A stretch of DNA of 64,000 nucleotides, from contig CAWFFU010000004.1 in NCBI GenBank assembly GCA_963815215.1, forward strand, positions 147,065 through 211,064. Direction: 5' to 3'. Positions 1-64,000 of this stretch are shown here, one piece after another. This DNA comes from an uncultured Trueperaceae bacterium (GTDB taxonomy: Bacteria; Deinococcota; Deinococci; Deinococcales; Trueperaceae). Position 1 is the first letter of the stretch, and each line of letters starts with the position of its first letter. A program made the position numbers and the translations under genes. The notes beneath the pieces are model-generated. The model did no database searches. It saw nothing but the letters and a program-made list of their open reading frames with translations, and was not told where the DNA came from.

Positions 1-545
1 ATGACCTCGTACAGCAGCCCCTGCCCGAGCGCGCCTTCGCCGAAGAAGCACACGGCCACGCGGTCCGTGCCCTGCATCCTGGCCGACAGCGCCGCGCCGG
101 TGGCGATCCCGGCGCTGCCGCCGACGATGGCGTTGGCTCCGAGGTTGCCGTTCTCCTGGTCCGCGATATGCATGCTTCCGCCCTTGCCGCGGTTGTAGCC
201 GGACGCCTTGCCCAGCAGTTCGGCGAACATCAGGTCGACCCGCGCGCCCTTGGCGATGCAGTGACCGTGCCCCCGGTGGGTGCTGGTGATGTAGTCCTCA
301 CGGGTGAGAGCGTCGCACACGCCGACCGCGACGGCCTCCTCCCCTGCGTACATGTGGGTGAGGCCGGGCATCTTGGCGCTCAGGTAGAGGTCGTTGGCGT
401 GCTCCTCGAACACCCGGATGCGCATCATCTGCCGGTAGCTGTAGAGGTGCCGCGGTGGGTCGGAGTCGGCGGACACGCCGGCCCCCGGCGCCTTGCGGCC
501 CGCCCTTTCATTGGAGGACGTGCTTGCTGTGGGTCGACCCTTCAC
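1..545 (-). CDS. TPP-dependent dehydrogenase E1 alpha subunit (AcoA/PdhA family), 5' part; runs off the window start
   Basis: Not in the ORF track. Manual minus-strand translation gives YRQMMRIRVFEE...GLTHMYAGEEAVAVG...ITSTHRGHGHCIAKG...GKGGSMHIAD...GANAIVGG...VCFFGEGALGQG. GTG at 545 follows RBS GGAAGGAG. Confidence 0.9.
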   Translation of the reverse strand, partial: MKGRPTASTSSNERAGRKAPGAGVSADSDPPRHLYSYRQMMRIRVFEEHANDLYLSAKMPGLTHMYAGEEAVAVGVCDALTREDYITSTHRGHGHCIAKGARVDLMFAELLGKASGYNRGKGGSMHIADQENGNLGANAIVGGSAGIATGAALSARMQGTDRVAVCFFGEGALGQGLLYEV

Positions 546-597
546 GCGGTGCTCCTTCCCCATGGAGCGGGAGCCGGCCGGGGCCGCGGATGGCGGC

Positions 598-1347
598 TCA
601 GGCGGCGTCACCGTCCGGCTTGTCGTCGTGGTCGCTGGTCTCGGGACCGGTCGTCTTGAGGGCCTGCCGGCTGTCCTCGCGCACCTGTGCGAGGTGGGCC
701 AGCATCGCTGTCCGGGCGGCGTCCGCGTCCCCCGCCTCGATGGCGGCGAGGATGACGCGATGGTGGCGCTGGCCGCGCGTCGGGCCGCCGCTCACCTGGA
801 AGATGTGCCCCCTGAGTTCCTGCAACAGATCCACGACCGAGTCGAGCAGGCGGGGGACGAAGTGGTTCTGGGTGGCGACGGCGAGGGCGACGTGGAAGCG
901 GTTGTCGGCCTCGATGAAGGTCTTGGCGTCGTCCAGTGCGAGGTCCATGGCGTGGACGGCGGCCCGCAGGCTCTCGAGATCGGCGTCGCTGCGCCGCAGG
1001 GCGGCGCGGGCGGCGATCTCGGGCTCCAGCAGCTCCCGAACCTCGACCATGCCGCCGATACGCTCCTCGGAGGCGAACCCCATCATCAGGCGCAACGACT
1101 GCGTGAAGGCCTTGGCGGTGCCGTCGACGACGAACGTGCCTTGGCCGCGGCGCACCTCGACCAGGCCGTTCTGGATGAGCGTCTTCATGGCCTCGCGGAT
1201 GACGGTCCGGCTGACGCCGTAGCGTTCCCCGAGGCTGCGCTCGTTGGGCAGCTGGTCCCCGCTCGTGAGCTCGCCCGAGAGGATCTGATGGCGGATCCTC
1301 TCCACGACCTGCTCGTAGAGCTTGCGGTGTTGAAGCACATCCGTCAT
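598..1347 (-). CDS. FadR/GntR-family transcriptional regulator
   Basis: N-terminal wHTH (GDQLPNERSLGERYGVSRTVIREA...RRGQGTFV) and FCD domain (EVRELLE...ADNRFH...HHRVILAAI). Confidence 0.95.
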   Translation of the reverse strand: MTDVLQHRKLYEQVVERIRHQILSGELTSGDQLPNERSLGERYGVSRTVIREAMKTLIQNGLVEVRRGQGTFVVDGTAKAFTQSLRLMMGFASEERIGGMVEVRELLEPEIAARAALRRSDADLESLRAAVHAMDLALDDAKTFIEADNRFHVALAVATQNHFVPRLLDSVVDLLQELRGHIFQVSGGPTRGQRHHRVILAAIEAGDADAARTAMLAHLAQVREDSRQALKTTGPETSDHDDKPDGDAA

Positions 1348-1668
1348 AGTGCAAACCCATGCATCAGATGAAATCTCTTGCAGGAGGTATGGTGGTAATA
1401 CCTCTGTTGGGATGGAGCGAACCTAGCATGTGCCAAGGCGCCCTGTCAAGGAAACGAGGGGGTGCGAGGGGTTTGACACGCCCATCTCGGTGTGCTAACG
1501 TTGGGCGCGTCCACAACTTGATTATGTAGGCTTTGCGATTCCTTGCGAGCCGGCGCGTCCAGCCCTGTCCGGGGCGGAGATCCGGCCCAACCAGAAGGGT
1601 GGTCCAGGCGCCCGAAGTGATCGTTTCCGTTCGGTGGTATGACCACCACACCACTAATAGTTATCGAG
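1345..1668. promoter_or_regulatory. Divergent promoter/operator cassette, copy 1
   Basis: Plus-strand promoter TTGACA (1473-1478)-17-TAACGT with TG extension. Minus-strand promoter TTGACA (1449-1444)-18-TAGGTT with TG extension. Flanking operator-like sites GAGGTATGGTGGTAATACCTC (1384-1404) and GGTGGTATGACCACC (1633-1647). Homologous to 18345-18670. Confidence 0.85.
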
Positions 1669-1774
1669 CGTGCGTTGCCGAGTCCGGGGCGGTCGGAGCC
1701 GCAGCCTGCGGGGCATCGCAGGCGTCCGAGCGCGCCGGCGACACCGTCGCGGACAGCGTGGAGGAGAACGTGAC

Positions 1775-2653
1775 ATGGCGAGACTAGGATTCGTTGGCCT
1801 CGGGGTGATGGGCGGCCGCGTGGCCAAGCGGTTGATGGATGCGGGCCACACGGTCACCGGCTACAACCGCACGCGCGCCAAGGCGCGCTGGCTGGAGGAT
1901 GCCGGCATGGCCTGGGGCGCCACCCCGCGGGCGGTCGCCGAGGCCTCCGACATCGTGTTCACGATGGTGACCAACACGACCGCCCTGGAGGCCGTGACAC
2001 AGGGCGAGGACGGCGTCCTGGCCGGACTCGTCGAGGGCAAGATCTACATCGACATGAGCACGGTCAGCCCGGCCTACAGCCGGGATCTAGCCGCCAGCGT
2101 CAAGCTGCGCGGCGCGACCATGCTCGATGCGCCGGTGTCGGGCAGCGTGGAGACCCTCGAGCAGGGCAAGCTCACCTTCATGGTGGGCGGCGAGCGCAGC
2201 GACTTCGAGAAGGTCGAGCCCATCTTGCTGAACGTGGGGCCGAAGGCTACGCACGTCGGTGCCAACGGGCTGGCGGTGACCATGAAGATCGCCACCAACC
2301 TGAGCCTGGCCGTGCAGATGCTGGCCTTCAGCGAAGGGCTGCTGCTGGCCGAGCGCAGCGGGATCGCCCGGGAGACGGCGACGGAGGTGTTGCTGAACAG
2401 CGTCATCGCCTCCCCGATGGTCAAGTACCGTGGCCCCTTCGTGCTGGCGATGCCGGACGAGGCCTGGTTCGACGTGAACATGATGCAGAAGGACATGAAC
2501 CTGGCCCTCGAGCTGGGTCAGGAGGTCAACGTCATGTTGCCCACCACGGCCGCGACCAACGAGATGTTGACCGCCGCCCGCGGGCTGGGGCTGGACAAGC
2601 AGGACTTCGCCGTCGTGTTCGAAGTGCTCTCGCGTCTCTCCGGGGGGAGCTGA
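1775..2653 (+). CDS. NAD(P)-dependent beta-hydroxyacid dehydrogenase (3-hydroxyisobutyrate / tartronate-semialdehyde reductase family)
   Basis: GFVGLGVMG Rossmann motif, DAPVSG, catalytic Lys in MKIATN, MQKD. RBS GGAGGAG before ATG 1775. Confidence 0.92.
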   Translation: MARLGFVGLGVMGGRVAKRLMDAGHTVTGYNRTRAKARWLEDAGMAWGATPRAVAEASDIVFTMVTNTTALEAVTQGEDGVLAGLVEGKIYIDMSTVSPAYSRDLAASVKLRGATMLDAPVSGSVETLEQGKLTFMVGGERSDFEKVEPILLNVGPKATHVGANGLAVTMKIATNLSLAVQMLAFSEGLLLAERSGIARETATEVLLNSVIASPMVKYRGPFVLAMPDEAWFDVNMMQKDMNLALELGQEVNVMLPTTAATNEMLTAARGLGLDKQDFAVVFEVLSRLSGGS

Positions 2654-2657
2654 GCTC

Positions 2658-4148
2658 GTGGCAGCGGAGCGACTGCGTAGCGATTCGGGCGAGCGCCGCA
2701 CATCCGCCTCCGGCGGGCAGCCCCGGCTGGGCGAGTTCGGGTGCTACGTGGCCGGGCAGTGGGTCCGCACGGGTGATCGGCTGGAGGTCCTGAGCCCCTT
2801 CGACGGCAGCCTGGTGGCGGTCGTACATCGTGCCGGCCCGGAGCAGATCGAGGCGGCCATCGCGCAGGCCACGGCGGCGTTCCAGGCCACCCGCCACATG
2901 CCGGTGTGGAAGCGGTCGGAGGCGCTGGAGGCCATCAGCGCCGGCATCCGCGAGCGCCGCGAGGACCTCGCCCAGACCATCGCGCTGGAGGCCGGCAAGC
3001 CGGTCTCGGCGGCGCGCGGCGAGGTCGACCGCGCGGCCTTCACCTTCAAGGTGGCGGCCGAGGAGGCCAAGCGCATCTACGGCGAGATCGTTCCTCTCGA
3101 CTGGATCCCCGGCCTGGAGGGGCGCGAGGCGCAGGTCCGTCACGTCCCGCTGGGACCGGTGGCGGGCATCAGCCCCTTCAACTACCCACTGAACCTGGTC
3201 GCCCACAAGGTCGCGCCGGCGTTGGCCGCCGGCGACGCCATCGTGCTGCGCCCTGCCAGCCAGACGCCCTTGAGCGCGTTGAAGCTGGCCGCCATCGTGC
3301 AGGAGTCCGGCTTCCCGGAGGGCGCCTTCAGCGTGGTCCCCAGCCGCACGGCCGACGCCGCGCCGCTCGTCGAGGACGAGCGCATCCGTTTGCTGACCTT
3401 CACCGGCAGCCCGGCGGTCGGCTGGTCGCTCAAGGGACGGGCCGGCCGCAAGCGCGTCACGCTGGAGCTCGGCGGCAACGCCGGGGTCATCGTCCACAAG
3501 GACGCCGACCTGGCATTCGCGGCCGAGCGCGTGATCTGGGGCGGCTTCCAGTACTCGGGCCAGTCGTGCGTATCGGTGCAGCGCGTCTACGTGCACGAGG
3601 ACGTCTACGACGCCTTCCGCGAGGCGTTGGTGCCACAGGTCGAGGCGCTGAGGGTGGGTGATCCACTCGACGACGCCACCGACGTGGGTCCGGTCATCGA
3701 TGCCGATGCCGCCGAGCGGATCGAGGCGTGGGTGGCCGAGGCCATCGAAGGCGGAGCGCGCCTGCTCGCCGGCGGCACCCGACGGGGCAACCTGTGGCCG
3801 CCCACGCTGCTCGAGGCCATCACGCCCTCGATGAAGGTGTGCAACCAGGAGGTCTTCGCGCCCATGATCGGGCTGTACCGCTACGCCGACGTGCTCGAGG
3901 CGATCGACGCCGTCGACGCCAGCGACTTCGGCCTGCAGGCGGGCCTGTTCACCAACGACACGCGCGTCATCCGCGAGGCCTTCGACCGCATCGAGGTCGG
4001 AGGGCTCAACATCAACGACGTCTCCACCTTCCGTGTCGATCACATGCCGTACGGCGGCGTGAAGCAGTCGGGCGCGGGACGCGAGGGGCTGCGTTACGCC
4101 ATCCAGGAGATGAGCGAGATGAAGCTGCTGACGCTCAACCCCCGGTAA
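2658..4148 (+). CDS. Aldehyde dehydrogenase
   Basis: ISPFNYPLNL, FTGS, LELGGN, catalytic Cys in GQSCVS, EVFAP, PYGGVKQSG. Confidence 0.95.
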   Translation: MAAERLRSDSGERRTSASGGQPRLGEFGCYVAGQWVRTGDRLEVLSPFDGSLVAVVHRAGPEQIEAAIAQATAAFQATRHMPVWKRSEALEAISAGIRERREDLAQTIALEAGKPVSAARGEVDRAAFTFKVAAEEAKRIYGEIVPLDWIPGLEGREAQVRHVPLGPVAGISPFNYPLNLVAHKVAPALAAGDAIVLRPASQTPLSALKLAAIVQESGFPEGAFSVVPSRTADAAPLVEDERIRLLTFTGSPAVGWSLKGRAGRKRVTLELGGNAGVIVHKDADLAFAAERVIWGGFQYSGQSCVSVQRVYVHEDVYDAFREALVPQVEALRVGDPLDDATDVGPVIDADAAERIEAWVAEAIEGGARLLAGGTRRGNLWPPTLLEAITPSMKVCNQEVFAPMIGLYRYADVLEAIDAVDASDFGLQAGLFTNDTRVIREAFDRIEVGGLNINDVSTFRVDHMPYGGVKQSGAGREGLRYAIQEMSEMKLLTLNPR

Positions 4149-4290
4149 CCGGGGTCGAGCCGTTCATGCCACGCCGCATCCCCGGAGGGAGGTGACCGCG
4201 ACCACCTGAGCGAACCGTACGCCGAGGGGCACGGATGGATCGAGACAGCCGAGGATCCGACCGGAAGACGCAGGACCTGGAGGTAGTGAG

Positions 4291-5481
4291 ATGTTCAAGA
4301 GACTTGCACTCGTGATCGCGGCGAGCGTGTTCGCCGTGACCGGGCTCGCCATGGCGCAGGGTCCCATCAAGATCGGGATCTCGCTCCCCCTGACGGGCAT
4401 GTTCTCGCAGCCGGGCGGAGCTGCGCAGAAGGGCTACAAGGTCTGGCAGAAGATCATCAACGACAACGGCGGGCTGCTGGGACGCCAGGTGGACCTCGTC
4501 ATCAAGGACGACGCCAGCGACCAGAACAGCATCGTGTCGGACTACAACCGACTGATCACGCAGGACAAGGTCGACCTCGTGCTCGGCACCTTCTCGTCGC
4601 TTCTCAACCTGCCGGCCTCGGCGGTCGCCGAGAAGTACCACATGGTGTACGTCGAGCCCGCCGGTGGCGCGCCCAAGATGTTCGAGCGCGGCTTCCAGTA
4701 CCTGTTCTTCGCGCAGCAGGCGACGGCTACGCATCAGGGCGACCAGTTCGTGAAGTGGGTGCTCTCGCTGCCGGCCGATCAGCGACCGAAGACGGCCGCC
4801 TACCCCACCCAGGACGACCCCTTCACCAAGCCGGTCATCGAGGGGATCCGCGCGCAGCTCGAGGCGGCCGGGATCAAGACCGTCTACCAGACGACCTACC
4901 CGCCCGACACCTCGAACTTCGACACCATCGCCAGCGCCATCAAGAACAGCGGCGCGGACCTGGTCGCCGAGGGTGCGGTCTTCCAGGACGGCGTCAGCAT
5001 CATCCGCTCGTTCCAGAAGCTGGGCTACAGCCCCAAGGTGCTGTTCGAGACGTCGGCGCCCTCCGAGAGCGAGCAGTTCGCCAGCGGCATCGGTGCGGCC
5101 AACACCGAGGGCATCTTCTACGCGGTGAGCTGGCACCAGGATCTCACGACGCCGATGAACAAGCAGTTCGTCGACACCTACCAGCAGATGTACGGGGCGG
5201 ACCAGATCCCTGCCGAGGACGCCGCCGACGCGTTCGCTTCGGCGCAGGTGCTGCAGACGGCGGTCACCGCGGTCGGCTCCCTCGACCAGACCAAGATCAA
5301 GGACTACCTGCACGCCAACACCGTCCCGACCATCCTCGGACCGCTGTCCTGGGACAAGACGGGCGCTCCGCAGTCCAACTTCCTGCTCGCCCAGTGGCAG
5401 AAGGGCAAGGCGGAGATCGTGCTGCCGCGCGACGTCGCGACGTCGCCGACGATCACCTTCCCGAAGCCTGGGTGGAAGTAG
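4291..5481 (+). CDS. LIV-type (branched-chain amino acid family) ABC substrate-binding protein, copy 1
   Basis: Signal peptide, PIKIGISLPLTG, NGGLLGRQVDLVIKDD. Followed by LivH/M/G/F-type genes. Confidence 0.92.
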   Translation: MFKRLALVIAASVFAVTGLAMAQGPIKIGISLPLTGMFSQPGGAAQKGYKVWQKIINDNGGLLGRQVDLVIKDDASDQNSIVSDYNRLITQDKVDLVLGTFSSLLNLPASAVAEKYHMVYVEPAGGAPKMFERGFQYLFFAQQATATHQGDQFVKWVLSLPADQRPKTAAYPTQDDPFTKPVIEGIRAQLEAAGIKTVYQTTYPPDTSNFDTIASAIKNSGADLVAEGAVFQDGVSIIRSFQKLGYSPKVLFETSAPSESEQFASGIGAANTEGIFYAVSWHQDLTTPMNKQFVDTYQQMYGADQIPAEDAADAFASAQVLQTAVTAVGSLDQTKIKDYLHANTVPTILGPLSWDKTGAPQSNFLLAQWQKGKAEIVLPRDVATSPTITFPKPGWK

Positions 5482-5502
5482 GCCTCTCGCATATGCGCGG
5501 AA

Positions 5503-5524
5503 GGGGCCCCCGCAGGGGGGCCCC
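5503..5524 (+). terminator. Stem-loop after the SBP gene (mRNA stabiliser or partial terminator)
   Basis: GGGGCCCCC-GCAG-GGGGGCCCC, 9-bp stem, no U tract. Confidence 0.5.
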
Positions 5525-5596
5525 GCTCCGCCTCAGGACCCCGCCGGCGGGGCGCGTCCTGGTGGACGTCCCCAGCGCCGGCGCACGAGGAGTTCC

Positions 5597-6478
5597 ATGA
5601 CGCTGTTGGTCCAGACGATCTTCCTGGGGTTGCTCATCGGGGGGGTCTACGCCCTGTTCGCGTCCGGTCTCACGCTGGTCTTCGGGGTCATGGGGATCGT
5701 CAACGTGGCGCACCCCGCGTTCCTGGTGCTGGCCGGCCTCTTCACCTACGAGCTGTGGTCCCGTCTGGGGGTGGACCCGCTCCTCCTCACGCTGGTCACC
5801 ACGCCGGTGATGTTCGCGCTCGGATGGCTGGTCTACAAGGGACTCATCGCGCGGGTGCGTTCGGGACCGGTCTCGATGTCGGTCGTGCTGACCTTCGGCC
5901 TCGCCATCGCGCTCGAAGGCGCCATGGGGATGACCTGGAAGAACGTCTTCCGTTCGGTCACGCCCCCCTATTTCAACCAATCGTTCCACCTCGGGGCACT
6001 GGTGTTTCCCAAGGCCCAGGTCTTCGGTTGCATCGCCGCCGTGGTGGTCCTGCTGCTGCTCTATCTGCTGCTCACCAAGACCTGGATCGGGCGCGCCATC
6101 CGCGGCGCGTCGGAGAACCCCGAGGGGGCGCACCTCGTCGGCATCGACATCGGTGCGGTGGCGGCGCTGACGTTCGCCATCGGCGCCGCCACCGCCGGCG
6201 TGGGCGGATCGGTCATGTCGATCCTCTACCCGATCTTCCCGGCCTCCCAGTACGTATGGATCTCCCGCACCCTCGGCATCATCGTGCTGGGCGGCATGGG
6301 GAGCCTGCCCGGGGCCGTGTTGGGGGCGCTGATCCTGGGCGCCGCCGAGACCCTGACCGCCACCTACATCTCCACGCAGTGGGCGGTGGTGGTCTTCTAC
6401 CTCGTCATCCTGGTGGTGCTCATGGTGCGCCCGGAGGGCCTGATGGGCGCCCGCGTGCGGAAGGACGTGGTGGCGTGA
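5597..6478 (+). CDS. LivH-type ABC permease
   Basis: GGVYALFASGLTLVFGVMGIVNVAH; GRAIRGASEN...GID; IVLGGMGSLPGA. Confidence 0.93.
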   Translation: MTLLVQTIFLGLLIGGVYALFASGLTLVFGVMGIVNVAHPAFLVLAGLFTYELWSRLGVDPLLLTLVTTPVMFALGWLVYKGLIARVRSGPVSMSVVLTFGLAIALEGAMGMTWKNVFRSVTPPYFNQSFHLGALVFPKAQVFGCIAAVVVLLLLYLLLTKTWIGRAIRGASENPEGAHLVGIDIGAVAALTFAIGAATAGVGGSVMSILYPIFPASQYVWISRTLGIIVLGGMGSLPGAVLGALILGAAETLTATYISTQWAVVVFYLVILVVLMVRPEGLMGARVRKDVVA

Positions 6479-8337
6479 CCGCGAACCCCCGAGCCGCCGC
6501 GCCGCGCCGGTCGTTCCTCACCTGGCGCAACGTGGCGCTCGCGCTCGCCGGGGCGGCGCTGGTCGCCTTCCCGCTGGTCCGGCCCGGTGACCAGTACTAC
6601 CAGACCGTCCTCATCCTGATCTTCGTGCTCGGGGTGATGGCGACCGGTTGGAACGTGATCGCCGGCTTCACCGGCTACATCTCGCTGGGCCAGAGCGCCT
6701 TCCTGGGGCTGGGCGCGTATACCGTCGGTCTGCTCACGCGGGTCGTGCACGTCTCGCCTTTCGTGCTGGCGCCGCTGGGCGGCATCGTGGCGGCGGTGGT
6801 GGCGGCGCTGCTGGGCTCCACCATCATGCGTACCCGCGAGCACGCCTACGTGATCATCACCATCGCCTTCCTGTTCCTGATGCAGGCCATCGGTCTGAAC
6901 GCGCCCGGTCTCACCGGCGGTTCGGACGGCATCACGCTCCCGCTCCCTTCATGGGGTCTCGGCATCGGCAACATGCCGTTCTATTACGCGCTGTTCGGGC
7001 TCATGCTGTTGTCGGTCCTGATGACGTGGTGGATCCGCCGGACCAAGTTCGGGATGGGCCTGATCGCCATCCGCGAGGACGAGGACAAGGCGGCCGCCAT
7101 CGGCGTGCGGACCAGCGTCTACAAGATCCTCGCCACCGTTGCCAGCGGCGTGCTCATCGGCGTGGCCGGCGGGGTGTACGCGTACTTCCTGACGTTCATC
7201 GACCCGCGCGGCATGTTCGCCATCCTGGTGAGCGTCCAGATCGTGCTGGCGACGTTGTTGGGCGGCCTCGGAACGATCTGGGGTCCCGTGCTCGGCGCCT
7301 TCCTGGTCGTGCCCATGAACGAGGTGACCAACAACGTCATGGCGGCACAGGGCGTGCACCTGTTCGTGTTCGGCCTGGTACTGATGGCGGTGGTGATGTT
7401 CCTGCCGCGCGGGCTCATCCCGACCCTCCGTGGCTGGGTCGAGAGCCGACGCAAGTCCACTGTCGCCTTCGAACGGCGGCAGAGCGTGCCGAGCGTGCTC
7501 GAGCTCAGCACGCCGCCGATGGCGGTGGGGCGGGACCGCGGGTCGCCGCGGGCAGCCGGTGAAGGTCCGCCGCTGTTGCAGGTCGACGGGCTGGTGAAGC
7601 GCTTCGGCGGCATCACCGCTGTCGACGGGTGCTCGTTCAAGGTGGCAGACGGCAGCCTTACCGGCCTCATCGGCCCCAACGGCTCGGGCAAGACCACGGT
7701 GTTCAATCTCGTCAGCGGGATGATGCGTGCCAACGAGGGCGTCATCCGGCTCGCCGGCGAACGCATCGACGCGCTGCAACCCTGGGACCGGGCGTACCGC
7801 GGGCTGGGGCGCACCTTCCAGAGCACCCGGCTGTTCCCCAAGCTGACCGTGATGGAGAACGTGGTGGCGCCCCTCAAGCGCTTCGACTGGTCGCTGCTCC
7901 CGGCCGACGCCGTGAGCGGGCGCGAGGCCAAGCGGGGGCTCGAGCTCCTCGACTTCGTGGGGCTGGCCGACTTCGGGCAGCAGCCGGCGTGGCAGCTCTC
8001 CTTCGGGCAGAAGAAGCTGGTCGAGCTGGCGCAACTCCTCATGCTCGAGCCCCGCCTGATCCTGCTCGACGAGCCGGCCGGCGGCATCAACCCCGGCCTG
8101 ATCGAGCGCATCTCGGACACCATCCGCGCCCTCAACAAGCAGGGCCTCACCTTCGTGATCGTGGAGCACAACATGCCGATGGTCCTCGACCTGTGCGATT
8201 CGATGCTGGTGATGGCGCGCGGCAGCGTGATCGCCGAGGGCAGTCCCGACGAGATCCAGAGCAACCCGGTGGTGCTCGACGCCTACCTGGGCGAGGACTG
8301 GAACCGCGAGGCCGAGCTCGAGGAGGCGAGGGCCTGA
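6475..8337 (+). CDS. Fused LivM-type permease / LivG-type ATPase
   Basis: GTG overlaps the livH stop. [15 protein letters not shown] permease half, then Walker [17 protein letters not shown] and LLDEP. Confidence 0.92.
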
Positions 8338-9071
8338 TGGCGGCCGTCCTCGAGTTGGCGGGCGTGGTGTCGGGCTACCACGGAGCTCGCGTCCTGCAGG
8401 GCGTCGACCTGGCGCTCGAGTCCGGCGCCATCACCTGCGTGGTGGGGCCGAACGGCGCAGGCAAGTCGACGCTGCTCAAGACGATCAGCGGCGTGTGCCG
8501 GGCACTCGAGGGGACCGTCCTGCTGAACGGCTCGGACATGCTCTCGACGCTGTCGCCCAGCCAGATCCTGGCGCTCGGCGTGGTCCAGGTGCCGCAGCAG
8601 AACGCCCTGTTCCCCAGCCTCACCGTCAAGGACAACGTGCTGATGGGCGCCTACATCCTGCGGGGCAAGCCGGGGCTGGTACGCAAGCGTTACCGCGAGG
8701 TCGAGGAGCTCATCCCGCTGGTGCACGACCGCGCCTCGGACAAGGCGGGCAACCTGTCGGGCGGGCAGCGGCGTGCCGTCGAGTTCGCGCGCAGTCTCAT
8801 GCTCGACCCCAGCCTGGTGCTGCTCGACGAGCCCTCGCTGGGCCTCGACCGCAAGAGCCTCAAGCAGGTGTGGGACCTCATCGCCGGCATGCGCGACCGC
8901 GGCCGCACCATCCTGCTGGTGGAGCAGAACGTCCGGCTGGGCCTGGGCTCGGCCGACTACGGGGTGGTGTTGGAGGGCGGCCGCGTGCGCCTCAACGGCC
9001 CCGCGCGGGAGGTCCTCGAGCATCCCGAGATCGCCGACCTCTACCTCGGCGGCACCGTCCGAGATGCCTGA
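8337..9071 (+). CDS. LivF-type ABC ATPase
   Basis: [35 protein letters not shown] overlap with the upstream gene. Confidence 0.93.
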
Positions 9072-9158
9072 ACGCCGGCCGCGCCACGCCGGTCGGCGTC
9101 GCCTCCCGCGGCGCCCGGCCGCCTGGGGGCGGAGGCCGCTCGCCGGGAGGCGGCAACG

Positions 9159-10091
9159 GTGACCGGTGTGCTGTGGGCGGCCCTCGCGGGCGTGGCCTAC
9201 GGGGTGTTCCAGGCGGTGAATCGTGGCACGCTCGTCGACATGGGCGTGCTGGAGTCGACGTTCATCCAGCTGCTGGTCAGCTCGCTACTGCTCGTACCCC
9301 TGGTGCTGGGACTGCGCGGCGTGGCGCTGGCGCAGATCCCGGGCGCCGCCGTGCTGTACTTCGGCCTGGCCGGGATCGTCCACTTCCTGGGCGGCTGGAC
9401 GCTGCTCAACCACAGCCAGAAGCTGCTCGGTGCGGCCCGTACCAGCCCGCTGCTGGCGTCGGTGCCGCTGTTCGGCACGGCCCTGGCGCTCGTCGTCCTG
9501 CGCGAAGTGCCGAGCCTCGCCGCCATGGCGGGCATGACGACCATCGTCGTGGGCGTCTACGTGGTGCAGCTCGACCGGGCGCGTCGCCAGGCGCGCGCGG
9601 CGGCGGCCGGCGGGCCGGCGGCCGGCGGCGGCTGGAAACGGGCGCTGGCGTCGTCGCGCTTCGGGCTGGGAGCGGCGCTGTGCTGGTCGATCAGCCCGCT
9701 GTTCATCCGGCGCGGGCTGGACGCCATGGACGCGCCCATGGTGGGGGTCACGCTCGGGTTGGTCGCTGCCACGCTGGCCTATGGGGGGATCCTCGCCGTT
9801 CGCCGCCGCGCCCCGTGGCGCGGCGTGCCGGCTCGCGCCATGAGCTGGAAGATCGTAGCCGGCGTGCTGGTGGGGTTCGCGACCTGGACCCGCTGGTACG
9901 CCTTGTCGCTCAACCCCGTGACGGTGGTGCTCAGCCTCGGGCTGCTCTCCGTGCCCACCGTTATCGCTCTGGCCCCGCTGTTGGCGGGCCGCCACCTGGA
10001 GCAGGTGAGCCGCGCCGTGGTGCTGGGCTCGGCGCTGGTCGTGGTGGGTGCGCTGGTGCTGGTCGCGCCCGGTGTGAGGAGTTCGATGTGA
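9159..10091 (+). CDS. EamA/DMT-family transporter
   Basis: About ten hydrophobic segments in two repeats; GAARTSPL...PLFGTALALVVLRE. Confidence 0.85.
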   Translation: MTGVLWAALAGVAYGVFQAVNRGTLVDMGVLESTFIQLLVSSLLLVPLVLGLRGVALAQIPGAAVLYFGLAGIVHFLGGWTLLNHSQKLLGAARTSPLLASVPLFGTALALVVLREVPSLAAMAGMTTIVVGVYVVQLDRARRQARAAAAGGPAAGGGWKRALASSRFGLGAALCWSISPLFIRRGLDAMDAPMVGVTLGLVAATLAYGGILAVRRRAPWRGVPARAMSWKIVAGVLVGFATWTRWYALSLNPVTVVLSLGLLSVPTVIALAPLLAGRHLEQVSRAVVLGSALVVVGALVLVAPGVRSSM

Positions 10092-11095
10092 ACGTAGACG
10101 TCCATTGCCATGCCATCGTCCCGGAGATGTTGCGAGGGGCGGCTGGTGACGAGCCCTGGCGACCGTCGGTCACATGGGAGGACGGCGCCCAGGTGGTGGC
10201 CTACCGCGGTAAGCGCATCCGCTCCGCAGTGCGCGAGTTCGTGCGGGTCGACCGCATGCTGGAGGAGGCGGCGGAGGAGGGCGTCGACCACGTGGTGCTC
10301 TCACCGTGGGTCAACTTGCTCCCCTTGGGCCTCGCGGTCGACGAGGCGCTGGAGGTGTGCGGTCTGCAGAACGAAGCGCTGTCCAGCGCGGCCCGCGCCC
10401 ATCCGGGCCGGGTGAGCGGGCTCGGCGCCGTGCCGATGCAGGATCCGGAACGTGCCGCCGAGGAGCTGGAGCGCGTCATGGCGCTTCCCGGCATGCTGGG
10501 TGTGGAGACCAGCGCCAGCGTGCAGGGCGCCTACCTCGGCGACGATCGCTTCCTCCCCTTCTGGGAGGCCGCCGAGCGCCTCGGTGCGCTGGTGTTCGTC
10601 CACCCGACCACCAAGGGTTTCGGGCTGCCGGTGTTCGAGGACTACTACATGTGGAACACGGTCGCCAACCCCATGGAGACCGCGGTCACGGCCGCGCACA
10701 TGGTGATGGCCGGAGTGATGGAGCGCCATCCGGAGCTGCGGGTGCTGCTCGCGCACGGCGGCGGTGCGCTCCTGGCTCTGCGCGGCCGGCTGCGCCACGC
10801 CGCGTCCTTCCAGCCGCAGGCACGATCGCGGTTGCAGGGCGCCTTCGACGATTCGCTGCGACGCTTCTACTACGACACCGTCACCTTCGACGGCGACCTG
10901 CTCCGTTCGCTCGTCGACTACGTCGGACACGAGCGCGTGCTGCTCGGGACCGACCGGCCCTTCGACATGGGGACCACCCGCTCGGTTCAGGAGGTGCGCG
11001 CGCTGCAGCTCCCCGAGGCGCAGGAGCAGGCCCTGCTGGGGAGCAACGCCGAGCGGCTGTTCGGGTTGTCCGCCTCCGTGCGGGCGGCGGGCTGA
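10088..11095 (+). CDS. Amidohydrolase-2 family protein (ACMSD-like decarboxylase/hydratase)
   Basis: DVHCH, FVHPT, AHGGG, YYDT and LGTDRPFDMG motifs. Confidence 0.88.
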   Translation: MNVDVHCHAIVPEMLRGAAGDEPWRPSVTWEDGAQVVAYRGKRIRSAVREFVRVDRMLEEAAEEGVDHVVLSPWVNLLPLGLAVDEALEVCGLQNEALSSAARAHPGRVSGLGAVPMQDPERAAEELERVMALPGMLGVETSASVQGAYLGDDRFLPFWEAAERLGALVFVHPTTKGFGLPVFEDYYMWNTVANPMETAVTAAHMVMAGVMERHPELRVLLAHGGGALLALRGRLRHAASFQPQARSRLQGAFDDSLRRFYYDTVTFDGDLLRSLVDYVGHERVLLGTDRPFDMGTTRSVQEVRALQLPEAQEQALLGSNAERLFGLSASVRAAG

Positions 11096-11135
11096 TGATG
11101 GGCCTCGATCGCTCCTGGGAACGCACGGTGCCGGC

Positions 11136-12716
11136 ATGAGCGAGGCCTTCGACGTCGTCGTCGCCGGGGCCGGACACAACAGTCTGGTCACCGCCGCCTA
11201 CCTCAGCAAGGCGGGCTTTCGCTGCCTGGTGCTGGAGTCCCGCGACGAGGTGGGGGGCGACACCAACACCGAGGCGCTCACCCTGCCCGGCTTCCGCCAC
11301 GACGCCTGCTCGACGGCGCATACGTTGCTGCAGAGCAGCCCGCTGCTGCAGGGTGACGAGCTGGGCCTCGAGCGCTACGGGCTCAGCTACCTCCACCCCG
11401 ACCCGGTGGTGCACGTCCCCTTCCCGGACGGCACCTCGATCACGCAGTGGCGCGACCCGGAACGCACGGCCGCGGAGCTGGCGCGTTTCTCCGAGCGCGA
11501 CGCGGCCGCCTATCTGCGGGCGCTGGCCGAGTACGAGGAGGTGGCCCCGGTGTTCGGAAGCCACCGCTACACCCCCATCGGCTGGGGGCCGACGCTGGCC
11601 GAGCGGCTGGCCGAGCACCCGCACGGCAACCGCTGGCTGCGCCGCCAGGCCATGAGCGCGCACGAGATCATCGAGGACACCTACGAGAGCGAGCCGGTGC
11701 GGGCGTTCATGCTGTGGATGGCGTTCATGACGATGCAGCCGCCCGAGCGCCCGGGCACCGGGCGGCTGGCGTACTCGCTGGTGTACGGCCGTCAGAAGCA
11801 CAGCTGGACGTTGCCCAGGGGCGGGTCCGGCTCGCTGCCGGCCGCGCTGGCGCGGCTGATCGAAGAGCGGGGCGGGGTCATCCTCACCGGCCGCCGCGTA
11901 CACCGGCTGGTGCTCGAGCACGGGCGTTGCGTCGGCGTGGTCACCGAGGACGGGGAGGAGCACCGCGCGACGAAGGCCGTGCTCTCGACCGTCCACATCA
12001 AGCACCTCATCGACATGGCCCCGGCCGAGGCCTGGGGCGAGGACTTCCTCTACGGGGTGCGCACCTGGAAGGCGGGGGTGTCGATGTTCGTCACCCACTA
12101 CGCCACCAGCGAGCCGCCGAAGTTCGCGGTGGAGGGCGGCACCCTGACGGCGTCGGCCAGCGGTACGCCGGGCTCGGTGGCGCGCATGCTGCGCGTCGCG
12201 CCCGAGTTCAGCCGCGGCACCGTGGCCGCCGACGACCCGGTGCTGCTGGTGCTGTGCCAGACGGTGGCCGACCCCTCGCGCGCGCCGGAGGGCAGGCACA
12301 CCCTGAAGGTGGTGGGCTTCCAGCCCTACGAGTTGCCGGAGGGGCCGGAGCGCTGGGACGCGCTCGAGCAGGAGGTGTCGGAGGCCAACCTGGCGCAGCT
12401 CCGGCGCTACGCTCCCAATCTCACGGAGGACACCATCCTGGCGCGCGTGATCGAGAGCCCGTTGGGGCTCGAGCGCTTCAACGAACACAACTGGCACGGC
12501 TCCTGCCACGGCGGCGACGCCTCGCCGGCGCAGTCCGGCGCGCTGCGCCCGGCGCCCGGCTGGGCGGGCCACCGCACCCCGATCGAGGGGCTCTACCAGA
12601 CCGGCGCCACCACCCATCCCGGGGGGTCGGTGTCCGCCGGGCCGGGCCGCAACGCGGCCATGGTCATGCTCCGGGATCTCGGAACCAGCCTCGAGGAGGT
12701 CGTTCAGCGTGCCTGA
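11136..12716 (+). CDS. Phytoene desaturase-like (CrtI/CrtO/PYROXD2 family) FAD-dependent oxidoreductase
   Basis: GAGHNSLVTAAYL, LTLPGFRHD, PRGGSG, RTPIEGLYQTGATTHPGGSVSAGPGRNAA. Confidence 0.9.
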   Translation: MSEAFDVVVAGAGHNSLVTAAYLSKAGFRCLVLESRDEVGGDTNTEALTLPGFRHDACSTAHTLLQSSPLLQGDELGLERYGLSYLHPDPVVHVPFPDGTSITQWRDPERTAAELARFSERDAAAYLRALAEYEEVAPVFGSHRYTPIGWGPTLAERLAEHPHGNRWLRRQAMSAHEIIEDTYESEPVRAFMLWMAFMTMQPPERPGTGRLAYSLVYGRQKHSWTLPRGGSGSLPAALARLIEERGGVILTGRRVHRLVLEHGRCVGVVTEDGEEHRATKAVLSTVHIKHLIDMAPAEAWGEDFLYGVRTWKAGVSMFVTHYATSEPPKFAVEGGTLTASASGTPGSVARMLRVAPEFSRGTVAADDPVLLVLCQTVADPSRAPEGRHTLKVVGFQPYELPEGPERWDALEQEVSEANLAQLRRYAPNLTEDTILARVIESPLGLERFNEHNWHGSCHGGDASPAQSGALRPAPGWAGHRTPIEGLYQTGATTHPGGSVSAGPGRNAAMVMLRDLGTSLEEVVQRA

Positions 12717-13767
12717 CAAGAAGATCGAGTCCGCCATCGCCAACTGGGCCCCGCGCTTCACTTCGCAGGGCGTCGACTACAACGACTTCGTGCGCGTCAC
12801 CGCGGGTCTGGAGCGCTGGGAGGAGTGGCTCGACGCCTGGTGCGCCAACGGCGACGTCCACGCCGAGCTCGCCGGCCAGGCCGAGGAGCGGGGGCGCGCG
12901 CTGTCGGCCGGTGAGGCGTGGGTGCGGGCCGCGCTCAGCTACCACTTCGCCAAGTTCGTGTGGCGGGTCGACCTGGCGAAGTACCGTGCCGCGGCCGACC
13001 GCGCGGTGAACGCGCTGCGGCAGGCCCACCGCTTGCTCGACCCCAGTGCCGAACGCCTCGAGGTGCCCTTCGAGGGCGGCCTGATGGTCGGCAACCTGCG
13101 GCGCCCGGCCGGGAGCGTCCGGCCGCCGCTGGTGCTGCTCCTGCCCGGCCTCGACTCCACCAAGGAGGAGTTCTTCCACTGGGAGAACGTCTTCCTGGCA
13201 CGGGGCATGGCGACGCTCTCGCTGGACGGGCCCGGCCAGGGCGAGACCGGCTACCACACCGTCATCCATCCGAACTACGAGGTCGGACCGGCGGCCATGC
13301 TCGACCACCTCGCCGAGCGCAGCGACCTCGACCTGGAGCGCGTGGGCGTGGTGGGGGTGTCGCTGGGGGGCTACTACGCGCCGCGCACCGCCGCCTTCGT
13401 GCCGCGCATCAAGGCGGTGTGCTCCATCGGCGGGCCGTACGACTTCGGCGAGTTCTTCGCCGAGCGTCCCGCCATCTCGCGCGAGACTTTCCTGCATCAC
13501 TCCGGCACCGACAGCCTGGAGGCGGCCCAGGCGGTCGCCAGCCGCCTCAGCCTCGAGGGGGTGGCGGAAGCGGTGCACCAGCCGTTCCTGGTGATCTTCG
13601 GCAAGCTCGACCGGTTGGTGCCGTACCAGCAAGCCGAGCGGGTGGCGGCCGAGGCCCCGAACGCCGAGTTGGTCATGTACCCCGACGGCAACCACGTCTG
13701 CAACAACCTGCCCTACAAGTACCGCCCCCTGGCCGGCGACTGGATGGCGGAGCGGCTGCGTGGTTGA
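12709..13767 (+). CDS. Alpha/beta hydrolase, 2,6-dihydroxy-pseudo-oxynicotine hydrolase / FrsA-like
   Basis: PGLDSTKEE, DGPGQGE, nucleophile GVSLGG, C-terminal DGNHVCNN. Matches the DHPON hydrolase motif pattern as I recall it. Confidence 0.85.
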   Translation: MPDKKIESAIANWAPRFTSQGVDYNDFVRVTAGLERWEEWLDAWCANGDVHAELAGQAEERGRALSAGEAWVRAALSYHFAKFVWRVDLAKYRAAADRAVNALRQAHRLLDPSAERLEVPFEGGLMVGNLRRPAGSVRPPLVLLLPGLDSTKEEFFHWENVFLARGMATLSLDGPGQGETGYHTVIHPNYEVGPAAMLDHLAERSDLDLERVGVVGVSLGGYYAPRTAAFVPRIKAVCSIGGPYDFGEFFAERPAISRETFLHHSGTDSLEAAQAVASRLSLEGVAEAVHQPFLVIFGKLDRLVPYQQAERVAAEAPNAELVMYPDGNHVCNNLPYKYRPLAGDWMAERLRG

Positions 13768-14965
13768 CCGCTTCACCCCCGGCGAGATGGCGCGGCGCTG
13801 GAGCCTCGCGCGTGGCCTCATGGACGAACACGAGCTGGACGCCCTGCTCCTGTTCGGGAACTCGGGGGTGAACCGCCACAACGAGGCCAACGTCTTCTGG
13901 CTCTCCAACCACCTCGACCTGCACCACTGCTACCTGCTCGCGCCGCGCGACGAGGGCCTGCCGGCCGCGCTCTACACCGGGCTCACCAACCACGTTCCCA
14001 ACGCCCGCCAGGTCAGCGACGTGCCGGAGATCGCCTGGGGCGGCTATGACCCGGCGGCCACGGTGGCCGCCCGGCTGCGCGAGCAGGGCCTGGGGAGGGC
14101 GCGCCTCGGGCTGGTCGGCGTCAACGCCACCTTCGCCATGGGTATGCCCTACGCGCACCGGCGGACGCTGCTGGAGGCGTTGCCCGACCTCGTCCTGGTC
14201 GACGTCACGCGCGAGTTCGCGGGTCTGCGGTCGGTGAAGTCGGACGAGGAGATCACCTGGCTGCGCAAGGCGGCGGGCTTCACCGATCGCACCATCCGGG
14301 CCCTGCAGGCCGAAGTCCGGCCCGGCATGCCGGAGTACGCCCTGCTCGACATCATCGAGCACGCCTACCGGGCCGACGGGGGCCAGCCCCACATCGCGTT
14401 CCTGCGCTCCATGCCGATGGACGCCCCCAACGGCTGCCTGCCGGCGCAGAATCCCTCGGACCGGCGCATCGAGCAGGGGGACGTCATCATCACCGAGATC
14501 AGCGCCTCCTGGTGGGGCTACTCCGGCCAGATCCACCGGCCGGTGTTCGTAGGAGCCGAGCCCACCCCTGCCTGGCAACGCATGTTCGACACCGCCCGGG
14601 AGGCCTACCGGCGCATGGCCGAGGCGATCCGTCCGGGCGCCAGCGAGGGGGACGCCATCCGCGCCGCATCGGTCATCGGCGAGCGCGGCTACGCCATCTA
14701 CGACGACCTCATCCACGGCTACGGGGTCGACATCCACCCGCCGCTCGTCGACCGCTCCTGCTGCCGCTACTGGCCCTGGGACGACGCCCGTCCCGCGCCT
14801 GCCGGGCGGCGCTTCGAGGCGGGCATGGCCATCGTGATCCAGCCCAACCCCATCACCCCCGACGAACGCATGGGGCTGCAGCTCGGAGCGCTCACCGTCG
14901 TCACCGACGCGGGCGCCGAGTCGCTGCACGAGGTGCCGCTCGAGCCGGTGGTGACGACGGCATGA
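13760..14965 (+). CDS. M24 (pita-bread fold) family hydrolase, creatinase/Xaa-Pro peptidase-like
   Basis: Creatinase-N-like N-terminus, LRSVKSDEEI, GYSGQIHR, IHGYG, GMAIVIQPN. Confidence 0.85.
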   Translation: MVDRFTPGEMARRWSLARGLMDEHELDALLLFGNSGVNRHNEANVFWLSNHLDLHHCYLLAPRDEGLPAALYTGLTNHVPNARQVSDVPEIAWGGYDPAATVAARLREQGLGRARLGLVGVNATFAMGMPYAHRRTLLEALPDLVLVDVTREFAGLRSVKSDEEITWLRKAAGFTDRTIRALQAEVRPGMPEYALLDIIEHAYRADGGQPHIAFLRSMPMDAPNGCLPAQNPSDRRIEQGDVIITEISASWWGYSGQIHRPVFVGAEPTPAWQRMFDTAREAYRRMAEAIRPGASEGDAIRAASVIGERGYAIYDDLIHGYGVDIHPPLVDRSCCRYWPWDDARPAPAGRRFEAGMAIVIQPNPITPDERMGLQLGALTVVTDAGAESLHEVPLEPVVTTA

Positions 14966-16026
14966 GCGCCGCCGCGCCCCCCGAAGCGCCGGCGCGCGGC
15001 GACGCGGGTGGCCCCCTGGGCGTCGGCCTGATCGGGGTGGGGCGCTGGGGCATGCGCCTCGGCGCTGCGCTGCGCCGCGCCGACGGCGTGACGCTGGTGA
15101 GCTGCTACGCGCGCACTCCCGAGGCGCGTCGGGAGGCCGCGCGGACCCTGGAGTGCGCGGCCGCACCCACCCTGGAGGCGCTGCTCGACGACCGCACGGT
15201 CGAGGCAGTGGTGGTGGCGACGCCCAACGCCAGCCACGAGGCGCTGGCGCTGGCAGCCGCCGAGCGCGGCCTGCACGTGTTCGTCGAGAAGCCGATCGCC
15301 CCTGACGAGGCGGCGGCCCGGCGGATGGCGGCGGCCTGTGCCCGCGCGGGCGTGACGCTGCAGGTCGGGCACGCCTTCCGGCGGCTGGGCGCGTCGCGTG
15401 CGGCCCATCGGCTGGTGCGCTCGGGGGCGCTCGGTACGGTGGTGCTGGCCGAGGCAAACTTCTCGTTGCCGGGGGCGTTCGCGCCGGGCAACTGGCGCTC
15501 GAGCCGGGCGACCTTGCCGGGCGGGCCGATGACGCAGCTCGGCGTCCACCACGCCGACACGCTGCAGGCGTGGCTGGGGCCTGCGGTGCGCGTGCAGGGC
15601 TCGTTGGGACACGTCGCTGCGGACGCCGACATCGACGACGTGGCCGTTGCGGTGCTCGAGCACGCCTCCGGTGCACGTTCGGTGGTGGCGTGCAGCTACG
15701 TCTCGCCCAAGACCTACCGCATCCGCCTCTACGGTACGCGCGCCAACCTCGAGTTGCGCACCGCCATGGCGCTGTGGCCGGAGGCCGAGCGCATGGATGC
15801 GGGCACCACCCTGACGTTGGAGGAGGGCGGCGCGTGCCGGCGCGTGCCGTTCGAGGTGCGCGACATGCTGGCCGACGAGTTGGAGGCGTTCGGGCGCTGC
15901 GCCCGGTCTGGGGAGGCGCCCGAGACGGGAGCGGAGGAGGGCATCGCGGCGTTGCGCGTCATCCTCGGCGTGCTGTCGGCGCCGCGCGGGGTGGCGCCCG
16001 CGGAGGCCGGAGGGGTCGTGCGGTGA
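14962..16026 (+). CDS. Gfo/Idh/MocA-family oxidoreductase
   Basis: GLIGVGRWG, VATPNASH, HVFVEKP, GGPMTQLGVHHAD. Confidence 0.9.
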   Translation: MSAAAPPEAPARGDAGGPLGVGLIGVGRWGMRLGAALRRADGVTLVSCYARTPEARREAARTLECAAAPTLEALLDDRTVEAVVVATPNASHEALALAAAERGLHVFVEKPIAPDEAAARRMAAACARAGVTLQVGHAFRRLGASRAAHRLVRSGALGTVVLAEANFSLPGAFAPGNWRSSRATLPGGPMTQLGVHHADTLQAWLGPAVRVQGSLGHVAADADIDDVAVAVLEHASGARSVVACSYVSPKTYRIRLYGTRANLELRTAMALWPEAERMDAGTTLTLEEGGACRRVPFEVRDMLADELEAFGRCARSGEAPETGAEEGIAALRVILGVLSAPRGVAPAEAGGVVR

Positions 16027-16116
16027 GCTGCGGGTCGGGCGGGACCGCGGCGCGCGCGGGGCGCGACCGCAAGATTCGAAGGCGCGTGCGCGGCACGGGC
16101 CGGAAGGAGTGAGACC

Positions 16117-16746
16117 GTGGAGAAGCAACGTATCAGCTACGTCGACCCCAAGACGCTGGAGGATCCGAAGATGCTCGAGGAGCTCCAGCGTTGCGCCCGC
16201 GAGGGCACACCCCGGCCGGAGAGCTCGGCGGTGCGCGCGCACGTGCCGGCCGTGTTCTGGTCGTTCGCGAACGGCTGGCGCGACGTCTTCAAGCACGGCG
16301 TGTGCGACCACGCCATCAAGGAGCTGTGCCGCGTGTACGTGTCGCGCTCGGTGAAGTGTGAGTACTGCGGCAACCAGCGCTCCATGACGGCGGCCCGGGA
16401 CGGCCTCCAGGAGGAGGACTACCGCGCCCTGATGGAGTTCGAGAGCTCCGAGCGCTACGACGACCGCCAGAAGGCCGCGCTGTCGCTGGCTCAGGCGATG
16501 GCCTGGCACTCCGACCTGAGCGACGACGACTGGGCACGCCTGCACCGGCACTTCAGCGAGCCGGAGCTGGTCGAGCTCGGCTACTTCATCGGCCTCACGC
16601 TCGGTCAGCAGAGCTTCCTGAGGTTGCTGAACATCGGGCATCACGAGGTGCTGGACCTCGGTGACGCCTCGCTGGCCCCGGGCTTCGAGACCAGGGATGC
16701 GATGGACCGGACGCGTGCGTCGGAGGACTACTGGGCGCGCAAGTAG
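16117..16746 (+). CDS. AhpD / carboxymuconolactone decarboxylase-family protein
   Basis: KELCRVYVSRSVKCEYC (CxxC) and LHRHFSEPELVELG. RBS GAAGGAG before GTG. Confidence 0.8.
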   Translation: MEKQRISYVDPKTLEDPKMLEELQRCAREGTPRPESSAVRAHVPAVFWSFANGWRDVFKHGVCDHAIKELCRVYVSRSVKCEYCGNQRSMTAARDGLQEEDYRALMEFESSERYDDRQKAALSLAQAMAWHSDLSDDDWARLHRHFSEPELVELGYFIGLTLGQQSFLRLLNIGHHEVLDLGDASLAPGFETRDAMDRTRASEDYWARK

Positions 16747-16780
16747 GGCGTCGACGCCGGCCGCAAGGGGTCGCTGCCCG

Positions 16781-18250
16781 TCAGTCGTCCTGCGAGAAGT
16801 CCATCTGGATGGCCTTCACCCGGCTGAAGCTTCGCATCGCTTCGAGGAAGTCCTTCTTGCGCCCGACGCCGCTGCGCTTGTAGCCGCCGAAGGGCAGGCC
16901 CAACTCGCCGGTGTTGACACGGTTGACCGACACGACGCCCGCCTCGATGCGCGTCGCCATGCGGTGGGCCACGCCCAGGTCGCGGGTCCATACGCCGCTG
17001 GTGAGTCCGTAGTCGACGGCGTTGGCGATGGCCACTGCTTCGTCCTCGTCTTCGAAGGGCAGGATGCCGGCCACCGGCCCGAACACCTCGGTGGTCATGA
17101 TCTCGGCATCGGGCGCGGCCTCGGTGACGATCGTCGGCGGCACCCAGAAGCCGCCCTCCAGGCGAGCGTCCGAGGGCACGTCGGCGCGGGCGGGGATGCA
17201 GGCTCCGGCGGCGACGGCGCGGTCCAGGGCGCCCTGCACCTTCTCCTGCTGGCGCTTGCTCACCATCGGGCCCACGATGGAGCGCTCGTCGAACCCGTCG
17301 CCGACGCTCAGGCCGGCGACCGCCGAGGTGAAGCGCTCCATGAAGGTGGTGTAGATGGACTCGTGCACCAGCACCCGTTCGCTGCCCGAGCACGCCTGGC
17401 CGCTGTTGAAGAAGGCGCTGCGCACCATGCCCTGCACCGCTCGGCCGAGGTCGGCGTCGGGGAAGATGATGGACGCGTTCTTGCCGCCCAGCTCCATCAT
17501 GGTGGGCAGGATGCGGGTGGCGGCCGCGGCGAGGATCTTCTCGCCGGTGAGGTCCGAGCCCGTGAAGGCGATGAAGTCGATGCCTCGGTGCGCCACCAGC
17601 TGCACCCCGGTATCGACGCCGCCGGTCACGACGTTGAGCACGCCTGGCGGCAGCACGTCGGCGGCCAGCTCGGCGATGCGCAGCGACGACAGCGGCGTCT
17701 CGGGCGCGGGCTTGAGCACCACGGTGTTGCCGGTGGCGAGCGCCAGCGCCGCGAAGTCCGCGGTGTGCATCGGAGGCCAGTTCCAGGGGATGATGACGGC
17801 CACCACTCCGTAGGGCTCGTAGACGATCTTGCGCATCTCGCTCAGGCCGTCGTAGACGCTCTGGCCGTAGAACTTGTCGGCTGCGCCGGCGTAGAAGCGG
17901 AAGGTGCGCGCGGCGTTGGTGACGTCGCGCGCCGACTGGGCGCGCGGCTTGCCGTTCTCCCAGGTCTCGAGGTCGACGAGCTCGTCGTGGTGTTCGTGGA
18001 TGCGGCGGGCGATCTCGAACAGCATCGCGCCGCGCTTCTCGGGACTCACCCAACGCCAGCCGCGGTAGGCCTGCCGGGCCGAGACGACCGCCCGGTCGAC
18101 GTCGGCCTCGCTGGCCGCCGGCGCCTCGCCGAGCACCTGCCCGGTGGCGGGGTTGATGACCTCCAGCGCTGTCGCGCCGCCGCCGTCGACGAACTCCCCG
18201 CCGATGAGCATCTTCCAGCTTGCGTGGTCCTTGTAGGGGTGGTAGGCCAT
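16781..18250 (-). CDS. Aldehyde dehydrogenase (betaine-aldehyde / aromatic semialdehyde type)
   Basis: IPWNWP, KPAPETP, FTGS, MELGGKN, GQACSG, EVFGPV, PFGGYKRSG. RBS GAAGGAG before ATG 18250. Confidence 0.93.
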   Translation of the reverse strand: MAYHPYKDHASWKMLIGGEFVDGGGATALEVINPATGQVLGEAPAASEADVDRAVVSARQAYRGWRWVSPEKRGAMLFEIARRIHEHHDELVDLETWENGKPRAQSARDVTNAARTFRFYAGAADKFYGQSVYDGLSEMRKIVYEPYGVVAVIIPWNWPPMHTADFAALALATGNTVVLKPAPETPLSSLRIAELAADVLPPGVLNVVTGGVDTGVQLVAHRGIDFIAFTGSDLTGEKILAAAATRILPTMMELGGKNASIIFPDADLGRAVQGMVRSAFFNSGQACSGSERVLVHESIYTTFMERFTSAVAGLSVGDGFDERSIVGPMVSKRQQEKVQGALDRAVAAGACIPARADVPSDARLEGGFWVPPTIVTEAAPDAEIMTTEVFGPVAGILPFEDEDEAVAIANAVDYGLTSGVWTRDLGVAHRMATRIEAGVVSVNRVNTGELGLPFGGYKRSGVGRKKDFLEAMRSFSRVKAIQMDFSQDD

Positions 18251-18344
18251 CCGCTGTCTCCTTCGCCGGGGGCCGTCCCCGGCGGGCCGCCACACGACCT
18301 CGGGCGCCTGCGGCCTACGCCGCGCGCCCAGGATCGCTGGAGTG

Positions 18345-18670
18345 TCCGCCAGAGTGCAAGCGCATACACAGGATGTAAGGTCTTGCAGGACGTATGGTGG
18401 TCATACCTCTCAGGCTCGTCGTGAACGTAGCATGTTCCTCGCGTCCCTGTCAAGGAACGCGGCGCCGGATCGGGGTTTGACAGCCCCGCGCCGTTGTGCT
18501 AGTTTGAGCGGCGTCCACAACTTGCTTATGGTACCCTCACCGCTACGCTCGAGCGGCCCGGGCACCGCTTCACTTGGCGAAGCTGTCCACGGTCCAAGGA
18601 GCCGCTCGCATGCGACGTCGTTCATCGAACTTCCGGTGGTATGACCACCACACCACGAATACTTATCGAA
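18345..18670. promoter_or_regulatory. Divergent promoter/operator cassette, copy 2
   Basis: Plus-strand TTGACA (18477-18482)-17-TAGTTT. Minus-strand TTGACA (18453-18448)-18-TACGTT. Operator-like GTATGGTGGTCATACCTCT (18392-18410) and GGTGGTATGACCACC (18635-18649). Same order and promoter spacings as copy 1. Confidence 0.85.
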
Positions 18671-18955
18671 CTTCCTGTCGATTCCTGGAACGGCGGCGCA
18701 CCGTCGCGCGTACGTGCGGCCCGATCCTGCGCTCCCGTCCCCTGTCGGCCGCCTCGCGGCCCTCGTCCGGTGTGTTCTCACTGGAGGTGTTCGTTCACGG
18801 CATGGCGGTCGCCCACGTTCCGGCGGCGCGGTCCTCCATGCGTAGCGGGGAGGTGAGCGGGTCCATCTGACAGGGCGCGCCGAGCGTACGTGGGGTCCGC
18901 CCGACGTGCCGCCCAGAACACCTTAGGCATCACCTGCTTGCCCTTGGAGGCAGAC

Positions 18956-20155
18956 ATGTACAAGAGGATCACGGCGCTCGTCGCCGCGGCCGCGCTGCTG
19001 GCAGTGCTCGGCTTCGCAGCGGCGCAGGGCCCCATCAAGATCGGTATCTCGCTCTCGCTCTCTGGCGACTTCTCGGCCGACGGCCAGGGCTTCCAGAACG
19101 GCTATCAGCTATGGGCGGACCACGTCAACGCGACCGGCGGGCTTCTCGGGCGGCAGGTGCAGCTCGACATCGTCAACGACAACTCGAGCCCCGACCAGGT
19201 CCAGACCAACTACCAGAAGCTCATCACGGTGGACAAGGTGCCGTTGATCCTGGGGCCGTTCTCGACGCTGCTCACCAAGCCCGCTTCGGTGGTGGCGAAC
19301 CGCTACGGCTACGCCATGGTGGAGGGCGCGGGCGGCGCGCCGTCGGTCTTCAACCGCGGGCTGAACAACGTCTTCGACGTGGCGCTCCCGGTCATCAACG
19401 ACCTCGACAGCTTCACCCAGTACATCCTCTCGCTGCCGGCTTCACAGCGGCCCAAGACGGTGGCCTACGCGACCAATGACGATCCCTTCACGCAGCCGCA
19501 GGTCGAGCGTTCGCGCAAGTTGTTCGAGGCCGCCGGCCTGAAGACGGTGTCGTTCCAGACCTATCCGTCGGAGACGACCGACTTCAACCCCATCGCCGAC
19601 AAGATCATCCAGTCGAAGGCCGATCTGGTCGTGGCGGGCACCTTCATGCCCGACATCGTGGCCTTCGTGCAACGCTTCCGGCAGCAGCACTACAACCCCC
19701 AGGGTCTGGTCGCCACGGCCGGGCCCGACCTCGGCTCGCAGTTCATCCAGGCCGTCGGCGGAGCGCAGAACGCCGAGGGCATCCTGGTGCCGAACACCTG
19801 GTACCCGGGCGCCGACAATGCGGGCAACGCCGACTTCGTCAAGGCCTACATCGCCAAGTACGGCGGCAAGGCCGCCGACATCAACGGTGATGCGGCCGAG
19901 GGCTACGCCGCGGGCCAGGTCCTGCAGGCCGCCGTCGAGAAGGTGGGCAGCCTCGACAACGCCAAGATCATCGCCGAGCTCCACTCCGGCGACACCTTCA
20001 AGAGCATCCTCGGCGATGTGACCTTCAACGGCGTGGGCGAGAACACCGCGGCCAAGGCGTACCTGTTCCAGTGGCAGAAGGGCCAGTACCTGCCCGTCTA
20101 CCCGGACAGCGCAGCGGTGGCTCCGTTCGAGTTCCCCAAGCCGGCCTGGAAGTGA
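18956..20155 (+). CDS. LIV-type ABC substrate-binding protein, copy 2
   Basis: Signal peptide, AQGPIKIGISL. Paralog of 4291-5481 (shared LPxxQRPKTxAY...DDPFT and C-terminal FPKPxWK). Confidence 0.92.
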   Translation: MYKRITALVAAAALLAVLGFAAAQGPIKIGISLSLSGDFSADGQGFQNGYQLWADHVNATGGLLGRQVQLDIVNDNSSPDQVQTNYQKLITVDKVPLILGPFSTLLTKPASVVANRYGYAMVEGAGGAPSVFNRGLNNVFDVALPVINDLDSFTQYILSLPASQRPKTVAYATNDDPFTQPQVERSRKLFEAAGLKTVSFQTYPSETTDFNPIADKIIQSKADLVVAGTFMPDIVAFVQRFRQQHYNPQGLVATAGPDLGSQFIQAVGGAQNAEGILVPNTWYPGADNAGNADFVKAYIAKYGGKAADINGDAAEGYAAGQVLQAAVEKVGSLDNAKIIAELHSGDTFKSILGDVTFNGVGENTAAKAYLFQWQKGQYLPVYPDSAAVAPFEFPKPAWK

Positions 20156-20175
20156 AGTGAGGAACTCCGGGTTCT

Positions 20176-20205
20176 GGAGGGACGGCGCGCGAGCGCCGTC
20201 CCTCC
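20176..20205 (+). terminator. Stem-loop after the SBP gene
   Basis: GGAGGGACGGCGC-GCGA-GCGCCGTCCCTCC, perfect 13-bp stem with a GNRA loop. Confidence 0.6.
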
Positions 20206-20278
20206 CTCACCATCGCGGCGCCCGTCGGCCAGGGCGGGCGCGCGAGCGACGCGCCGTCACCGACTGCGGACGCGAGCC

Positions 20279-21154
20279 ATGCGCATAGTCGTCGACGCCA
20301 TCATCACGGGCGTGCTCTCCGGCGGGATCTACGTTCTCATGGCGCTCGGGCTGACGCTGATCTTCGGTGTGATGGACATCATCAACGTGGGTCAGGGAGC
20401 GCTCGTGATCCTGGGTGCCTACCTCAGCTACGTCCTGCAGCAGTACCTCCACATCGACCTGTTCCTCGGGCTGCTCATCACCATGCCCGTGATGTTCGGG
20501 CTCGGGGTGGCGCTGGAGGCGGCCTTCGTGCGCCCCATCCGCTGGGAACGCACCACCCTGTCCATCCTCGTCACCTTCGCTATCGCGCTGCTCATCCAGG
20601 GGGCGTTGTCGCTCGTATTCTCGACCAACCTGGTGCAGATGCACGCCTGGTACGTCGATCACTCGGTGAAGATCGGCAGCTTCTACCTGGCGTGGGTCTA
20701 TATCTTCGACTTCCTGCTGAGCGTGGTGCTGGTGACCGGGCTCTACCTGCTCCTCAACCGCACCAAGTTCGGTGCGAGCCTGCGCGCCTCGATGCAGAAC
20801 CGCACGGCCGCGCAGCTCATCGGCATCGACGTCGAGCGGGTCTCGGCGATCACCTTCGGTATCGGGGTGGCGTTGGCGGCGGCCGGGGGCATGGCCTACG
20901 GCGCGACCTCGGCGTTCAACCCCAACAGCCAGTACGACCTGATCTCGCGCCTGCTGGCGATCATCATCCTGGGAGGCATGGGCAGCCTGCGCGGCGCCGT
21001 CATCGCAGGCCTCGGGATGCTCGTCGTCGAGGACGTCACCTCGGTGGTGTGGTCGCCGGTGTGGGCCAGCACGGTGTTCTACATGGCCCTGGTGCTGGTG
21101 CTGGTGGTCCGGCCGCAGGGCCTGTTCGGACGCCTCGCAGGAAGGCAGCAATGA
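20279..21154 (+). CDS. LivH-type ABC permease
   Basis: GGIYVLMALGLTLIFGVMDIINVGQG; IILGGMGSLRGA. Confidence 0.93.
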   Translation: MRIVVDAIITGVLSGGIYVLMALGLTLIFGVMDIINVGQGALVILGAYLSYVLQQYLHIDLFLGLLITMPVMFGLGVALEAAFVRPIRWERTTLSILVTFAIALLIQGALSLVFSTNLVQMHAWYVDHSVKIGSFYLAWVYIFDFLLSVVLVTGLYLLLNRTKFGASLRASMQNRTAAQLIGIDVERVSAITFGIGVALAAAGGMAYGATSAFNPNSQYDLISRLLAIIILGGMGSLRGAVIAGLGMLVVEDVTSVVWSPVWASTVFYMALVLVLVVRPQGLFGRLAGRQQ

Positions 21155-22200
21155 AGACCCTGCGCCCCGTCCTCCTGCTCGTCCTGCTGGCTCTGGCGGT
21201 CGTGTTCCCGCTGCTGTTCCCCAACCCCGCGGTCGACACGGTGGCGGTCCTCACCGTCCTCTTCGCGACCGCGGTCACCGCCTGGAACGCCTTCTCGGGC
21301 TACAGCGGTTACATCTCCATCGGCCACGCGGCGTTCTTCGGCATCGGTTCCTACGCCGTCGCCATCTTGTGCCAGGACTGGCACGTCCCCGGCGGATACC
21401 TGCCCTTCCTGCTGCTGCCGGTCGCCGGGCTCATCGCCGTGGTGTTCGCCGTCCCGATGGGCTGGGTGGCGCTCAGGACGCGCAAGCACACCTTCGTCAT
21501 CCTGACCATCGCGATGTTCTTCATCATGCAGCTCATGGCGTTCAACCTCCGCGGCCTCACCAACGGCTCGCGGGGCATGAGCCTGCCCATCCCCACCCAC
21601 TGGAGCGGCGCCTTCTACGACCTGCCCTTCTACTACGTGGGGCTGGCCCTGCTGCTGCTGGCGCTGGCGGTCTCGTGGTGGATCCGCAACTCCAAGTACG
21701 GCCTGGGTCTGCTGGCGATCCGCGACGACGAGGATCGCGCCCGCGGCCTCGGCGTGCGTACGGGAGCGTTCAAGCTCACCGCCTTCGTGATCGCCGCCTT
21801 CTTCTTCGGGATGGTCGGCGGCCTGCACGCCTACTTCGTGGAGTCGATCTTCCCGGCTTTCGCGTTCGACCCGCTGATCGACCTGATGGTCGCCCTGATG
21901 GCGTTCCTGGGCGGACTCGGCACGCTGGCGGGGCCGGTCCTGGGGGCCGTGATCCTGGAGCCGGCCCAACAGTACTTCACCATCTGGTTCAGCCGGCCCG
22001 GCTACTACCTGATGATCTACGGGGCGCTGTTCCTGGTCATCATCCTGCTCCTGCCCCAGGGCATCATCCCTGCCCTGCGCGCCCGCTTCACGCGCTCCGA
22101 GGCGCTGGCGGGACCGGTACGGCACACTGAGGGCGGCGACGGCCTGTCGGGAGCGGCCGTGGCCGCCGAGGGTGAGCCGGAACGAGGGGGTGGAGCATGA
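21151..22200 (+). CDS. LivM-type ABC permease
   Basis: WNAFSGYSGYISIGHAAFFG; LAIRDDEDRARGLG; LGGLGTLAGPVLGA. Confidence 0.93.
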   Translation: MKTLRPVLLLVLLALAVVFPLLFPNPAVDTVAVLTVLFATAVTAWNAFSGYSGYISIGHAAFFGIGSYAVAILCQDWHVPGGYLPFLLLPVAGLIAVVFAVPMGWVALRTRKHTFVILTIAMFFIMQLMAFNLRGLTNGSRGMSLPIPTHWSGAFYDLPFYYVGLALLLLALAVSWWIRNSKYGLGLLAIRDDEDRARGLGVRTGAFKLTAFVIAAFFFGMVGGLHAYFVESIFPAFAFDPLIDLMVALMAFLGGLGTLAGPVLGAVILEPAQQYFTIWFSRPGYYLMIYGALFLVIILLLPQGIIPALRARFTRSEALAGPVRHTEGGDGLSGAAVAAEGEPERGGGA

Positions 22201-22928
22201 GCCTGCTCGCGGCAACGGCGGTGTCGAAGGCGTTCGGAGGCGTGCAAGCGCTCGACAACTGCTCGATCACGGTCGAGAAGGGGAGCCTCACCGGGCTCAT
22301 CGGCCCCAACGGCTCGGGCAAGACCACGTTGTTCAACGTCATGACCGGCTACGAGACGGTGGACGCCGGCGAGGTCGCCTTCGCCGGCAAGCCCATCACC
22401 AATGCCACTCCCGACCGGGTGTTCCAGCTCGGCGTCGGCCGCACCTTCCAGCTCACCCGCATCTTCCCGCGCCTGACGGTGCTGGAGAACATGCACGTGG
22501 CGGCGCAGCGGCAGGGGTGGCGGGCGTTGTTCGGGCGCTGGAGCTCGTCGGGGGAGCACCAGAGGGCCTTGGAGCTGCTCGATTTCGTGGGCCTCACCCG
22601 CCTCAAGGACGTGCCCGCGCGCAACCTCTCCTACGGCCAGAAGAAGCTGCTGGAGTTCGCCTACGTGCTGGTGGCCGAGCCCGAGGTGATCCTGCTCGAC
22701 GAGCCCGCCGGCGGCGTCAACCCGACGATGATCCGCTACCTTACCGAGCGGATCCGCGAGCTCAACGAGCGCGGGGTGACCTTCCTGATGGTGGAGCACA
22801 ACATGGAGTTCGTGATGGGGCTATGCGACCGCGTCGTCGTCATGAACCACGGCGAGACGATCGCCGACGGCGACCCTGAGACCGTCCGCAACGATCAACA
22901 GGTCCTCGAAGCCTACCTGGGGGCATGA
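22197..22928 (+). CDS. LivG-type ABC ATPase
   Basis: [29 protein letters not shown]. Confidence 0.94.
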   Translation: MSLLAATAVSKAFGGVQALDNCSITVEKGSLTGLIGPNGSGKTTLFNVMTGYETVDAGEVAFAGKPITNATPDRVFQLGVGRTFQLTRIFPRLTVLENMHVAAQRQGWRALFGRWSSSGEHQRALELLDFVGLTRLKDVPARNLSYGQKKLLEFAYVLVAEPEVILLDEPAGGVNPTMIRYLTERIRELNERGVTFLMVEHNMEFVMGLCDRVVVMNHGETIADGDPETVRNDQQVLEAYLGA

Positions 22929-23653
22929 GCATGCTTCTCGAGTTGCGCAAGGTGACGGCCGGCTACGACGGCAGCGACGTGCTCAAGTCCCTCGACCTCA
23001 CGGTGGAGGAGGGTTCGGTCACCTGCATCGTCGGGCCCAACGGCGCCGGCAAGTCGACGGTGCTCAAGGTGGTGAGTGGCCTGCTCAAGCCGCGGCGCGG
23101 CGAGATCGTCTTCAAGGGGCGCGGCGTCACCGGCCTCAACCCCCGCGGGGCGCTGGCGCTCGGCATCGTCCAGGTGCCGCAGAACCACAGCCTGTTCCCC
23201 GACATGACGGTGCGGGAGAACGTGCGCCTGGGTGGCTTCACCATCGCCGACACGGCCCTGGTCGACGAACGCATGCGTGAGGTCGAGGCCATGTTCCCGA
23301 TCGTGAAGGCGCGCGCCGGAGAGAAGGCGGGCAACCTCTCGGGCGGTCAGCAAAGGCTGGTGGAGTTCGCCCGCTCGCTGATGCTCGATCCCGAGATGAT
23401 CCTGCTCGACGAGCCCTCGATGGGCCTCGACCCGAAGACCTCGAAGGCCGTGTTCGAGACCGTCGCCCGCATGCACCAGGGGGGCCGCACCATCCTCCTG
23501 GTCGAGCAGAACGTTCGGGCCGGCCTCGCCATCGCCACCCACGGCATCGTGCTGGAGAGCGGGCAGGTGCGTCTCGAAGGCTCGCACGACGAGGTCCTCG
23601 GCAACCCACAGATCGGCAGGCTCTACCTCGGCACCGCCCTCGCCGACGCCTGA
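22925..23653 (+). CDS. LivF-type ABC ATPase
   Basis: [25 protein letters not shown]. Confidence 0.94.
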   Translation: MSMLLELRKVTAGYDGSDVLKSLDLTVEEGSVTCIVGPNGAGKSTVLKVVSGLLKPRRGEIVFKGRGVTGLNPRGALALGIVQVPQNHSLFPDMTVRENVRLGGFTIADTALVDERMREVEAMFPIVKARAGEKAGNLSGGQQRLVEFARSLMLDPEMILLDEPSMGLDPKTSKAVFETVARMHQGGRTILLVEQNVRAGLAIATHGIVLESGQVRLEGSHDEVLGNPQIGRLYLGTALADA

Positions 23654-23793
23654 GGCCTCGCGTCGCGACGCGACGCGAGGTGTACCGTCCCCGACGCCGC
23701 CCGGCGAGCACGCAACGCCGGGCGATTAGACTGGGACGCAGGCGTCACCCACTGGAGGGACACCTTCCCAGGCCGGTCGCTGGAGGGAGCCAC

Positions 23794-25896
23794 GTGCTGA
23801 GTACCCCGGAGAAACTCGTCTTCCTCGTCCTGACGCTGGTGTCGCTGTACTTCGCCGGTGTGGGCTTCGCGCGCGTGGTCCGCGTCGTGCTGCGCGGGCG
23901 CGAAGGCTCCTACCCGCGGCTCGATCACCTCCCCGTCCGGCTGGGCGCGGGCATCGCGAGGGTGCTGTCGCAGCGCACGGTGTTCCGGGCGCGGCCGTGG
24001 GTGAGCCTGTTCCACAGCTTCATCTTCTACGGTTTCATGCTCTACCTGTTCGTCAACCTGATCGACCTGCTCAACGGCTATCTGCCGCACGCCTGGACCG
24101 AGGGCATCCGGCTGGGCCTCGTGGGCGACCTCTACCGGCTGCTGGCCGACGTGCTCACGGTCCTGATCCTGGTGGGCATGGTCTATATGCTGGTGCGGCG
24201 CTTCTGGGCGCGGGACCCGCGCCTGGAGATGGGCCAGCCGACGCTGCTGCACGACAAGGTCAGGCTCGGCGGCATCCAGCGCGACAGCCTCATCGTGGGC
24301 GTGTTCATCCTGCTGCATGTGGGCTTCCGCCTCTTCGGGGAGAGCTTCCTGCTCGCTTCCGAAGGGCACCCTGACGCCTATCAGCCGGTCGCGAGCGCGG
24401 TGGCGTCGCTGGTGGGCTTCGGGCCCGGCCGCATCTGGGGCTGGCACGTCGGCTGGTGGGCGGCGCTCGGCATGATCCTGGCGTTCCTGCCGTACTTCCC
24501 TCGTTCCAAGCACCTGCACCTCATCGCCGCACCGTTCAACTTCGCCTTCGAGCGGCGCCATGAGAACGGCGGCCGCGTGTCGAGCGGTGCGCTCGACCCC
24601 ATCGATTTCGAGGACGAGTCGCTGGAGCAGTTCGGCGCCGCCAGCCTCGAGCACCTGCGCTTCCCTCAGCTCCTCGACCCCTACGCCTGCATCCAGTGCA
24701 ACCGCTGCGCCGACGTGTGCCCGGCCAACCAGACCGGCAAGGCGCTCAGCCCGGCCGCGCTGGAGATCAACAAGCGCTACGAGCTCAACCTGGTGGGCGA
24801 GGCGTTCGCGCGGGGTGAGGCCAGCCCGCGCCCGCTGATCGAGTTCGCCATCGCCCCAGAGGCGCTGTGGGCCTGCACCACCTGCGGCGCGTGCATGGAG
24901 GTGTGCCCGGTCGGGTGCGAGCAGATGATCGACATCGTCGACATCCGGCGCGACCAGGTGCTCATGCAGGGCGAGTTCCCCTCGGAGCTGCAGACGGCCT
25001 TCCGCGGCATGGAGCGCACCGGCAACCCCTGGGGCCTCGGCCAGGACAAGCGCATGGACTGGGCCGAGGGACTCGACGTCCCCACCGTCGAGCAGAAGCC
25101 CGATTTCGAGGTGCTGTTCTGGGTCGGCTGCGCCGGCTCCTACGACCCCGCGGCGCAGAAGACCACCCGCGCCATGGTGCGCATCCTCGAGCAAGCGGGC
25201 GTGAACTACGCCGTTCTGGGCAAGGGCGAGAAGTGCACCGGCGATCCCGCCCGGCGCGCCGGCAACGAGTACCTGTACTATCAGCTCGCTACCGAGAACG
25301 TGGCGGTGCTCAACGACACGCTGGCCTCGGAGGCGCTCGACGGTGACAGCGCCAAGCTGGTGCTCACCACCTGCCCCCACTGCTTCAACGCCCTGTTCAA
25401 CGACTACCCGCAGCTCGGCGGCGAGTACCAGGTGGTGCACCACACCCAGCTCATCGAGCGCCTCATGGCTGAAGGGCGCATCCCAGCGGTGGGGCTCGAC
25501 GCCAGCATCACCTACCACGACCCCTGCTACCTGGGGCGCCACAACAGCGTCTACGACGCGCCACGTAACGTCTTGACGGCGGGCGGCGGCGAGCTGCGTG
25601 AGATGGAGAAGAACCGTAACGACGCGCTGTGCTGCGGGGCCGGCGGCGCCCAGTTCTGGAAGGAAGAGGAAGAGGGGCGCATGCGCGTGTCCGAGCTGCG
25701 CTTCAGCCAGGCGAAGGCGACCGGCGCCGAGATCGTGGCGGCAGCGTGCCCCTTCTGCAAGGTGATGCTCTCCAGCAGCGAGGGCGCGCAGGGGGAGGGC
25801 GCTCCCGAGGTCCTCGACGTGGCGCAGCTGGTGGCGGCGCAGCTCGACGCCATCCAGGCGCGGGTCTCCGGAGGGAGCGAGGCCGCCGGCGATTGA
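23794..25896 (+). CDS. Membrane-bound Fe-S oxidoreductase (FadF / heterodisulfide-reductase-like, CCG domains)
   Basis: N-terminal TM helices, two CxxCxxCxxxCP ferredoxin motifs, WVGCAGSYD, HDPCYLGR, CCGAGG. Confidence 0.9.
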   Translation: MLSTPEKLVFLVLTLVSLYFAGVGFARVVRVVLRGREGSYPRLDHLPVRLGAGIARVLSQRTVFRARPWVSLFHSFIFYGFMLYLFVNLIDLLNGYLPHAWTEGIRLGLVGDLYRLLADVLTVLILVGMVYMLVRRFWARDPRLEMGQPTLLHDKVRLGGIQRDSLIVGVFILLHVGFRLFGESFLLASEGHPDAYQPVASAVASLVGFGPGRIWGWHVGWWAALGMILAFLPYFPRSKHLHLIAAPFNFAFERRHENGGRVSSGALDPIDFEDESLEQFGAASLEHLRFPQLLDPYACIQCNRCADVCPANQTGKALSPAALEINKRYELNLVGEAFARGEASPRPLIEFAIAPEALWACTTCGACMEVCPVGCEQMIDIVDIRRDQVLMQGEFPSELQTAFRGMERTGNPWGLGQDKRMDWAEGLDVPTVEQKPDFEVLFWVGCAGSYDPAAQKTTRAMVRILEQAGVNYAVLGKGEKCTGDPARRAGNEYLYYQLATENVAVLNDTLASEALDGDSAKLVLTTCPHCFNALFNDYPQLGGEYQVVHHTQLIERLMAEGRIPAVGLDASITYHDPCYLGRHNSVYDAPRNVLTAGGGELREMEKNRNDALCCGAGGAQFWKEEEEGRMRVSELRFSQAKATGAEIVAAACPFCKVMLSSSEGAQGEGAPEVLDVAQLVAAQLDAIQARVSGGSEAAGD

Positions 25897-26061
25897 GCCG
25901 GACGCCGCCGACCCGGGGGCCGCTGGCCGCCGGGTCGAGTGGCATTGTCGGCAGGCCGCCCCCGCACGCGGAACGTATCCTGAGCGCGGCGGCGACCGCG
26001 AGGCGATGGTGATGGGGGGACGGCCAGCGGCTGCCCGAGCTCTCGAGGAGGCCGTGCCCCC

Positions 26062-28662
26062 GTGTGCGCCGAACCGGTGAACCAGGCGGACGTGTTGAGC
26101 GTCGACGTCCTGTTCCGACACCACCCCCAACCGATGTGGCTGGTGGACGTGCCGAGCCTGCGGCTCGTCGACGTCAATGTGGCGGCCCTGGAGCGCTACC
26201 GTCTGGAACGCGCGGCGTTCCTGGCGCGGTCGTTGCCCGAGATGTGGGTGGCCGGCCCGCCGCGACTCACCGCCGCCACCGCCGACCCCCACGTGCTCGC
26301 CGCTGCCGTGAGCGGACCGGCCCTTCACCGGCGGGGCGACGGGTCGGTGCTCTCGGTGCGGGTCGAGGCGCGGCCGCTGGAGAGTGGCTCCGGCAAGCGG
26401 TTGCTGGTCATGGCGCAGGAGGAGCCGGGCGCGCTCGTCGCCGGGGACGGCGGCGACGAGCTGGCGGGCGCCCTGCTGGAGCTCGGCTCCGACGCGGTGC
26501 TGCTGCTCGACGCCGAGCAGCGCATCACCGACTTCAACCCGCGCGCGCGGGTGCTGCTGGGCGCGGGCGCGGCGCACCTCGAGGGGCTCGCCATCACCCG
26601 GCTGCTGCCGCCCGGCGACGCCCTGACGCCCGCCCTGCTGGCGGGGGCTGCCGCCGGGGACCCGCTTCGCGCCGAGGTGGAGCTGCAACGGCTCGACGGC
26701 GGCCGGGTGCCCGCCGAGCTGGTGCTCAAGGCGCTGCCGGACGGTCGGGCGCTGGTGTTGCTGAGCGACGTGACCCTCAAGCGCACGGCGGAGCGCACGC
26801 TGGCGCGCAGCGAGCGCCGCTTCCGGGCGCTCATCCAGAACAGCAACGACATCATCGTGCTGCTCGATGCCGACGCGCAGCCCCTGTACCTGTCGCCATC
26901 GGCTGCGCGCCTGGGCTTCGACCCGGCGTCGGGGAGGGACTTCGATCTGCGCGCGGGGGTGCATCCGCGCGATCGGCGCGCCACCGACGAGGCGCTGGCT
27001 CGACTGGTGCGGGAGGGGGGCGTGCAGTCCGCCACCTTCCGCCTGCTCACCACGCGGGGGTGGCGCTGGCTGGAGTCGGTGGGCACCAATCGGCTCGACG
27101 ACCCCGATGTCGAGGGGCTGGTGTTGAACGTGCGCGACGTGACCGAGCGCGTCGAGGCCGAGACCCGGTTGCGCGAGAGCGAGGCCTACTACCGGGCGCT
27201 GTTCGACAAGAGCATGGAGGGGGTCGTGCTGATCGAGTCCGACCGGCGCTTGCGCATGGCGAGCGGCGCGGCCCTGCGGCTGCTCGGCTACGAGCCCGAG
27301 GAGGTCGTCGGCAAGGACCGAATCGACCTCGTTCACGAGGACGATCGCGATGCGTTCCTCGACGCCCTCGATCTGGTGGAGGCGAAGGCAGGCGCCAGCG
27401 AGTCGGTGCGCTTCAGGCTGCGTGACGCCGGCGGAGCCTGGCGCTGGCTCGAGGGGGTCGTCACCAACCTGGAGCGCGATGCCGACGTTGGCGCCATCGT
27501 GTTGAACTTCCGCGAGATCACGGATCGGGTGCGGGCGATGGAGAAGATCTCCGATCTCAACACCGAGCTACGGCGCCGGCTCGCCCATCTACAGTCGCTG
27601 CGGCGCATCGACATGGCGATCACCAACAGCGTCGACGTGCGACTGGTGCTCGACATCTTCATGGATCAGCTGCTGAACGATCTTGGGGTCGACGCGGTGG
27701 CCGTGCTGCTGTTCGACGGCTCCGCCGGCGAGCTGAGCCCGTTCATGGCCCGCGGTTTCGAGGGCGAGCTCGACGCCGAGTTCCGCACGCGCCTGGGCGA
27801 GGGGCCGGCGGGGCACGCTGCGCTGGAACAGCGTACCGTCTACCTGCCGGACATGGCCGCGAGCGAGGAGGCGGCCGGTGCGGCGGTGGCGTCGTCGCTG
27901 CAGGCGGGCTTCACCAGCTACCTGGCGGTACCGATGCTGGCCAAGGGGCAGCTGCAGGGGGTCATCGAGCTCTACGCCCGCCAACGGCTCGAGCCGGGCG
28001 ACGAGTGGCTGGAGTTCCTCGAGACGTACGCCGACCAGGGCGCCATCGCCATCGAGAACTCGCAGCTCCTGCGCTCGCTGGAGCGCAGCAACGTCGAGCT
28101 GCAGCGCGCCTACGACCGCACCATCGAAGGCTGGGCCTTCGCGCTGGACCTCAAGGACGAGGAGACGGCGGGGCACAGCAAGCGGGTGACCGACATGGCG
28201 GTGCGGCTGGCGAGGAGCCTGGGGATGGGGCAGGCGGAGCTGGTGCACCTGCAGCGCGGCGCGCTGCTGCACGACATCGGCAAGATGGGCATCCCGGACC
28301 ACATCCTGCTCAAGGGCGAGGAGCTCACCGACGAAGAGTACGATCTCATGAAGCGCCACACCATCTACGCCTACGAGCTGCTCTCGCCCATCGACTTCCT
28401 GCGGCCGGCGCTCGACGTCCCGTACTGCCACCACGAGCGCTGGGACGGCGGCGGCTACCCGCGCGGCCTGGCCGGCGACGACATCCCCCTCGCCGCCCGC
28501 ATCTTCGCGGTCGTCGACGTGTTCGACGCCCTCACCAGCGACCGCCCCTACCGCCCGGCCTGGCCGCGCGAGCGGGCGCTCGCCTACATCCGCGCCGAGT
28601 CCGGCCGGCACTTCGACCCCGCCGTGGTGACGGCGTTCTTCGAGGTCGTCGGGGAGGACTGA
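26062..28662 (+). CDS. Multi-PAS / GAF / HD-GYP cyclic di-nucleotide phosphodiesterase
   Basis: Several PAS/PAC repeats (WRWLE), a GAF domain, LLHDIGK and HHERWDGGGYP. Start uncertain. Confidence 0.9.
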   Translation: MCAEPVNQADVLSVDVLFRHHPQPMWLVDVPSLRLVDVNVAALERYRLERAAFLARSLPEMWVAGPPRLTAATADPHVLAAAVSGPALHRRGDGSVLSVRVEARPLESGSGKRLLVMAQEEPGALVAGDGGDELAGALLELGSDAVLLLDAEQRITDFNPRARVLLGAGAAHLEGLAITRLLPPGDALTPALLAGAAAGDPLRAEVELQRLDGGRVPAELVLKALPDGRALVLLSDVTLKRTAERTLARSERRFRALIQNSNDIIVLLDADAQPLYLSPSAARLGFDPASGRDFDLRAGVHPRDRRATDEALARLVREGGVQSATFRLLTTRGWRWLESVGTNRLDDPDVEGLVLNVRDVTERVEAETRLRESEAYYRALFDKSMEGVVLIESDRRLRMASGAALRLLGYEPEEVVGKDRIDLVHEDDRDAFLDALDLVEAKAGASESVRFRLRDAGGAWRWLEGVVTNLERDADVGAIVLNFREITDRVRAMEKISDLNTELRRRLAHLQSLRRIDMAITNSVDVRLVLDIFMDQLLNDLGVDAVAVLLFDGSAGELSPFMARGFEGELDAEFRTRLGEGPAGHAALEQRTVYLPDMAASEEAAGAAVASSLQAGFTSYLAVPMLAKGQLQGVIELYARQRLEPGDEWLEFLETYADQGAIAIENSQLLRSLERSNVELQRAYDRTIEGWAFALDLKDEETAGHSKRVTDMAVRLARSLGMGQAELVHLQRGALLHDIGKMGIPDHILLKGEELTDEEYDLMKRHTIYAYELLSPIDFLRPALDVPYCHHERWDGGGYPRGLAGDDIPLAARIFAVVDVFDALTSDRPYRPAWPRERALAYIRAESGRHFDPAVVTAFFEVVGED

Positions 28663-28702
28663 GCGGCGTTCGCATCTGCGGAGTTGGCTTATGCTGGCCC
28701 GC

Positions 28703-29311
28703 ATGATGCGGATGACGCGGGTGACGCGCAGCCTGCTGTGGGCGCTGGTGCTGGTGGCGGCGGGGGTCGTGGCGTACGGACTCGGGATCTGCTGTTGCAC
28801 CCGTCGCCGCCGCTGGCGGGACAGCCGCTCGAGGACAATCCGCCCGACGTCGCCGGCGTCCATCTCGTCGACGGTGCGGGCGAGCCGGTATCGCTGGCGG
28901 ACGTTCCGGGGAAAGGTGCTGCTCGTGTACTTCGGCTATACCCGCTGCGCCGACACCTGCCCGCTCACCATGCAGGAGCTTGCCAAGGCCTACCACGACG
29001 CCGGCGCGCCAGGCGATGTGCAGGTGGCGATGATCACCGTCGACCCGGGCCACGACACGCCCGCCGTGCTCGATCCCTGGGTCAAGCAGTTCGACCCGAG
29101 CTTCATCGGGCTCACCGGCTCCGCCGGTCAGATCGCCGCTGCCGCCAAGGCGTTCATGATCGGCTACAGCACCGGCGGCGAGCCGAGCGACCACACGGCC
29201 GTCGTCGAGGTCGTCGGGCGCGACTCGCACATCCTCTACATCTACGGTCAGGGAGAGATCGTCAAGCTCGGCGACGACCTGCCGCGGCTGCTGGCAGCGC
29301 GAGCAGGCTGA
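28703..29311 (+). CDS. SCO/SenC-family copper chaperone (two compensating frameshifts at ~28783 and ~28903)
   Basis: FGYTRCADTCP (CxxxC), ITVDP, conserved His (SDHT). The plausible middle segment (..PLAGQPLEDNPPDVAGVHLVDGAGEPVSLAD) lies in another frame. Confidence 0.85.
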   Translation: MMRMTRVTRSLLWALVLVAAGVVAYGLGICCCTRRRRWRDSRSRTIRPTSPASISSTVRASRYRWRTFRGKVLLVYFGYTRCADTCPLTMQELAKAYHDAGAPGDVQVAMITVDPGHDTPAVLDPWVKQFDPSFIGLTGSAGQIAAAAKAFMIGYSTGGEPSDHTAVVEVVGRDSHILYIYGQGEIVKLGDDLPRLLAARAG

Positions 29312-29384
29312 ACCCACGACCGCGCGCTCGCCTTCGCAGCGTGCGGGCCGGCTGCGATGCGCCTCTAGGTCAGGTCAAGTCAGA

Positions 29385-30050
29385 TCAGGTCAGGGAGATG
29401 CGCTGCGCGTACTCGATCAGCGGCTCGCGCCGGAACCGGTAGGTCCCGCGCGTGCCCTCGAGCAGGCCGAGCTGGCGCAACTCGCCGAGCGTCGCCGTGG
29501 TCGTCTCGCGGGCGGCGCCGATCATGGCGGCGAGGTTCTCGTGTGTCAGGGGCAGAGTGATGCGCACCATGCCGCCTTCGGAGATCTGGCCGAAGCGCTC
29601 GCCGAGGCGCAGCAGGGTGCGTGCCAGGCGCGCGGCGACGGGCAACTCGCCGTCCTCAAGGGCGTCGGTCATGCGGGTGAGCTGGTCGCCGGCGGCCCGG
29701 AACAGGGCCGGCTCGAAGGCGGACGCTTCCTGGCGCGGCACGACCGTCACCACCACGCTGGCGCTGAGCGCCTCGGCGCTCTCGCGCAGGGCGGACTGGC
29801 CGGGCGCCAGGGCGCCGATCAGATCGCCCGGGCCGGCCACGCCGACGATGCGCTCCTTGCCCGAGGGGACGTCGATGGCGAGCTTCACCAGACCGTTCAC
29901 CAGGCGGTAGACCGTGTCGGCACGGTCGCCGGCACGGTACAGCGGCTCTCCCTTCCCCAACTCGCGGTGGGGATAGCCGTCCAGGCCGCGCGGTGGCGGC
30001 GGGGGGCTCTGCCAACCCGCGTAGAGAGCGGCATCGAAGCTCGGCGTCAC
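29385..30050 (-). CDS. Crp/Fnr-family transcriptional regulator
   Basis: cNMP-binding fold (GEPLYRAGD...GLVKL) and HTH LTHENLAAMIGAARETTT. Confidence 0.92.
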   Translation of the reverse strand: MTPSFDAALYAGWQSPPPPPRGLDGYPHRELGKGEPLYRAGDRADTVYRLVNGLVKLAIDVPSGKERIVGVAGPGDLIGALAPGQSALRESAEALSASVVVTVVPRQEASAFEPALFRAAGDQLTRMTDALEDGELPVAARLARTLLRLGERFGQISEGGMVRITLPLTHENLAAMIGAARETTTATLGELRQLGLLEGTRGTYRFRREPLIEYAQRISLT

Positions 30051-30125
30051 GCCCGCATTCTAGCCGCCCCTACGCGAAAGCTCTGTTCGATGCTTGGCAC
30101 GTGCCGGGCTCGCCCGCGCTCGGGA

Positions 30126-31445
30126 TCAGTCGGTCCGGGCCTCCATCCGGTAGACGACCGCGCCGTCGATGACCGTCAGGGTCGGCCAGCCCCGCAGACG
30201 CTCGTCCGCCCAGGGGCTGAACCTGGCCTTGCTCCGGAAGCGTCGCGGGTCCACCGCGCGTTCGGTCTCGAGATCGAGCAGCACCAGGTCGGCAGGCGCC
30301 CCCACCTCGAGGCGCGGCCGGGGCCAGCCCATGACGTCGGCCGGGCCGTCCTGGAGCAGGCGCAACAGGTCCGCGAGCTCGAGCTCGCCGGCGCGGACCA
30401 ACCGGGTGTAGAGCAGCGGGAAGGCCACTTCGATGTTGGGCAGGCCGAAGGGCGCGCTCATGAGGTCGCGCTCCTTCTCGGCGCGGGTGTGCGGCGCGTG
30501 GTCGGTGCCGATGCTGTCGACCACGCCGCGCCGCAGCGCCTCGCGCAGGTAGGCCACGTCGGCCTCGGCGCGCAGCGGCGGCGCCACCTTGAACAGCGGA
30601 TCGAAGCCGCGCAGGGAGGCATCGGTGAGAGTCAGGTGGTGCGGGGTCACCTCGCAGGTGACCGGCGCTCCCAGCGCCTTGAAGTGCTCGATCACCTGCA
30701 TGGAGCGCTCGCAGGTCACGTGGGCGATGTGCACGCGCGCGCCGGTGAGGCGGGCCACCTCGCAGTCGCGGAACACCATGATCGCCTCGGCGGCGTCGGG
30801 GTTGCCGGGGAGTCCGAGCTCCTGGCTCACCGCGCCTTCGTGCATCACGCCGTCGCCGCGCAGGCTGGGGTCCTCCGAGTGCGTCTGGATGACCAGGCCG
30901 AGCTCGGCGGCGTACTCGCAGGCGCTGCGCATCAGGCGGCTGTTGGTCACCGGGATGCCGTCGTCGGTGATCATCACCGCGCCCGCGGCCTGGAGCGCCG
31001 CGAAGTCGGTGAGCGTCTCGCCGCGCAGGCCGTGGCTGAGCGCGGCCCCCGGCCGCAGCCGCGCGCCGGAGAGCCCGGCCGCCTTGCCGACCAGCTCCGC
31101 CACGAGCCCCGGCTCGTCGACGGTGGGCGTGGTGTTCGCCATGCTCACCACCGTGCCGAAGCCGCCGGCCGCGGCGGCCGCGAGGCCGCTCGCCAGGTCC
31201 TCCTTGACCTCCTGCCCGGGCTCGCGCAGGTGGGCGTGGAGGTCGAGGAAGGCGGGGGTGAGGAGCGCCCCGCCGGCGTCGACGACCGTCGCCGCACCGG
31301 CGCCCGCGCCTTCGCCCATCGCCTGGATCACGCCGCCCTCGAGCAGCACGTCGCCGACGCCGTGGTCGCCGGCGCCGTCGACGAGGCGGGCGCCGACGAT
31401 GGCCAAGCGCTTCGCGCTCGCCGTTCGCATCGTGGGCCCGCTCAT
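30126..31445 (-). CDS. pyrC: Dihydroorotase
   Basis: DLHAHLREPG, MANT, HSED, CEVTPHHL, KVAPPLR, GTDHAPH. In the pyr operon. Confidence 0.95.
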   Translation of the reverse strand: MSGPTMRTASAKRLAIVGARLVDGAGDHGVGDVLLEGGVIQAMGEGAGAGAATVVDAGGALLTPAFLDLHAHLREPGQEVKEDLASGLAAAAAGGFGTVVSMANTTPTVDEPGLVAELVGKAAGLSGARLRPGAALSHGLRGETLTDFAALQAAGAVMITDDGIPVTNSRLMRSACEYAAELGLVIQTHSEDPSLRGDGVMHEGAVSQELGLPGNPDAAEAIMVFRDCEVARLTGARVHIAHVTCERSMQVIEHFKALGAPVTCEVTPHHLTLTDASLRGFDPLFKVAPPLRAEADVAYLREALRRGVVDSIGTDHAPHTRAEKERDLMSAPFGLPNIEVAFPLLYTRLVRAGELELADLLRLLQDGPADVMGWPRPRLEVGAPADLVLLDLETERAVDPRRFRSKARFSPWADERLRGWPTLTVIDGAVVYRMEARTD

Positions 31446-32403
31446 CGCTTACCCACCAGGAGCGTGTACAGCACGGCCATGCGGATCGGCACGCCGCTCG
31501 CGACCTGGGCCTCGATCACGCTTCGCGGGCCGTCGGCGACCTCGCTGGCGATCTCGACGTCACGGTTGATCGGCCCCGGGTGCATGACCAGGGCGCCGTC
31601 CTGCGCCGTGCGCAAGACGGCCTCGGTGAGCTGGTAGCGGGCTACGTACTCCGCCAGCGACGGTAGCAGACCGGAGTCCATGCGCTCGCGCTGCAGGCGC
31701 AGCGCCATGACGGCGTGGGCGCCTTCCACGGCCTCGGCCAGGCGGTAGCTGTGGCGCACGCCGGGCGCCATCTCGGGGGGCAGCAGCGGGGCGGGACCGC
31801 ACAGCACCACCTCGCCGCCGAGCTTGCGCCACAGCTCCACGTTCGAGCGCGCAACGCGCGAGTGCAGCACGTCACCGACGATGGCCAGCCGCTTGCCCGC
31901 GAAGCCGTCGAAGCCCGGGAAGCGCGTCCGGAAGGTGTAGGCGTCGAGCAGTGCCTGGGTGGGGTGGGCGCGGCGGCCGTCGCCGGCGTTGACGATGGAG
32001 GCGTCGGTCCACTTCGCGAGCTGGTGGGGGACGCCGGCCGCCGGGTGGCGGACGACGTAGAGGTCGGCCTGCATCTGGTCGATGGTGCGCAGCGTGTCCT
32101 TGAGGCTCTCGCCCTTGGAGAGGCTCGAGCCTCCGGCGGCGAAGCTGATGACGTCGGCGCTCTGCGCCCGCGCGGCGCGCTCGAAGCTCAGCCGGGTGCG
32201 GGTGCTGTCCTCGAAGAACAGCGTCCCCACCGTGAACCCCTGCAGCGCCGGCACCTTCTTGATGGTGCGCGTCAGTACCTGCGCCATGACGTCCGCGGTG
32301 TCGAACAGCGCCCCGACCTCGTCCACGGACCAGTCGGCGAAGTCCAGTAGGTTGCGCTTGCGCACGCTGGTCTTGTCGGGAAGGTCGATCTGGACCGTTG
32401 CCA

Positions 32404-32404
<1 letters not shown>
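31442..32404 (-). CDS. pyrB: Aspartate carbamoyltransferase catalytic subunit
   Basis: FFEDSTRTRLSF, NAGDG..HPTQALLD, VGDVLHSRVARS, MHPGPINR. Confidence 0.96.
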
Positions 32405-33134
<730 letters not shown>

Positions 33135-33139
33135 GTCCG

Positions 33140-33168
33140 ATTGTAGCTCCGGGACGGAGCGGACTCAA
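33140..33168 (-). promoter_or_regulatory. pyr operon sigma70 promoter
   Basis: TTGAGT-17 bp-TACAAT directly upstream of the PyrR loop. Confidence 0.75.
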
Positions 33169-33202
33169 GCCGGTGCGCGGCGCTCATGGACCCGGCGCCG
33201 GG

Positions 33203-33245
33203 TTCAGACTCGCTTCAGGCGGACTTCAGCCGTTGCCGGGATACT
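33203..33245 (+). promoter_or_regulatory. Three TTCAG direct repeats at 11-bp period (OmpR/PhoB-type box) and a -10 element
   Basis: TTCAG at 33203, 33214 and 33225; GATACT at 33240. Upstream of an operon containing an OmpR-family regulator. Confidence 0.65.
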
Positions 33246-33376
33246 GAACCGGGAGGCGCTGCCTGAAGCGCACGGCCACGGTCGTGCATCGGGTTCGGGG
33301 CGTGTTCCAGGACTAGCCTCAGGGCGTCTGCGGGTTACACAATGGGGCAGTCTCCAGAGGAGGACGGAAGGACGCG

Positions 33377-33925
33377 ATGAACATCCTGACCCGTTGGACG
33401 GTCGCCCTTGCCGCGGCCCTGCTCGTCGCCCACGCGGCGGCGCTGCAGCCGGTCGATGGTACCGAGGTGGTCGTCACCGACGGTGGGGGTCACCAGTTCG
33501 TCGGCTACGGGGTGGTGAAGAACGGCTTCCTGATGCTCCGCATGGGGAACGCGACGGACAGCTTCGTGATGGTGCTGGTCGCCCCGGACGGCTCGGTCCA
33601 GAGTTACGACGGCGTGCGCGGCGCCGGCGGGGCCCTACTGGTCGACCTCGCCGACGGGACCCGCGAGAGCCTGAAGGCGTTGCTCGGCATCCACAATGTC
33701 GGGCTGACGGTGGTCCACCAGAGCGGGGGTTCGCCGCGGGCCGGGGCTCCGGGCAGCGGGTCCGGGGGGAGCACAGTCAGTAGCGGGAGCGACGCGAGCT
33801 CCGGCAGCGATTCCAGCTCCTCCGGCGACGTCAACGTCTCGGTGGGCGACGGGAGCTCGGGCGATACCAACGTCTCCGTCGACACGGGTGACGCCCCCTC
33901 CAACGACGGCACCGATGGCCCCTGA
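33377..33925 (+). CDS. Hypothetical secreted protein with Ser/Gly/Asp-rich tail
   Basis: Signal peptide (..AHAAA), beta-rich core, repeated SSGD(V/T)NVSV tail, strong RBS. Confidence 0.75.
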   Translation: MNILTRWTVALAAALLVAHAAALQPVDGTEVVVTDGGGHQFVGYGVVKNGFLMLRMGNATDSFVMVLVAPDGSVQSYDGVRGAGGALLVDLADGTRESLKALLGIHNVGLTVVHQSGGSPRAGAPGSGSGGSTVSSGSDASSGSDSSSSGDVNVSVGDGSSGDTNVSVDTGDAPSNDGTDGP

Positions 33926-34601
33926 GGTGCCGGCGGGCGCGTCCCGCGCACGGATCCTCGTCGTCGAGGACGATTCCGCGCTAGCGAACCTGGTCGCTGG
34001 ACAGCTCGGTCACGCGGGGTACCGCGCCGAGGCGGTCGGTCTCGGCCGCGAGGCCCTGGTGCGCGCGCAGAGCGACGCCTTCGATCTGGTCGTGCTCGAT
34101 CTGAACCTTCCGGATATCGACGGCATCGAGGTGGCCGAGAGGATGCGGGAGGCCGGCGATACGGCCATCCTGATGCTCACGGCCCGGGCCGACGTCGACA
34201 GCCGGGTCGAAGGGCTCTATGCCGGCGCGAGCGACTACCTCGCCAAGCCCTTCAGCGTGCAGGAGCTGCTGGCCCGCGTCCACGTGCGGCTGCGCGAACG
34301 GCAGGCCACCGGCGTCCTCCGTCACGACGATCTCGAGCTCGACCCCGACGCCCTCAGTTGCCGCTGCGGCGACCACAAGGTGGTGCTGCCGGAGCGGGAG
34401 TTCGAGTTGCTGAGGCTGCTCGTCCGCCACCGCGGCCGGCTCTTCTCCCGCGAGGACATCGAGCGATCCCTGTACGGCGTCGACGTGCCGGAGTCCAACA
34501 CCGTCGAGGTGTTCGTGTACAACCTGCGGCGCAAGCTCGGTACGCTCGGCCACAAGGAGATCATCCGCACGGTGCGCAACCGCGGCTACATGGTGCTATA
34601 G
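33915..34601 (+). CDS. OmpR/PhoB-family response regulator
   Basis: ILVVEDD, LDLNLP, GASDYLAKPF, SNTVEVFVYNLRRKL, TVRNRGY. Confidence 0.95.
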   Translation: MAPEVPAGASRARILVVEDDSALANLVAGQLGHAGYRAEAVGLGREALVRAQSDAFDLVVLDLNLPDIDGIEVAERMREAGDTAILMLTARADVDSRVEGLYAGASDYLAKPFSVQELLARVHVRLRERQATGVLRHDDLELDPDALSCRCGDHKVVLPEREFELLRLLVRHRGRLFSREDIERSLYGVDVPESNTVEVFVYNLRRKLGTLGHKEIIRTVRNRGYMVL

Positions 34602-34629
34602 CCGGAGCCAAGGTTGCCGGAGTGGGGGC

Positions 34630-34679
34630 CAAGTTCACGGCGTCCCGCGCGAACGTTCGCGCGGGACGCCGTGAACTTG
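34630..34679. repeat. Perfect 50-bp palindrome between convergent genes
   Basis: CAAGTTCACGGCGTCCCGCGCGAAC|GTTCGCGCGGGACGCCGTGAACTTG: 25-bp arms, no spacer, no mismatch. Confidence 0.9.
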
Positions 34680-34699
34680 TCGGGGCGGTCCGTTGGGAG

Positions 34700-36283
34700 C
34701 TAGTTCTTGCCCCAGTCGGCGTAGACGAAGGTCCACACCGGGTCGATGGTGAAGTTCGTGATCGATGGGTTCGCCCACTTGTACTCGACGGGGAAGTACA
34801 GCGGCACCCAGGGGTAGTCCGCCAGGATCAGCTTCTGCGCCTGCTGGTACATCGGCATGGCCTGGGCGACCGGCAGACCCTGCGCGTCGTTCATGAGCTT
34901 GTCGACGGCGGGGTTCTGGTACTCCGAGAGGTTGAACGAGCCCTGCTTCACGTTGGCGGAGTTGAACAGCACGTCCAGGAAGTCGGACGGGTCGGGGTAG
35001 TCCTGGTACCAACCGCTGAACCCGATGGCCGCCTTCTTGAGGGTGGTGATGGTGTTGATGTACTCCGCGTGCGGCAGCGCCTTGATGTTGAGGGTGATGC
35101 CGGCCTCGGCCATCTGCTGCTGCAGGGCCTGGGCGATCTGCGGTCCGGGCGGGTTCGACAGCGTGATGAAGTCCGCCTGGATGCCGTCCGGATGGCCCGC
35201 CTGGCTCAGCAGCTGCTTGGCCTTCTGCGGATCGTAGGTGGTCCCCTCCACCGAGCTGTCGTAGCCGGGCATGGCCGGTGGCAGGATCTGCTGTGCGACC
35301 TGGCCGCGGCCGTTCATGAGCTGGACGATCCGCTTCTTGTCCACGGCGTAGTTGACCGCTTCGCGCACCAGCTTGTTGTCGAAAGGCGCCACCTGCGTGT
35401 TCATGAACACGTAGTTGATGCCGACCTGGGTGAAGTGGTGGAGATCGGCCTTGTACTTGGGATTGTTGGCGACGGACAGGAACTGGGCCGACGGGATGTC
35501 GTCGCCGATGACGTCGATCTCACCGCGCTGCGCGCGCAGGAGCGCGACCTGCGGATCGAGGTTGAAGGTGAAGTCGATCTGGTCGACCTTGGCCGCCGTC
35601 GCGGGATCGAAGTAGGCGGGGTTCTTCACCAGCACCATGCTCTGGCCGGGGACCCACGACTTGAGCAGGAACTGCGCGCTGCCGACGACGTGGTGGGCAT
35701 AGTCGCGCCCCCACTTCTCCACCGCCTTCTGCGGCTCGGCCGACGAGAAGGGGGTCGCCAGGATGTTCATGAAGGTGCGATCGGGTTTCACGAGCGTGAA
35801 CGAGATGGTCAGGGGGTCGGGCGTCTTGATGCCGGCCACGTGATCCGTCTTCCCGTCGATGTAGTCCTTGGCGCCCACCAGGTTGCCGTACCAGCCTCCC
35901 ATGCCCCCCTGAGGCGATTGGGTCTTCGGGTCCAGGATGCGTTCGATGGCGTAGCGGAACGCCCCGGAGTCCACGGCCTCGCCGTCGGAGAAGGTGATGC
36001 CCGGGTGGATGTGGAAGGTGTAGGTCTTGAGGTCCTGGCTGACCTGCGGCATCGACGTCGCCGCCCAGGGAACGAGGGTGGTGCCGTTCTGGTAGCTCAG
36101 CAAGGTGATGAACAGGGCGTGCTCGACGGGCCAGTTCTCGATGTCGTAGCCGATGGCGGGGTCGAGCGTGGCCATGTCCTCGGTGTAGGACACGTGGACG
36201 ACCGACTGCGCCTGGGCGGCCAGGAACGCGGTCAGGCCGATGGCGGCCAGGATCGTGGACAACGCTTTCGCGGAACGGCGCAA
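34700..36283 (-). CDS. Peptide/nickel ABC substrate-binding protein (family 5)
   Basis: TLDPA, YTFHIHPGITFSDG, PFDNKLVREAVNYAVD, WYQDYPDP. TTG start after RBS GAGGAGG. Confidence 0.92.
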   Translation of the reverse strand: MRRSAKALSTILAAIGLTAFLAAQAQSVVHVSYTEDMATLDPAIGYDIENWPVEHALFITLLSYQNGTTLVPWAATSMPQVSQDLKTYTFHIHPGITFSDGEAVDSGAFRYAIERILDPKTQSPQGGMGGWYGNLVGAKDYIDGKTDHVAGIKTPDPLTISFTLVKPDRTFMNILATPFSSAEPQKAVEKWGRDYAHHVVGSAQFLLKSWVPGQSMVLVKNPAYFDPATAAKVDQIDFTFNLDPQVALLRAQRGEIDVIGDDIPSAQFLSVANNPKYKADLHHFTQVGINYVFMNTQVAPFDNKLVREAVNYAVDKKRIVQLMNGRGQVAQQILPPAMPGYDSSVEGTTYDPQKAKQLLSQAGHPDGIQADFITLSNPPGPQIAQALQQQMAEAGITLNIKALPHAEYINTITTLKKAAIGFSGWYQDYPDPSDFLDVLFNSANVKQGSFNLSEYQNPAVDKLMNDAQGLPVAQAMPMYQQAQKLILADYPWVPLYFPVEYKWANPSITNFTIDPVWTFVYADWGKN

Positions 36284-36413
36284 GACTCTTCCTCCTCGAG
36301 GGCTCGGCGGGGCGTGCCCGAGATGGGAACGGCCCCTGTGGCGTGACGCTCCGTTGCGGGGGCGCAACGTCGTACTGGCGTGACGGCCGAAGGCTCGGCT
36401 CGCCCGCTTGCGC

Positions 36414-37349
36414 TCACTCACCTCCCCTCGTGAACGAGATGCGGGGGTCGACGAAGCTGTAGAGGATGTCGACGAAGCTGTTCGCGACCACGATGACGGC
36501 CGCCGTGAACAGCACCGTCCCCATGATCATCGGGATATCTACGTTGAGGATCGCCTGCCAGGCCAGCGTTCCGATGCCCGGCCAGCCGAACACTTGCTCG
36601 ATGATGAGGACGCCCCCCATGAACACCCCGAGATCGAGCCCCGCCATCGTGATGATGGGCCGGAGCGCGTTCCTGAAGGCATGCTTGTAGATCACGACCG
36701 CCTTGCGCAGGCCCTTGGCGTGCGCCGTGCGCACGTAGTCTTCGGACAGCACCTCCAGCATCGAGGCGCGGCTCATCCGTGTGTAGAACGCCGAGCCCGT
36801 GACGCCCAGGGTGAGGGCGGGAAGGACCAGGGCGCTCACGCCTCCGGCGGCGCCTCCCAGCGGGAAGATCGGCACCACGTAGGCGAACACGTAGAGCAGG
36901 ATGATGCCGAGCCAGAACGGGGGCACGGCCAGGGCGAGCAACACGAACACCATGGATCCGCCGTCGATGCTCGAGCCCCGGTACACGGCGGCGGCCACGC
37001 CCAGGGTGACGCCGATGATCAGCTCCACGAACAACCCTGCCAGCGCCAGCTCCGCCGTGTAGGGGAAGCGCCTGAGGATGGTCGGGAGCACCTTCTGCGA
37101 GGTCTTGTACGAGCGCCCGAAATCGCCGTGCAGGGCTCGGCTCAGGTAGCGCCCGTACTGGACGTAGACCGGCTGGTCGAGCCCCAGTTCGTGGGCGATG
37201 CTGTCCACGACCGACGCCGGCGCGTTCGGACCCGCGATCATGCGGGCGGGGTTGGCGGGCATCAGGACGCCGATCGTGAAGGTGATCATGGAGGCTGCGA
37301 GGAGCACGACGGCGCTCCAGAGCAGGCGCCGGGCAAGGTACTCCAGCAC
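36414..37349 (-). CDS. Peptide ABC permease (DppB/OppB type)
   Basis: LGLDQPVYVQY, EDYVRTAHAKGL, IEQVFGWPGIG. Confidence 0.93.
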   Translation of the reverse strand: MLEYLARRLLWSAVVLLAASMITFTIGVLMPANPARMIAGPNAPASVVDSIAHELGLDQPVYVQYGRYLSRALHGDFGRSYKTSQKVLPTILRRFPYTAELALAGLFVELIIGVTLGVAAAVYRGSSIDGGSMVFVLLALAVPPFWLGIILLYVFAYVVPIFPLGGAAGGVSALVLPALTLGVTGSAFYTRMSRASMLEVLSEDYVRTAHAKGLRKAVVIYKHAFRNALRPIITMAGLDLGVFMGGVLIIEQVFGWPGIGTLAWQAILNVDIPMIMGTVLFTAAVIVVANSFVDILYSFVDPRISFTRGGE

Positions 37350-37351
37350 GG

Positions 37352-38248
37352 TCAGCGCCCTCCCGTGTTCTTCGGATCGAGAGCATCGCGCAGCCCGTCG
37401 CCGACGAGGTTGAAGCCGAGCACGGAGATCCCGAGGAAGATGCCCGGGAACACCACGAGCCACGGCATCACGGTCAGGTACTGTGCGCCCTCGGCGATCA
37501 TGTTGCCCCAGTCCGGGGTGGGTGGCTGCACGCCGATGCCCAGATAGGAGAGCGCCGCTGCGAACAGGACGGTCGTGGAGAAGTTGAGCGTGCCGTAGAC
37601 GAGTGCCTGTCCAAGGATCTGGGGCAGCACGTGGCGCCGGACGATGCGCCCGCTCGGTGCTCCCAGGGCGCGGGCCGCCTCGATGTACTCCCGGTGCTTG
37701 ACCGAGAGGACCTCGGCGCGGACGATGCGGGCGAGGTAGAACCACGACGAGAAGCCGATGACGACCACCACGACGGTGACGCCGGGCCTGAGGACGACGG
37801 CGAGGAAACCGGCAAGGAGCAGGACCGGGAAGCTGATGAGGATGTCGGTGATGCGCATCAGAATGGTGTCGATGACGCCGCCGGCGTAGCCCGCGACGGT
37901 CCCGAAGACGAGCGCGATGACCAGCGAGATGAGGTTCGCGGTGATCGCGACGAACATCGAGGTGCGCGTGCCGAACAGGATGCGGCTGTACAGATCCCTG
38001 CCGAGGTTGTCCGTGCCGAACCAGAACGACGGGCTCGGGGGTAGCGGTCCACCCATCGCGGAGAGCCCGTCGGAGAACTGCGTGTTGGGGTTGTGCGTGG
38101 CGAGGACGGGGGCCAGCAGGGCCACCAGCACGATGAGCAGGCTCAAGGCCAGGCCAGTCGTTCCCAATCGGTTCCGCCGGAAGCGACGCAATGCGGCTTG
38201 GCTGGGCGTGTCGATCTGGACGGCACCCGCCATGGGCTGCTGTTCCAC
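37352..38248 (-). CDS. Peptide ABC permease (DppC/OppC type); start uncertain (38248 or 38233)
   Basis: FGTDNLGRDLYSR, EYIEAARALGA, PPTPDWGNMI, FNLVGDGLRDALDP. Confidence 0.92.
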   Translation of the reverse strand: MEQQPMAGAVQIDTPSQAALRRFRRNRLGTTGLALSLLIVLVALLAPVLATHNPNTQFSDGLSAMGGPLPPSPSFWFGTDNLGRDLYSRILFGTRTSMFVAITANLISLVIALVFGTVAGYAGGVIDTILMRITDILISFPVLLLAGFLAVVLRPGVTVVVVVIGFSSWFYLARIVRAEVLSVKHREYIEAARALGAPSGRIVRRHVLPQILGQALVYGTLNFSTTVLFAAALSYLGIGVQPPTPDWGNMIAEGAQYLTVMPWLVVFPGIFLGISVLGFNLVGDGLRDALDPKNTGGR

Positions 38249-38407
38249 CGAAGGCACGATGCCCGCGATGATATGCCATCGACGCTCACCGGGTGACGTG
38301 TGTCGGAGTGCGGAGCGCATCCGGCATGCCCGGAGCCGCACCCGGTAGCGGGTCGGCGCCGATTTCGGGAACGGGTGGGGAGCCACGCGCCGCGTTGCGG
38401 CCCGAGC

Positions 38408-39688
38408 TCAGGGTGAGGACCGGCGCCCGGCAAGCGTGCGGTAGAGCCGTTCTCCCCCGAACGCCAGGAGCGCCAGGGCGGCGACCAGCCAGAGCTGCGC
38501 GGGGTGAGCGCTCGCCACCTGCACCAGCAGCGTGAGCAGCGCAGCGGCGGAGGCGGCGGCGGCCAGCCACGCGAGGCTCGGTCGCGCGCCGGTCCGGCCG
38601 GCGAGGCGCGCGCCGGCGACGTTGACGAAGGTGAAGATCAGCAGGAAGCCTGCGCTGCCGACGGCCGCGATGCTGGTGAGCGGCACGACGTTCGCCAGGA
38701 CCAGGGTGGCGCCGCCGGTGATGAGCAGCCCTTCGATCGGTCGGTTCCACACCTTGCGTTCGAGCGCCGCCGGCAGCTCGCCGGAACGGGCGATCACGAA
38801 GCTGACGCGCGCCGCGCCGTAGAGCGAGGCGTTGATGGCCGAGGCGGTCGAGAGCATCGCCGCGATCGCGATGAGGGCGAAGCCCGCCGTGCCCAGCGAG
38901 GGCTTCGCGGCCACCGCCAGCGCGTAGTCGCGGGCGTGGATCAGCGTGGCCTGCGGCACCGCGCCGACCGCCACCAGCGCTACCGCCACGTAGAGCGCCA
39001 CCACGAAGCCGACGGCCAGGTGGTAGGCGCGAGGCAGCGTCGCTCGCGGGTCGCGAACGTCCTCGGCGGAGTTCGCGATCAGCTCGAAACCCTCGTAGGC
39101 CAGGAAGATGAGCATGCCGCCGGCCGCCAGCGCGAGCGGGGAGGCCCAGGTGGCCGGCGCCAGCCGGCTGCCTTGGATGGCGAACGCGCCTGCGCCGACG
39201 AACAGCAGCAGGATGGCGACCTTCAGACCCACGATGACGGTCTCGGCCCGCCCCACCACGTCGGCGCCCAGCACGTTGAGCGCCGTGATCAGCACCAGCA
39301 CAGCGCTGATCAGTAGGTGGCGAACGACGTCGTGGGCCGGCCCGGGGACGAAGCTCGCACCGTAGCTGCCGAAGGCCTGGGCGTACAGGGCCAGCATCAC
39401 CAGGTAGCTCAGCCAAAGCAGGACGTTGAGCCCGCCGCTGAGCATGCCCGTGCCGAACGCCTGGTTGAGGAAGGTGACGGTGCCGCCGCGAGTGGGGAAG
39501 GCCAGGGTCAGGTGCACGTAACTGTTCGCGGTCAACAGCGCCACCAGCCCGGCCAGCAGGAAGGCCAGCGGCGCGCCGCCGCCCGCCAGCTCGACCGCGA
39601 GCCCGAGCACCGCGAAGATGCCGCCGCCCACCATGCCGCCGACGCCGATGGCGACCGCCCCCCACAACCCGATGGTGCCTCGTCCCAC
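38408..39688 (-). CDS. APC-family amino acid permease
   Basis: AIGVGGMVGGGIF, FLAYEGFELIANSAED, about 12 TM segments. Confidence 0.88.
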   Translation of the reverse strand: MGRGTIGLWGAVAIGVGGMVGGGIFAVLGLAVELAGGGAPLAFLLAGLVALLTANSYVHLTLAFPTRGGTVTFLNQAFGTGMLSGGLNVLLWLSYLVMLALYAQAFGSYGASFVPGPAHDVVRHLLISAVLVLITALNVLGADVVGRAETVIVGLKVAILLLFVGAGAFAIQGSRLAPATWASPLALAAGGMLIFLAYEGFELIANSAEDVRDPRATLPRAYHLAVGFVVALYVAVALVAVGAVPQATLIHARDYALAVAAKPSLGTAGFALIAIAAMLSTASAINASLYGAARVSFVIARSGELPAALERKVWNRPIEGLLITGGATLVLANVVPLTSIAAVGSAGFLLIFTFVNVAGARLAGRTGARPSLAWLAAAASAAALLTLLVQVASAHPAQLWLVAALALLAFGGERLYRTLAGRRSSP

Positions 39689-39794
39689 GCCGATGCGCTC
39701 CCGTCCGATCGGTTTCCCGCCCAGCGTACCGCCGCGCGCGCGGGCGCAGCGCGACTCACACCTCGATACCTCCCGGGGGTATAAGATACGGGAC

Positions 39795-40118
39795 ATGGCG
39801 AAGCACCCGATCAAGCTGACCGATACCTCGTTCAAGCGCGCGACCAAGTCCGGGGTCGCCCTGGTCGACTTCTGGGCGCCCTGGTGCGGGCCCTGCCGCA
39901 TGGTGGGTCCGATCGTGGAGGAGATCGCCGGCGAGCTCGGCGACAAGGTCCTGGTCGGCAAGTTGAACGTCGACGAGAACCCCAAGACCGCCATGCAGTT
40001 CCGCGTCCAGAGCATCCCGACCGTGCTGGTCCTCAAGGACGGCGAGCTGCAGCAGGCCATCGTGGGCGCGCGCCGCAAGGGGGACTACCTCGGGGCGCTT
40101 CAGAAGCAGCTGGCCTGA
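39795..40118 (+). CDS. trxA: Thioredoxin
   Basis: VDFWAPWCGPCR, KLNVDENP, SIPT. Confidence 0.95.
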   Translation: MAKHPIKLTDTSFKRATKSGVALVDFWAPWCGPCRMVGPIVEEIAGELGDKVLVGKLNVDENPKTAMQFRVQSIPTVLVLKDGELQQAIVGARRKGDYLGALQKQLA

Positions 40119-40311
40119 GCAGCTGGCCTGAGCCTCCGGCGCTCCCCGCGTGCTCACCTCAAGGCCTCCAGGGGCCGAAGCCGTCAGGCCCGAAGCGTCC
40201 CGGCATGGTGCTTCGCGTCATCGATACCCCAGCTCGCCCCAGCCCGGATCGCGTTGCCGTCACCCTGCTCGGGTCGGCTCGCTCGGGTCGCTCCGGTCAG
40301 GCCGCCCCCGG

Positions 40312-40815
40312 TCAGGCCGGCCCGCTCTCGGCGATGCGGCCCGTCGTCGCCAGGCGCGGGCTCAGCAGATGGTCGAGGCAGGCGTCGTAGGTCACACCCT
40401 GGCGGAAGTCGGCCGCCAGATCCTCGACGCTGACGTCGGCCAGCACCTCCAGCATGCGGTCGCGGACGCGTTCCCAGACCGTGCCACGCGCGTGGCAGCG
40501 GGACTCCTCGGGGCAGGCGGCGCGCCAGTTCAGGCTGACACAGGCCAGCGGCGCCACCGGTCCGTCGACGGCCCGGAGGACGTCACGCAGGCTGATCTCG
40601 AGGGCCGGGCGCGCCAGTGCGTAGCCGCCGCCGACGCCTTTCTTGGACGTGACCAGGCCGCGGCTGTTGAGCACCGCCAGCACTCTCAGTAGGTAGGGGC
40701 GCGCCACGCCGGTGGCGGTGCTGATGCCCCCGCTGGAGACCCAGCGGCCGCGCGGTTGGGTTCCCAGGAACCCCAGCGCCTGGAAGGCGTAGATGTCGGT
40801 GGCGGAGAGGCGCAT
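40312..40815 (-). CDS. Rrf2-family transcriptional regulator with three Cys
   Basis: [37 protein letters not shown]. Confidence 0.9.
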
Positions 40816-41013
40816 GGGCTCCCCCGAGTCTAGCAGCGCTCGCGGGGGCCGCGTCTCCAGGACGACGGCGCGAACGGCCACGGTCCGGGCAATATGGAGC
40901 CACCCAGAACGGTGCCGGAGCGCCGGCACCGGGGGCGCGAACGTTCGCGTGGCGCGCTCAGGTCCGAGCGCGCCCGAGCGAGCGCGCATCCTACAGGCGT
41001 GGAGGAGGTCGAG

Positions 41014-41877
41014 ATGAGCGAGTATGCGCATCCCGAGGTATTGGTGAGCACTGCGTGGGTCGAACAGCACGTCGCGGACGAAGGGATCCGCGTGCTGGAG
41101 GTCGACGAGGACGTGCTGCTATACGAGCAGGGTCACGTTCAGGGAGCCACCAAGCTCGACTGGCACACCGAGTTGCAGCGACCGGACGTGCGCGACTTCG
41201 TCGATGCAGCAGGGTTCGCCGAGTTGATGGAAGCCAAGGGCGTGAGCAGCGACACCACGGTCGTGCTCTACGGCGACAAGTCGAACTGGTGGGCGGCGTA
41301 CGCGTTCTGGTTCCTGAAGTACAACGGTCACGCGGACGTGAGGCTCATGGACGGCGGACGCAAGAAGTGGACGAGCGAGGGCCGCGCCCTGAGCGCGGAG
41401 GTGGCCGATTCGAAGCGTGGGAGGTACCACGTTCCCTACCGCGATGCGTCCATCCGGGCCTTCGCCACCGATGTCCTGCGGCAGATCATCGCCGTCAAGG
41501 ACGGTAGCGGGGCTCTGGTCGACGTCCGTAGCCCGCAGGAATACACCGGCGAGAAGCTCCACATGCCCGAGTACCCGCAGGAGGGCGCGCTGCGGGGCGG
41601 GCACGTGCCGGGCGCGCAGAGCATCCCTTGGGCGGAGGCCGTCGATGAGGACGGCACTTTCAAGGACGCCGAGGCGCTGCGCGAGCTCTACGGCTCGCAC
41701 GGCGTGACGCCCGACAAGGACGTGGTGGCCTACTGCCGCATCGCGGAACGGAGCAGCCACACCTGGTTCGTTCTGAAGTACCTGCTGGGGTATCCCAACG
41801 TCCGCAACTACGACGGCTCCTGGACCGAGTGGGGCAACATGGTCGGGGTGCCGATCCACCAGGGCGAGGCGGCGTAG
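41014..41877 (+). CDS. Double-domain sulfurtransferase (rhodanese, CysA/SseA type)
   Basis: [21 protein letters not shown], active site [18 protein letters not shown]. Confidence 0.95.
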
Positions 41878-42052
41878 TTCGATCGGGTCCGACGTTCCGA
41901 CTTGTCCCTTGACGCCCCTTCCGGCAGCTTCATAGGCTCGCGGGGAAGCTTCTCTCAGCGCGGCGCCAGTGTGACCGCTGCCCGAAGCGGCGGTGATCAC
42001 CCGGTGGACGCTCGCCACCGGCACGGCGCCCGCGCATCTTAGGAGGTTGGGT

Positions 42053-43348
42053 GTGAGACGTAGAGTCGTAGCGTTCCTGGCGATCGCTGCCCTGGTGTTG
42101 GCTACCGTGGGCGTGGCGAGCGCGCAGCAATTCGACTGGAAGCAGTTCTCCGGAACGAAGATCCGCTTCCTGATGAACCAGCATCCGTTCACGACCTTCA
42201 TCCAGCCGCTGCTACCGGAGTTCGAACAGCAGACGGGTATCCAGGTCACCTTCGAGACCTTCCCCGAGGACCAGTTCCGTCAGCGCCGCCTGCTCGAGGC
42301 GAGCAGCGGGGCGGACACGCTCGACGGCTACATGATCATGCCCGGTCAGGTGGGCGCTCAGTACCTCGAGGCCGGCTGGGTGCGCAACGTCGACGACTTC
42401 CTGGCCGATCCCACCATGACCGACCCCGGCATCGACCTGAACGATTTCTTCGGCGGGGCGCTGAACACGTTCAAGAACAACGGCAAGGTGTTCGGCCTGC
42501 CGCTGCAGAACGAGACCAGTCTTCTGTTCTACCGCAAGGATCTGTTCCAGCAGGCCGGCATCCAACGGCCTCCTCAGGACATGGCGGAGCTGCTGGCCGA
42601 TGCGGCGCTGCTGAAGCAAGGTCGGGTGGCGGGTTTCGCGATGCGCGGCAAGTCCGCCAGCGCGACCTCGCAGATCGTGAACTTCCTGATGTCCTTCGGG
42701 GGCGATTGGCTGAACGCCGACGGGACGTCGGCACTCAACAGTTACCAGAGCAAGCAGGCGCTGGCGTTCTATGCCGACCTGCTGCGCAACTACGGCCCTC
42801 CGGGCGAGTCGAACATGTCGTGGCCGGAGGTGACCAGCCTCTACGCGCAGGGCCAGGCGGCCATGATCTTCGATGCCAACGTGTTCCGCTCGATCATGGA
42901 GGACCCCAAGCAGGCCACCGATGTAGTGCGCAACAACACCGGCTACGCGCCGCTCCCCGCGGGCCCGGCCGGCCTGCACCCGGTGGTGCTGGTGTGGGGT
43001 CTCAGCGTCAACCACGCCTCCAAGCACGCGGGCGCGGCCTGGTACTTCATCCAGTGGGCGCTCTCCAAGACAAACCAGGAGAAGGCCATCCTGGCCGGCG
43101 TTCCGGCAGCGCGTACCTCGGCCTGGCAGAACGAGGAGTTCATGAAGACGGCTCCGGCGGACTGGATCGACGCATCGCAGAAGAGCTTCGCGGTCGGCAA
43201 TCCGAACTGGAACCCGCCGGTGAAGCCAGTGCCAGAAGTGCGCGATGCGTACGGTCAGGCGATCGTGGCGGCGCTCGAGGGCAAGCCTGTAGGCCCCGCT
43301 CTGGATCAGGCGGCGAAGTCGATCGACCAGATCCTGGCGAACCAGTAG
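42053..43348 (+). CDS. Carbohydrate ABC substrate-binding protein
   Basis: Signal peptide, LFYRKDLF, AAWYFIQW. GTG after AGGAGG. Confidence 0.9.
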   Translation: MRRRVVAFLAIAALVLATVGVASAQQFDWKQFSGTKIRFLMNQHPFTTFIQPLLPEFEQQTGIQVTFETFPEDQFRQRRLLEASSGADTLDGYMIMPGQVGAQYLEAGWVRNVDDFLADPTMTDPGIDLNDFFGGALNTFKNNGKVFGLPLQNETSLLFYRKDLFQQAGIQRPPQDMAELLADAALLKQGRVAGFAMRGKSASATSQIVNFLMSFGGDWLNADGTSALNSYQSKQALAFYADLLRNYGPPGESNMSWPEVTSLYAQGQAAMIFDANVFRSIMEDPKQATDVVRNNTGYAPLPAGPAGLHPVVLVWGLSVNHASKHAGAAWYFIQWALSKTNQEKAILAGVPAARTSAWQNEEFMKTAPADWIDASQKSFAVGNPNWNPPVKPVPEVRDAYGQAIVAALEGKPVGPALDQAAKSIDQILANQ

Positions 43349-43442
43349 CGTAGCGTTCGCGCAGACCCATGCTGCACGATCCTCGAGGGGATGAGGCGGT
43401 ATGGGTCCGCGCGAGCCGCGTGCGCCAGCGAGGGACCTGCCC

Positions 43443-44318
43443 ATGACCGAACGCGCAGCTCGATTCTTCGATCGCAACGCGCAGTGGCTCTTCCCGCTGC
43501 CAGCGGTGATCGCGATCGTGATCCTCTTCGTCGGTCCGGTGCTCGCGAACGCATACATCTCCGTTCACGACTGGTACATCGGCGCCACCCCCAAGTACAT
43601 CGGTTTGGGGAATTTCGTCCGTGCTCTGAACGACCATCGATTCTGGGGCGGCCTGAAGAACACGTTCTATTTCACGTTGGTGGCGGTTCCTGTGGAGCTG
43701 GTCCTGGGCCTGGGCATCGCCGTGCTCTTCAACCGCGACTTCCGCGGCAAGGGCCTGGTGCGCACGATCATCCTGCTCCCCATGGTCGCGACGCCGGTCG
43801 CCATCGCGCTCATCTGGGCGCTGATGTTCAACCCCAGCCTGGGCGTCATGAACTACTTCCTCGAGAGCCTGGGCCTGCCGCGCTCGCTATGGGTCGCCAG
43901 CGCGCAACTCGCCATCCCCTCGCTCACGCTCGTCGACATCTGGGAGTGGACGCCGATGGTGGCGCTGATCCTGTTGGCGGCGCTGCAAGGCGTGCCCACC
44001 GAGCTCTATGAGGCCGCCATCATCGACGGCGCCGGGCCGGTGCAGGCCTTCCGATTCATCACGTTGCCCTCGATCCGCTCCGCGGCGGTCATCGCGCTCA
44101 TCCTGCGCAGCATCGACGCGCTGAAGACGTTCGACATCATCTACGTCATCACCCAGGGAGGGCCGGGGATCGCCTCGGAGACGCTCAACGTATTCGCCTT
44201 CAAGACCGGCTTCGAGTTCTTCCGGGCCGGATACGCCGCGTCGCTGCTGATCTTCCTGCTGGTGGCGGTGCTCGGCGTCTCGGTGCTGCTCAACATGACG
44301 CGTCGGAGCCCGGCATGA
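43443..44318 (+). CDS. Carbohydrate ABC permease
   Basis: ELYEAAIIDGA...FRFITLP; ITQGGPG. Confidence 0.93.
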   Translation: MTERAARFFDRNAQWLFPLPAVIAIVILFVGPVLANAYISVHDWYIGATPKYIGLGNFVRALNDHRFWGGLKNTFYFTLVAVPVELVLGLGIAVLFNRDFRGKGLVRTIILLPMVATPVAIALIWALMFNPSLGVMNYFLESLGLPRSLWVASAQLAIPSLTLVDIWEWTPMVALILLAALQGVPTELYEAAIIDGAGPVQAFRFITLPSIRSAAVIALILRSIDALKTFDIIYVITQGGPGIASETLNVFAFKTGFEFFRAGYAASLLIFLLVAVLGVSVLLNMTRRSPA

Positions 44319-45187
44319 GCGCCCTGAGCCAGGGCGGCCCCCGGCGCGCGCAGGCCACGCCGGCCGGTGACCGGCGCAGGCGCCGCCTGCGCCAGGCGCT
44401 CATCTACCTGCTGATGGCCGTGGTGATCGTCATCCTGCTGTTCCCGTTCTACTGGATGATCCTCACCAGCCTGCGCAACCAGGTCGACAACACCAGCCCG
44501 GTACCGGTGTGGTTCTTCAAGCCGACGCTGGACAACTACCTCAACGTCATCCGCCAGAACAACTTCCTGGCCTACACCTGGCACTCCCTGGTGATCGCCA
44601 CGCTGGCGACCAGCGTGGGCCTGGTCCTCGGGCTGCCGGCGGCCTACTCGATCGCCCGCTACAAGCAGAACGGCCTCGCCTTCGCCATCCTGATGGCTCG
44701 GCTGACCCCCTACATCACCTACCTGGTGCCCTGGTACATGGCCTTCCGTGCCCTGCACCTGATCGACACCTACGTCGCCCTGACGGCGACGCACCTGATC
44801 GTGGGGATGCCGTTGATCATCTGGATCATGATCTCGTTCTTCGAAGAGGTGCCGCGAGATCTGGAGGAGGCGGCGTACGTCGACGGAGCCAGCCGCTTCG
44901 GGACGTTCACGCGCATCGTGCTGCCGCTCTCGACTCCCGGCATCGTGGCGGCGAGCATCCTATCGTTCATCTTCAGCTGGAACCAGTTCTTGTTCAGCCT
45001 GGTGCTGTCCGGGCCCAACACCAAACCGGTGCCGGTGGCGGTGTTCAACTTCATCAGCTACGGTCAGATCAACTTCGGCGGGCTGGGCGCCGCCGCGGTG
45101 CTGATCACCCTGCCGGTGCTGATCTTGACGTTGGCTATCCAGCGCTACATCGTGTCGGGGCTCACGATGGGAGCCGTCAAGGGCTGA
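44315..45187 (+). CDS. Carbohydrate ABC permease
   Basis: PRDLEEAAYVDGA, FIFSWNQF, GLTMGAVKG. Confidence 0.93.
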   Translation: MSALSQGGPRRAQATPAGDRRRRRLRQALIYLLMAVVIVILLFPFYWMILTSLRNQVDNTSPVPVWFFKPTLDNYLNVIRQNNFLAYTWHSLVIATLATSVGLVLGLPAAYSIARYKQNGLAFAILMARLTPYITYLVPWYMAFRALHLIDTYVALTATHLIVGMPLIIWIMISFFEEVPRDLEEAAYVDGASRFGTFTRIVLPLSTPGIVAASILSFIFSWNQFLFSLVLSGPNTKPVPVAVFNFISYGQINFGGLGAAAVLITLPVLILTLAIQRYIVSGLTMGAVKG

Positions 45188-46226
45188 CGCCCGCGGCGCC
45201 GGGCTTCAGGAGCACCTTGGCGCCCCGTTTCGAACGCACCACGGCGAGCGCCTCGTCCCAGGCGCCGAGGTCGAAGCGGTGGGTGATCAGACGCTCGGCG
45301 TCGATGGCGCCGTCGGCCAGCAGGCGGAGCGCCCGCGGCCATGCGGTGGGCACCGAGGCGTTGGTGCCGGTCACGGTCAGTTCCTTGTAGCAGACCACGT
45401 CCTGATCGAGGGCGATGGGGTGGCCGTAGAGCCCCATCTGGGCGAAGCGTCCGCCCCGGGCGACCACCTGCAGGAGCGTGGCGGCTGCTGGCTCGGCGCC
45501 GGAGCACTCGATCACTACGTCGGCGCCGTCGGCCTGCAGGGCGTCGTTCACCGCCAGCGGTACGCTGCTCTCTTGCTCGACGTCGATCGTAGCAGCGGCC
45601 CCCAGCTCGCGCGCCAGCGCGAGACGGTCGCGGTCGGCGCCGGTGCCGAGCATGACCGCCCGGGCACCGCTGGCGACGGCCAGCTGCAGGGCGAGCAGGC
45701 CGATCGGGCCCGGCCCGGTGATGGCAACGCGGTCACCGGCCCGGACCCCCGCGGTATCGGTGACGCCGTGCACGGTGCAGGCCAGCGGTTCGGTGAGGGC
45801 GGCGTGGTCGAGCGGGAGGGTATCGGGCACGCGGTGCAGGTTGATCGCCGGCACGAGGAGGTAAGGGGCGAAGGCGCCGTTCTCCTTGGATCCGATGGAG
45901 CGGCGCGCGCTGCACAGATTGGGACGCCCGCGCCGGCAATGGGTGCAGCGGCCGCACGTGGAGAAGTAGGTCTCCGAGGTAACGCGGTCACCGACACGCC
46001 AGTTCGAGACGCCGGCCCCCACCTGCGCGACGGTCCCGGCGAGCTCGTGCCCCATCGTCACCGGTGGCTCCGTGGCGAACTCGTCGTCGACGATGTGGAG
46101 ATCGGTGCCGCAGATGCCGGCGGCGGCCACCTCGATGACGACCTGGCCCGGTCCGGCCGACGGCTCGTCCACATCGACGACCGCGACGTGCCCGACTCCG
46201 CGGGCGAGTTTGCGAACGGCGATCAT
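45177..46226 (-). CDS. Zn-dependent alcohol/polyol dehydrogenase (sorbitol/threonine dehydrogenase family)
   Basis: GICGTDLH, GHE, CxxCxxC...C structural Zn site, GPGPIGL. Confidence 0.92.
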   Translation of the reverse strand: MIAVRKLARGVGHVAVVDVDEPSAGPGQVVIEVAAAGICGTDLHIVDDEFATEPPVTMGHELAGTVAQVGAGVSNWRVGDRVTSETYFSTCGRCTHCRRGRPNLCSARRSIGSKENGAFAPYLLVPAINLHRVPDTLPLDHAALTEPLACTVHGVTDTAGVRAGDRVAITGPGPIGLLALQLAVASGARAVMLGTGADRDRLALARELGAAATIDVEQESSVPLAVNDALQADGADVVIECSGAEPAAATLLQVVARGGRFAQMGLYGHPIALDQDVVCYKELTVTGTNASVPTAWPRALRLLADGAIDAERLITHRFDLGAWDEALAVVRSKRGAKVLLKPGAAGVSP

Positions 46227-46334
46227 GCTGGCGTCCTCTCCGGCCCTGGCGGCCGCTCCGGGCCGTGGTGCAACGTCCTCATGGTAGGGCGAGTGGCAGC
46301 TCTTCGAACGAAGACTCCGCCCAGCGAAGCGACG

Positions 46335-46838
46335 TCAGGGCGTGGCCGACAGGGCATCGAAGTGCTTCTGCTGCTCCGGTGTCCACCACGTGCGAATGAG
46401 CGCCAGCACGTCGCGCACGTCCTGCCGGGTCCAGGAGTTGCCGACGCCCGGCATGGTGCCCTTGCCGCCCTTGATGATGAACTGAAGGTCGATGGCGTTC
46501 GTCTGCCAGGCGGTGCCCTGCGCGTCCAGGGGCGGGATGCCCAGTCCGGGCATGGCTGCACCCGAGCCGTAGGGCCCGTGACAGGCCACGCAATCGGCGT
46601 TGTAGAGGGTGGTGGCGCGCTGGAAGTCCGGGGACGGTTCGTCCTGCGCGACGACCGGTGCCGCCTCACCGGGAGTGCCGGCAGGAGTTGTGGCGGTCGC
46701 GGAACGCGCGGCCCAGGCGAACGTTCCGATGAGCGCGAGCAGCGCGGCGAGCGCAAGGAGGCCGGGCCGGCGTCCCGACGATCCGAGGCGGAGGCGGCCG
46801 TGCTCGATAGGTCTCGTGCGGGGTTCGGTGTGCGCCAT
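46335..46838 (-). CDS. Monoheme cytochrome c, exported or membrane-anchored
   Basis: Hydrophobic N-terminal segment, CVACHG heme motif, distal Met (GTMPG). Confidence 0.85.
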   Translation of the reverse strand: MAHTEPRTRPIEHGRLRLGSSGRRPGLLALAALLALIGTFAWAARSATATTPAGTPGEAAPVVAQDEPSPDFQRATTLYNADCVACHGPYGSGAAMPGLGIPPLDAQGTAWQTNAIDLQFIIKGGKGTMPGVGNSWTRQDVRDVLALIRTWWTPEQQKHFDALSATP

Positions 46839-46950
46839 CGTGGTCGACTCCAGGAACTGCCGGCGGGGACGTGTCTCGTCTCCGGTCTGGCCGCAGCATC
46901 GCGCGTGCCGTCGGTCGCTCGCCAGGGTCGGATGCCCCATCCGGGCGGGG

Positions 46951-46990
46951 CCCGCCACACGCGCGCGTGGCCCGCCACACGCGCGCGTGG
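46951..46990. repeat. 20-bp tandem duplication
   Basis: CCCGCCACACGCGCGCGTGG x2, exact. Confidence 0.85.
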
Positions 46991-47162
46991 CCTGTCGGCG
47001 CGGGGGCGCGGTAGGCTGGGCGGGTACGCTCCCGACGCGAGCGGAGGTCGCTATGACGCAGATGACACGGCTATGGCAGGCCCCGGAGGTCCTCGACTCC
47101 GTGGCCGGGCGCCGGCCGGCCACCTGGAGCCGCGCGTTCTGAAGGCGACCGGGTAAGGTTCG

Positions 47163-48449
47163 GTGCTGCGCTTCCGCCTCAGTCTGCTGCTGGCCTCTGC
47201 GCTGCTGCTGGCGCTGCTGGCCTTCGCGGGCCTCGCCGGCGCCGTGTTCGGCCAGATCCAGGATCGCGAGCTCGGTCAACTCTTGCAGCGTGAGCTGAGC
47301 CGCGTTCAGAGCCTGCTGAGCCAGGCGGCGGTGGGCGAGCAGTTCCTGGACACGCCGGGTCAATCCATGACCTTGCAGTTCGTCACCCGCTCCGGCACAG
47401 TGGCCATCCCCAGTGGCCATCCCGAGGCCTTGCCGTTGGAACCGATGCCCACCACCGTGAAGCTCGGGAACCGCACGCTCATGGTGGCGTCGGCGCCCTG
47501 GCGGCTCGCCGGCGGCACGACTCTAGGCACCGTGCGACTGGGCATGGACATCACCGATGCGCTGGCCGCGCGGCGCACGCTGCGCGTCAGCCTGGTGACC
47601 TCGGGCGCGCTCATCGCCGCCGCTGCCATGCTGGCGGGGTTGCTGATCCTGGGCCGCACCTTGCGGCCGCTGCGCCAGCTCGCCGTGCAGGCGGACCAGC
47701 TCGACCCGCGCGATCCGCACCTGACGGCGGTGACCGATCGCGACGACGAGGTCGGACGCGTGTACGGCGCGTTGCAGCGCGCGCTGGAAGCGATCCGCGA
47801 GCGCCAGCAGGCGGAGCGCGACGCCCTGGCCGAGGTCGCGCATGAGCTGGCGGCGCCACTGTCGGTGGTGGCGGGTCAGCTCGATGCGCTCTCCGCGCAG
47901 GATTCCGATCCGCACGTGCTGGCCGCCCGGGACGCCGCACGCGAGCTGCTCTACACCTCGCAGGACCTGTTGACGTTGGCGCGCGGCGAGCTCGAGCGCC
48001 CCGTCGAGCTGGAGGCGGTCCCCCTCGCCGAGCTGGCGCGGCGCGTGGCCTACGAGTACCCGGGCGTGGTCGTGGTGGACGAGGGCGACACGCGCGTGCT
48101 GGCCAGTCCGCAGCGGTTGGCGCAGGTGGTCCGGAACCTGGTCCGCAATGCCCTGCAGGCCGCCAGCGGCCCGGCGGCCGTGGGCGTGCGGGTGACGGGT
48201 GAGGGTGACGAGGTCCGGCTGGACGTGCAGGACGACGGGCCGGGCCTGGCCGAGGAGGCGCAGCGCCGCGTGTTCGAGCGGTACTACACCCGGCGTCGCG
48301 CCGCAGGCGGCAGCGGCATCGGCCTCACGGTGGTCCGCACCATCATCGAGGCGCACGGCGGTAGCGTCGCCGTGCGCTCGGCACCCGGGCAGGGCACGAC
48401 GTTCACCGTGCTGCTGCCGAGCCTGGAAGCCGAGATCGCTGAGACCTGA
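47163..48449 (+). CDS. HAMP-domain sensor histidine kinase
   Basis: Two TM segments, HAMP (RDDEVGR), H-box AHELAAPL, N-box NLVRNA, DDGPG, GGSGIGL. Confidence 0.93.
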   Translation: MLRFRLSLLLASALLLALLAFAGLAGAVFGQIQDRELGQLLQRELSRVQSLLSQAAVGEQFLDTPGQSMTLQFVTRSGTVAIPSGHPEALPLEPMPTTVKLGNRTLMVASAPWRLAGGTTLGTVRLGMDITDALAARRTLRVSLVTSGALIAAAAMLAGLLILGRTLRPLRQLAVQADQLDPRDPHLTAVTDRDDEVGRVYGALQRALEAIRERQQAERDALAEVAHELAAPLSVVAGQLDALSAQDSDPHVLAARDAARELLYTSQDLLTLARGELERPVELEAVPLAELARRVAYEYPGVVVVDEGDTRVLASPQRLAQVVRNLVRNALQAASGPAAVGVRVTGEGDEVRLDVQDDGPGLAEEAQRRVFERYYTRRRAAGGSGIGLTVVRTIIEAHGGSVAVRSAPGQGTTFTVLLPSLEAEIAET

Positions 48450-48461
48450 GGGCGATTCCGT

Positions 48462-48503
48462 GGCCGTATCTGCGGGCCGCATCTGCGGGCCGTATCTACG
48501 GGC
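48462..48503. repeat. 13-bp tandem repeat x3
   Basis: GGCCGTATCTGCG GGCCGCATCTGCG GGCCGTATCTACG GGC. Confidence 0.8.
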
Positions 48504-48574
48504 AGCGCCCGCGCCCGGGCGGGGGCCTCGCCTGCGACCGTGCGAGCGGCGCCGCTCGGGATATCCTTGGCGCC

Positions 48575-49537
48575 ATGCCCGTCCTGCTCCTTGCCATCGA
48601 ACCCGAACGACTCCCTGAAGGCGTGGAGGCGCGAGTGCAGGCCGACGCGCCCGAGTACGAGGTGCTCGTCACCCGCGACCGCGACGAGGTGCTCCGCCGC
48701 GTCGGCGAGATCGAGATCATCATGGGCTTCCCGCCGCGCGACCTGCTCGCCGGGATGCCCAGGCTGGCATGGTTCCAGCAGTGGGCGGCGGGCGCGGACT
48801 GGCTGCGCGAGCATCCGGAGCTGGCCGACGCAGACTTCACACTCACCAGCGCGGTAGGGATCCACGCGGTGCAGATCGGCGAGCACGTCTTCGCCGGCCT
48901 GCTGGCGCTGGCGCGGGAGTTGCCTGCAGCCGTGCTGGCGCAGCGTGAGCGGCGCTGGCACGGGTTCAACGATGTCGAACCCTTCGAGTTGTTCGACAAG
49001 AACCTGCTGGTCGTGGGCGTGGGCGCCATCGGCGGGCGTGTGGCGGAGCTCGGGAGGGCGTTCGGCATGCGCGTCACCGGTGTGCGGCGTCATCCCGAGC
49101 GGGCAACGGCAGGCGTCGAGCGCATGGTGGGCCCCGCCGAGCTCGATGCCGAGCTCGCTGAGGCCGATGCCGTGGTGCTCACCGTGCCGCTCACCGACGA
49201 GACGCAGGATCTGCTGGACGCCGAGCGGATCGGGCGCATGAAGCGCGGCGCCGTGCTGGTCAACATCGGGCGCGGCGGCACCGTGGACGAGACCGCTCTG
49301 GCCGGGGCCCTGACCGAGGGTCATCTGCGGGGCGCTGTCCTGGACGTGTTCGAGACCGAGCCGCTGCCCGCCGGCTCGCCGCTGTGGGGCGCGCCCAATC
49401 TGCTCGTCACGGCGCACTACGCCGGCGCGACGCCGCGCTACGGCGAACGCGCCATGGCGCTGGCGCTGGACAACCTGGCGCGCTACCGCGCCGGGGAGCC
49501 CCTCAGGAACGTGGTGGACAAGAGGCTGGGGTACTGA
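48575..49537 (+). CDS. D-2-hydroxyacid dehydrogenase family protein
   Basis: VGVGAIG, PLTDET, VNIGRG, LDVFETEPLP, TAHYAG. Confidence 0.93.
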   Translation: MPVLLLAIEPERLPEGVEARVQADAPEYEVLVTRDRDEVLRRVGEIEIIMGFPPRDLLAGMPRLAWFQQWAAGADWLREHPELADADFTLTSAVGIHAVQIGEHVFAGLLALARELPAAVLAQRERRWHGFNDVEPFELFDKNLLVVGVGAIGGRVAELGRAFGMRVTGVRRHPERATAGVERMVGPAELDAELAEADAVVLTVPLTDETQDLLDAERIGRMKRGAVLVNIGRGGTVDETALAGALTEGHLRGAVLDVFETEPLPAGSPLWGAPNLLVTAHYAGATPRYGERAMALALDNLARYRAGEPLRNVVDKRLGY

Positions 49538-49689
49538 CCCCGAGCCGGCCGGTTGTCGCGTGGTCGAGGCCGCCGCGTCGGGCGCCCGAGGCGCCACGTG
49601 GTAGCATCGAGGCATAGCGGGAGCGCCGTCCCTGACGCCATTTGTTGGTAATGAGCGCGGGCGGTCGGCGCCCCGGAGGGAGGCATTCC

Positions 49690-51363
49690 ATGGCCGAAGT
49701 CAAGGCCCCCGGTCAACAGCAGAAGGTGGCGGTCGGCAACCTGATCGACGGTCGTTCGGTGGACAGCGAGCGCACCTTCGAGTCGCGCAACTCGAGCGAG
49801 CTGGCCGACATCGTCGGCGTGTTCCCCGAGGCGACCAAGGAACAGGTGCGCGCCGCCTGCCAGGCCGCGGGCAGGGCGTTCAAGACCTGGTCGAAGACGC
49901 CGGCGCCCATCCGCGGCGAGCTCATCGGTTCGATCGGGGCGGCGCTGGAGCGCGAGAAGGAGGCGCTCAGTCGCCTGGTCACGCGCGAGATGGGCAAGAC
50001 CCTGAAGGAGGCGCGTGGCAGCGTGCAGGAAGCCATCGACACCTGCCACTTCTTCCAGTCCGAGGGGCGTCGCCTGTACGGCCAGACGGTGCCCTCGGAG
50101 ATGCCCAACAAGGAACTGATGACCTACCGGCGTCCGCTGGGTGTGGTGGCGATGGTGACCGCGGGCAACTTCCCGATCGCGGTGCCGAGCTGGAAGATCA
50201 TCCCCGCCCTGCTCACCGGCAACACCATCGTGTGGAAGCCGAGCGAGGACGCACCGGCGGTCGCGTACGCCTTCGCGAGGCTCATCGAGGAGGCCGGCGT
50301 GCCCGCCGGGGTGCTCAACGTCGTGTTCGGGCACGGCAGGGACGCGGCCGGGGAGTACCTCGTCGAGATGATGGACGAGGGGCTGGTCGACAAGTTCGCG
50401 TTCACGGGCAGCACCGCGGTGGGCCGGCACATCGGCGAGGTGGCGGGCCGCAACCTCATCCATCCGACGCTGGAGCTCGGCGGCAAGAACCCGCTCGTCA
50501 TCATGCGCGATGCGGACCTCGACAACGCCGTGGAGGGCGCGATCTTCTCGGCCTTCGGGACCGGCGGCCAGCGCTGCACCTCGGCGGGCAACATCATCGT
50601 GGACGCGCCCATCTACGATGCCTTCAAGGAGCGTTTCCTGGAGCGCGTGAAGGCGTTGCGGATCGGTGACCCCAACAAGCACCCCGAGGTGCTCTACGGC
50701 CCGTTCATCAACGAGCGCTTCTTCGAGCGCTGGGAGGAGCACTACCTGTGGGGGCGCGAGGACGGCGCCACGCTGCTGCACGGTGCCGGGAGGATCACGG
50801 CCGAGAGCCTTCCGGACGGCTTCGTGGGCGACCCGGCTGCCGCCATCTACGGCTGGCCGACCGTGTGGGAGGATGTGCGACCCGGCATGCGGCAGTTCCA
50901 GGAGGAGATCTTCGGCCCCACCATCAACCTGGTGAAGGTGGACGGCATCGAGGAGGCGCTGCGCACGGCCAATGCCGTCGATTACGGCCTGTCGAGCGCC
51001 ATCTACACCAACGGCCGCGACTGGGCGTACGCCTTCAAGGACGGCATCGAGGCCGGCATGACGTCGATCAACAACACCACCGTGGGCGCCGAGGCGCACA
51101 TGCCGTTCGGCGGCGTGAAGGGCTCCGGCAACGGGAGCCGTGAGTCGGGGATCTGGGTGCTCGACTTCTACACCCGCTGGCATGCGGTCAACGACGACAT
51201 CTCGGGACGCCTGCAACTCGCTCAGATGGAGACGGCGTACGTCGAGCCGAAGGCGGCGGTGGCGGTGGACGCGACTGTTCTGAGCCGTCGCGTGGGATCG
51301 CGAGGAGCGGTCGGATCGGTGGGTCCCGGGGCGCTGGGGGGTGTTCCGGGACCCCTCGTGTGA
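49690..51363 (+). CDS. Aldehyde dehydrogenase; true stop may be 51283
   Basis: TAGNFP, WKPSE, FTGS, LELGGKNP, GQRCTS, EEIFGP, PFGGVKGSG. The tail after ..VDA looks frameshifted (removing one base at ~51274 gives VDALF*). Confidence 0.92.
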   Translation: MAEVKAPGQQQKVAVGNLIDGRSVDSERTFESRNSSELADIVGVFPEATKEQVRAACQAAGRAFKTWSKTPAPIRGELIGSIGAALEREKEALSRLVTREMGKTLKEARGSVQEAIDTCHFFQSEGRRLYGQTVPSEMPNKELMTYRRPLGVVAMVTAGNFPIAVPSWKIIPALLTGNTIVWKPSEDAPAVAYAFARLIEEAGVPAGVLNVVFGHGRDAAGEYLVEMMDEGLVDKFAFTGSTAVGRHIGEVAGRNLIHPTLELGGKNPLVIMRDADLDNAVEGAIFSAFGTGGQRCTSAGNIIVDAPIYDAFKERFLERVKALRIGDPNKHPEVLYGPFINERFFERWEEHYLWGREDGATLLHGAGRITAESLPDGFVGDPAAAIYGWPTVWEDVRPGMRQFQEEIFGPTINLVKVDGIEEALRTANAVDYGLSSAIYTNGRDWAYAFKDGIEAGMTSINNTTVGAEAHMPFGGVKGSGNGSRESGIWVLDFYTRWHAVNDDISGRLQLAQMETAYVEPKAAVAVDATVLSRRVGSRGAVGSVGPGALGGVPGPLV

Positions 51364-51537
51364 TGTGAACGCCCTTAGCCGTTGGGCGCATCCCGTTAGG
51401 CCCCTTCGAAGGGGCCTCGAAGGCTGTCCCTGACCCATATCCGTGGATGGGCGGGTCCGCCGCGCGCTCGGCACCTGCCAAGGCTCGAACCCGCAAGGAG
51501 CTGCCACCGAGAGTCCCCCGGCAGCCGCCCAGGACCT
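51321..51537 (+). ncRNA. ssrS: Candidate 6S RNA
   Basis: About 217-nt rod fold worked out by hand. The 5' end pairs with 51492-51537, followed by a central bubble, inner stem GTTGGGCGC/GCGCTCGGC and apical hairpins. GU pairs favour the plus strand. CACCTG...AAGGAGCTGC resembles the 3' side of Firmicutes-type 6S RNAs as I recall them. Confidence 0.55.
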
Positions 51538-51768
51538 CTTGGCGGATTGCCCCGGCGGCGGCGATCCTCGGCTCGTGCCGCTAGGCAGGAGCGCGCGGAT
51601 CGCGTGCCTGACGCGGAGAACTAGGTGCTCATGCCATTAGCCGGATTCCGAAGGGGCGTCGTTTCGCCCGAGGGGTTGCGGAAACCCCCCGCTCATGGCG
51701 GAGCCCAATGGTGTCGAGGTCTCGTGAGGGCGAGCGCGCCATGCCGATCGTCACGGGCCCCGATCGCG

Positions 51769-52213
51769 TCAACCTGCGGCCGGGGGCTCCCAGCTCACGC
51801 CCGGGAAGCGACCGAAGTCATTGTCGAACGTCACCACGGTGGCGCCGTGCTCGATCGCGAGCGCGGCGAGGTGGGCGTCGTTGACGAGGTTACCGCCTAC
51901 GCTGCCTCCGACGCCGGTGGCGGCGAGCATCCGGCCTAGCAGTTCGGCGTGCTGCGAGGTGGGCGCGCCCTGTACCACGTTCGGCTGGTGTGTCCAGGCC
52001 GACACAACGCGGGTCGCCTGCTCCGCCGTGAGTGGACGCGGGTAGATCCCCGGATGGGTGCTGATCCGGAGGAAGGCGAGCAGGCAGAGCCACGGGAGGA
52101 TCACCGTCTCCGCGCCAGACAGGGCCGCGTCCAGCCAGCGCCTGGCCTGCTGCGTGGTGTGGGGCCGAGGTGTCGACGGCGTAGAGCAGGACGTTGGCGT
52201 CGACCAGCTTCAC
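51769..52213 (-). pseudogene. vapC: VapC PIN-domain toxin, frameshifted at ~52153 (pseudogene or sequencing error)
   Basis: LVDANVLLYAVD...HH in one frame; ARRWLD...AFLRIST...NLVNDAHLAALAIEH...TFDNDFGRF in the next. Confidence 0.85.
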
Positions 52214-52464
52214 TTGCCCAGGCTGCGCTTGCGGAGCAGCTCCTCGTCCTCGAGGCGTCCCGCCAGCTCCAGGGCCCGGTCGAGCGGGCGTCGTGCGCCG
52301 CCCATGTCGAAGGTCGGCGTGTGGAAGGGCTCGGCTGCGCTGCCGGGCGTCAGGCCGGCGCGCAGGGCCGTGTTGACGGCCTCCTTGAACGACAGCCCGC
52401 GCTCTCGCATCAGCTTGCGGACCATGGCATCGACGTCGGGGTCGAGCGTGATGGTCGTCCTCAT
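52210..52464 (-). CDS. vapB: VapB antitoxin (RHH type)
   Basis: MRTTITLDPDV...GLSFKEAVNTALR. Stop overlaps the vapC start (GTGA). Confidence 0.88.
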   Translation of the reverse strand: MRTTITLDPDVDAMVRKLMRERGLSFKEAVNTALRAGLTPGSAAEPFHTPTFDMGGARRPLDRALELAGRLEDEELLRKRSLGK

Positions 52465-52468
52465 GGGC

Positions 52469-52503
52469 GCATCATAGCATCACGGCCATTGATGTCTTGA
52501 TGC
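52469..52503 (-). promoter_or_regulatory. vapBC operator overlapping a leaderless -10
   Basis: Inverted repeat GCATCA-TAG-CATCA-N7-TGATG-TCT-TGATGC covering TATGAT, 6 nt upstream of the ATG. Confidence 0.75.
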
Positions 52504-52548
52504 TTCACGCCGAGGACGACACGGCGCGCGCCCATCCCGGCGCGTCGC

Positions 52549-53625
52549 TCAGCCGTCGATCAGCTCCGCCAGGCGTTCGTCCTGCAGCAGCGTCTTGATG
52601 TCCTGGACGCGGTCCTTACGCACCAGCAGCACGGTGTTTCCGCGTTTCACCACCACCAGGTCCTCGACGCCCAGGGTGACGACCACGTCGTCGGGATCCT
52701 CGGTGTAGATGATGTTGCCGGAGGTGTCCATGCCCACGTGGCGGCCGACGACCGTGTTGGTGCCGGAGGCTTCCACGCCCTCCTCGTCGGTGTGCTGGCG
52801 GAGCAGACGCTCGAGCGCCACCCAGTCGCCGATGTCGTCCCATGCGAAGTCGCCGGGCACGACGTAGGCGCGGTCGGTCCGCTCCATCACCGCGAAGTCG
52901 ATGGAGATCTTGGTGAGCGTAGGGAACACCCGACCGATCTCGCCCTCGTTGAAGGCGCGGCGCAGCGGCTGCATGAGCTCGGGCGCGTGTTGGTCGAGCT
53001 CTTCGAGGATGGCTCCGGTCGACCACACGAAGATGCCGGCGTTCCAGAGGTAATCCCCCGAGCCCACATAGGCCTCGGCGGTGCGCAGGTTCGGCTTCTC
53101 CACGAAGCGCTTCACCTGGAAGCCGCCGTCGGTGGCGTCGCCCTTCTCGATGTAGCCGTAGCCGGTCGCCGGCCGGCTGGGGCGGATGCCGATGGTGACC
53201 AGCCCGTCCTGCTCCTCGGCGAGGTCGATCGCGCCCCTGAGGGTCGCCTCGAACGCCCCGTTATCGCCGATCTCGTGGTCCGACGAGAACAGCCCCATGA
53301 CCACGTCGCCGTAGCGAGCGTGCACGGTGAGAGCCGCCAGTGCAACGGCCGGCGCCGAGTCGCGCCCCTCCGGTTCGATGAGCAGGTTGACGGTAGGGAC
53401 CTCGGGGAGCTGCTCGCGCACCAGGTTCACGTAGCGGCGGCCGGTCGCGACCAGCACGTGGTCGGGATCGCCGGCGAGCGTCAGGACCCGGTCGTAGGTG
53501 GCCTGGATGAGGGTGCGGCCGGCGTGGCTCAGGTCGAGGAACTGCTTCGGGCGCTCCGGCGTGGAGAGCGGCCAGAAGCGCTGTCCCTTGCCTCCGGCCA
53601 TGATGACGGCGACGAACGGTTTCAA
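52549..53625 (-). CDS. manC: Mannose-1-phosphate guanylyltransferase
   Basis: IMAGGKGQRFWPLS..PKQFL, EPEGRDSA, TGYGYI, FVEKP, WNAGIF, SIDFAVME, WDDIGDW. Confidence 0.93.
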   Translation of the reverse strand: MKPFVAVIMAGGKGQRFWPLSTPERPKQFLDLSHAGRTLIQATYDRVLTLAGDPDHVLVATGRRYVNLVREQLPEVPTVNLLIEPEGRDSAPAVALAALTVHARYGDVVMGLFSSDHEIGDNGAFEATLRGAIDLAEEQDGLVTIGIRPSRPATGYGYIEKGDATDGGFQVKRFVEKPNLRTAEAYVGSGDYLWNAGIFVWSTGAILEELDQHAPELMQPLRRAFNEGEIGRVFPTLTKISIDFAVMERTDRAYVVPGDFAWDDIGDWVALERLLRQHTDEEGVEASGTNTVVGRHVGMDTSGNIIYTEDPDDVVVTLGVEDLVVVKRGNTVLLVRKDRVQDIKTLLQDERLAELIDG

Positions 53626-53723
53626 GCGTGCCCCCTCTACCGACGGTTCGCGCGCCGTACCGGAGTGCGCGGCGCGCGGGATCGCAGCATGCGTAGTGAG
53701 GCCAGTCTACCGCTGCGCGCGGT

Positions 53724-54563
53724 CTAGCGACCGAAGCGCCGCTCGCGCGCCTGGAAGCTCCGCACGGCGCGCAGGAAATCGAGCCGGCGGAACTCCGGCC
53801 AGAAGGCGTCGCAGAAGTAGAACTCGCTGTAGGCGCTCTGCCACAACAGGAACCCCGACAGGCGCACCTCGCCCGAGGTGCGGATGACGAAGTCGGGATC
53901 GGGGGAGCCGGCTGTGTAGAGATGCCGGCCGATCGCCTCGGCGCTGAGCTGGTGGGCCGCCTCGGCCAGGTCCTCGCCGGCGGCCGCCTTCTCCTCGAGC
54001 AGGTTGCGCACCGCTGACACGATCTCCTCGCGCCCGCCGTAGCCGAGGGCGACATTCACCTGCATGCCGTCGTAACCTGCCGTCGCCTCTTCCATGCTGC
54101 GCAGGGCGTCCTTCGCCTCTATGGGGAAGTCCTCGATATCGCCGATGATGCGCACGCGCACGCGGTTGGCGTGGATACGCTCGTCGGTCAGGAGGTCCTT
54201 GGCCTGCTGTCCGAACAGGCGATGGAGGTGCGCCACTTCGTCCGGCCCACGACCGCGGTTCTCGGTGCTGAAGCCCCACAGCGTGACGTGGCGGATGCCC
54301 AGGTCGAGGCACCAGTCCAGCACCTCGTGCGCCTTGCTCGCGCCGAAGTCGTGCCCGGCCTCGAGATCCAGGCCGATGGCCCGAGCGAAACGTCGGTTGC
54401 CGTCCATGATGATGCCGATGTGGCGGGGAAGGTGGCGCGACCCCTTCACGACACGCAGCAGCCGTCGCTCGTAGAGCCAGTACAGCGGCCGCGTCACGGC
54501 GCCCACGAGGCCGAGTGCGCGGCGCTGACGCGAGCGCGGGGCTGCAGGGGCGTGCGTGCTCAC
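53724..54563 (-). CDS. cis-prenyltransferase (undecaprenyl / Z-isoprenyl diphosphate synthase family)
   Basis: HIGIIMDGNRR, FSTEN, GYGGREE, IRTSGEVRLSGFLLWQ, RERRFG. Confidence 0.93.
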   Translation of the reverse strand: MSTHAPAAPRSRQRRALGLVGAVTRPLYWLYERRLLRVVKGSRHLPRHIGIIMDGNRRFARAIGLDLEAGHDFGASKAHEVLDWCLDLGIRHVTLWGFSTENRGRGPDEVAHLHRLFGQQAKDLLTDERIHANRVRVRIIGDIEDFPIEAKDALRSMEEATAGYDGMQVNVALGYGGREEIVSAVRNLLEEKAAAGEDLAEAAHQLSAEAIGRHLYTAGSPDPDFVIRTSGEVRLSGFLLWQSAYSEFYFCDAFWPEFRRLDFLRAVRSFQARERRFGR

Positions 54564-54678
54564 GCCGGTAGTGTACTCCGGCGGGAGACACGATCCGGGT
54601 CAGGGGTCGCACGGCGTCACCTGGCGCCGCGGTCGCCCACGGGCTTCCGGCGCCCCGGCGTGCGTGGCGTGAGCCGCG

Positions 54679-55560
54679 TCAGTATGCGCCGTCGCGCTTG
54701 AGCACCGCCGACACCGTCTTGATGAGCACCACGATATCGAGCCACACCGACCAGTTGCGCACGTAGAAGCCGTCGAGCTCGACGCGCTGATCGTAGTCGG
54801 TGTCGGACCTTCCGGAGATCTGCCAGTAGCCCGTCATGCCCGGGCGCACCATGGTGTAGAGATCGAATGCGTCGCGGTACTTGGGGACCTCGGCGTCTAC
54901 GATGGGGCGCGGCCCGACCAGGCTCATCTCACCCTTGAGCACGTTCCAGAGCTGCGGGAGCTCGTCCAGGCTGTAGCGCCGGAGGGTGCGCCCCACGCGC
55001 GTCACGCGCGGGTCGTTCTTGAGCTTGTGGGTCGCCTCCCACTCGGCGCGGAGCTCGGGGTTGTCCTCGAGATGATGTTCGAGCGCCTCCTGCGCGTCGC
55101 TGACCATGGTGCGGAACTTCCAGACCCGGATCTTGCGGCCGTTGCGGCCGATGCGGGTGTGGCCGAAGAAGACCGGACCCCGGGAGTCCAGGGCGACCGC
55201 CGCGGCCAGGCCCAGCAGGATCGGGCTGATGAGGAGGCCGCCGAGAACGGTGGCCGTGATGTCGATCCCGCGTTTGACGAAGCGGTTGACGGGCGACGCG
55301 AGCTCGTTGCGGACCTCGAGGGCGAGGAGGTTGTCGAGCGAGCCGGCGCGGACACCGAGGACCGGGAGGCCGGGGAGGTCGGGGACGTACTGCACCAGGG
55401 TGAAGGCGTCCTCGGCGGGGTCGAGCTTCGGCAAGTGGAGAGGGGCGCTGTTGGGGTCCATCGCCACGATGGCGTGGTGGATGCCCTCGCGGCGGGCGAA
55501 GGCGTTGGCGGCGGAGATGGGGCCGAGGTAGGGGACTCTATTTCGCACGTCTGGTGGCGT
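54679..55560 (-). CDS. wbaP: WbaP/WcaJ-type polyprenyl-phosphate sugar phosphotransferase, C-terminal catalytic part
   Basis: [56 protein letters not shown]. Continues the upstream ORF across a frameshift at ~55540-55585. Confidence 0.88.
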
Positions 55561-55564
55561 AGCA

Positions 55565-57740
55565 TCAGCTGGGCGCTCGAGCTCCGAACATCGCGGCCGG
55601 GTGGAGCCCGTCCAGGGAACGGTCGAGCAGCGTCTGGGCGATGTTGCTACCCACAGTTCCGGTCCCGAGGATCGCGACGGGGCGGCCCCAGATGCCGAGC
55701 GCCCGCAGTACACGCTTGGCGGTGCCACGCCCGATGGGAAGCATGAAGAGCGTCAAGAACGCCATGACCAGCACGGTGGCAGGCGCAACGCCGAGCTCGG
55801 TTCGGAAGAGGACACTCCCTGTCAGGAAGACGATGCCGGCGTAGGCAGCACTCCACACCTGGCGCTTCAGTTCGTCGGGTTCGGTCAGTCCGTAGCCGGG
55901 GTAGAGACCTTCTCTCCACGCCATGGCAGGCCACAGCAAGAGCGCGTAGCGCGACAGGCCCAGGAGGTGGTGAGGGGCCTGCTCTGGGTCGATGCCCAAC
56001 AGAGGAAGGATTCGGGTTGCTGCGATGAAGGCGAACCACGCGAGGCCCAGATCGAGAGATGCCAGCAGGAGACGGACCACGAATTGCTTCGACACCGAGT
56101 CCGCCGCTGTCGTCGTGCCGGACCGAGTGCCTGCACGCCATCCTGCGACAGCTGCGAGCGGATAGATGACGCCACCGAAGAAGAGCGTGTAGTCGAATAC
56201 ATTCGCCAGGAGCACGGCGCCTAGGACCACCAGGAACCCCAGGTCCCGCCGTCGCATCGCGGACATGGACAGCCCGGTCAATAGCAGCATGAGGCCGAAG
56301 AGACCCAAGACCCCACGTTCGAAGAGGATCTCGAGGTAGAGGTTGTGTGCGTGGGCAGGGACCTCGGACTGCGATGCAGTTACGCTCGATTCGGTGCGTT
56401 CGTAGTAGGAAGGAAACGCTCCGACGCCCCGGCCGAGCCACGGCCTGCTCAGGAATCCCTTCCAGGCTGCACGCCACATGCTGAGCCTACCGGTGGCGAA
56501 GGGGAGACCGCGCGTGGCGTCGCCCGGTGTGTAGCTCGTCAGTGGTCCGCGTTCGACCTGGAATCCGGCGAAGGCTGTGGTGGCGCCGGCGATCTCGCGG
56601 CCGTCGGGTGCCAACCCCACGTACCAATCTACGCGCGGACTGGTGCCCTCGTACTTGAAGGTCGCGTAGATCCGCTGCCAGGCGCCGTTCCTAGCGGCAA
56701 CACCATAGTCCTCGATGACGCCCGATCCCTGGAGGGACGCTCGGACCTGGCCATCGATCAGCTCGGCGGTCAGGGCGAAGGTGCCGTTGCCCTCCGTTTG
56801 CCCCCAACCCTGGATGCCGGGTCGCTGAGCGCCGCGCTCAAGTACCCAGGCGCTGGCCGTATACGTCTGCATGCGTTGCAGTGGGACGACCTGCTGCAAC
56901 CGGAGCCAACTTGCGCTGCCTTCCTTGGTGATCGTGTACACGGTCCGCGCTCGACCACCGAGGCGGGCCGTGGCCGTCTCGATCTTGACGTCGCGTGCGA
57001 TCCACCAATCGCCCTTCGCGATCTCGGATCCGCGGATCAGATTCGTGGGTCCGGCGGCAGGCGTCGCGGCCACCAGGAAGCCGATGTTGCCGAGGCCGAT
57101 CGCCTGCCCGAAGACGATCAGGAACAGCACCGATCCACTCAAGACAGCCAGCGTGAGGCCCTGCGCGAGTTTGCGGGTCACCACGGCACGGAGTGCCAGG
57201 TAGGCCAGGACGAGGAGCAGACCGAACGCCGCTTCACGGCTCCCAGCGGCGAGGATTCCCAGGGCAGTCACTGCGAGCGTGCTCGCGCGCATCCAACCCT
57301 GGCGCGTTAGCACGGCTATGAGGCTCCCAACGACGAGCAACATGTGGGCGAACAGCGCGGGGTTGCTTCCCCACACCAGGGCTTCCGTGACGGTCGGGTA
57401 GGCGAGATTGAGGCTCACGTGACCAAGCCCGAGGGCGACGAGGAGGACGAAGCCGACGAAGAGCCCGCGGAGTACGTGGGCACGGGGAAGGTGGGCGAGG
57501 TTGGACTGGTGCAGCTCCCCGAAGGCCCGATAGATGGCCCAAGGCCCGATGACCTGCAGGAGCCCGAATACGGCGCCCGAGGCACCGGAAGTGGCTGCGA
57601 TCGACACGGCGGATGCCAAGGCCGCTGCGAACCACGGTAGGTCGCTGACTCTTGGGCGCATCCTCGTCGTCAGAACGAAGAGCAGGCCGATGAAGGGGCC
57701 GAACGATGGCAAGAAGCTGACGCCGAAGCCGAGAAGGAAC
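55565..57740 (-). CDS. O-antigen ligase (Wzy_C/WaaL-like) with a beta-rich extracytoplasmic domain, fused in frame to the WbaP N-terminal region
   Basis: GRLSMWRAAWKGFLSRPWLGRG...HAHNLYLEILFERG ligase signature, then LYPGYG...GIWGRPVAILGTG...GLHPAAMF (WbaP N-terminal pattern). The 5' end is joined out of frame to an upstream duplicate. Confidence 0.75.
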
Positions 57741-58067
57741 CACGAAGCCTACGAATAGTCCTTGCAGGATACGGTCCCTGGGAAGCCGCTCGATAAACGG
57801 AGCATGCAACTCCGCGAAAGCGCGGTACATGGCCCACGGCCCGAGCACCTGGAGAAGACCGAAGAGCGCGCCCCCGACACCGCCATGGACGCCAACCGAT
57901 ATGGCGGACAACAGGGCTGCGGCGAACCAGGGCAGATCGGAGCGCTTCAGGCGAAGCCTGACGGTGAGGACGAACAGGAACGCCGCGAACGGCCCGTAGG
58001 AAGGCAACAGGCTGGCGCCGACCCCGAGCAGGAAGGCGATCCCTGAGTTCGCGCGTGACGGCGTCAC
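57741..58067 (-). pseudogene. Diverged duplicate of the N-terminal ~105 aa of the ligase-WbaP gene
   Basis: LPSYGPF...SDLPWFAAAL...FGLLQVLGPWAMYRAFAELH...GLFVGFV is repeated downstream as LPSFGPF...SDLPWFAAAL...FGLLQVIGPWAIYRAFGELH...GLFVGFV. Confidence 0.75.
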
Positions 58068-58213
58068 ACCGATCAGTATGACGCAGGACGCCGGCGTGCG
58101 TGCGTGCGATTCCTGGTTTCCACGCCTCCAACGAGACTCACGACCCAGCGCGGTCCGAAGTATGGGCCGATGACCGGGACGTCACTATCCCCTTCAGAAC
58201 GCCGAGAGCCAGC

Positions 58214-60149
58214 CTACGCAGGCACCCTGCCGGCCCCGCCGCGGGCGTCTCCCCGGTCCGGGTCAGGGAACACGTTGATGGCAAGGATCATCGGGAACAG
58301 GACCCCAGAGTAGAACAGTGTGAAATCGAACAGGTTCAACGCGAGGACCGCCAGGACCGGAATCAATGCCGGCCAGCGGCCACGAGTCCACGCTTGGATG
58401 AGGAATGCCAGGGTGAGCCATAGGATCGACAAGAGTCCTGCCACACCGTAGGCCGAGGCGTACTGCAGCCATAGATTGTGGGCGTGGTGGATCACTTCGA
58501 CAGCGCTGGGATGTCGACTTCCAGTATTGGCTGAAGTCCATTTGCGTTGCAGAGAGCCCTGTCCAGGGGTGTTCCTGCCAGGCCTGGAACGCAGCCTTCC
58601 AGATTTCGGTACGCGGGGTCTCCTGCCCCACGTTGACGGGGGCGAGCCGGTCGAGGGGAGAGTGGGGGACGAAACTCGAGACGACCACGAGCATCACGAC
58701 GACGGTGAGCACCCCCAACACCAGCAGGCTTGCGAAGCGGCGGAGCCGCGGTCGGGTCAACACGAGGGCGCTTAGGGCCAGGATTGCGACGACAAGGGCG
58801 CTCCGTCCGCCGGCGAACCAGAGGTCTCCCATCCCGACGGCGACCGCAAGCCAACTCCACAGCGGGGTTGACGTGAAGCCGACCGCGAGGAGCGTCGAAG
58901 CCACGAGACTGTGAGCGAGGAGGTTGGGCTGGCCAGTCCACGCGCTCTGACGTCGGAGGCGCATGACGGGGCGGCCGGCCCCTGCGTTGGTGCTTAGTCG
59001 CGTTCGACGAAGGCGGATGTCGGCACCGTCGGGAACACTGACCATCACTGTCAGGACGTCGTTCGGCGCTTCGGCACGGATCGGCGAGGAGACCGCGAAG
59101 GTGTGCCAGGCACCGTCAGGAACGAAGCCGAAGGTGCGTCCCCCCGGCCCTTGGGACGGGCCAAGAAGAGTGAGGCCGATAGCGGCGGGGAGCAAGGGCT
59201 GGATGCGCACCCAACCCGCGTCTCCCTTGCGCCACAGGCTCACGTCCCGTACGTCGATAGTATGGCCATTGAAGTTGTTCACGACTACGTGGATCGTTCT
59301 GCCGGGCGCAGTGCGAGGAGCGCTCCATTGGAAGTCGACCTTCGTCCAGGTAGCGTTCACCGGGACGGACTTGCAGTGACTGGCGCCACCGGGAACCCAG
59401 ACCTGGATCCAGAACCCCCGGCACGCGGCGACGGGCACCTCCGTGGCGGATCGAAGCCAACCGACCACCCTGAACGTCGACCCTGCAACAGGTTGTCCCG
59501 TGTCCGCGCGGCGTTCGGCATAGGGGTCACCGCCCGCCGGGAACATGAGGCGGTCAAACGGTCCGAGTCGTCCGTTTATGCGTGTCGACTGGACGCCGTC
59601 GTGAAGGTTCCAGCCGCCGGCAACCGCGCCTTGTGCCAACCGGGCATCGAGAGAAACGTTGACGGTTGTGGCTCCCGAAGGCACATGCCACGCCCGGTCT
59701 CGCACGCCGGAGACAAGCTGCGATCCTTGTGTCAAGGACGTCAGGGCTTGCGCCACCATGTCGTCGGTCGCCCAGGTATTCCATAGACGCGGACTCGACA
59801 ACTGGGCGAACAACATGCCTGGAAGAGGATCCCGAGGCCGATCGTCATGGCCCTACCGATGACCCTCGCCCGACCCGAGAGCAGCCAGCCGGCGGCGATT
59901 CCGAGAGCGGCCTGGAGCGAGGTCGTCGCCAGCAGTCGCGGTTCCCGGATCACGATCGCCAGGGTCGCGATGGGGGCCCAGTAGCCGATCCAGACGAGGA
60001 TGAAGGGCGCAAGGCGTTGGTGCCGTCCCGAGAAGAGGGTGTGGAGCGCCAGGATGCCCGCGCCGACCCCGGGCGCCAGCGGCAGGAGCCCCCTCCATGG
60101 CCTGGAACCACCCGCACTGGGATGGACTCGAGCGTGGTTTCGGTTTCAC
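58214..60149 (-). pseudogene. Second O-antigen-ligase-like protein with a large beta-rich domain; frameshifts at ~60090, ~59817 and ~58500
   Basis: Fragments join as TM N-terminus / beta-rich domain / QPNLLAH...RTEIWKAAFQAWQEHPWTG / HHAHNLWLQ...NLFDFTLF. Confidence 0.7.
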
Positions 60150-61287
60150 GGGCGGGCGTGTCGAAGCGCGGAATTCACCACCGAGCTGAAGTTCTTGCGG
60201 AATGCCTCCGGCGAGAACCGCATGGTGGCGGCTCGCATCCCTTCCCGATCGAATCGATCCTCATGGGTCTCCAGCGTACGTATCGCTGCTGCCACGGCGT
60301 CCGGAGTCTGTTGATGGAAGAAGGTCCCACTCGGCGCGGGAGTGTCGAGATCCCTTACCGTCTCCAAGCTCCCACCGCGCGCAAGGGCCACGACGGGCGT
60401 CCCGCAGGCTTGGGCTTCCACCGACGTGATTCCGAAGTCCTCTTCGGCGGCGATAAGGCACCGTGCGCTCATCATGTGCTCCCGCACGACCGCGAAGGGC
60501 TGACGGCCCAGGAGCGTCACGTTCGGCCCCGCCAAGGCCCTCACCCTCTGCTGCTCAGGGCCGTCGCCGATGATGACGAGGCGGCGGTCCGGGAGCAACT
60601 CGAACGCCTCGGCGAGGAGAGCGACCCGCTTGTAGGGGACCAGTCTAGATACAACGAGGTACAATGCGGGATCGCGGTCCGTTCCGAGGTCGAACGCCGT
60701 GACGTCTACAGGCGGGTGCACCACGTCGGAGGCTCTGCCATAGACCTTCCGGATACGACGGCCGATGAACGCGGAGTTGGCCACGAACCTGTCCACACCG
60801 GTGGCGGTACGCGCATCCCAGATCCGCAGGTAGTGCAGCATGGCTCGAGCCGCCACACTCCGAAGCCCCCGCGTCATCCCGGCCTCCTGCAGGTATCGGT
60901 GCTGGAGATCCCACGCATAGCGCATCGGCGAATGGACGTAGGAAACGTGAACCTGGTCGGGACCGGTGATCACCCCCTTGGCCACCGCGTGCGAACTCGA
61001 GAGCACGAGATCGTATGCGGACAGATCCAGTTGCTCGATCGCCACCGGCATGAGCGGGAGATAGCTCCTGAAGCGCTTCCGCGCGAACGGCAGGTTCTGC
61101 ACGAAGGTGGTCTTGGCGGATCGACCTCCGAGCCGTGGCCGGTCGGCCGATCGAGGAAGTCGACGACCGAGAATAGGTCCGCCTGGGGGAAGGTCTTCAG
61201 GATCTCCTCCACCACGCGCTCGGACCCCGCGAAGGTGTCGAGCCACTCGTGGACGAGCGCCACCCGCATGCCGTCGAATTCGGTCAT
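60146..61287 (-). CDS. GT4 glycosyltransferase (WbaZ-like), frameshift at ~61150
   Basis: MRVALVHEWLDTFAGSERV; SSSHAVAKG; YVHSPMRYAWD; SRLVPYKR; EEDFGITSVEAQACG. Confidence 0.85.
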
Positions 61288-62380
61288 GACGCGGCCGCCA
61301 CGACCTGCTCGTAGAGGGCTGCGTACTCGGCGACCACGCGGTCGCGGGTGAACGTCGATGCAACCCGTATCCTCGCGCGGTCCGTCAATGCCTTGCGGAG
61401 AGCCAGATCCTCCGTGACCTCTCGGATGGCTCTCGCGTACGACTCTGCGGATCGATCGGCGACCAAGCGTCCCGTGACGCCGTCCTCGATGATCTCGGGG
61501 ATGCCACTGACGGCTGCGGCCACCACCGGGATTCCCATCTGCATGGCTTCGACGGGTGCGATCGGAAGTCCCTCCCATCTGGACGGCAACAGGAACACGC
61601 TCGCCTGCGTCATCCGGGCAAGCGCCTCGTCCCTGGGCAGTGAACCGTGGACGGTAACAGCCTCGGTCAATCCACCCTGCGCGATGGAGGCCCGCACAAC
61701 GCTCTCGAGGTCGCCTCCTCCGATGAGGTCGAAGGTATATCCCTCAGGTGCGAGGATGCGCGCGATCTCGATGATGAGAAGTGGGTCTTTCTGTACGTCA
61801 ACCGCCCGAGGAAGGCAACGCGCTTGCTAATCGGCTCTGTGGCTGGCGGAATGTCGGCCACGTCGATACCGTTATAGATGACGCGTCGCGTCCGTCCGCG
61901 AGGTACGAGCTTCCATCGAGTGGCGATGTCGCTGTCGTAGTGGCATACGTGTACGGTGGCTGTGGTCCGTTGGCTTGACAGACGTTCCGCAGTGGCTGCC
62001 AACCATCGCAAGACGACCGGCTTGCGCAGAAAGTGGTAGCCGCGGATGGTGTACACCGAGGGCGTGTGGAGTCCGACGGAAGCGAGGGCGAAGTGGAACC
62101 CCGCGCGGGCTCCGTGCACGTGCACGAGATCGGGTTTCGCGGCGCCCACGATGCTCCTGAGGCTGAAGGCTGGGCGCGGGCTCAATCTGGACCCGAAGAA
62201 CTCCAACTCGTGAACAGCCACTCCGATTTCGCGGCCCTTCTGTGCCGCATAGGAGTCCGCATCGGTAGCGAGGTGCAAGTCGTGGTCGTATCCGGCGGAG
62301 CGGAGATCCTCGAGCAGTGCCAGGACGTTCGTTGTTCCCCCTCCAGGGCTACCGTCGGCAACAACGTGGAGTACCCTCAT
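61284..62380 (-). CDS. GT4 glycosyltransferase, frameshift at ~61793
   Basis: MRVLHVV..GGG; PDLVHVHG; IYNGID; GRLTY(Q)KDP; PSRWEGLPIAPVEAM. Confidence 0.85.
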
Positions 62381-62408
62381 GAGAACGGCTCCGATGGCGC
62401 CTTCGGAT

Positions 62409-63722
62409 TCACTTCGTGCCTCCCGGTTCGACGAGAGGCTTGGCGTCTCGTGCATTCAGAGTGGCCCCGGTTAGGGCGAGGAGTGCAGGCATGGTGCCCC
62501 AGAAGGTCATGATGTCGAGCGTGAGTGCCATTGTGATCTGGGCCAACCACACAACTGTGAGCGTCCATGCGAACGCAGATCCCAACTTCGCCTTCCGATG
62601 AAGTTGCGCAACCACCAGGAGCAGGAAGGCGCACAGCGCCGAGAAGCCGGCCAGTCCGGTCTCCACGAGAGCCCCAAGATAATCGTTGTCGGGAGGAACC
62701 TTTCCTTCACTACTCAGGGCCTTGTAGCCGATTCCAGTCACTGGATTCTCGAGCAGGAGCGGTGTGTACGTCGCCCAGTTCGCAAGCCTCCCCGACGAGA
62801 TTCGGTTCGCCGACGTAGGGGCGACGAGGGCACCGATCGTACCGTGCACCATCCTCTGGTACAGGAAGGCACCAACGCGCGCGATGCGTTGGGGGAAGAG
62901 TCCGACGGCAAGGCTCGTAGCGACCAGGGTAAGAACGAGAACGCCTGTCACGACACTGCGGTTCATGGCGCGAACGAACCTCGGTGGGGTGATGATGAGC
63001 TGGGTGATTGCAGCCACTATCAGGCCCACCAATGCCGTTCGGGAGAGGGATCCGTAGAGGGCAAGAACTCCGATTGACGCCATAGCCGCGGCATACACGA
63101 TGAGCCTGATTCTTGGGCGCCCGAGGACTAGGGGTAGAACGAGGAACCCCAGGGCAAGCCAGGTGGATGTCAAGTGCCCGTACGCGCTGCTGTCTCCGAA
63201 CACGCCGCCGGCACGGAACAGTACATGACCGGTGGGGTACCGGTATACCTTCTGGCTTCCCAATGGGATCTGGAGTAGGAACAGTACGATCCCGGCTACA
63301 ACGGAGGCACCCATTCCCATCAGCGCCCACCTGAACAGCCTTCTCAGGACGTCGTGCGGGGGCCTGATCGTGGCAGCGAGGAAGAATGGCGCGATGATCT
63401 CGAGGAAGCGCACCGCCCTTAGGAACGAACTGGCCTGGGCTCCGGACGGCTCGATCCAGAAGCACGAGACGATGATCACGGCCGCATAGAAACTGAGGGC
63501 AAGGTGAGCAGGAGACAGGTTGACGCGACCGTTCAGGACGATGAGCGCCACCGTGAGCGGGGTCAGGAGATCGAGCGGTCCGATCGGGACGCCGCCGATG
63601 TGAACGGGAGGCAGCAGGGGCACGGCCAGGCAATACAGGCCAAGAACCGCCAGTGTCGTAGGCACGCGGCCAATCCTCCAGCCGGTGAGGGTGGGAGTCC
63701 CCCGTGCCAGCGAGCGTCTCAC
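62409..63722 (-). CDS. Wzy / O-antigen ligase family membrane protein (probable polymerase)
   Basis: Multiple TM segments; FRAGGVFGD; SLSRTA; SSGRLANW...NPVTGIGY...DNDYLGALVETG. Confidence 0.8.
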   Translation of the reverse strand: MRRSLARGTPTLTGWRIGRVPTTLAVLGLYCLAVPLLPPVHIGGVPIGPLDLLTPLTVALIVLNGRVNLSPAHLALSFYAAVIIVSCFWIEPSGAQASSFLRAVRFLEIIAPFFLAATIRPPHDVLRRLFRWALMGMGASVVAGIVLFLLQIPLGSQKVYRYPTGHVLFRAGGVFGDSSAYGHLTSTWLALGFLVLPLVLGRPRIRLIVYAAAMASIGVLALYGSLSRTALVGLIVAAITQLIITPPRFVRAMNRSVVTGVLVLTLVATSLAVGLFPQRIARVGAFLYQRMVHGTIGALVAPTSANRISSGRLANWATYTPLLLENPVTGIGYKALSSEGKVPPDNDYLGALVETGLAGFSALCAFLLLVVAQLHRKAKLGSAFAWTLTVVWLAQITMALTLDIMTFWGTMPALLALTGATLNARDAKPLVEPGGTK

Positions 63723-64000
63723 GTGTGACTCGCCTCGGTCACGTCGCTGCGCCGTCGGCGTGTCGTTCCCGAGCCGAAGTCTCCGCGCTCACCGTTGGCG
63801 ATGGCTCTGCGGAGGATCCAAAGACGATGGAGCCGGCCCGTCGCTAACCCGATCGTGGCTAGCATCGCCAGGAAGACCCAGCGATTGATCAGGTACGTTG
63901 TGCGTCGTCGCAGCCAGAATTGCTTCGAGAAGTACACGTGGTTCCGCACGCTTGAGGCGATGCGATCGTCGGAGCCTGCAAGGATCAGTCTGAAGGGCAG
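63719..64000 (-). CDS. Probable GT2 glycosyltransferase, 3' end only
   Basis: Open frame to the window end; RNHVYF...RRAIANG..G pattern is typical of GT2 C-termini. Stop overlaps the next start. Confidence 0.55.
   Translation of the reverse strand: MPFRLILAGSDDRIASSVRNHVYFSKQFWLRRRTTYLINRWVFLAMLATIGLATGRLHRLWILRRAIANGERGDFGSGTTRRRRSDVTEASHT

Follow-up and report, generated by a model that had tools for sequence, protein, structure and literature searches.

Described routes with which the present locus can be compared are the nicotine pyridine, ectoine (Doe), creatine, valine/BCKDH, acetoin (Aco) and kynurenine/ACMS pathways. LIV-type ABC importers, two of which are encoded here, have substrate-binding proteins (SBPs) that bind aromatic acids, amides and urea too. 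A passage in PMC5780481 associates a missense variant of human PYROXD2 with N-methylpipecolate, and mentions that PYROXD2 had earlier been tied to urinary trimethylamine and dimethylamine. The regulon reported here fits no described pathway, as a preliminary description of this DNA had proposed: all 13 cluster proteins scanned score below the curated NCBIfam cut-offs, and in the literature we found no description of such a pathway.

Gene content and transcription units

The regulon has about 26 genes, and it is real and co-regulated. Taken as a whole, our explanation is on balance probable: positions 1 to 23,653 of the window (the entire stretch of 64,000 nucleotides) hold most of a single regulon with four transcription units, repressed by a GntR/FCD protein. 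The features are as follows.

3..611, minus strand: 5' part of a TPP-dependent E1α gene (TIGR03182, 168 bits on the fragment, NCBIfam)
598..1347, minus strand: GntR-family regulator with an FCD domain, FadR subfamily type (PF00392 5e-25, PF07729 7.3e-30, Pfam)
1348..1774, no strand: divergent control region 1, with an imperfect operator (1391-1405) and an exact palindromic operator (1633-1647)
1670..2653, plus strand: β-hydroxyacid dehydrogenase, HIBADH/tartronate-semialdehyde-reductase type (PF03446 2.3e-48, PF14833)
2658..4148, plus strand: aldehyde dehydrogenase 1 (ALDH1), lactaldehyde/sulfoacetaldehyde/succinate-semialdehyde-like (PF00171 1e-146)
4291..9071, plus strand: LIV-type ABC importer 1 (Pfam, NCBIfam), with an SBP (4291-5481), permeases (5597-6478, 6475-7562) and ATPases (about 7576-8337, 8337-9071)
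9159..10091, plus strand: EamA-family membrane transporter (PF00892 1.4e-20)
10088..11095, plus strand: Amidohydro_2 protein of the ACMSD/LigW decarboxylase group (PF04909 1.8e-37 over the full profile)
11136..12716, plus strand: PYROXD2/CrtI-like FAD oxidoreductase, 526 aa (PF01593)
12709..13767, plus strand: α/β hydrolase of the DHPON-hydrolase/AntI/Ayg1 (C-C hydrolase) group (PF06500; GxSxG motif GVSLG)
13760..14965, plus strand: M24 'pita-bread' enzyme without the dinuclear metal ligands (PF00557, PF01321)
14962..16026, plus strand: Gfo/Idh/MocA NAD(P) oxidoreductase (PF01408, PF22725)
16117..16746, plus strand: AhpD/CMD-fold protein, YciW-related, with the CxxC motif CEYC (PF02627 (CMD) 9.4e-5)
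16781..18295, minus strand: aldehyde dehydrogenase 2 (ALDH2), aminobutyraldehyde/betaine-aldehyde type (PF00171 1.3e-154)
18296..18889, no strand: divergent control region 2, a copy of region 1, with an imperfect operator (18396-18410) and an exact operator (18635-18649)
18890..23653, plus strand: LIV-type ABC importer 2 (Pfam), with an SBP (18890-20155), permeases (20279-21154, 21151-22200) and ATPases (22197-22928, 22925-23653)

All gene families named in the preliminary description were found at these positions by Pfam, NCBIfam and structure matches, but its inventory missed the genes beyond the window; the gene set is larger than was given, and the left edge of the window cuts the minus-strand operon. 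This operon starts with the regulator gene and continues to the left with the rest of the E1α gene (in full L070:16570-17676, PF00676 4.6e-75) and E1β, then a DddP-like M24 gene, then E2. At the other end, a 12-bp GC hairpin (-28.9 kcal/mol, z -2.3) lies 3' of the last stop codon of LIV importer 2, and the next gene past 23653 encodes a CCG/4Fe-4S protein that is outside the set (Pfam).

The four predicted transcription units would be a minus-strand unit with the regulator, E1α, E1β, DddP-like M24(Cys) and E2 genes that runs past the left edge, a plus-strand unit of 14 genes from HIBADH to the AhpD-like gene, ALDH2 alone on the minus strand, and LIV importer 2 on the plus strand. The start codon of HIBADH is probably ATG 1775. 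In the sequence, adjacent genes of the long operon overlap or are separated by at most 4 nt at seven of its 13 junctions: start and stop codons overlap by 1-8 nt in LivH1/LivM1, LivG1/LivF1, EamA/ACMSD, FAD/DHPONH, DHPONH/M24 and M24/Gfo, and HIBADH and ALDH1 are separated by 4 nt. Three of the four junctions overlap in the second LIV operon, and the translational coupling claimed earlier is borne out.

A duplicated operator and two conserved modules

The two divergent intergenic regions align across ~330 bp and represent a common cassette. In the 3.3-Mb genome, the exact 15-nt palindrome GGTGGTATGACCACC has just two occurrences, one per region. With up to two mismatches, the 15-mer has nine genome matches versus 20 for the reversed control; thus, we place weight only on the exact sites and on the imperfect site that accompanies each of them in its region. 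Relatives with protein identity as low as 76-79% (L014, L082) keep these operator sites. A single TGGTnnnACCA lies just 5' of the ALDH-GntR-HIBADH-E1 operon in four of the six examined loci of this type (Acidobacteriota, Verrucomicrobiota, Chloroflexota and Armatimonadota), and regulator orthologs (47-52%) adjoin the core module in other phyla. Most likely, the repressor would recognize TGGTATGACCA palindromes, two in each duplicated divergent promoter region, and leave them upon binding a carboxylate effector. The operator is duplicated and conserved across lineages, in agreement with the earlier proposal of a true catabolic cluster controlled by a single GntR/FCD regulator, and the cassette would place ALDH2 and LIV importer 2 under the same control, also as proposed.

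In evolutionary terms the locus is a mosaic, in which a pan-phylum core module is combined with an accessory one, rather than a single indivisible pathway. The core module (GntR, HIBADH, E1α/β, M24(Cys), E2 and the PYROXD2/CrtI-like flavoenzyme) is found again in Acidobacteriota, Verrucomicrobiota, Chloroflexota, Armatimonadota and Eisenbacteria, and the accessory block (EamA, ACMSD-like, DHPON-hydrolase-like, metal-ligand-less M24 and AhpD-like) in Deinococcota, Spirochaetota, Actinomycetota and Armatimonadota. The FAD enzyme is the most widely conserved of the set, with at least 120 clusters of relatives, those listed at 67% identity or more, and 57 related loci in many phyla. In tblastn counts over these 57 loci, many of which are cut by contig ends, its commonest partner is HIBADH (22 loci), followed by E1α (14, 10 of these at 59% or more), the DHPONH-like gene (14, nine of these at 61% or more), the ACMSD-like gene (11), GntR and EamA (nine each), and M24 and the AhpD-like gene (eight each). 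The AhpD-like gene is 3' of the FAD gene in Acidimicrobiia loci as well, the DddP-like M24 gene lies between E1β and E2 in 14 loci, and a Haloarcula plasmid carries a 56% identical ALDH2 copy near an FAD homologue.

The complete arrangement is preserved in three genomes of the family (G003, G008 and G019). Among the FAD-gene loci found by tblastn, those outside the Deinococcota never have the full gene set together and show its modules recombined separately, and the regulon may therefore serve more than one substrate. Of the uptake-to-central-metabolism route proposed earlier, the catabolic cluster stands but 'one complete pathway' is doubtful, and co-occurrence in other genomes holds for the whole set in Deinococcota relatives and for separate modules elsewhere. 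In other phyla, the ACMSD/FAD/DHPONH genes are accompanied by just one importer, which is of the LIV1 type in L015 and of the LIV2 type in L016 and L053. Thus, both importers are part of the set, as had been claimed.

Candidate substrate and route

Import and breakdown of a nitrogen-containing carboxylate is the best-supported reading, and this salt-marsh-type bacterium probably imports and degrades a small nitrogen-containing acid through the regulon. We infer the substrate class, the order of steps and every reaction as follows. Most likely, the two amino-acid-type LIV systems would import a small nitrogen-containing carboxylic acid, for example an N-alkylated or cyclic amino-acid, amidine or guanidino derivative. 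Two unusual M24-fold enzymes would open a C-N bond, the PYROXD2-like flavoenzyme would dehydrogenate C-N or C-C, the DHPON-hydrolase-like C-C hydrolase would cleave the resulting β-dicarbonyl, and the ACMSD-like enzyme, which has the N-terminal HxH motif (DVHCH), would decarboxylate or hydrate. A 2-oxoacid or α-ketol could then enter the TPP E1/lipoyl-E2 arm, a 3-hydroxyacid could pass through HIBADH to ALDH1, and an amino-aldehyde could go to ALDH2. In an alignment with prolidase, whose metal ligands we take to be D209/D220/H284/E313/E327, the M24 enzyme at 13760-14965 has E246/Q257/H319/Q361/G376, and this ligand-less pattern is found in eight of the nine members of its protein cluster, the window's copy counted. 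The DddP-like M24 gene has a frameshift in this assembly and E2 has lost the catalytic His, indicating that the E1/E2 arm may work differently or be decaying.

Both SBPs are closest to amino-acid binders (SBP 1 to 3ip5, 1.5e-25, and 4n0q; SBP 2 to 4n0q, 1.2e-21), and ALDH2 is of the amino-aldehyde type. Elsewhere, the FAD gene has TRZ/ATZ-type aminohydrolases, Dpp-type importers, a CocE/NonD hydrolase and a creatininase-family gene as neighbours. A nitrogen-containing substrate is plausible because of the C-N hydrolase partners in all contexts, the amino-acid-type SBPs and the metabolite associations of human PYROXD2, a label given to the FAD enzyme by automatic Atlas cluster names and not by alignment to the human protein. 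The cyclic or N-methylated substrate suggested earlier is plausible on circumstantial grounds.

Two or more separate pathways that are merely co-regulated are possible but rather doubtful. The core (HIBADH, E1α/β, M24(Cys), E2 and FAD enzyme) would act on one compound, and the accessory block (here ACMSD-like, DHPONH-like, metal-less M24, Gfo and AhpD-like), ALDH2 and LIV importer 2 would serve related but different compounds. The core occurs without accessory genes in L028-L036 and the accessory block without E1/E2 in L015 and L016; LIV1 or LIV2 can occur alone, and the two SBPs are only about 45% identical. EamA presence varies even between 97-98% identical relatives, and G008/L011 has no EamA gene between LivF1 and the ACMSD-like gene. 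However, one duplicated operator cassette is common to all four units, the whole set is together in the three family genomes, and the FAD gene, which adjoins the core in other phyla, lies here inside the accessory block with overlapping stop and start codons. Nitrogen-free chemistry also fits several enzymes. In such a route, the acid bound by the LIV-type SBPs would be either a carboxylate (hydroxylated aromatic or lignin-derived) or a cyclitol or sugar acid, and its degradation would fall to a LigW-like decarboxylase, a dehydrogenase resembling LigC/IolG, a CMD protein and hydrolase pair resembling PcaC/PcaD, and a β-diketone hydrolase. The ACMSD-like protein matches LigW (5-carboxyvanillate decarboxylase, 9.6e-24) and γ-resorcylate decarboxylase (4.1e-20), the Gfo/Idh/MocA protein matches IolG and xylose dehydrogenase, the hydrolase weakly matches PcaD/PcaDC, the AhpD-like protein matches CMD, and LacI-type regulators take the place of GntR in 10 loci. 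We consider this improbable, since the cluster has no ring-cleaving dioxygenase or aromatic hydroxylase (Pfam), the SBPs are closest to amino-acid binders, the set includes two enzymes with the M24 C-N hydrolase fold, an ALDH of the amino-aldehyde type and a flavoenzyme of the amine-oxidase family, and aminohydrolases and peptide importers are neighbours in other contexts.

Comparison with described pathways

It is very improbable that the regulon is a diverged copy of one of the pathways listed at the outset. The cluster lacks the partner enzymes by which each of these pathways is defined, and the Pfam matches include no aminotransferase, acyl-CoA dehydrogenase, enoyl-CoA hydratase or 3-hydroxyanthranilate dioxygenase family. 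An XDH-type Mo-hydroxylase (PF02738) was not found in the 97%-complete genome, in which positive controls worked; its absence and that of a ring-cleaving dioxygenase from the cluster had both been noted before. No equivalog cut-off was reached by any cluster protein scanned (NCBIfam, sets of 13 and five), and E1β alone, in the second set, passes a cut-off, that of the PDH-E1β 'subfamily'. Scores and cut-offs are 460.8 and 650 for the top match of ALDH1, 428.3 and 615 bits for ALDH2 (NF010000), 211.6 and 340.75 bits for HIBADH (TIGR01505), 152 and 260 bits for the regulator (NanR, its top match), 95 and 355 bits for Gfo/Idh/MocA (IolG), and 58 and 310 bits for the AhpD-like protein (YciW-related NF053654). 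The FAD enzyme matches CrtI (4dgk, 1.1e-17), but scores 109.5 bits for crtI_fam (cut-off 238.1) and 281 for CrtO (cut-off 1000).

The resemblances that would favour a diverged copy concern single enzymes only. The DHPON-hydrolase-like protein matches 2jbw (2.6e-47) and AntI (2.1e-16), the ACMSD-like protein matches human ACMSD (2wm1, 5.9e-36), and DoeA and creatinase are weak matches. HIBADH and ALDH are reminiscent of the end of valine catabolism, and E1α/β and E2 are PDH/Aco-like; E1α is closer to human PDH E1α (2.1e-55) than to BCKDH (6.6e-27).

Gene content and extent of the cluster

Because the DNA is ~70% G+C, the genes of the window, part of a 3.3-Mb genome (G000; 14 contigs, 97.15% complete), were called by third-position G+C, and the calls were checked with Pfam and NCBIfam. 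We found every family named in the preliminary description in its place, and the labels of the ACMSD-like, flavoenzyme, hydrolase and M24 products agree with searches of solved structures. The extent first proposed holds on the right, where we take 23653 as the boundary; a CCG/4Fe-4S protein gene follows, preceded by a 12-bp GC hairpin. It does not hold on the left, where the cluster runs past the window edge. The E1alpha gene is cut by the window start, and its remainder lies on the adjoining contig stretch (L070), into which the minus-strand operon of the regulator continues.

Features of the cluster (window positions unless L070 is named; best-supporting family or relative in brackets)
598-1347, minus strand: GntR+FCD regulator (PF00392, 5e-25; PF07729, 7.3e-30)
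1670-2653: HIBADH-type dehydrogenase (likely start 1775, from the sequence)
2658-4148: ALDH1
4291-9071: LIV-type importer 1 (LIV1)
9159-10091: EamA
10088-11095: ACMSD-like Amidohydro_2 protein (human ACMSD, 5.9e-36)
11136-12716: PYROXD2/CrtI-like flavoenzyme (CrtI, 1.1e-17)
12709-13767: DHPON-hydrolase-like alpha/beta hydrolase (2jbw, 2.6e-47)
13760-14965: M24 enzyme (prolidases, 1.3e-20)
14962-16026: Gfo/Idh/MocA oxidoreductase
16117-16746: AhpD/YciW-like CxxC protein
16781-18295, minus strand: ALDH2
18890-23653: LIV-type importer 2 (LIV2)
L070, downstream of the regulator, minus strand: E1alpha (PF00676, 4.6e-75)
L070, downstream of the regulator, minus strand: E1beta (passes the PDH-E1beta subfamily cut-off)
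L070:14137-15508, minus strand: DddP-like M24 enzyme, between E1beta and E2
L070:12880-14109, minus strand: E2 (lipoyl and E3-binding domains)

The translational coupling described earlier is borne out by start/stop overlaps or 4-nt gaps, which the long operon has at 7 of its 13 junctions and the second LIV operon at 3 of its 4. A sigma-70 promoter scan found none, and terminator-like sites occur at chance level (5 versus 5.3 expected). The hairpin 3' of LivF2 (z -2.3) is only suggestive of a terminator, and that 3' of the AhpD-like gene (z -1.2) is not significant. EamA, present here (within 9072-10091), does not stand between LivF1 and the ACMSD-like gene of the 97-98% identical relative G008/L011 (L083:11757-11872). 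The operon is otherwise collinear, and the difference is a recent gain or loss.

The DddP-like M24 gene is frameshifted near L070:14880 in the G000 assembly and intact in G003, G019 and G008, three relatives that carry the whole arrangement. Contigs from three of four public sequencing runs have one base fewer exactly at this position, and the fourth run gave no bridging contig; thus, either the assembly is probably in error here or the lesion is particular to the strain. These runs, in which no more than 0.44 of the words sampled from the off-window stretch were present, served this check only.

Elsewhere in the window, 26062-28662 (plus strand) encodes an 866-aa signalling protein with PAS-PAS-GAF-HD(HD_5) architecture. 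SCO1/SenC (28691-29311) comes next, and then, on the minus strand, a Crp-family regulator (29385-30050). A PIN-domain gene at 51769-52479 (minus strand), with a small ORF upstream, is probably half of a VapBC-type toxin-antitoxin pair. A polysaccharide locus at 54679-63722 (minus strand), with G+C down to 0.63-0.65, encodes a sugar transferase, two glycosyltransferases and three separate Wzy_C (O-antigen-ligase-like) membrane proteins.

The regulator and its predicted operator

The regulator consists of an N-terminal GntR winged-helix domain and a C-terminal FCD domain. The two divergent intergenic regions (GntR/HIBADH and ALDH2/LIV2) can be aligned with each other over ~330 bp. Each has an imperfect site beside the minus-strand gene and an exact palindrome, GGTGGTATGACCACC, ~240 bp away; the predicted operator core is TGGTATGACCA. 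FadR-subfamily GntR regulators have the palindromic operator consensus TnGTnnnACnA. The exact 15-mer occurs twice in the genome, once in each divergent region. Looser matches elsewhere (one or two mismatches) were dismissed, since the reversed control is richer in them (20 versus 9), and a one-mismatch site was likewise dismissed as lying inside long ORFs.

The sites are kept in position in related loci (L011, L012, L014 and L081-L083) whose proteins are 76-98% identical. In six loci of other phyla, an orthologous regulator (39-52% identity) heads an ALDH-GntR-HIBADH-E1 operon, and four of these contain a single TGGTnnnACCA in their whole 12-21 kb, either at the first gene or up to ~145 bp upstream of it. 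The comparison thus gives good evidence that all four transcription units would be under one FadR-type repressor, in line with the single FadR-type regulator of the preliminary description.

Distribution and modular structure

The flavoenzyme is strikingly conserved: its 120 best clusters all have at least 67% identity, and we found its gene in 57 genome loci across many phyla. Among 40 relatives, orthologues of at least 77% identity are present in 5 of 9 same-genus genomes and 1 of 15 genomes from the other genera of the family. None was found in 16 genomes from other families of the order, which have only paralogues of up to 38%. The trait is accessory and patchy. The core enzymes are 50-80% identical across at least eight phyla, in carriers that are almost all uncultured soil, sediment or sponge bacteria. 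The operon therefore points to a substrate or type of reaction that is common in the environment but absent from the metabolic map.

Partners of the flavoenzyme gene were counted by tblastn of the window proteins on the 57 loci; the counts are lower bounds because many loci are cut by contig ends. They are at least 22 for HIBADH, 14 each for E1alpha and the DHPON-hydrolase-like enzyme, 11 for the ACMSD-like protein, 9 each for GntR and EamA, 8 each for M24 and the AhpD-like protein, 6 for Gfo and 4 for ALDH2 (at 73% identity or more). Unbiased clustering of all ORFs, with annotation of the recurrent clusters, yielded two modules. The core module has the order (ALDH) - GntR - HIBADH - E1alpha - E1beta - M24(Cys) - E2 - (SDF symporter) - flavoenzyme, where M24(Cys) is the DddP-like enzyme. 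It is near-identical in Acidobacteriota, Udaeobacter, Limnocylindria, Eisenbacteria and an armatimonadote, and M24(Cys) genes adjoin E1beta in loci L018, L025, L028-L036, L050, L053, L054 and L065. The accessory module, EamA - ACMSD-like - flavoenzyme - DHPON-hydrolase-like - M24, sometimes extended by the AhpD-like gene and Gfo, is carried by Deinococcota, a spirochaete, Actinomycetes and the same armatimonadote. The preliminary description had expected the genes to co-occur in other genomes. This is true of the whole set in G003, G008 and G019, which keep the full Trueperaceae arrangement including E2-M24-E1beta-E1alpha-GntR; other phyla hold separate modules.

Other surroundings of the flavoenzyme gene are also found. 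In Alphaproteobacteria it is flanked by a TRZ/ATZ-type aminohydrolase (PRK08204, 491.8 bits) on one side and TctC receptors on the other, and in Acidimicrobiia it is accompanied by Dpp-type importers. A Haloarcula plasmid carries it with M24, a creatininase-family gene, E2/Lpd and a 56% identical ALDH2. We rejected this plasmid, from Haloarcula ordinaria, as a full model, since it has only a subset (flavoenzyme 49%, ALDH2 56%, M24 30%, E2/Lpd nearby); E1 had no match in the stretches searched.

A cytochrome-c/2Fe-2S/Mo-hydroxylase trio often lies 3' of the core module. In Acidobacteriota-type loci L028, L030, L033, L034 and L062, a multihaem cytochrome c, a 2Fe-2S subunit and an IorB-like Mo-hydroxylase large subunit are encoded 3' of the flavoenzyme gene. 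Since XDH-family genes adjoin the flavoenzyme gene in 14 of the 57 loci, we weighed an N-heteroaromatic route that a Mo-hydroxylase would begin. It cannot apply here: the lack of a visible Mo-hydroxylase, noted at first, extends to the 97.15%-complete genome, in which neither PF02738 (control matched in 6 of 14 genomes) nor a c47-type Mo subunit query had a match.

Proposed function and comparison with known systems

The preliminary observation of an uncharacterised catabolic cluster under one regulator is confirmed, and its interpretation is supported in part. The genes, coupling, operator and conservation are established; the substrate class and every step we infer. By a slight preference, we take the locus for a single regulon, governed by a repressor, which would import and degrade a small nitrogen-containing carboxylate. 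M24-fold enzymes would open a C-N bond, and flavin-dependent dehydrogenation, C-C hydrolysis of a beta-dicarbonyl and decarboxylation would follow. The fragments would be disposed of through the E1/lipoyl-E2 arm, through HIBADH and then ALDH1, and through ALDH2.

Two co-regulated pathways could instead share the locus, which we consider rather unlikely; that other phyla hold the modules separately speaks for this, and that the whole set stays together in the three relatives speaks against it. LIV1-type is the sole importer in the spirochaete locus and LIV2-type in two actinobacterial loci, and therefore both importers belong with the enzymes. That the substrate is a nitrogen-free aromatic or cyclitol appears quite improbable. 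Protocatechuate 4,5-cleavage was rejected because NCBIfam cut-offs are not reached and partner genes are missing. A diverged known pathway is the least credible alternative, and a very improbable one. Individual enzymes have relatives in known pathways, and of 13 cluster proteins scanned, not one attains a curated NCBIfam cut-off. No account of the gene combination was found in the openly accessible literature. Thus, the earlier statement that no described pathway matches agrees with the cut-offs, the missing partner enzymes and the literature. Returning to a single regulon for a nitrogen-containing carboxylate, we compare its enzymes with those of the nicotine, ectoine, creatine, valine, acetoin and kynurenine pathways, all rejected on the same two grounds of cut-offs and partner genes.

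DHPON hydrolase of the nicotine pathway (Arthrobacter, 2jbw) is the best solved relative of the 12709-13767 product over nearly its full length, at 2.6e-47, a homology for which no curated model of equivalence exists. The product shares the alpha/beta fold and the GxSxG nucleophile motif of DHPON hydrolase, AntI and Ayg1. In nicotine clusters, DHPON hydrolase lies beside an amine-oxidase-family flavoenzyme and ALDHs, and the gene here has such neighbours as well. However, the genome has no match for the XDH-family Mo-dependent ketone/nicotine dehydrogenase of that pathway, the cluster lacks 6-hydroxynicotine oxidase and dihydroxypyridine hydroxylase families, and its flavoenzyme is CrtI/PYROXD2-like rather than MAO-like. 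As for the kynurenine pathway, the ACMSD-like protein (5.9e-36 to human ACMSD) has an N-terminal HxH and, in its sequence, His/Asp candidates for an ACMSD-fold metal site. No 3-hydroxyanthranilate dioxygenase family was found in the cluster with Pfam, and a small cupin in four related loci matches Cupin_2, not the 3-HAO family.

The window M24 enzyme has the Creatinase_N + M24 two-domain architecture of creatinase and DoeA, and lies in a catabolic operon. The metal ligands and their columns (canonical Asp/Asp/His/Glu/Glu) follow M24 motif patterns. Compared with prolidases, the positions read D->E246, D->Q257, H319 (kept), E->Q361 and E->G376, a pattern found in 8 of the 9 members of its protein cluster, the window copy included. 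It therefore lacks the full set of five dinuclear-metal ligands of an M24 metallopeptidase, and is non-canonical and probably not a peptidase. Creatinase also lacks the canonical ligands, as the window enzyme does at four of five positions. However, the enzyme is closer to prolidases (1.3e-20) than to creatinase (8.9e-8) or DoeA (2.3e-4), and sarcosine oxidase and the DoeB/C/D set are absent. It scores far below the ectoine hydrolase equivalogs (TIGR02993, 40.9 versus 613; NF038259, 30.5 versus 575), and no DoeD aminotransferase or DoeB deacetylase family is among the Pfam matches of the 27 ORFs scanned.

The E1/E2 arm resembles the PDH and AcoABCL complexes, whose E1 is heterotetrameric. E1alpha scores 326 bits on TIGR03182 and is nearer to PDH (2.1e-55) than to BCKDH (6.6e-27), E1beta passes the PDH-E1beta subfamily cut-off (389 versus 321), and E2 has lipoyl and E3-binding domains. 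It differs in the M24 gene between E1beta and E2 (14 loci), in the lack of an E3 gene in the cluster and in the loss of the DHR catalytic His from the Trueperaceae E2 ('DRS' in G000 and G003, 'DPG' in G019). The E2 gene of other phyla retains DHR. PF00198 scores only 11 bits. This E2 may carry lipoyl without acting as an acyltransferase, beside the AhpD-like CxxC protein. It evolves fast, with 46% identity to G019 versus 76-82% for neighbouring genes (also in L081 and L082). Against the acetoin AcoC-type E2 equivalog it scores 78.9 versus 307 (NF011457), in the lipoyl part only. The HIBADH falls short of the valine catabolism equivalog (TIGR01692, 176.1 versus 291.6), and Pfam found neither acyl-CoA dehydrogenase nor enoyl-CoA hydratase in the cluster.

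The M24 enzyme between E1beta and E2 has DddP as its best solved relative (4s00/4rzy/4b28, up to 4.1e-26), and NF043017 is its best NCBIfam relative. However, it reaches only 126.7 bits against a cut-off of 600, has Cys for Asp at the second metal-ligand position and occurs in soil and sediment organisms beside a TPP E1. All 12 full-length members that were aligned have the ligands D, C, H, E, E, and 'GYRTCYYRT' is the Cys-bearing motif of the family. It thus has neither the equivalog score nor the canonical ligands of a DddP DMSP lyase. 4b28 is RdDddP (PMC4108388); a preprint argues that DddP acts promiscuously as a DMSP lyase and that its native role is unknown (10.1101/168930).

The flavoenzyme has the PF01593/PF13450 architecture of PYROXD2 and CrtI, and CrtI (4dgk) is its sole solved relative over the full length. 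The Atlas neighbours of a stored homologue are named 'PYROXD2' or 'phytoene desaturase family' (scores 0.98-0.99, TM 0.91-0.97), automatic, generic names on which the putative link to PYROXD2 rests. On the other hand, it is far below the CrtI cut-offs (crtI_fam, 109.5 versus 238.1; CrtO, 281 versus 1000), and its gene lies in catabolic operons, not carotenoid ones. The reaction of human PYROXD2 is given as unknown (PMC8777681), and a PYROXD2 missense variant is associated with N-methylpipecolate, after earlier ties to urinary trimethylamine and dimethylamine (PMC5780481).

A more specific reading, tentative and rather unlikely as a whole, is that the PYROXD2-like flavoenzyme and its fixed partners (beta-hydroxyacid dehydrogenase, TPP E1 with the Cys-liganded DddP-like M24, lipoyl-E2 and GntR repressor) might form an undescribed degradation route for N-alkylated or cyclic amino acids or onium zwitterions. 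Candidate substrates might be N-methylpipecolate-type compounds, amidine osmolytes and S-methylmethionine-like sulfonium acids. The M24-fold enzyme might perform a non-peptidase C-N or C-S cleavage, and the PDH-like E1 might handle the carbon skeleton on a lipoyl carrier with a dispensable acyltransferase core. If this holds, the operon would provide the biochemical role still lacking for the PYROXD2 family, the human protein included, and for the DddP-like M24 clade.

The cluster groups several orphan types: a PYROXD2-like flavoenzyme, an M24 enzyme without metal ligands, a Cys-ligand DddP-like M24 between E1 and E2, and a His-less E2. They come with a defined putative operator and two directly screenable binding proteins. 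The identity of the ligand would annotate thousands of metagenomic genes, and might shed light on what human PYROXD2 does and on the native role, itself disputed, of DddP-type enzymes. What is new here is that no described pathway matches; the kind of system, a repressor-controlled catabolic operon, is a familiar one.
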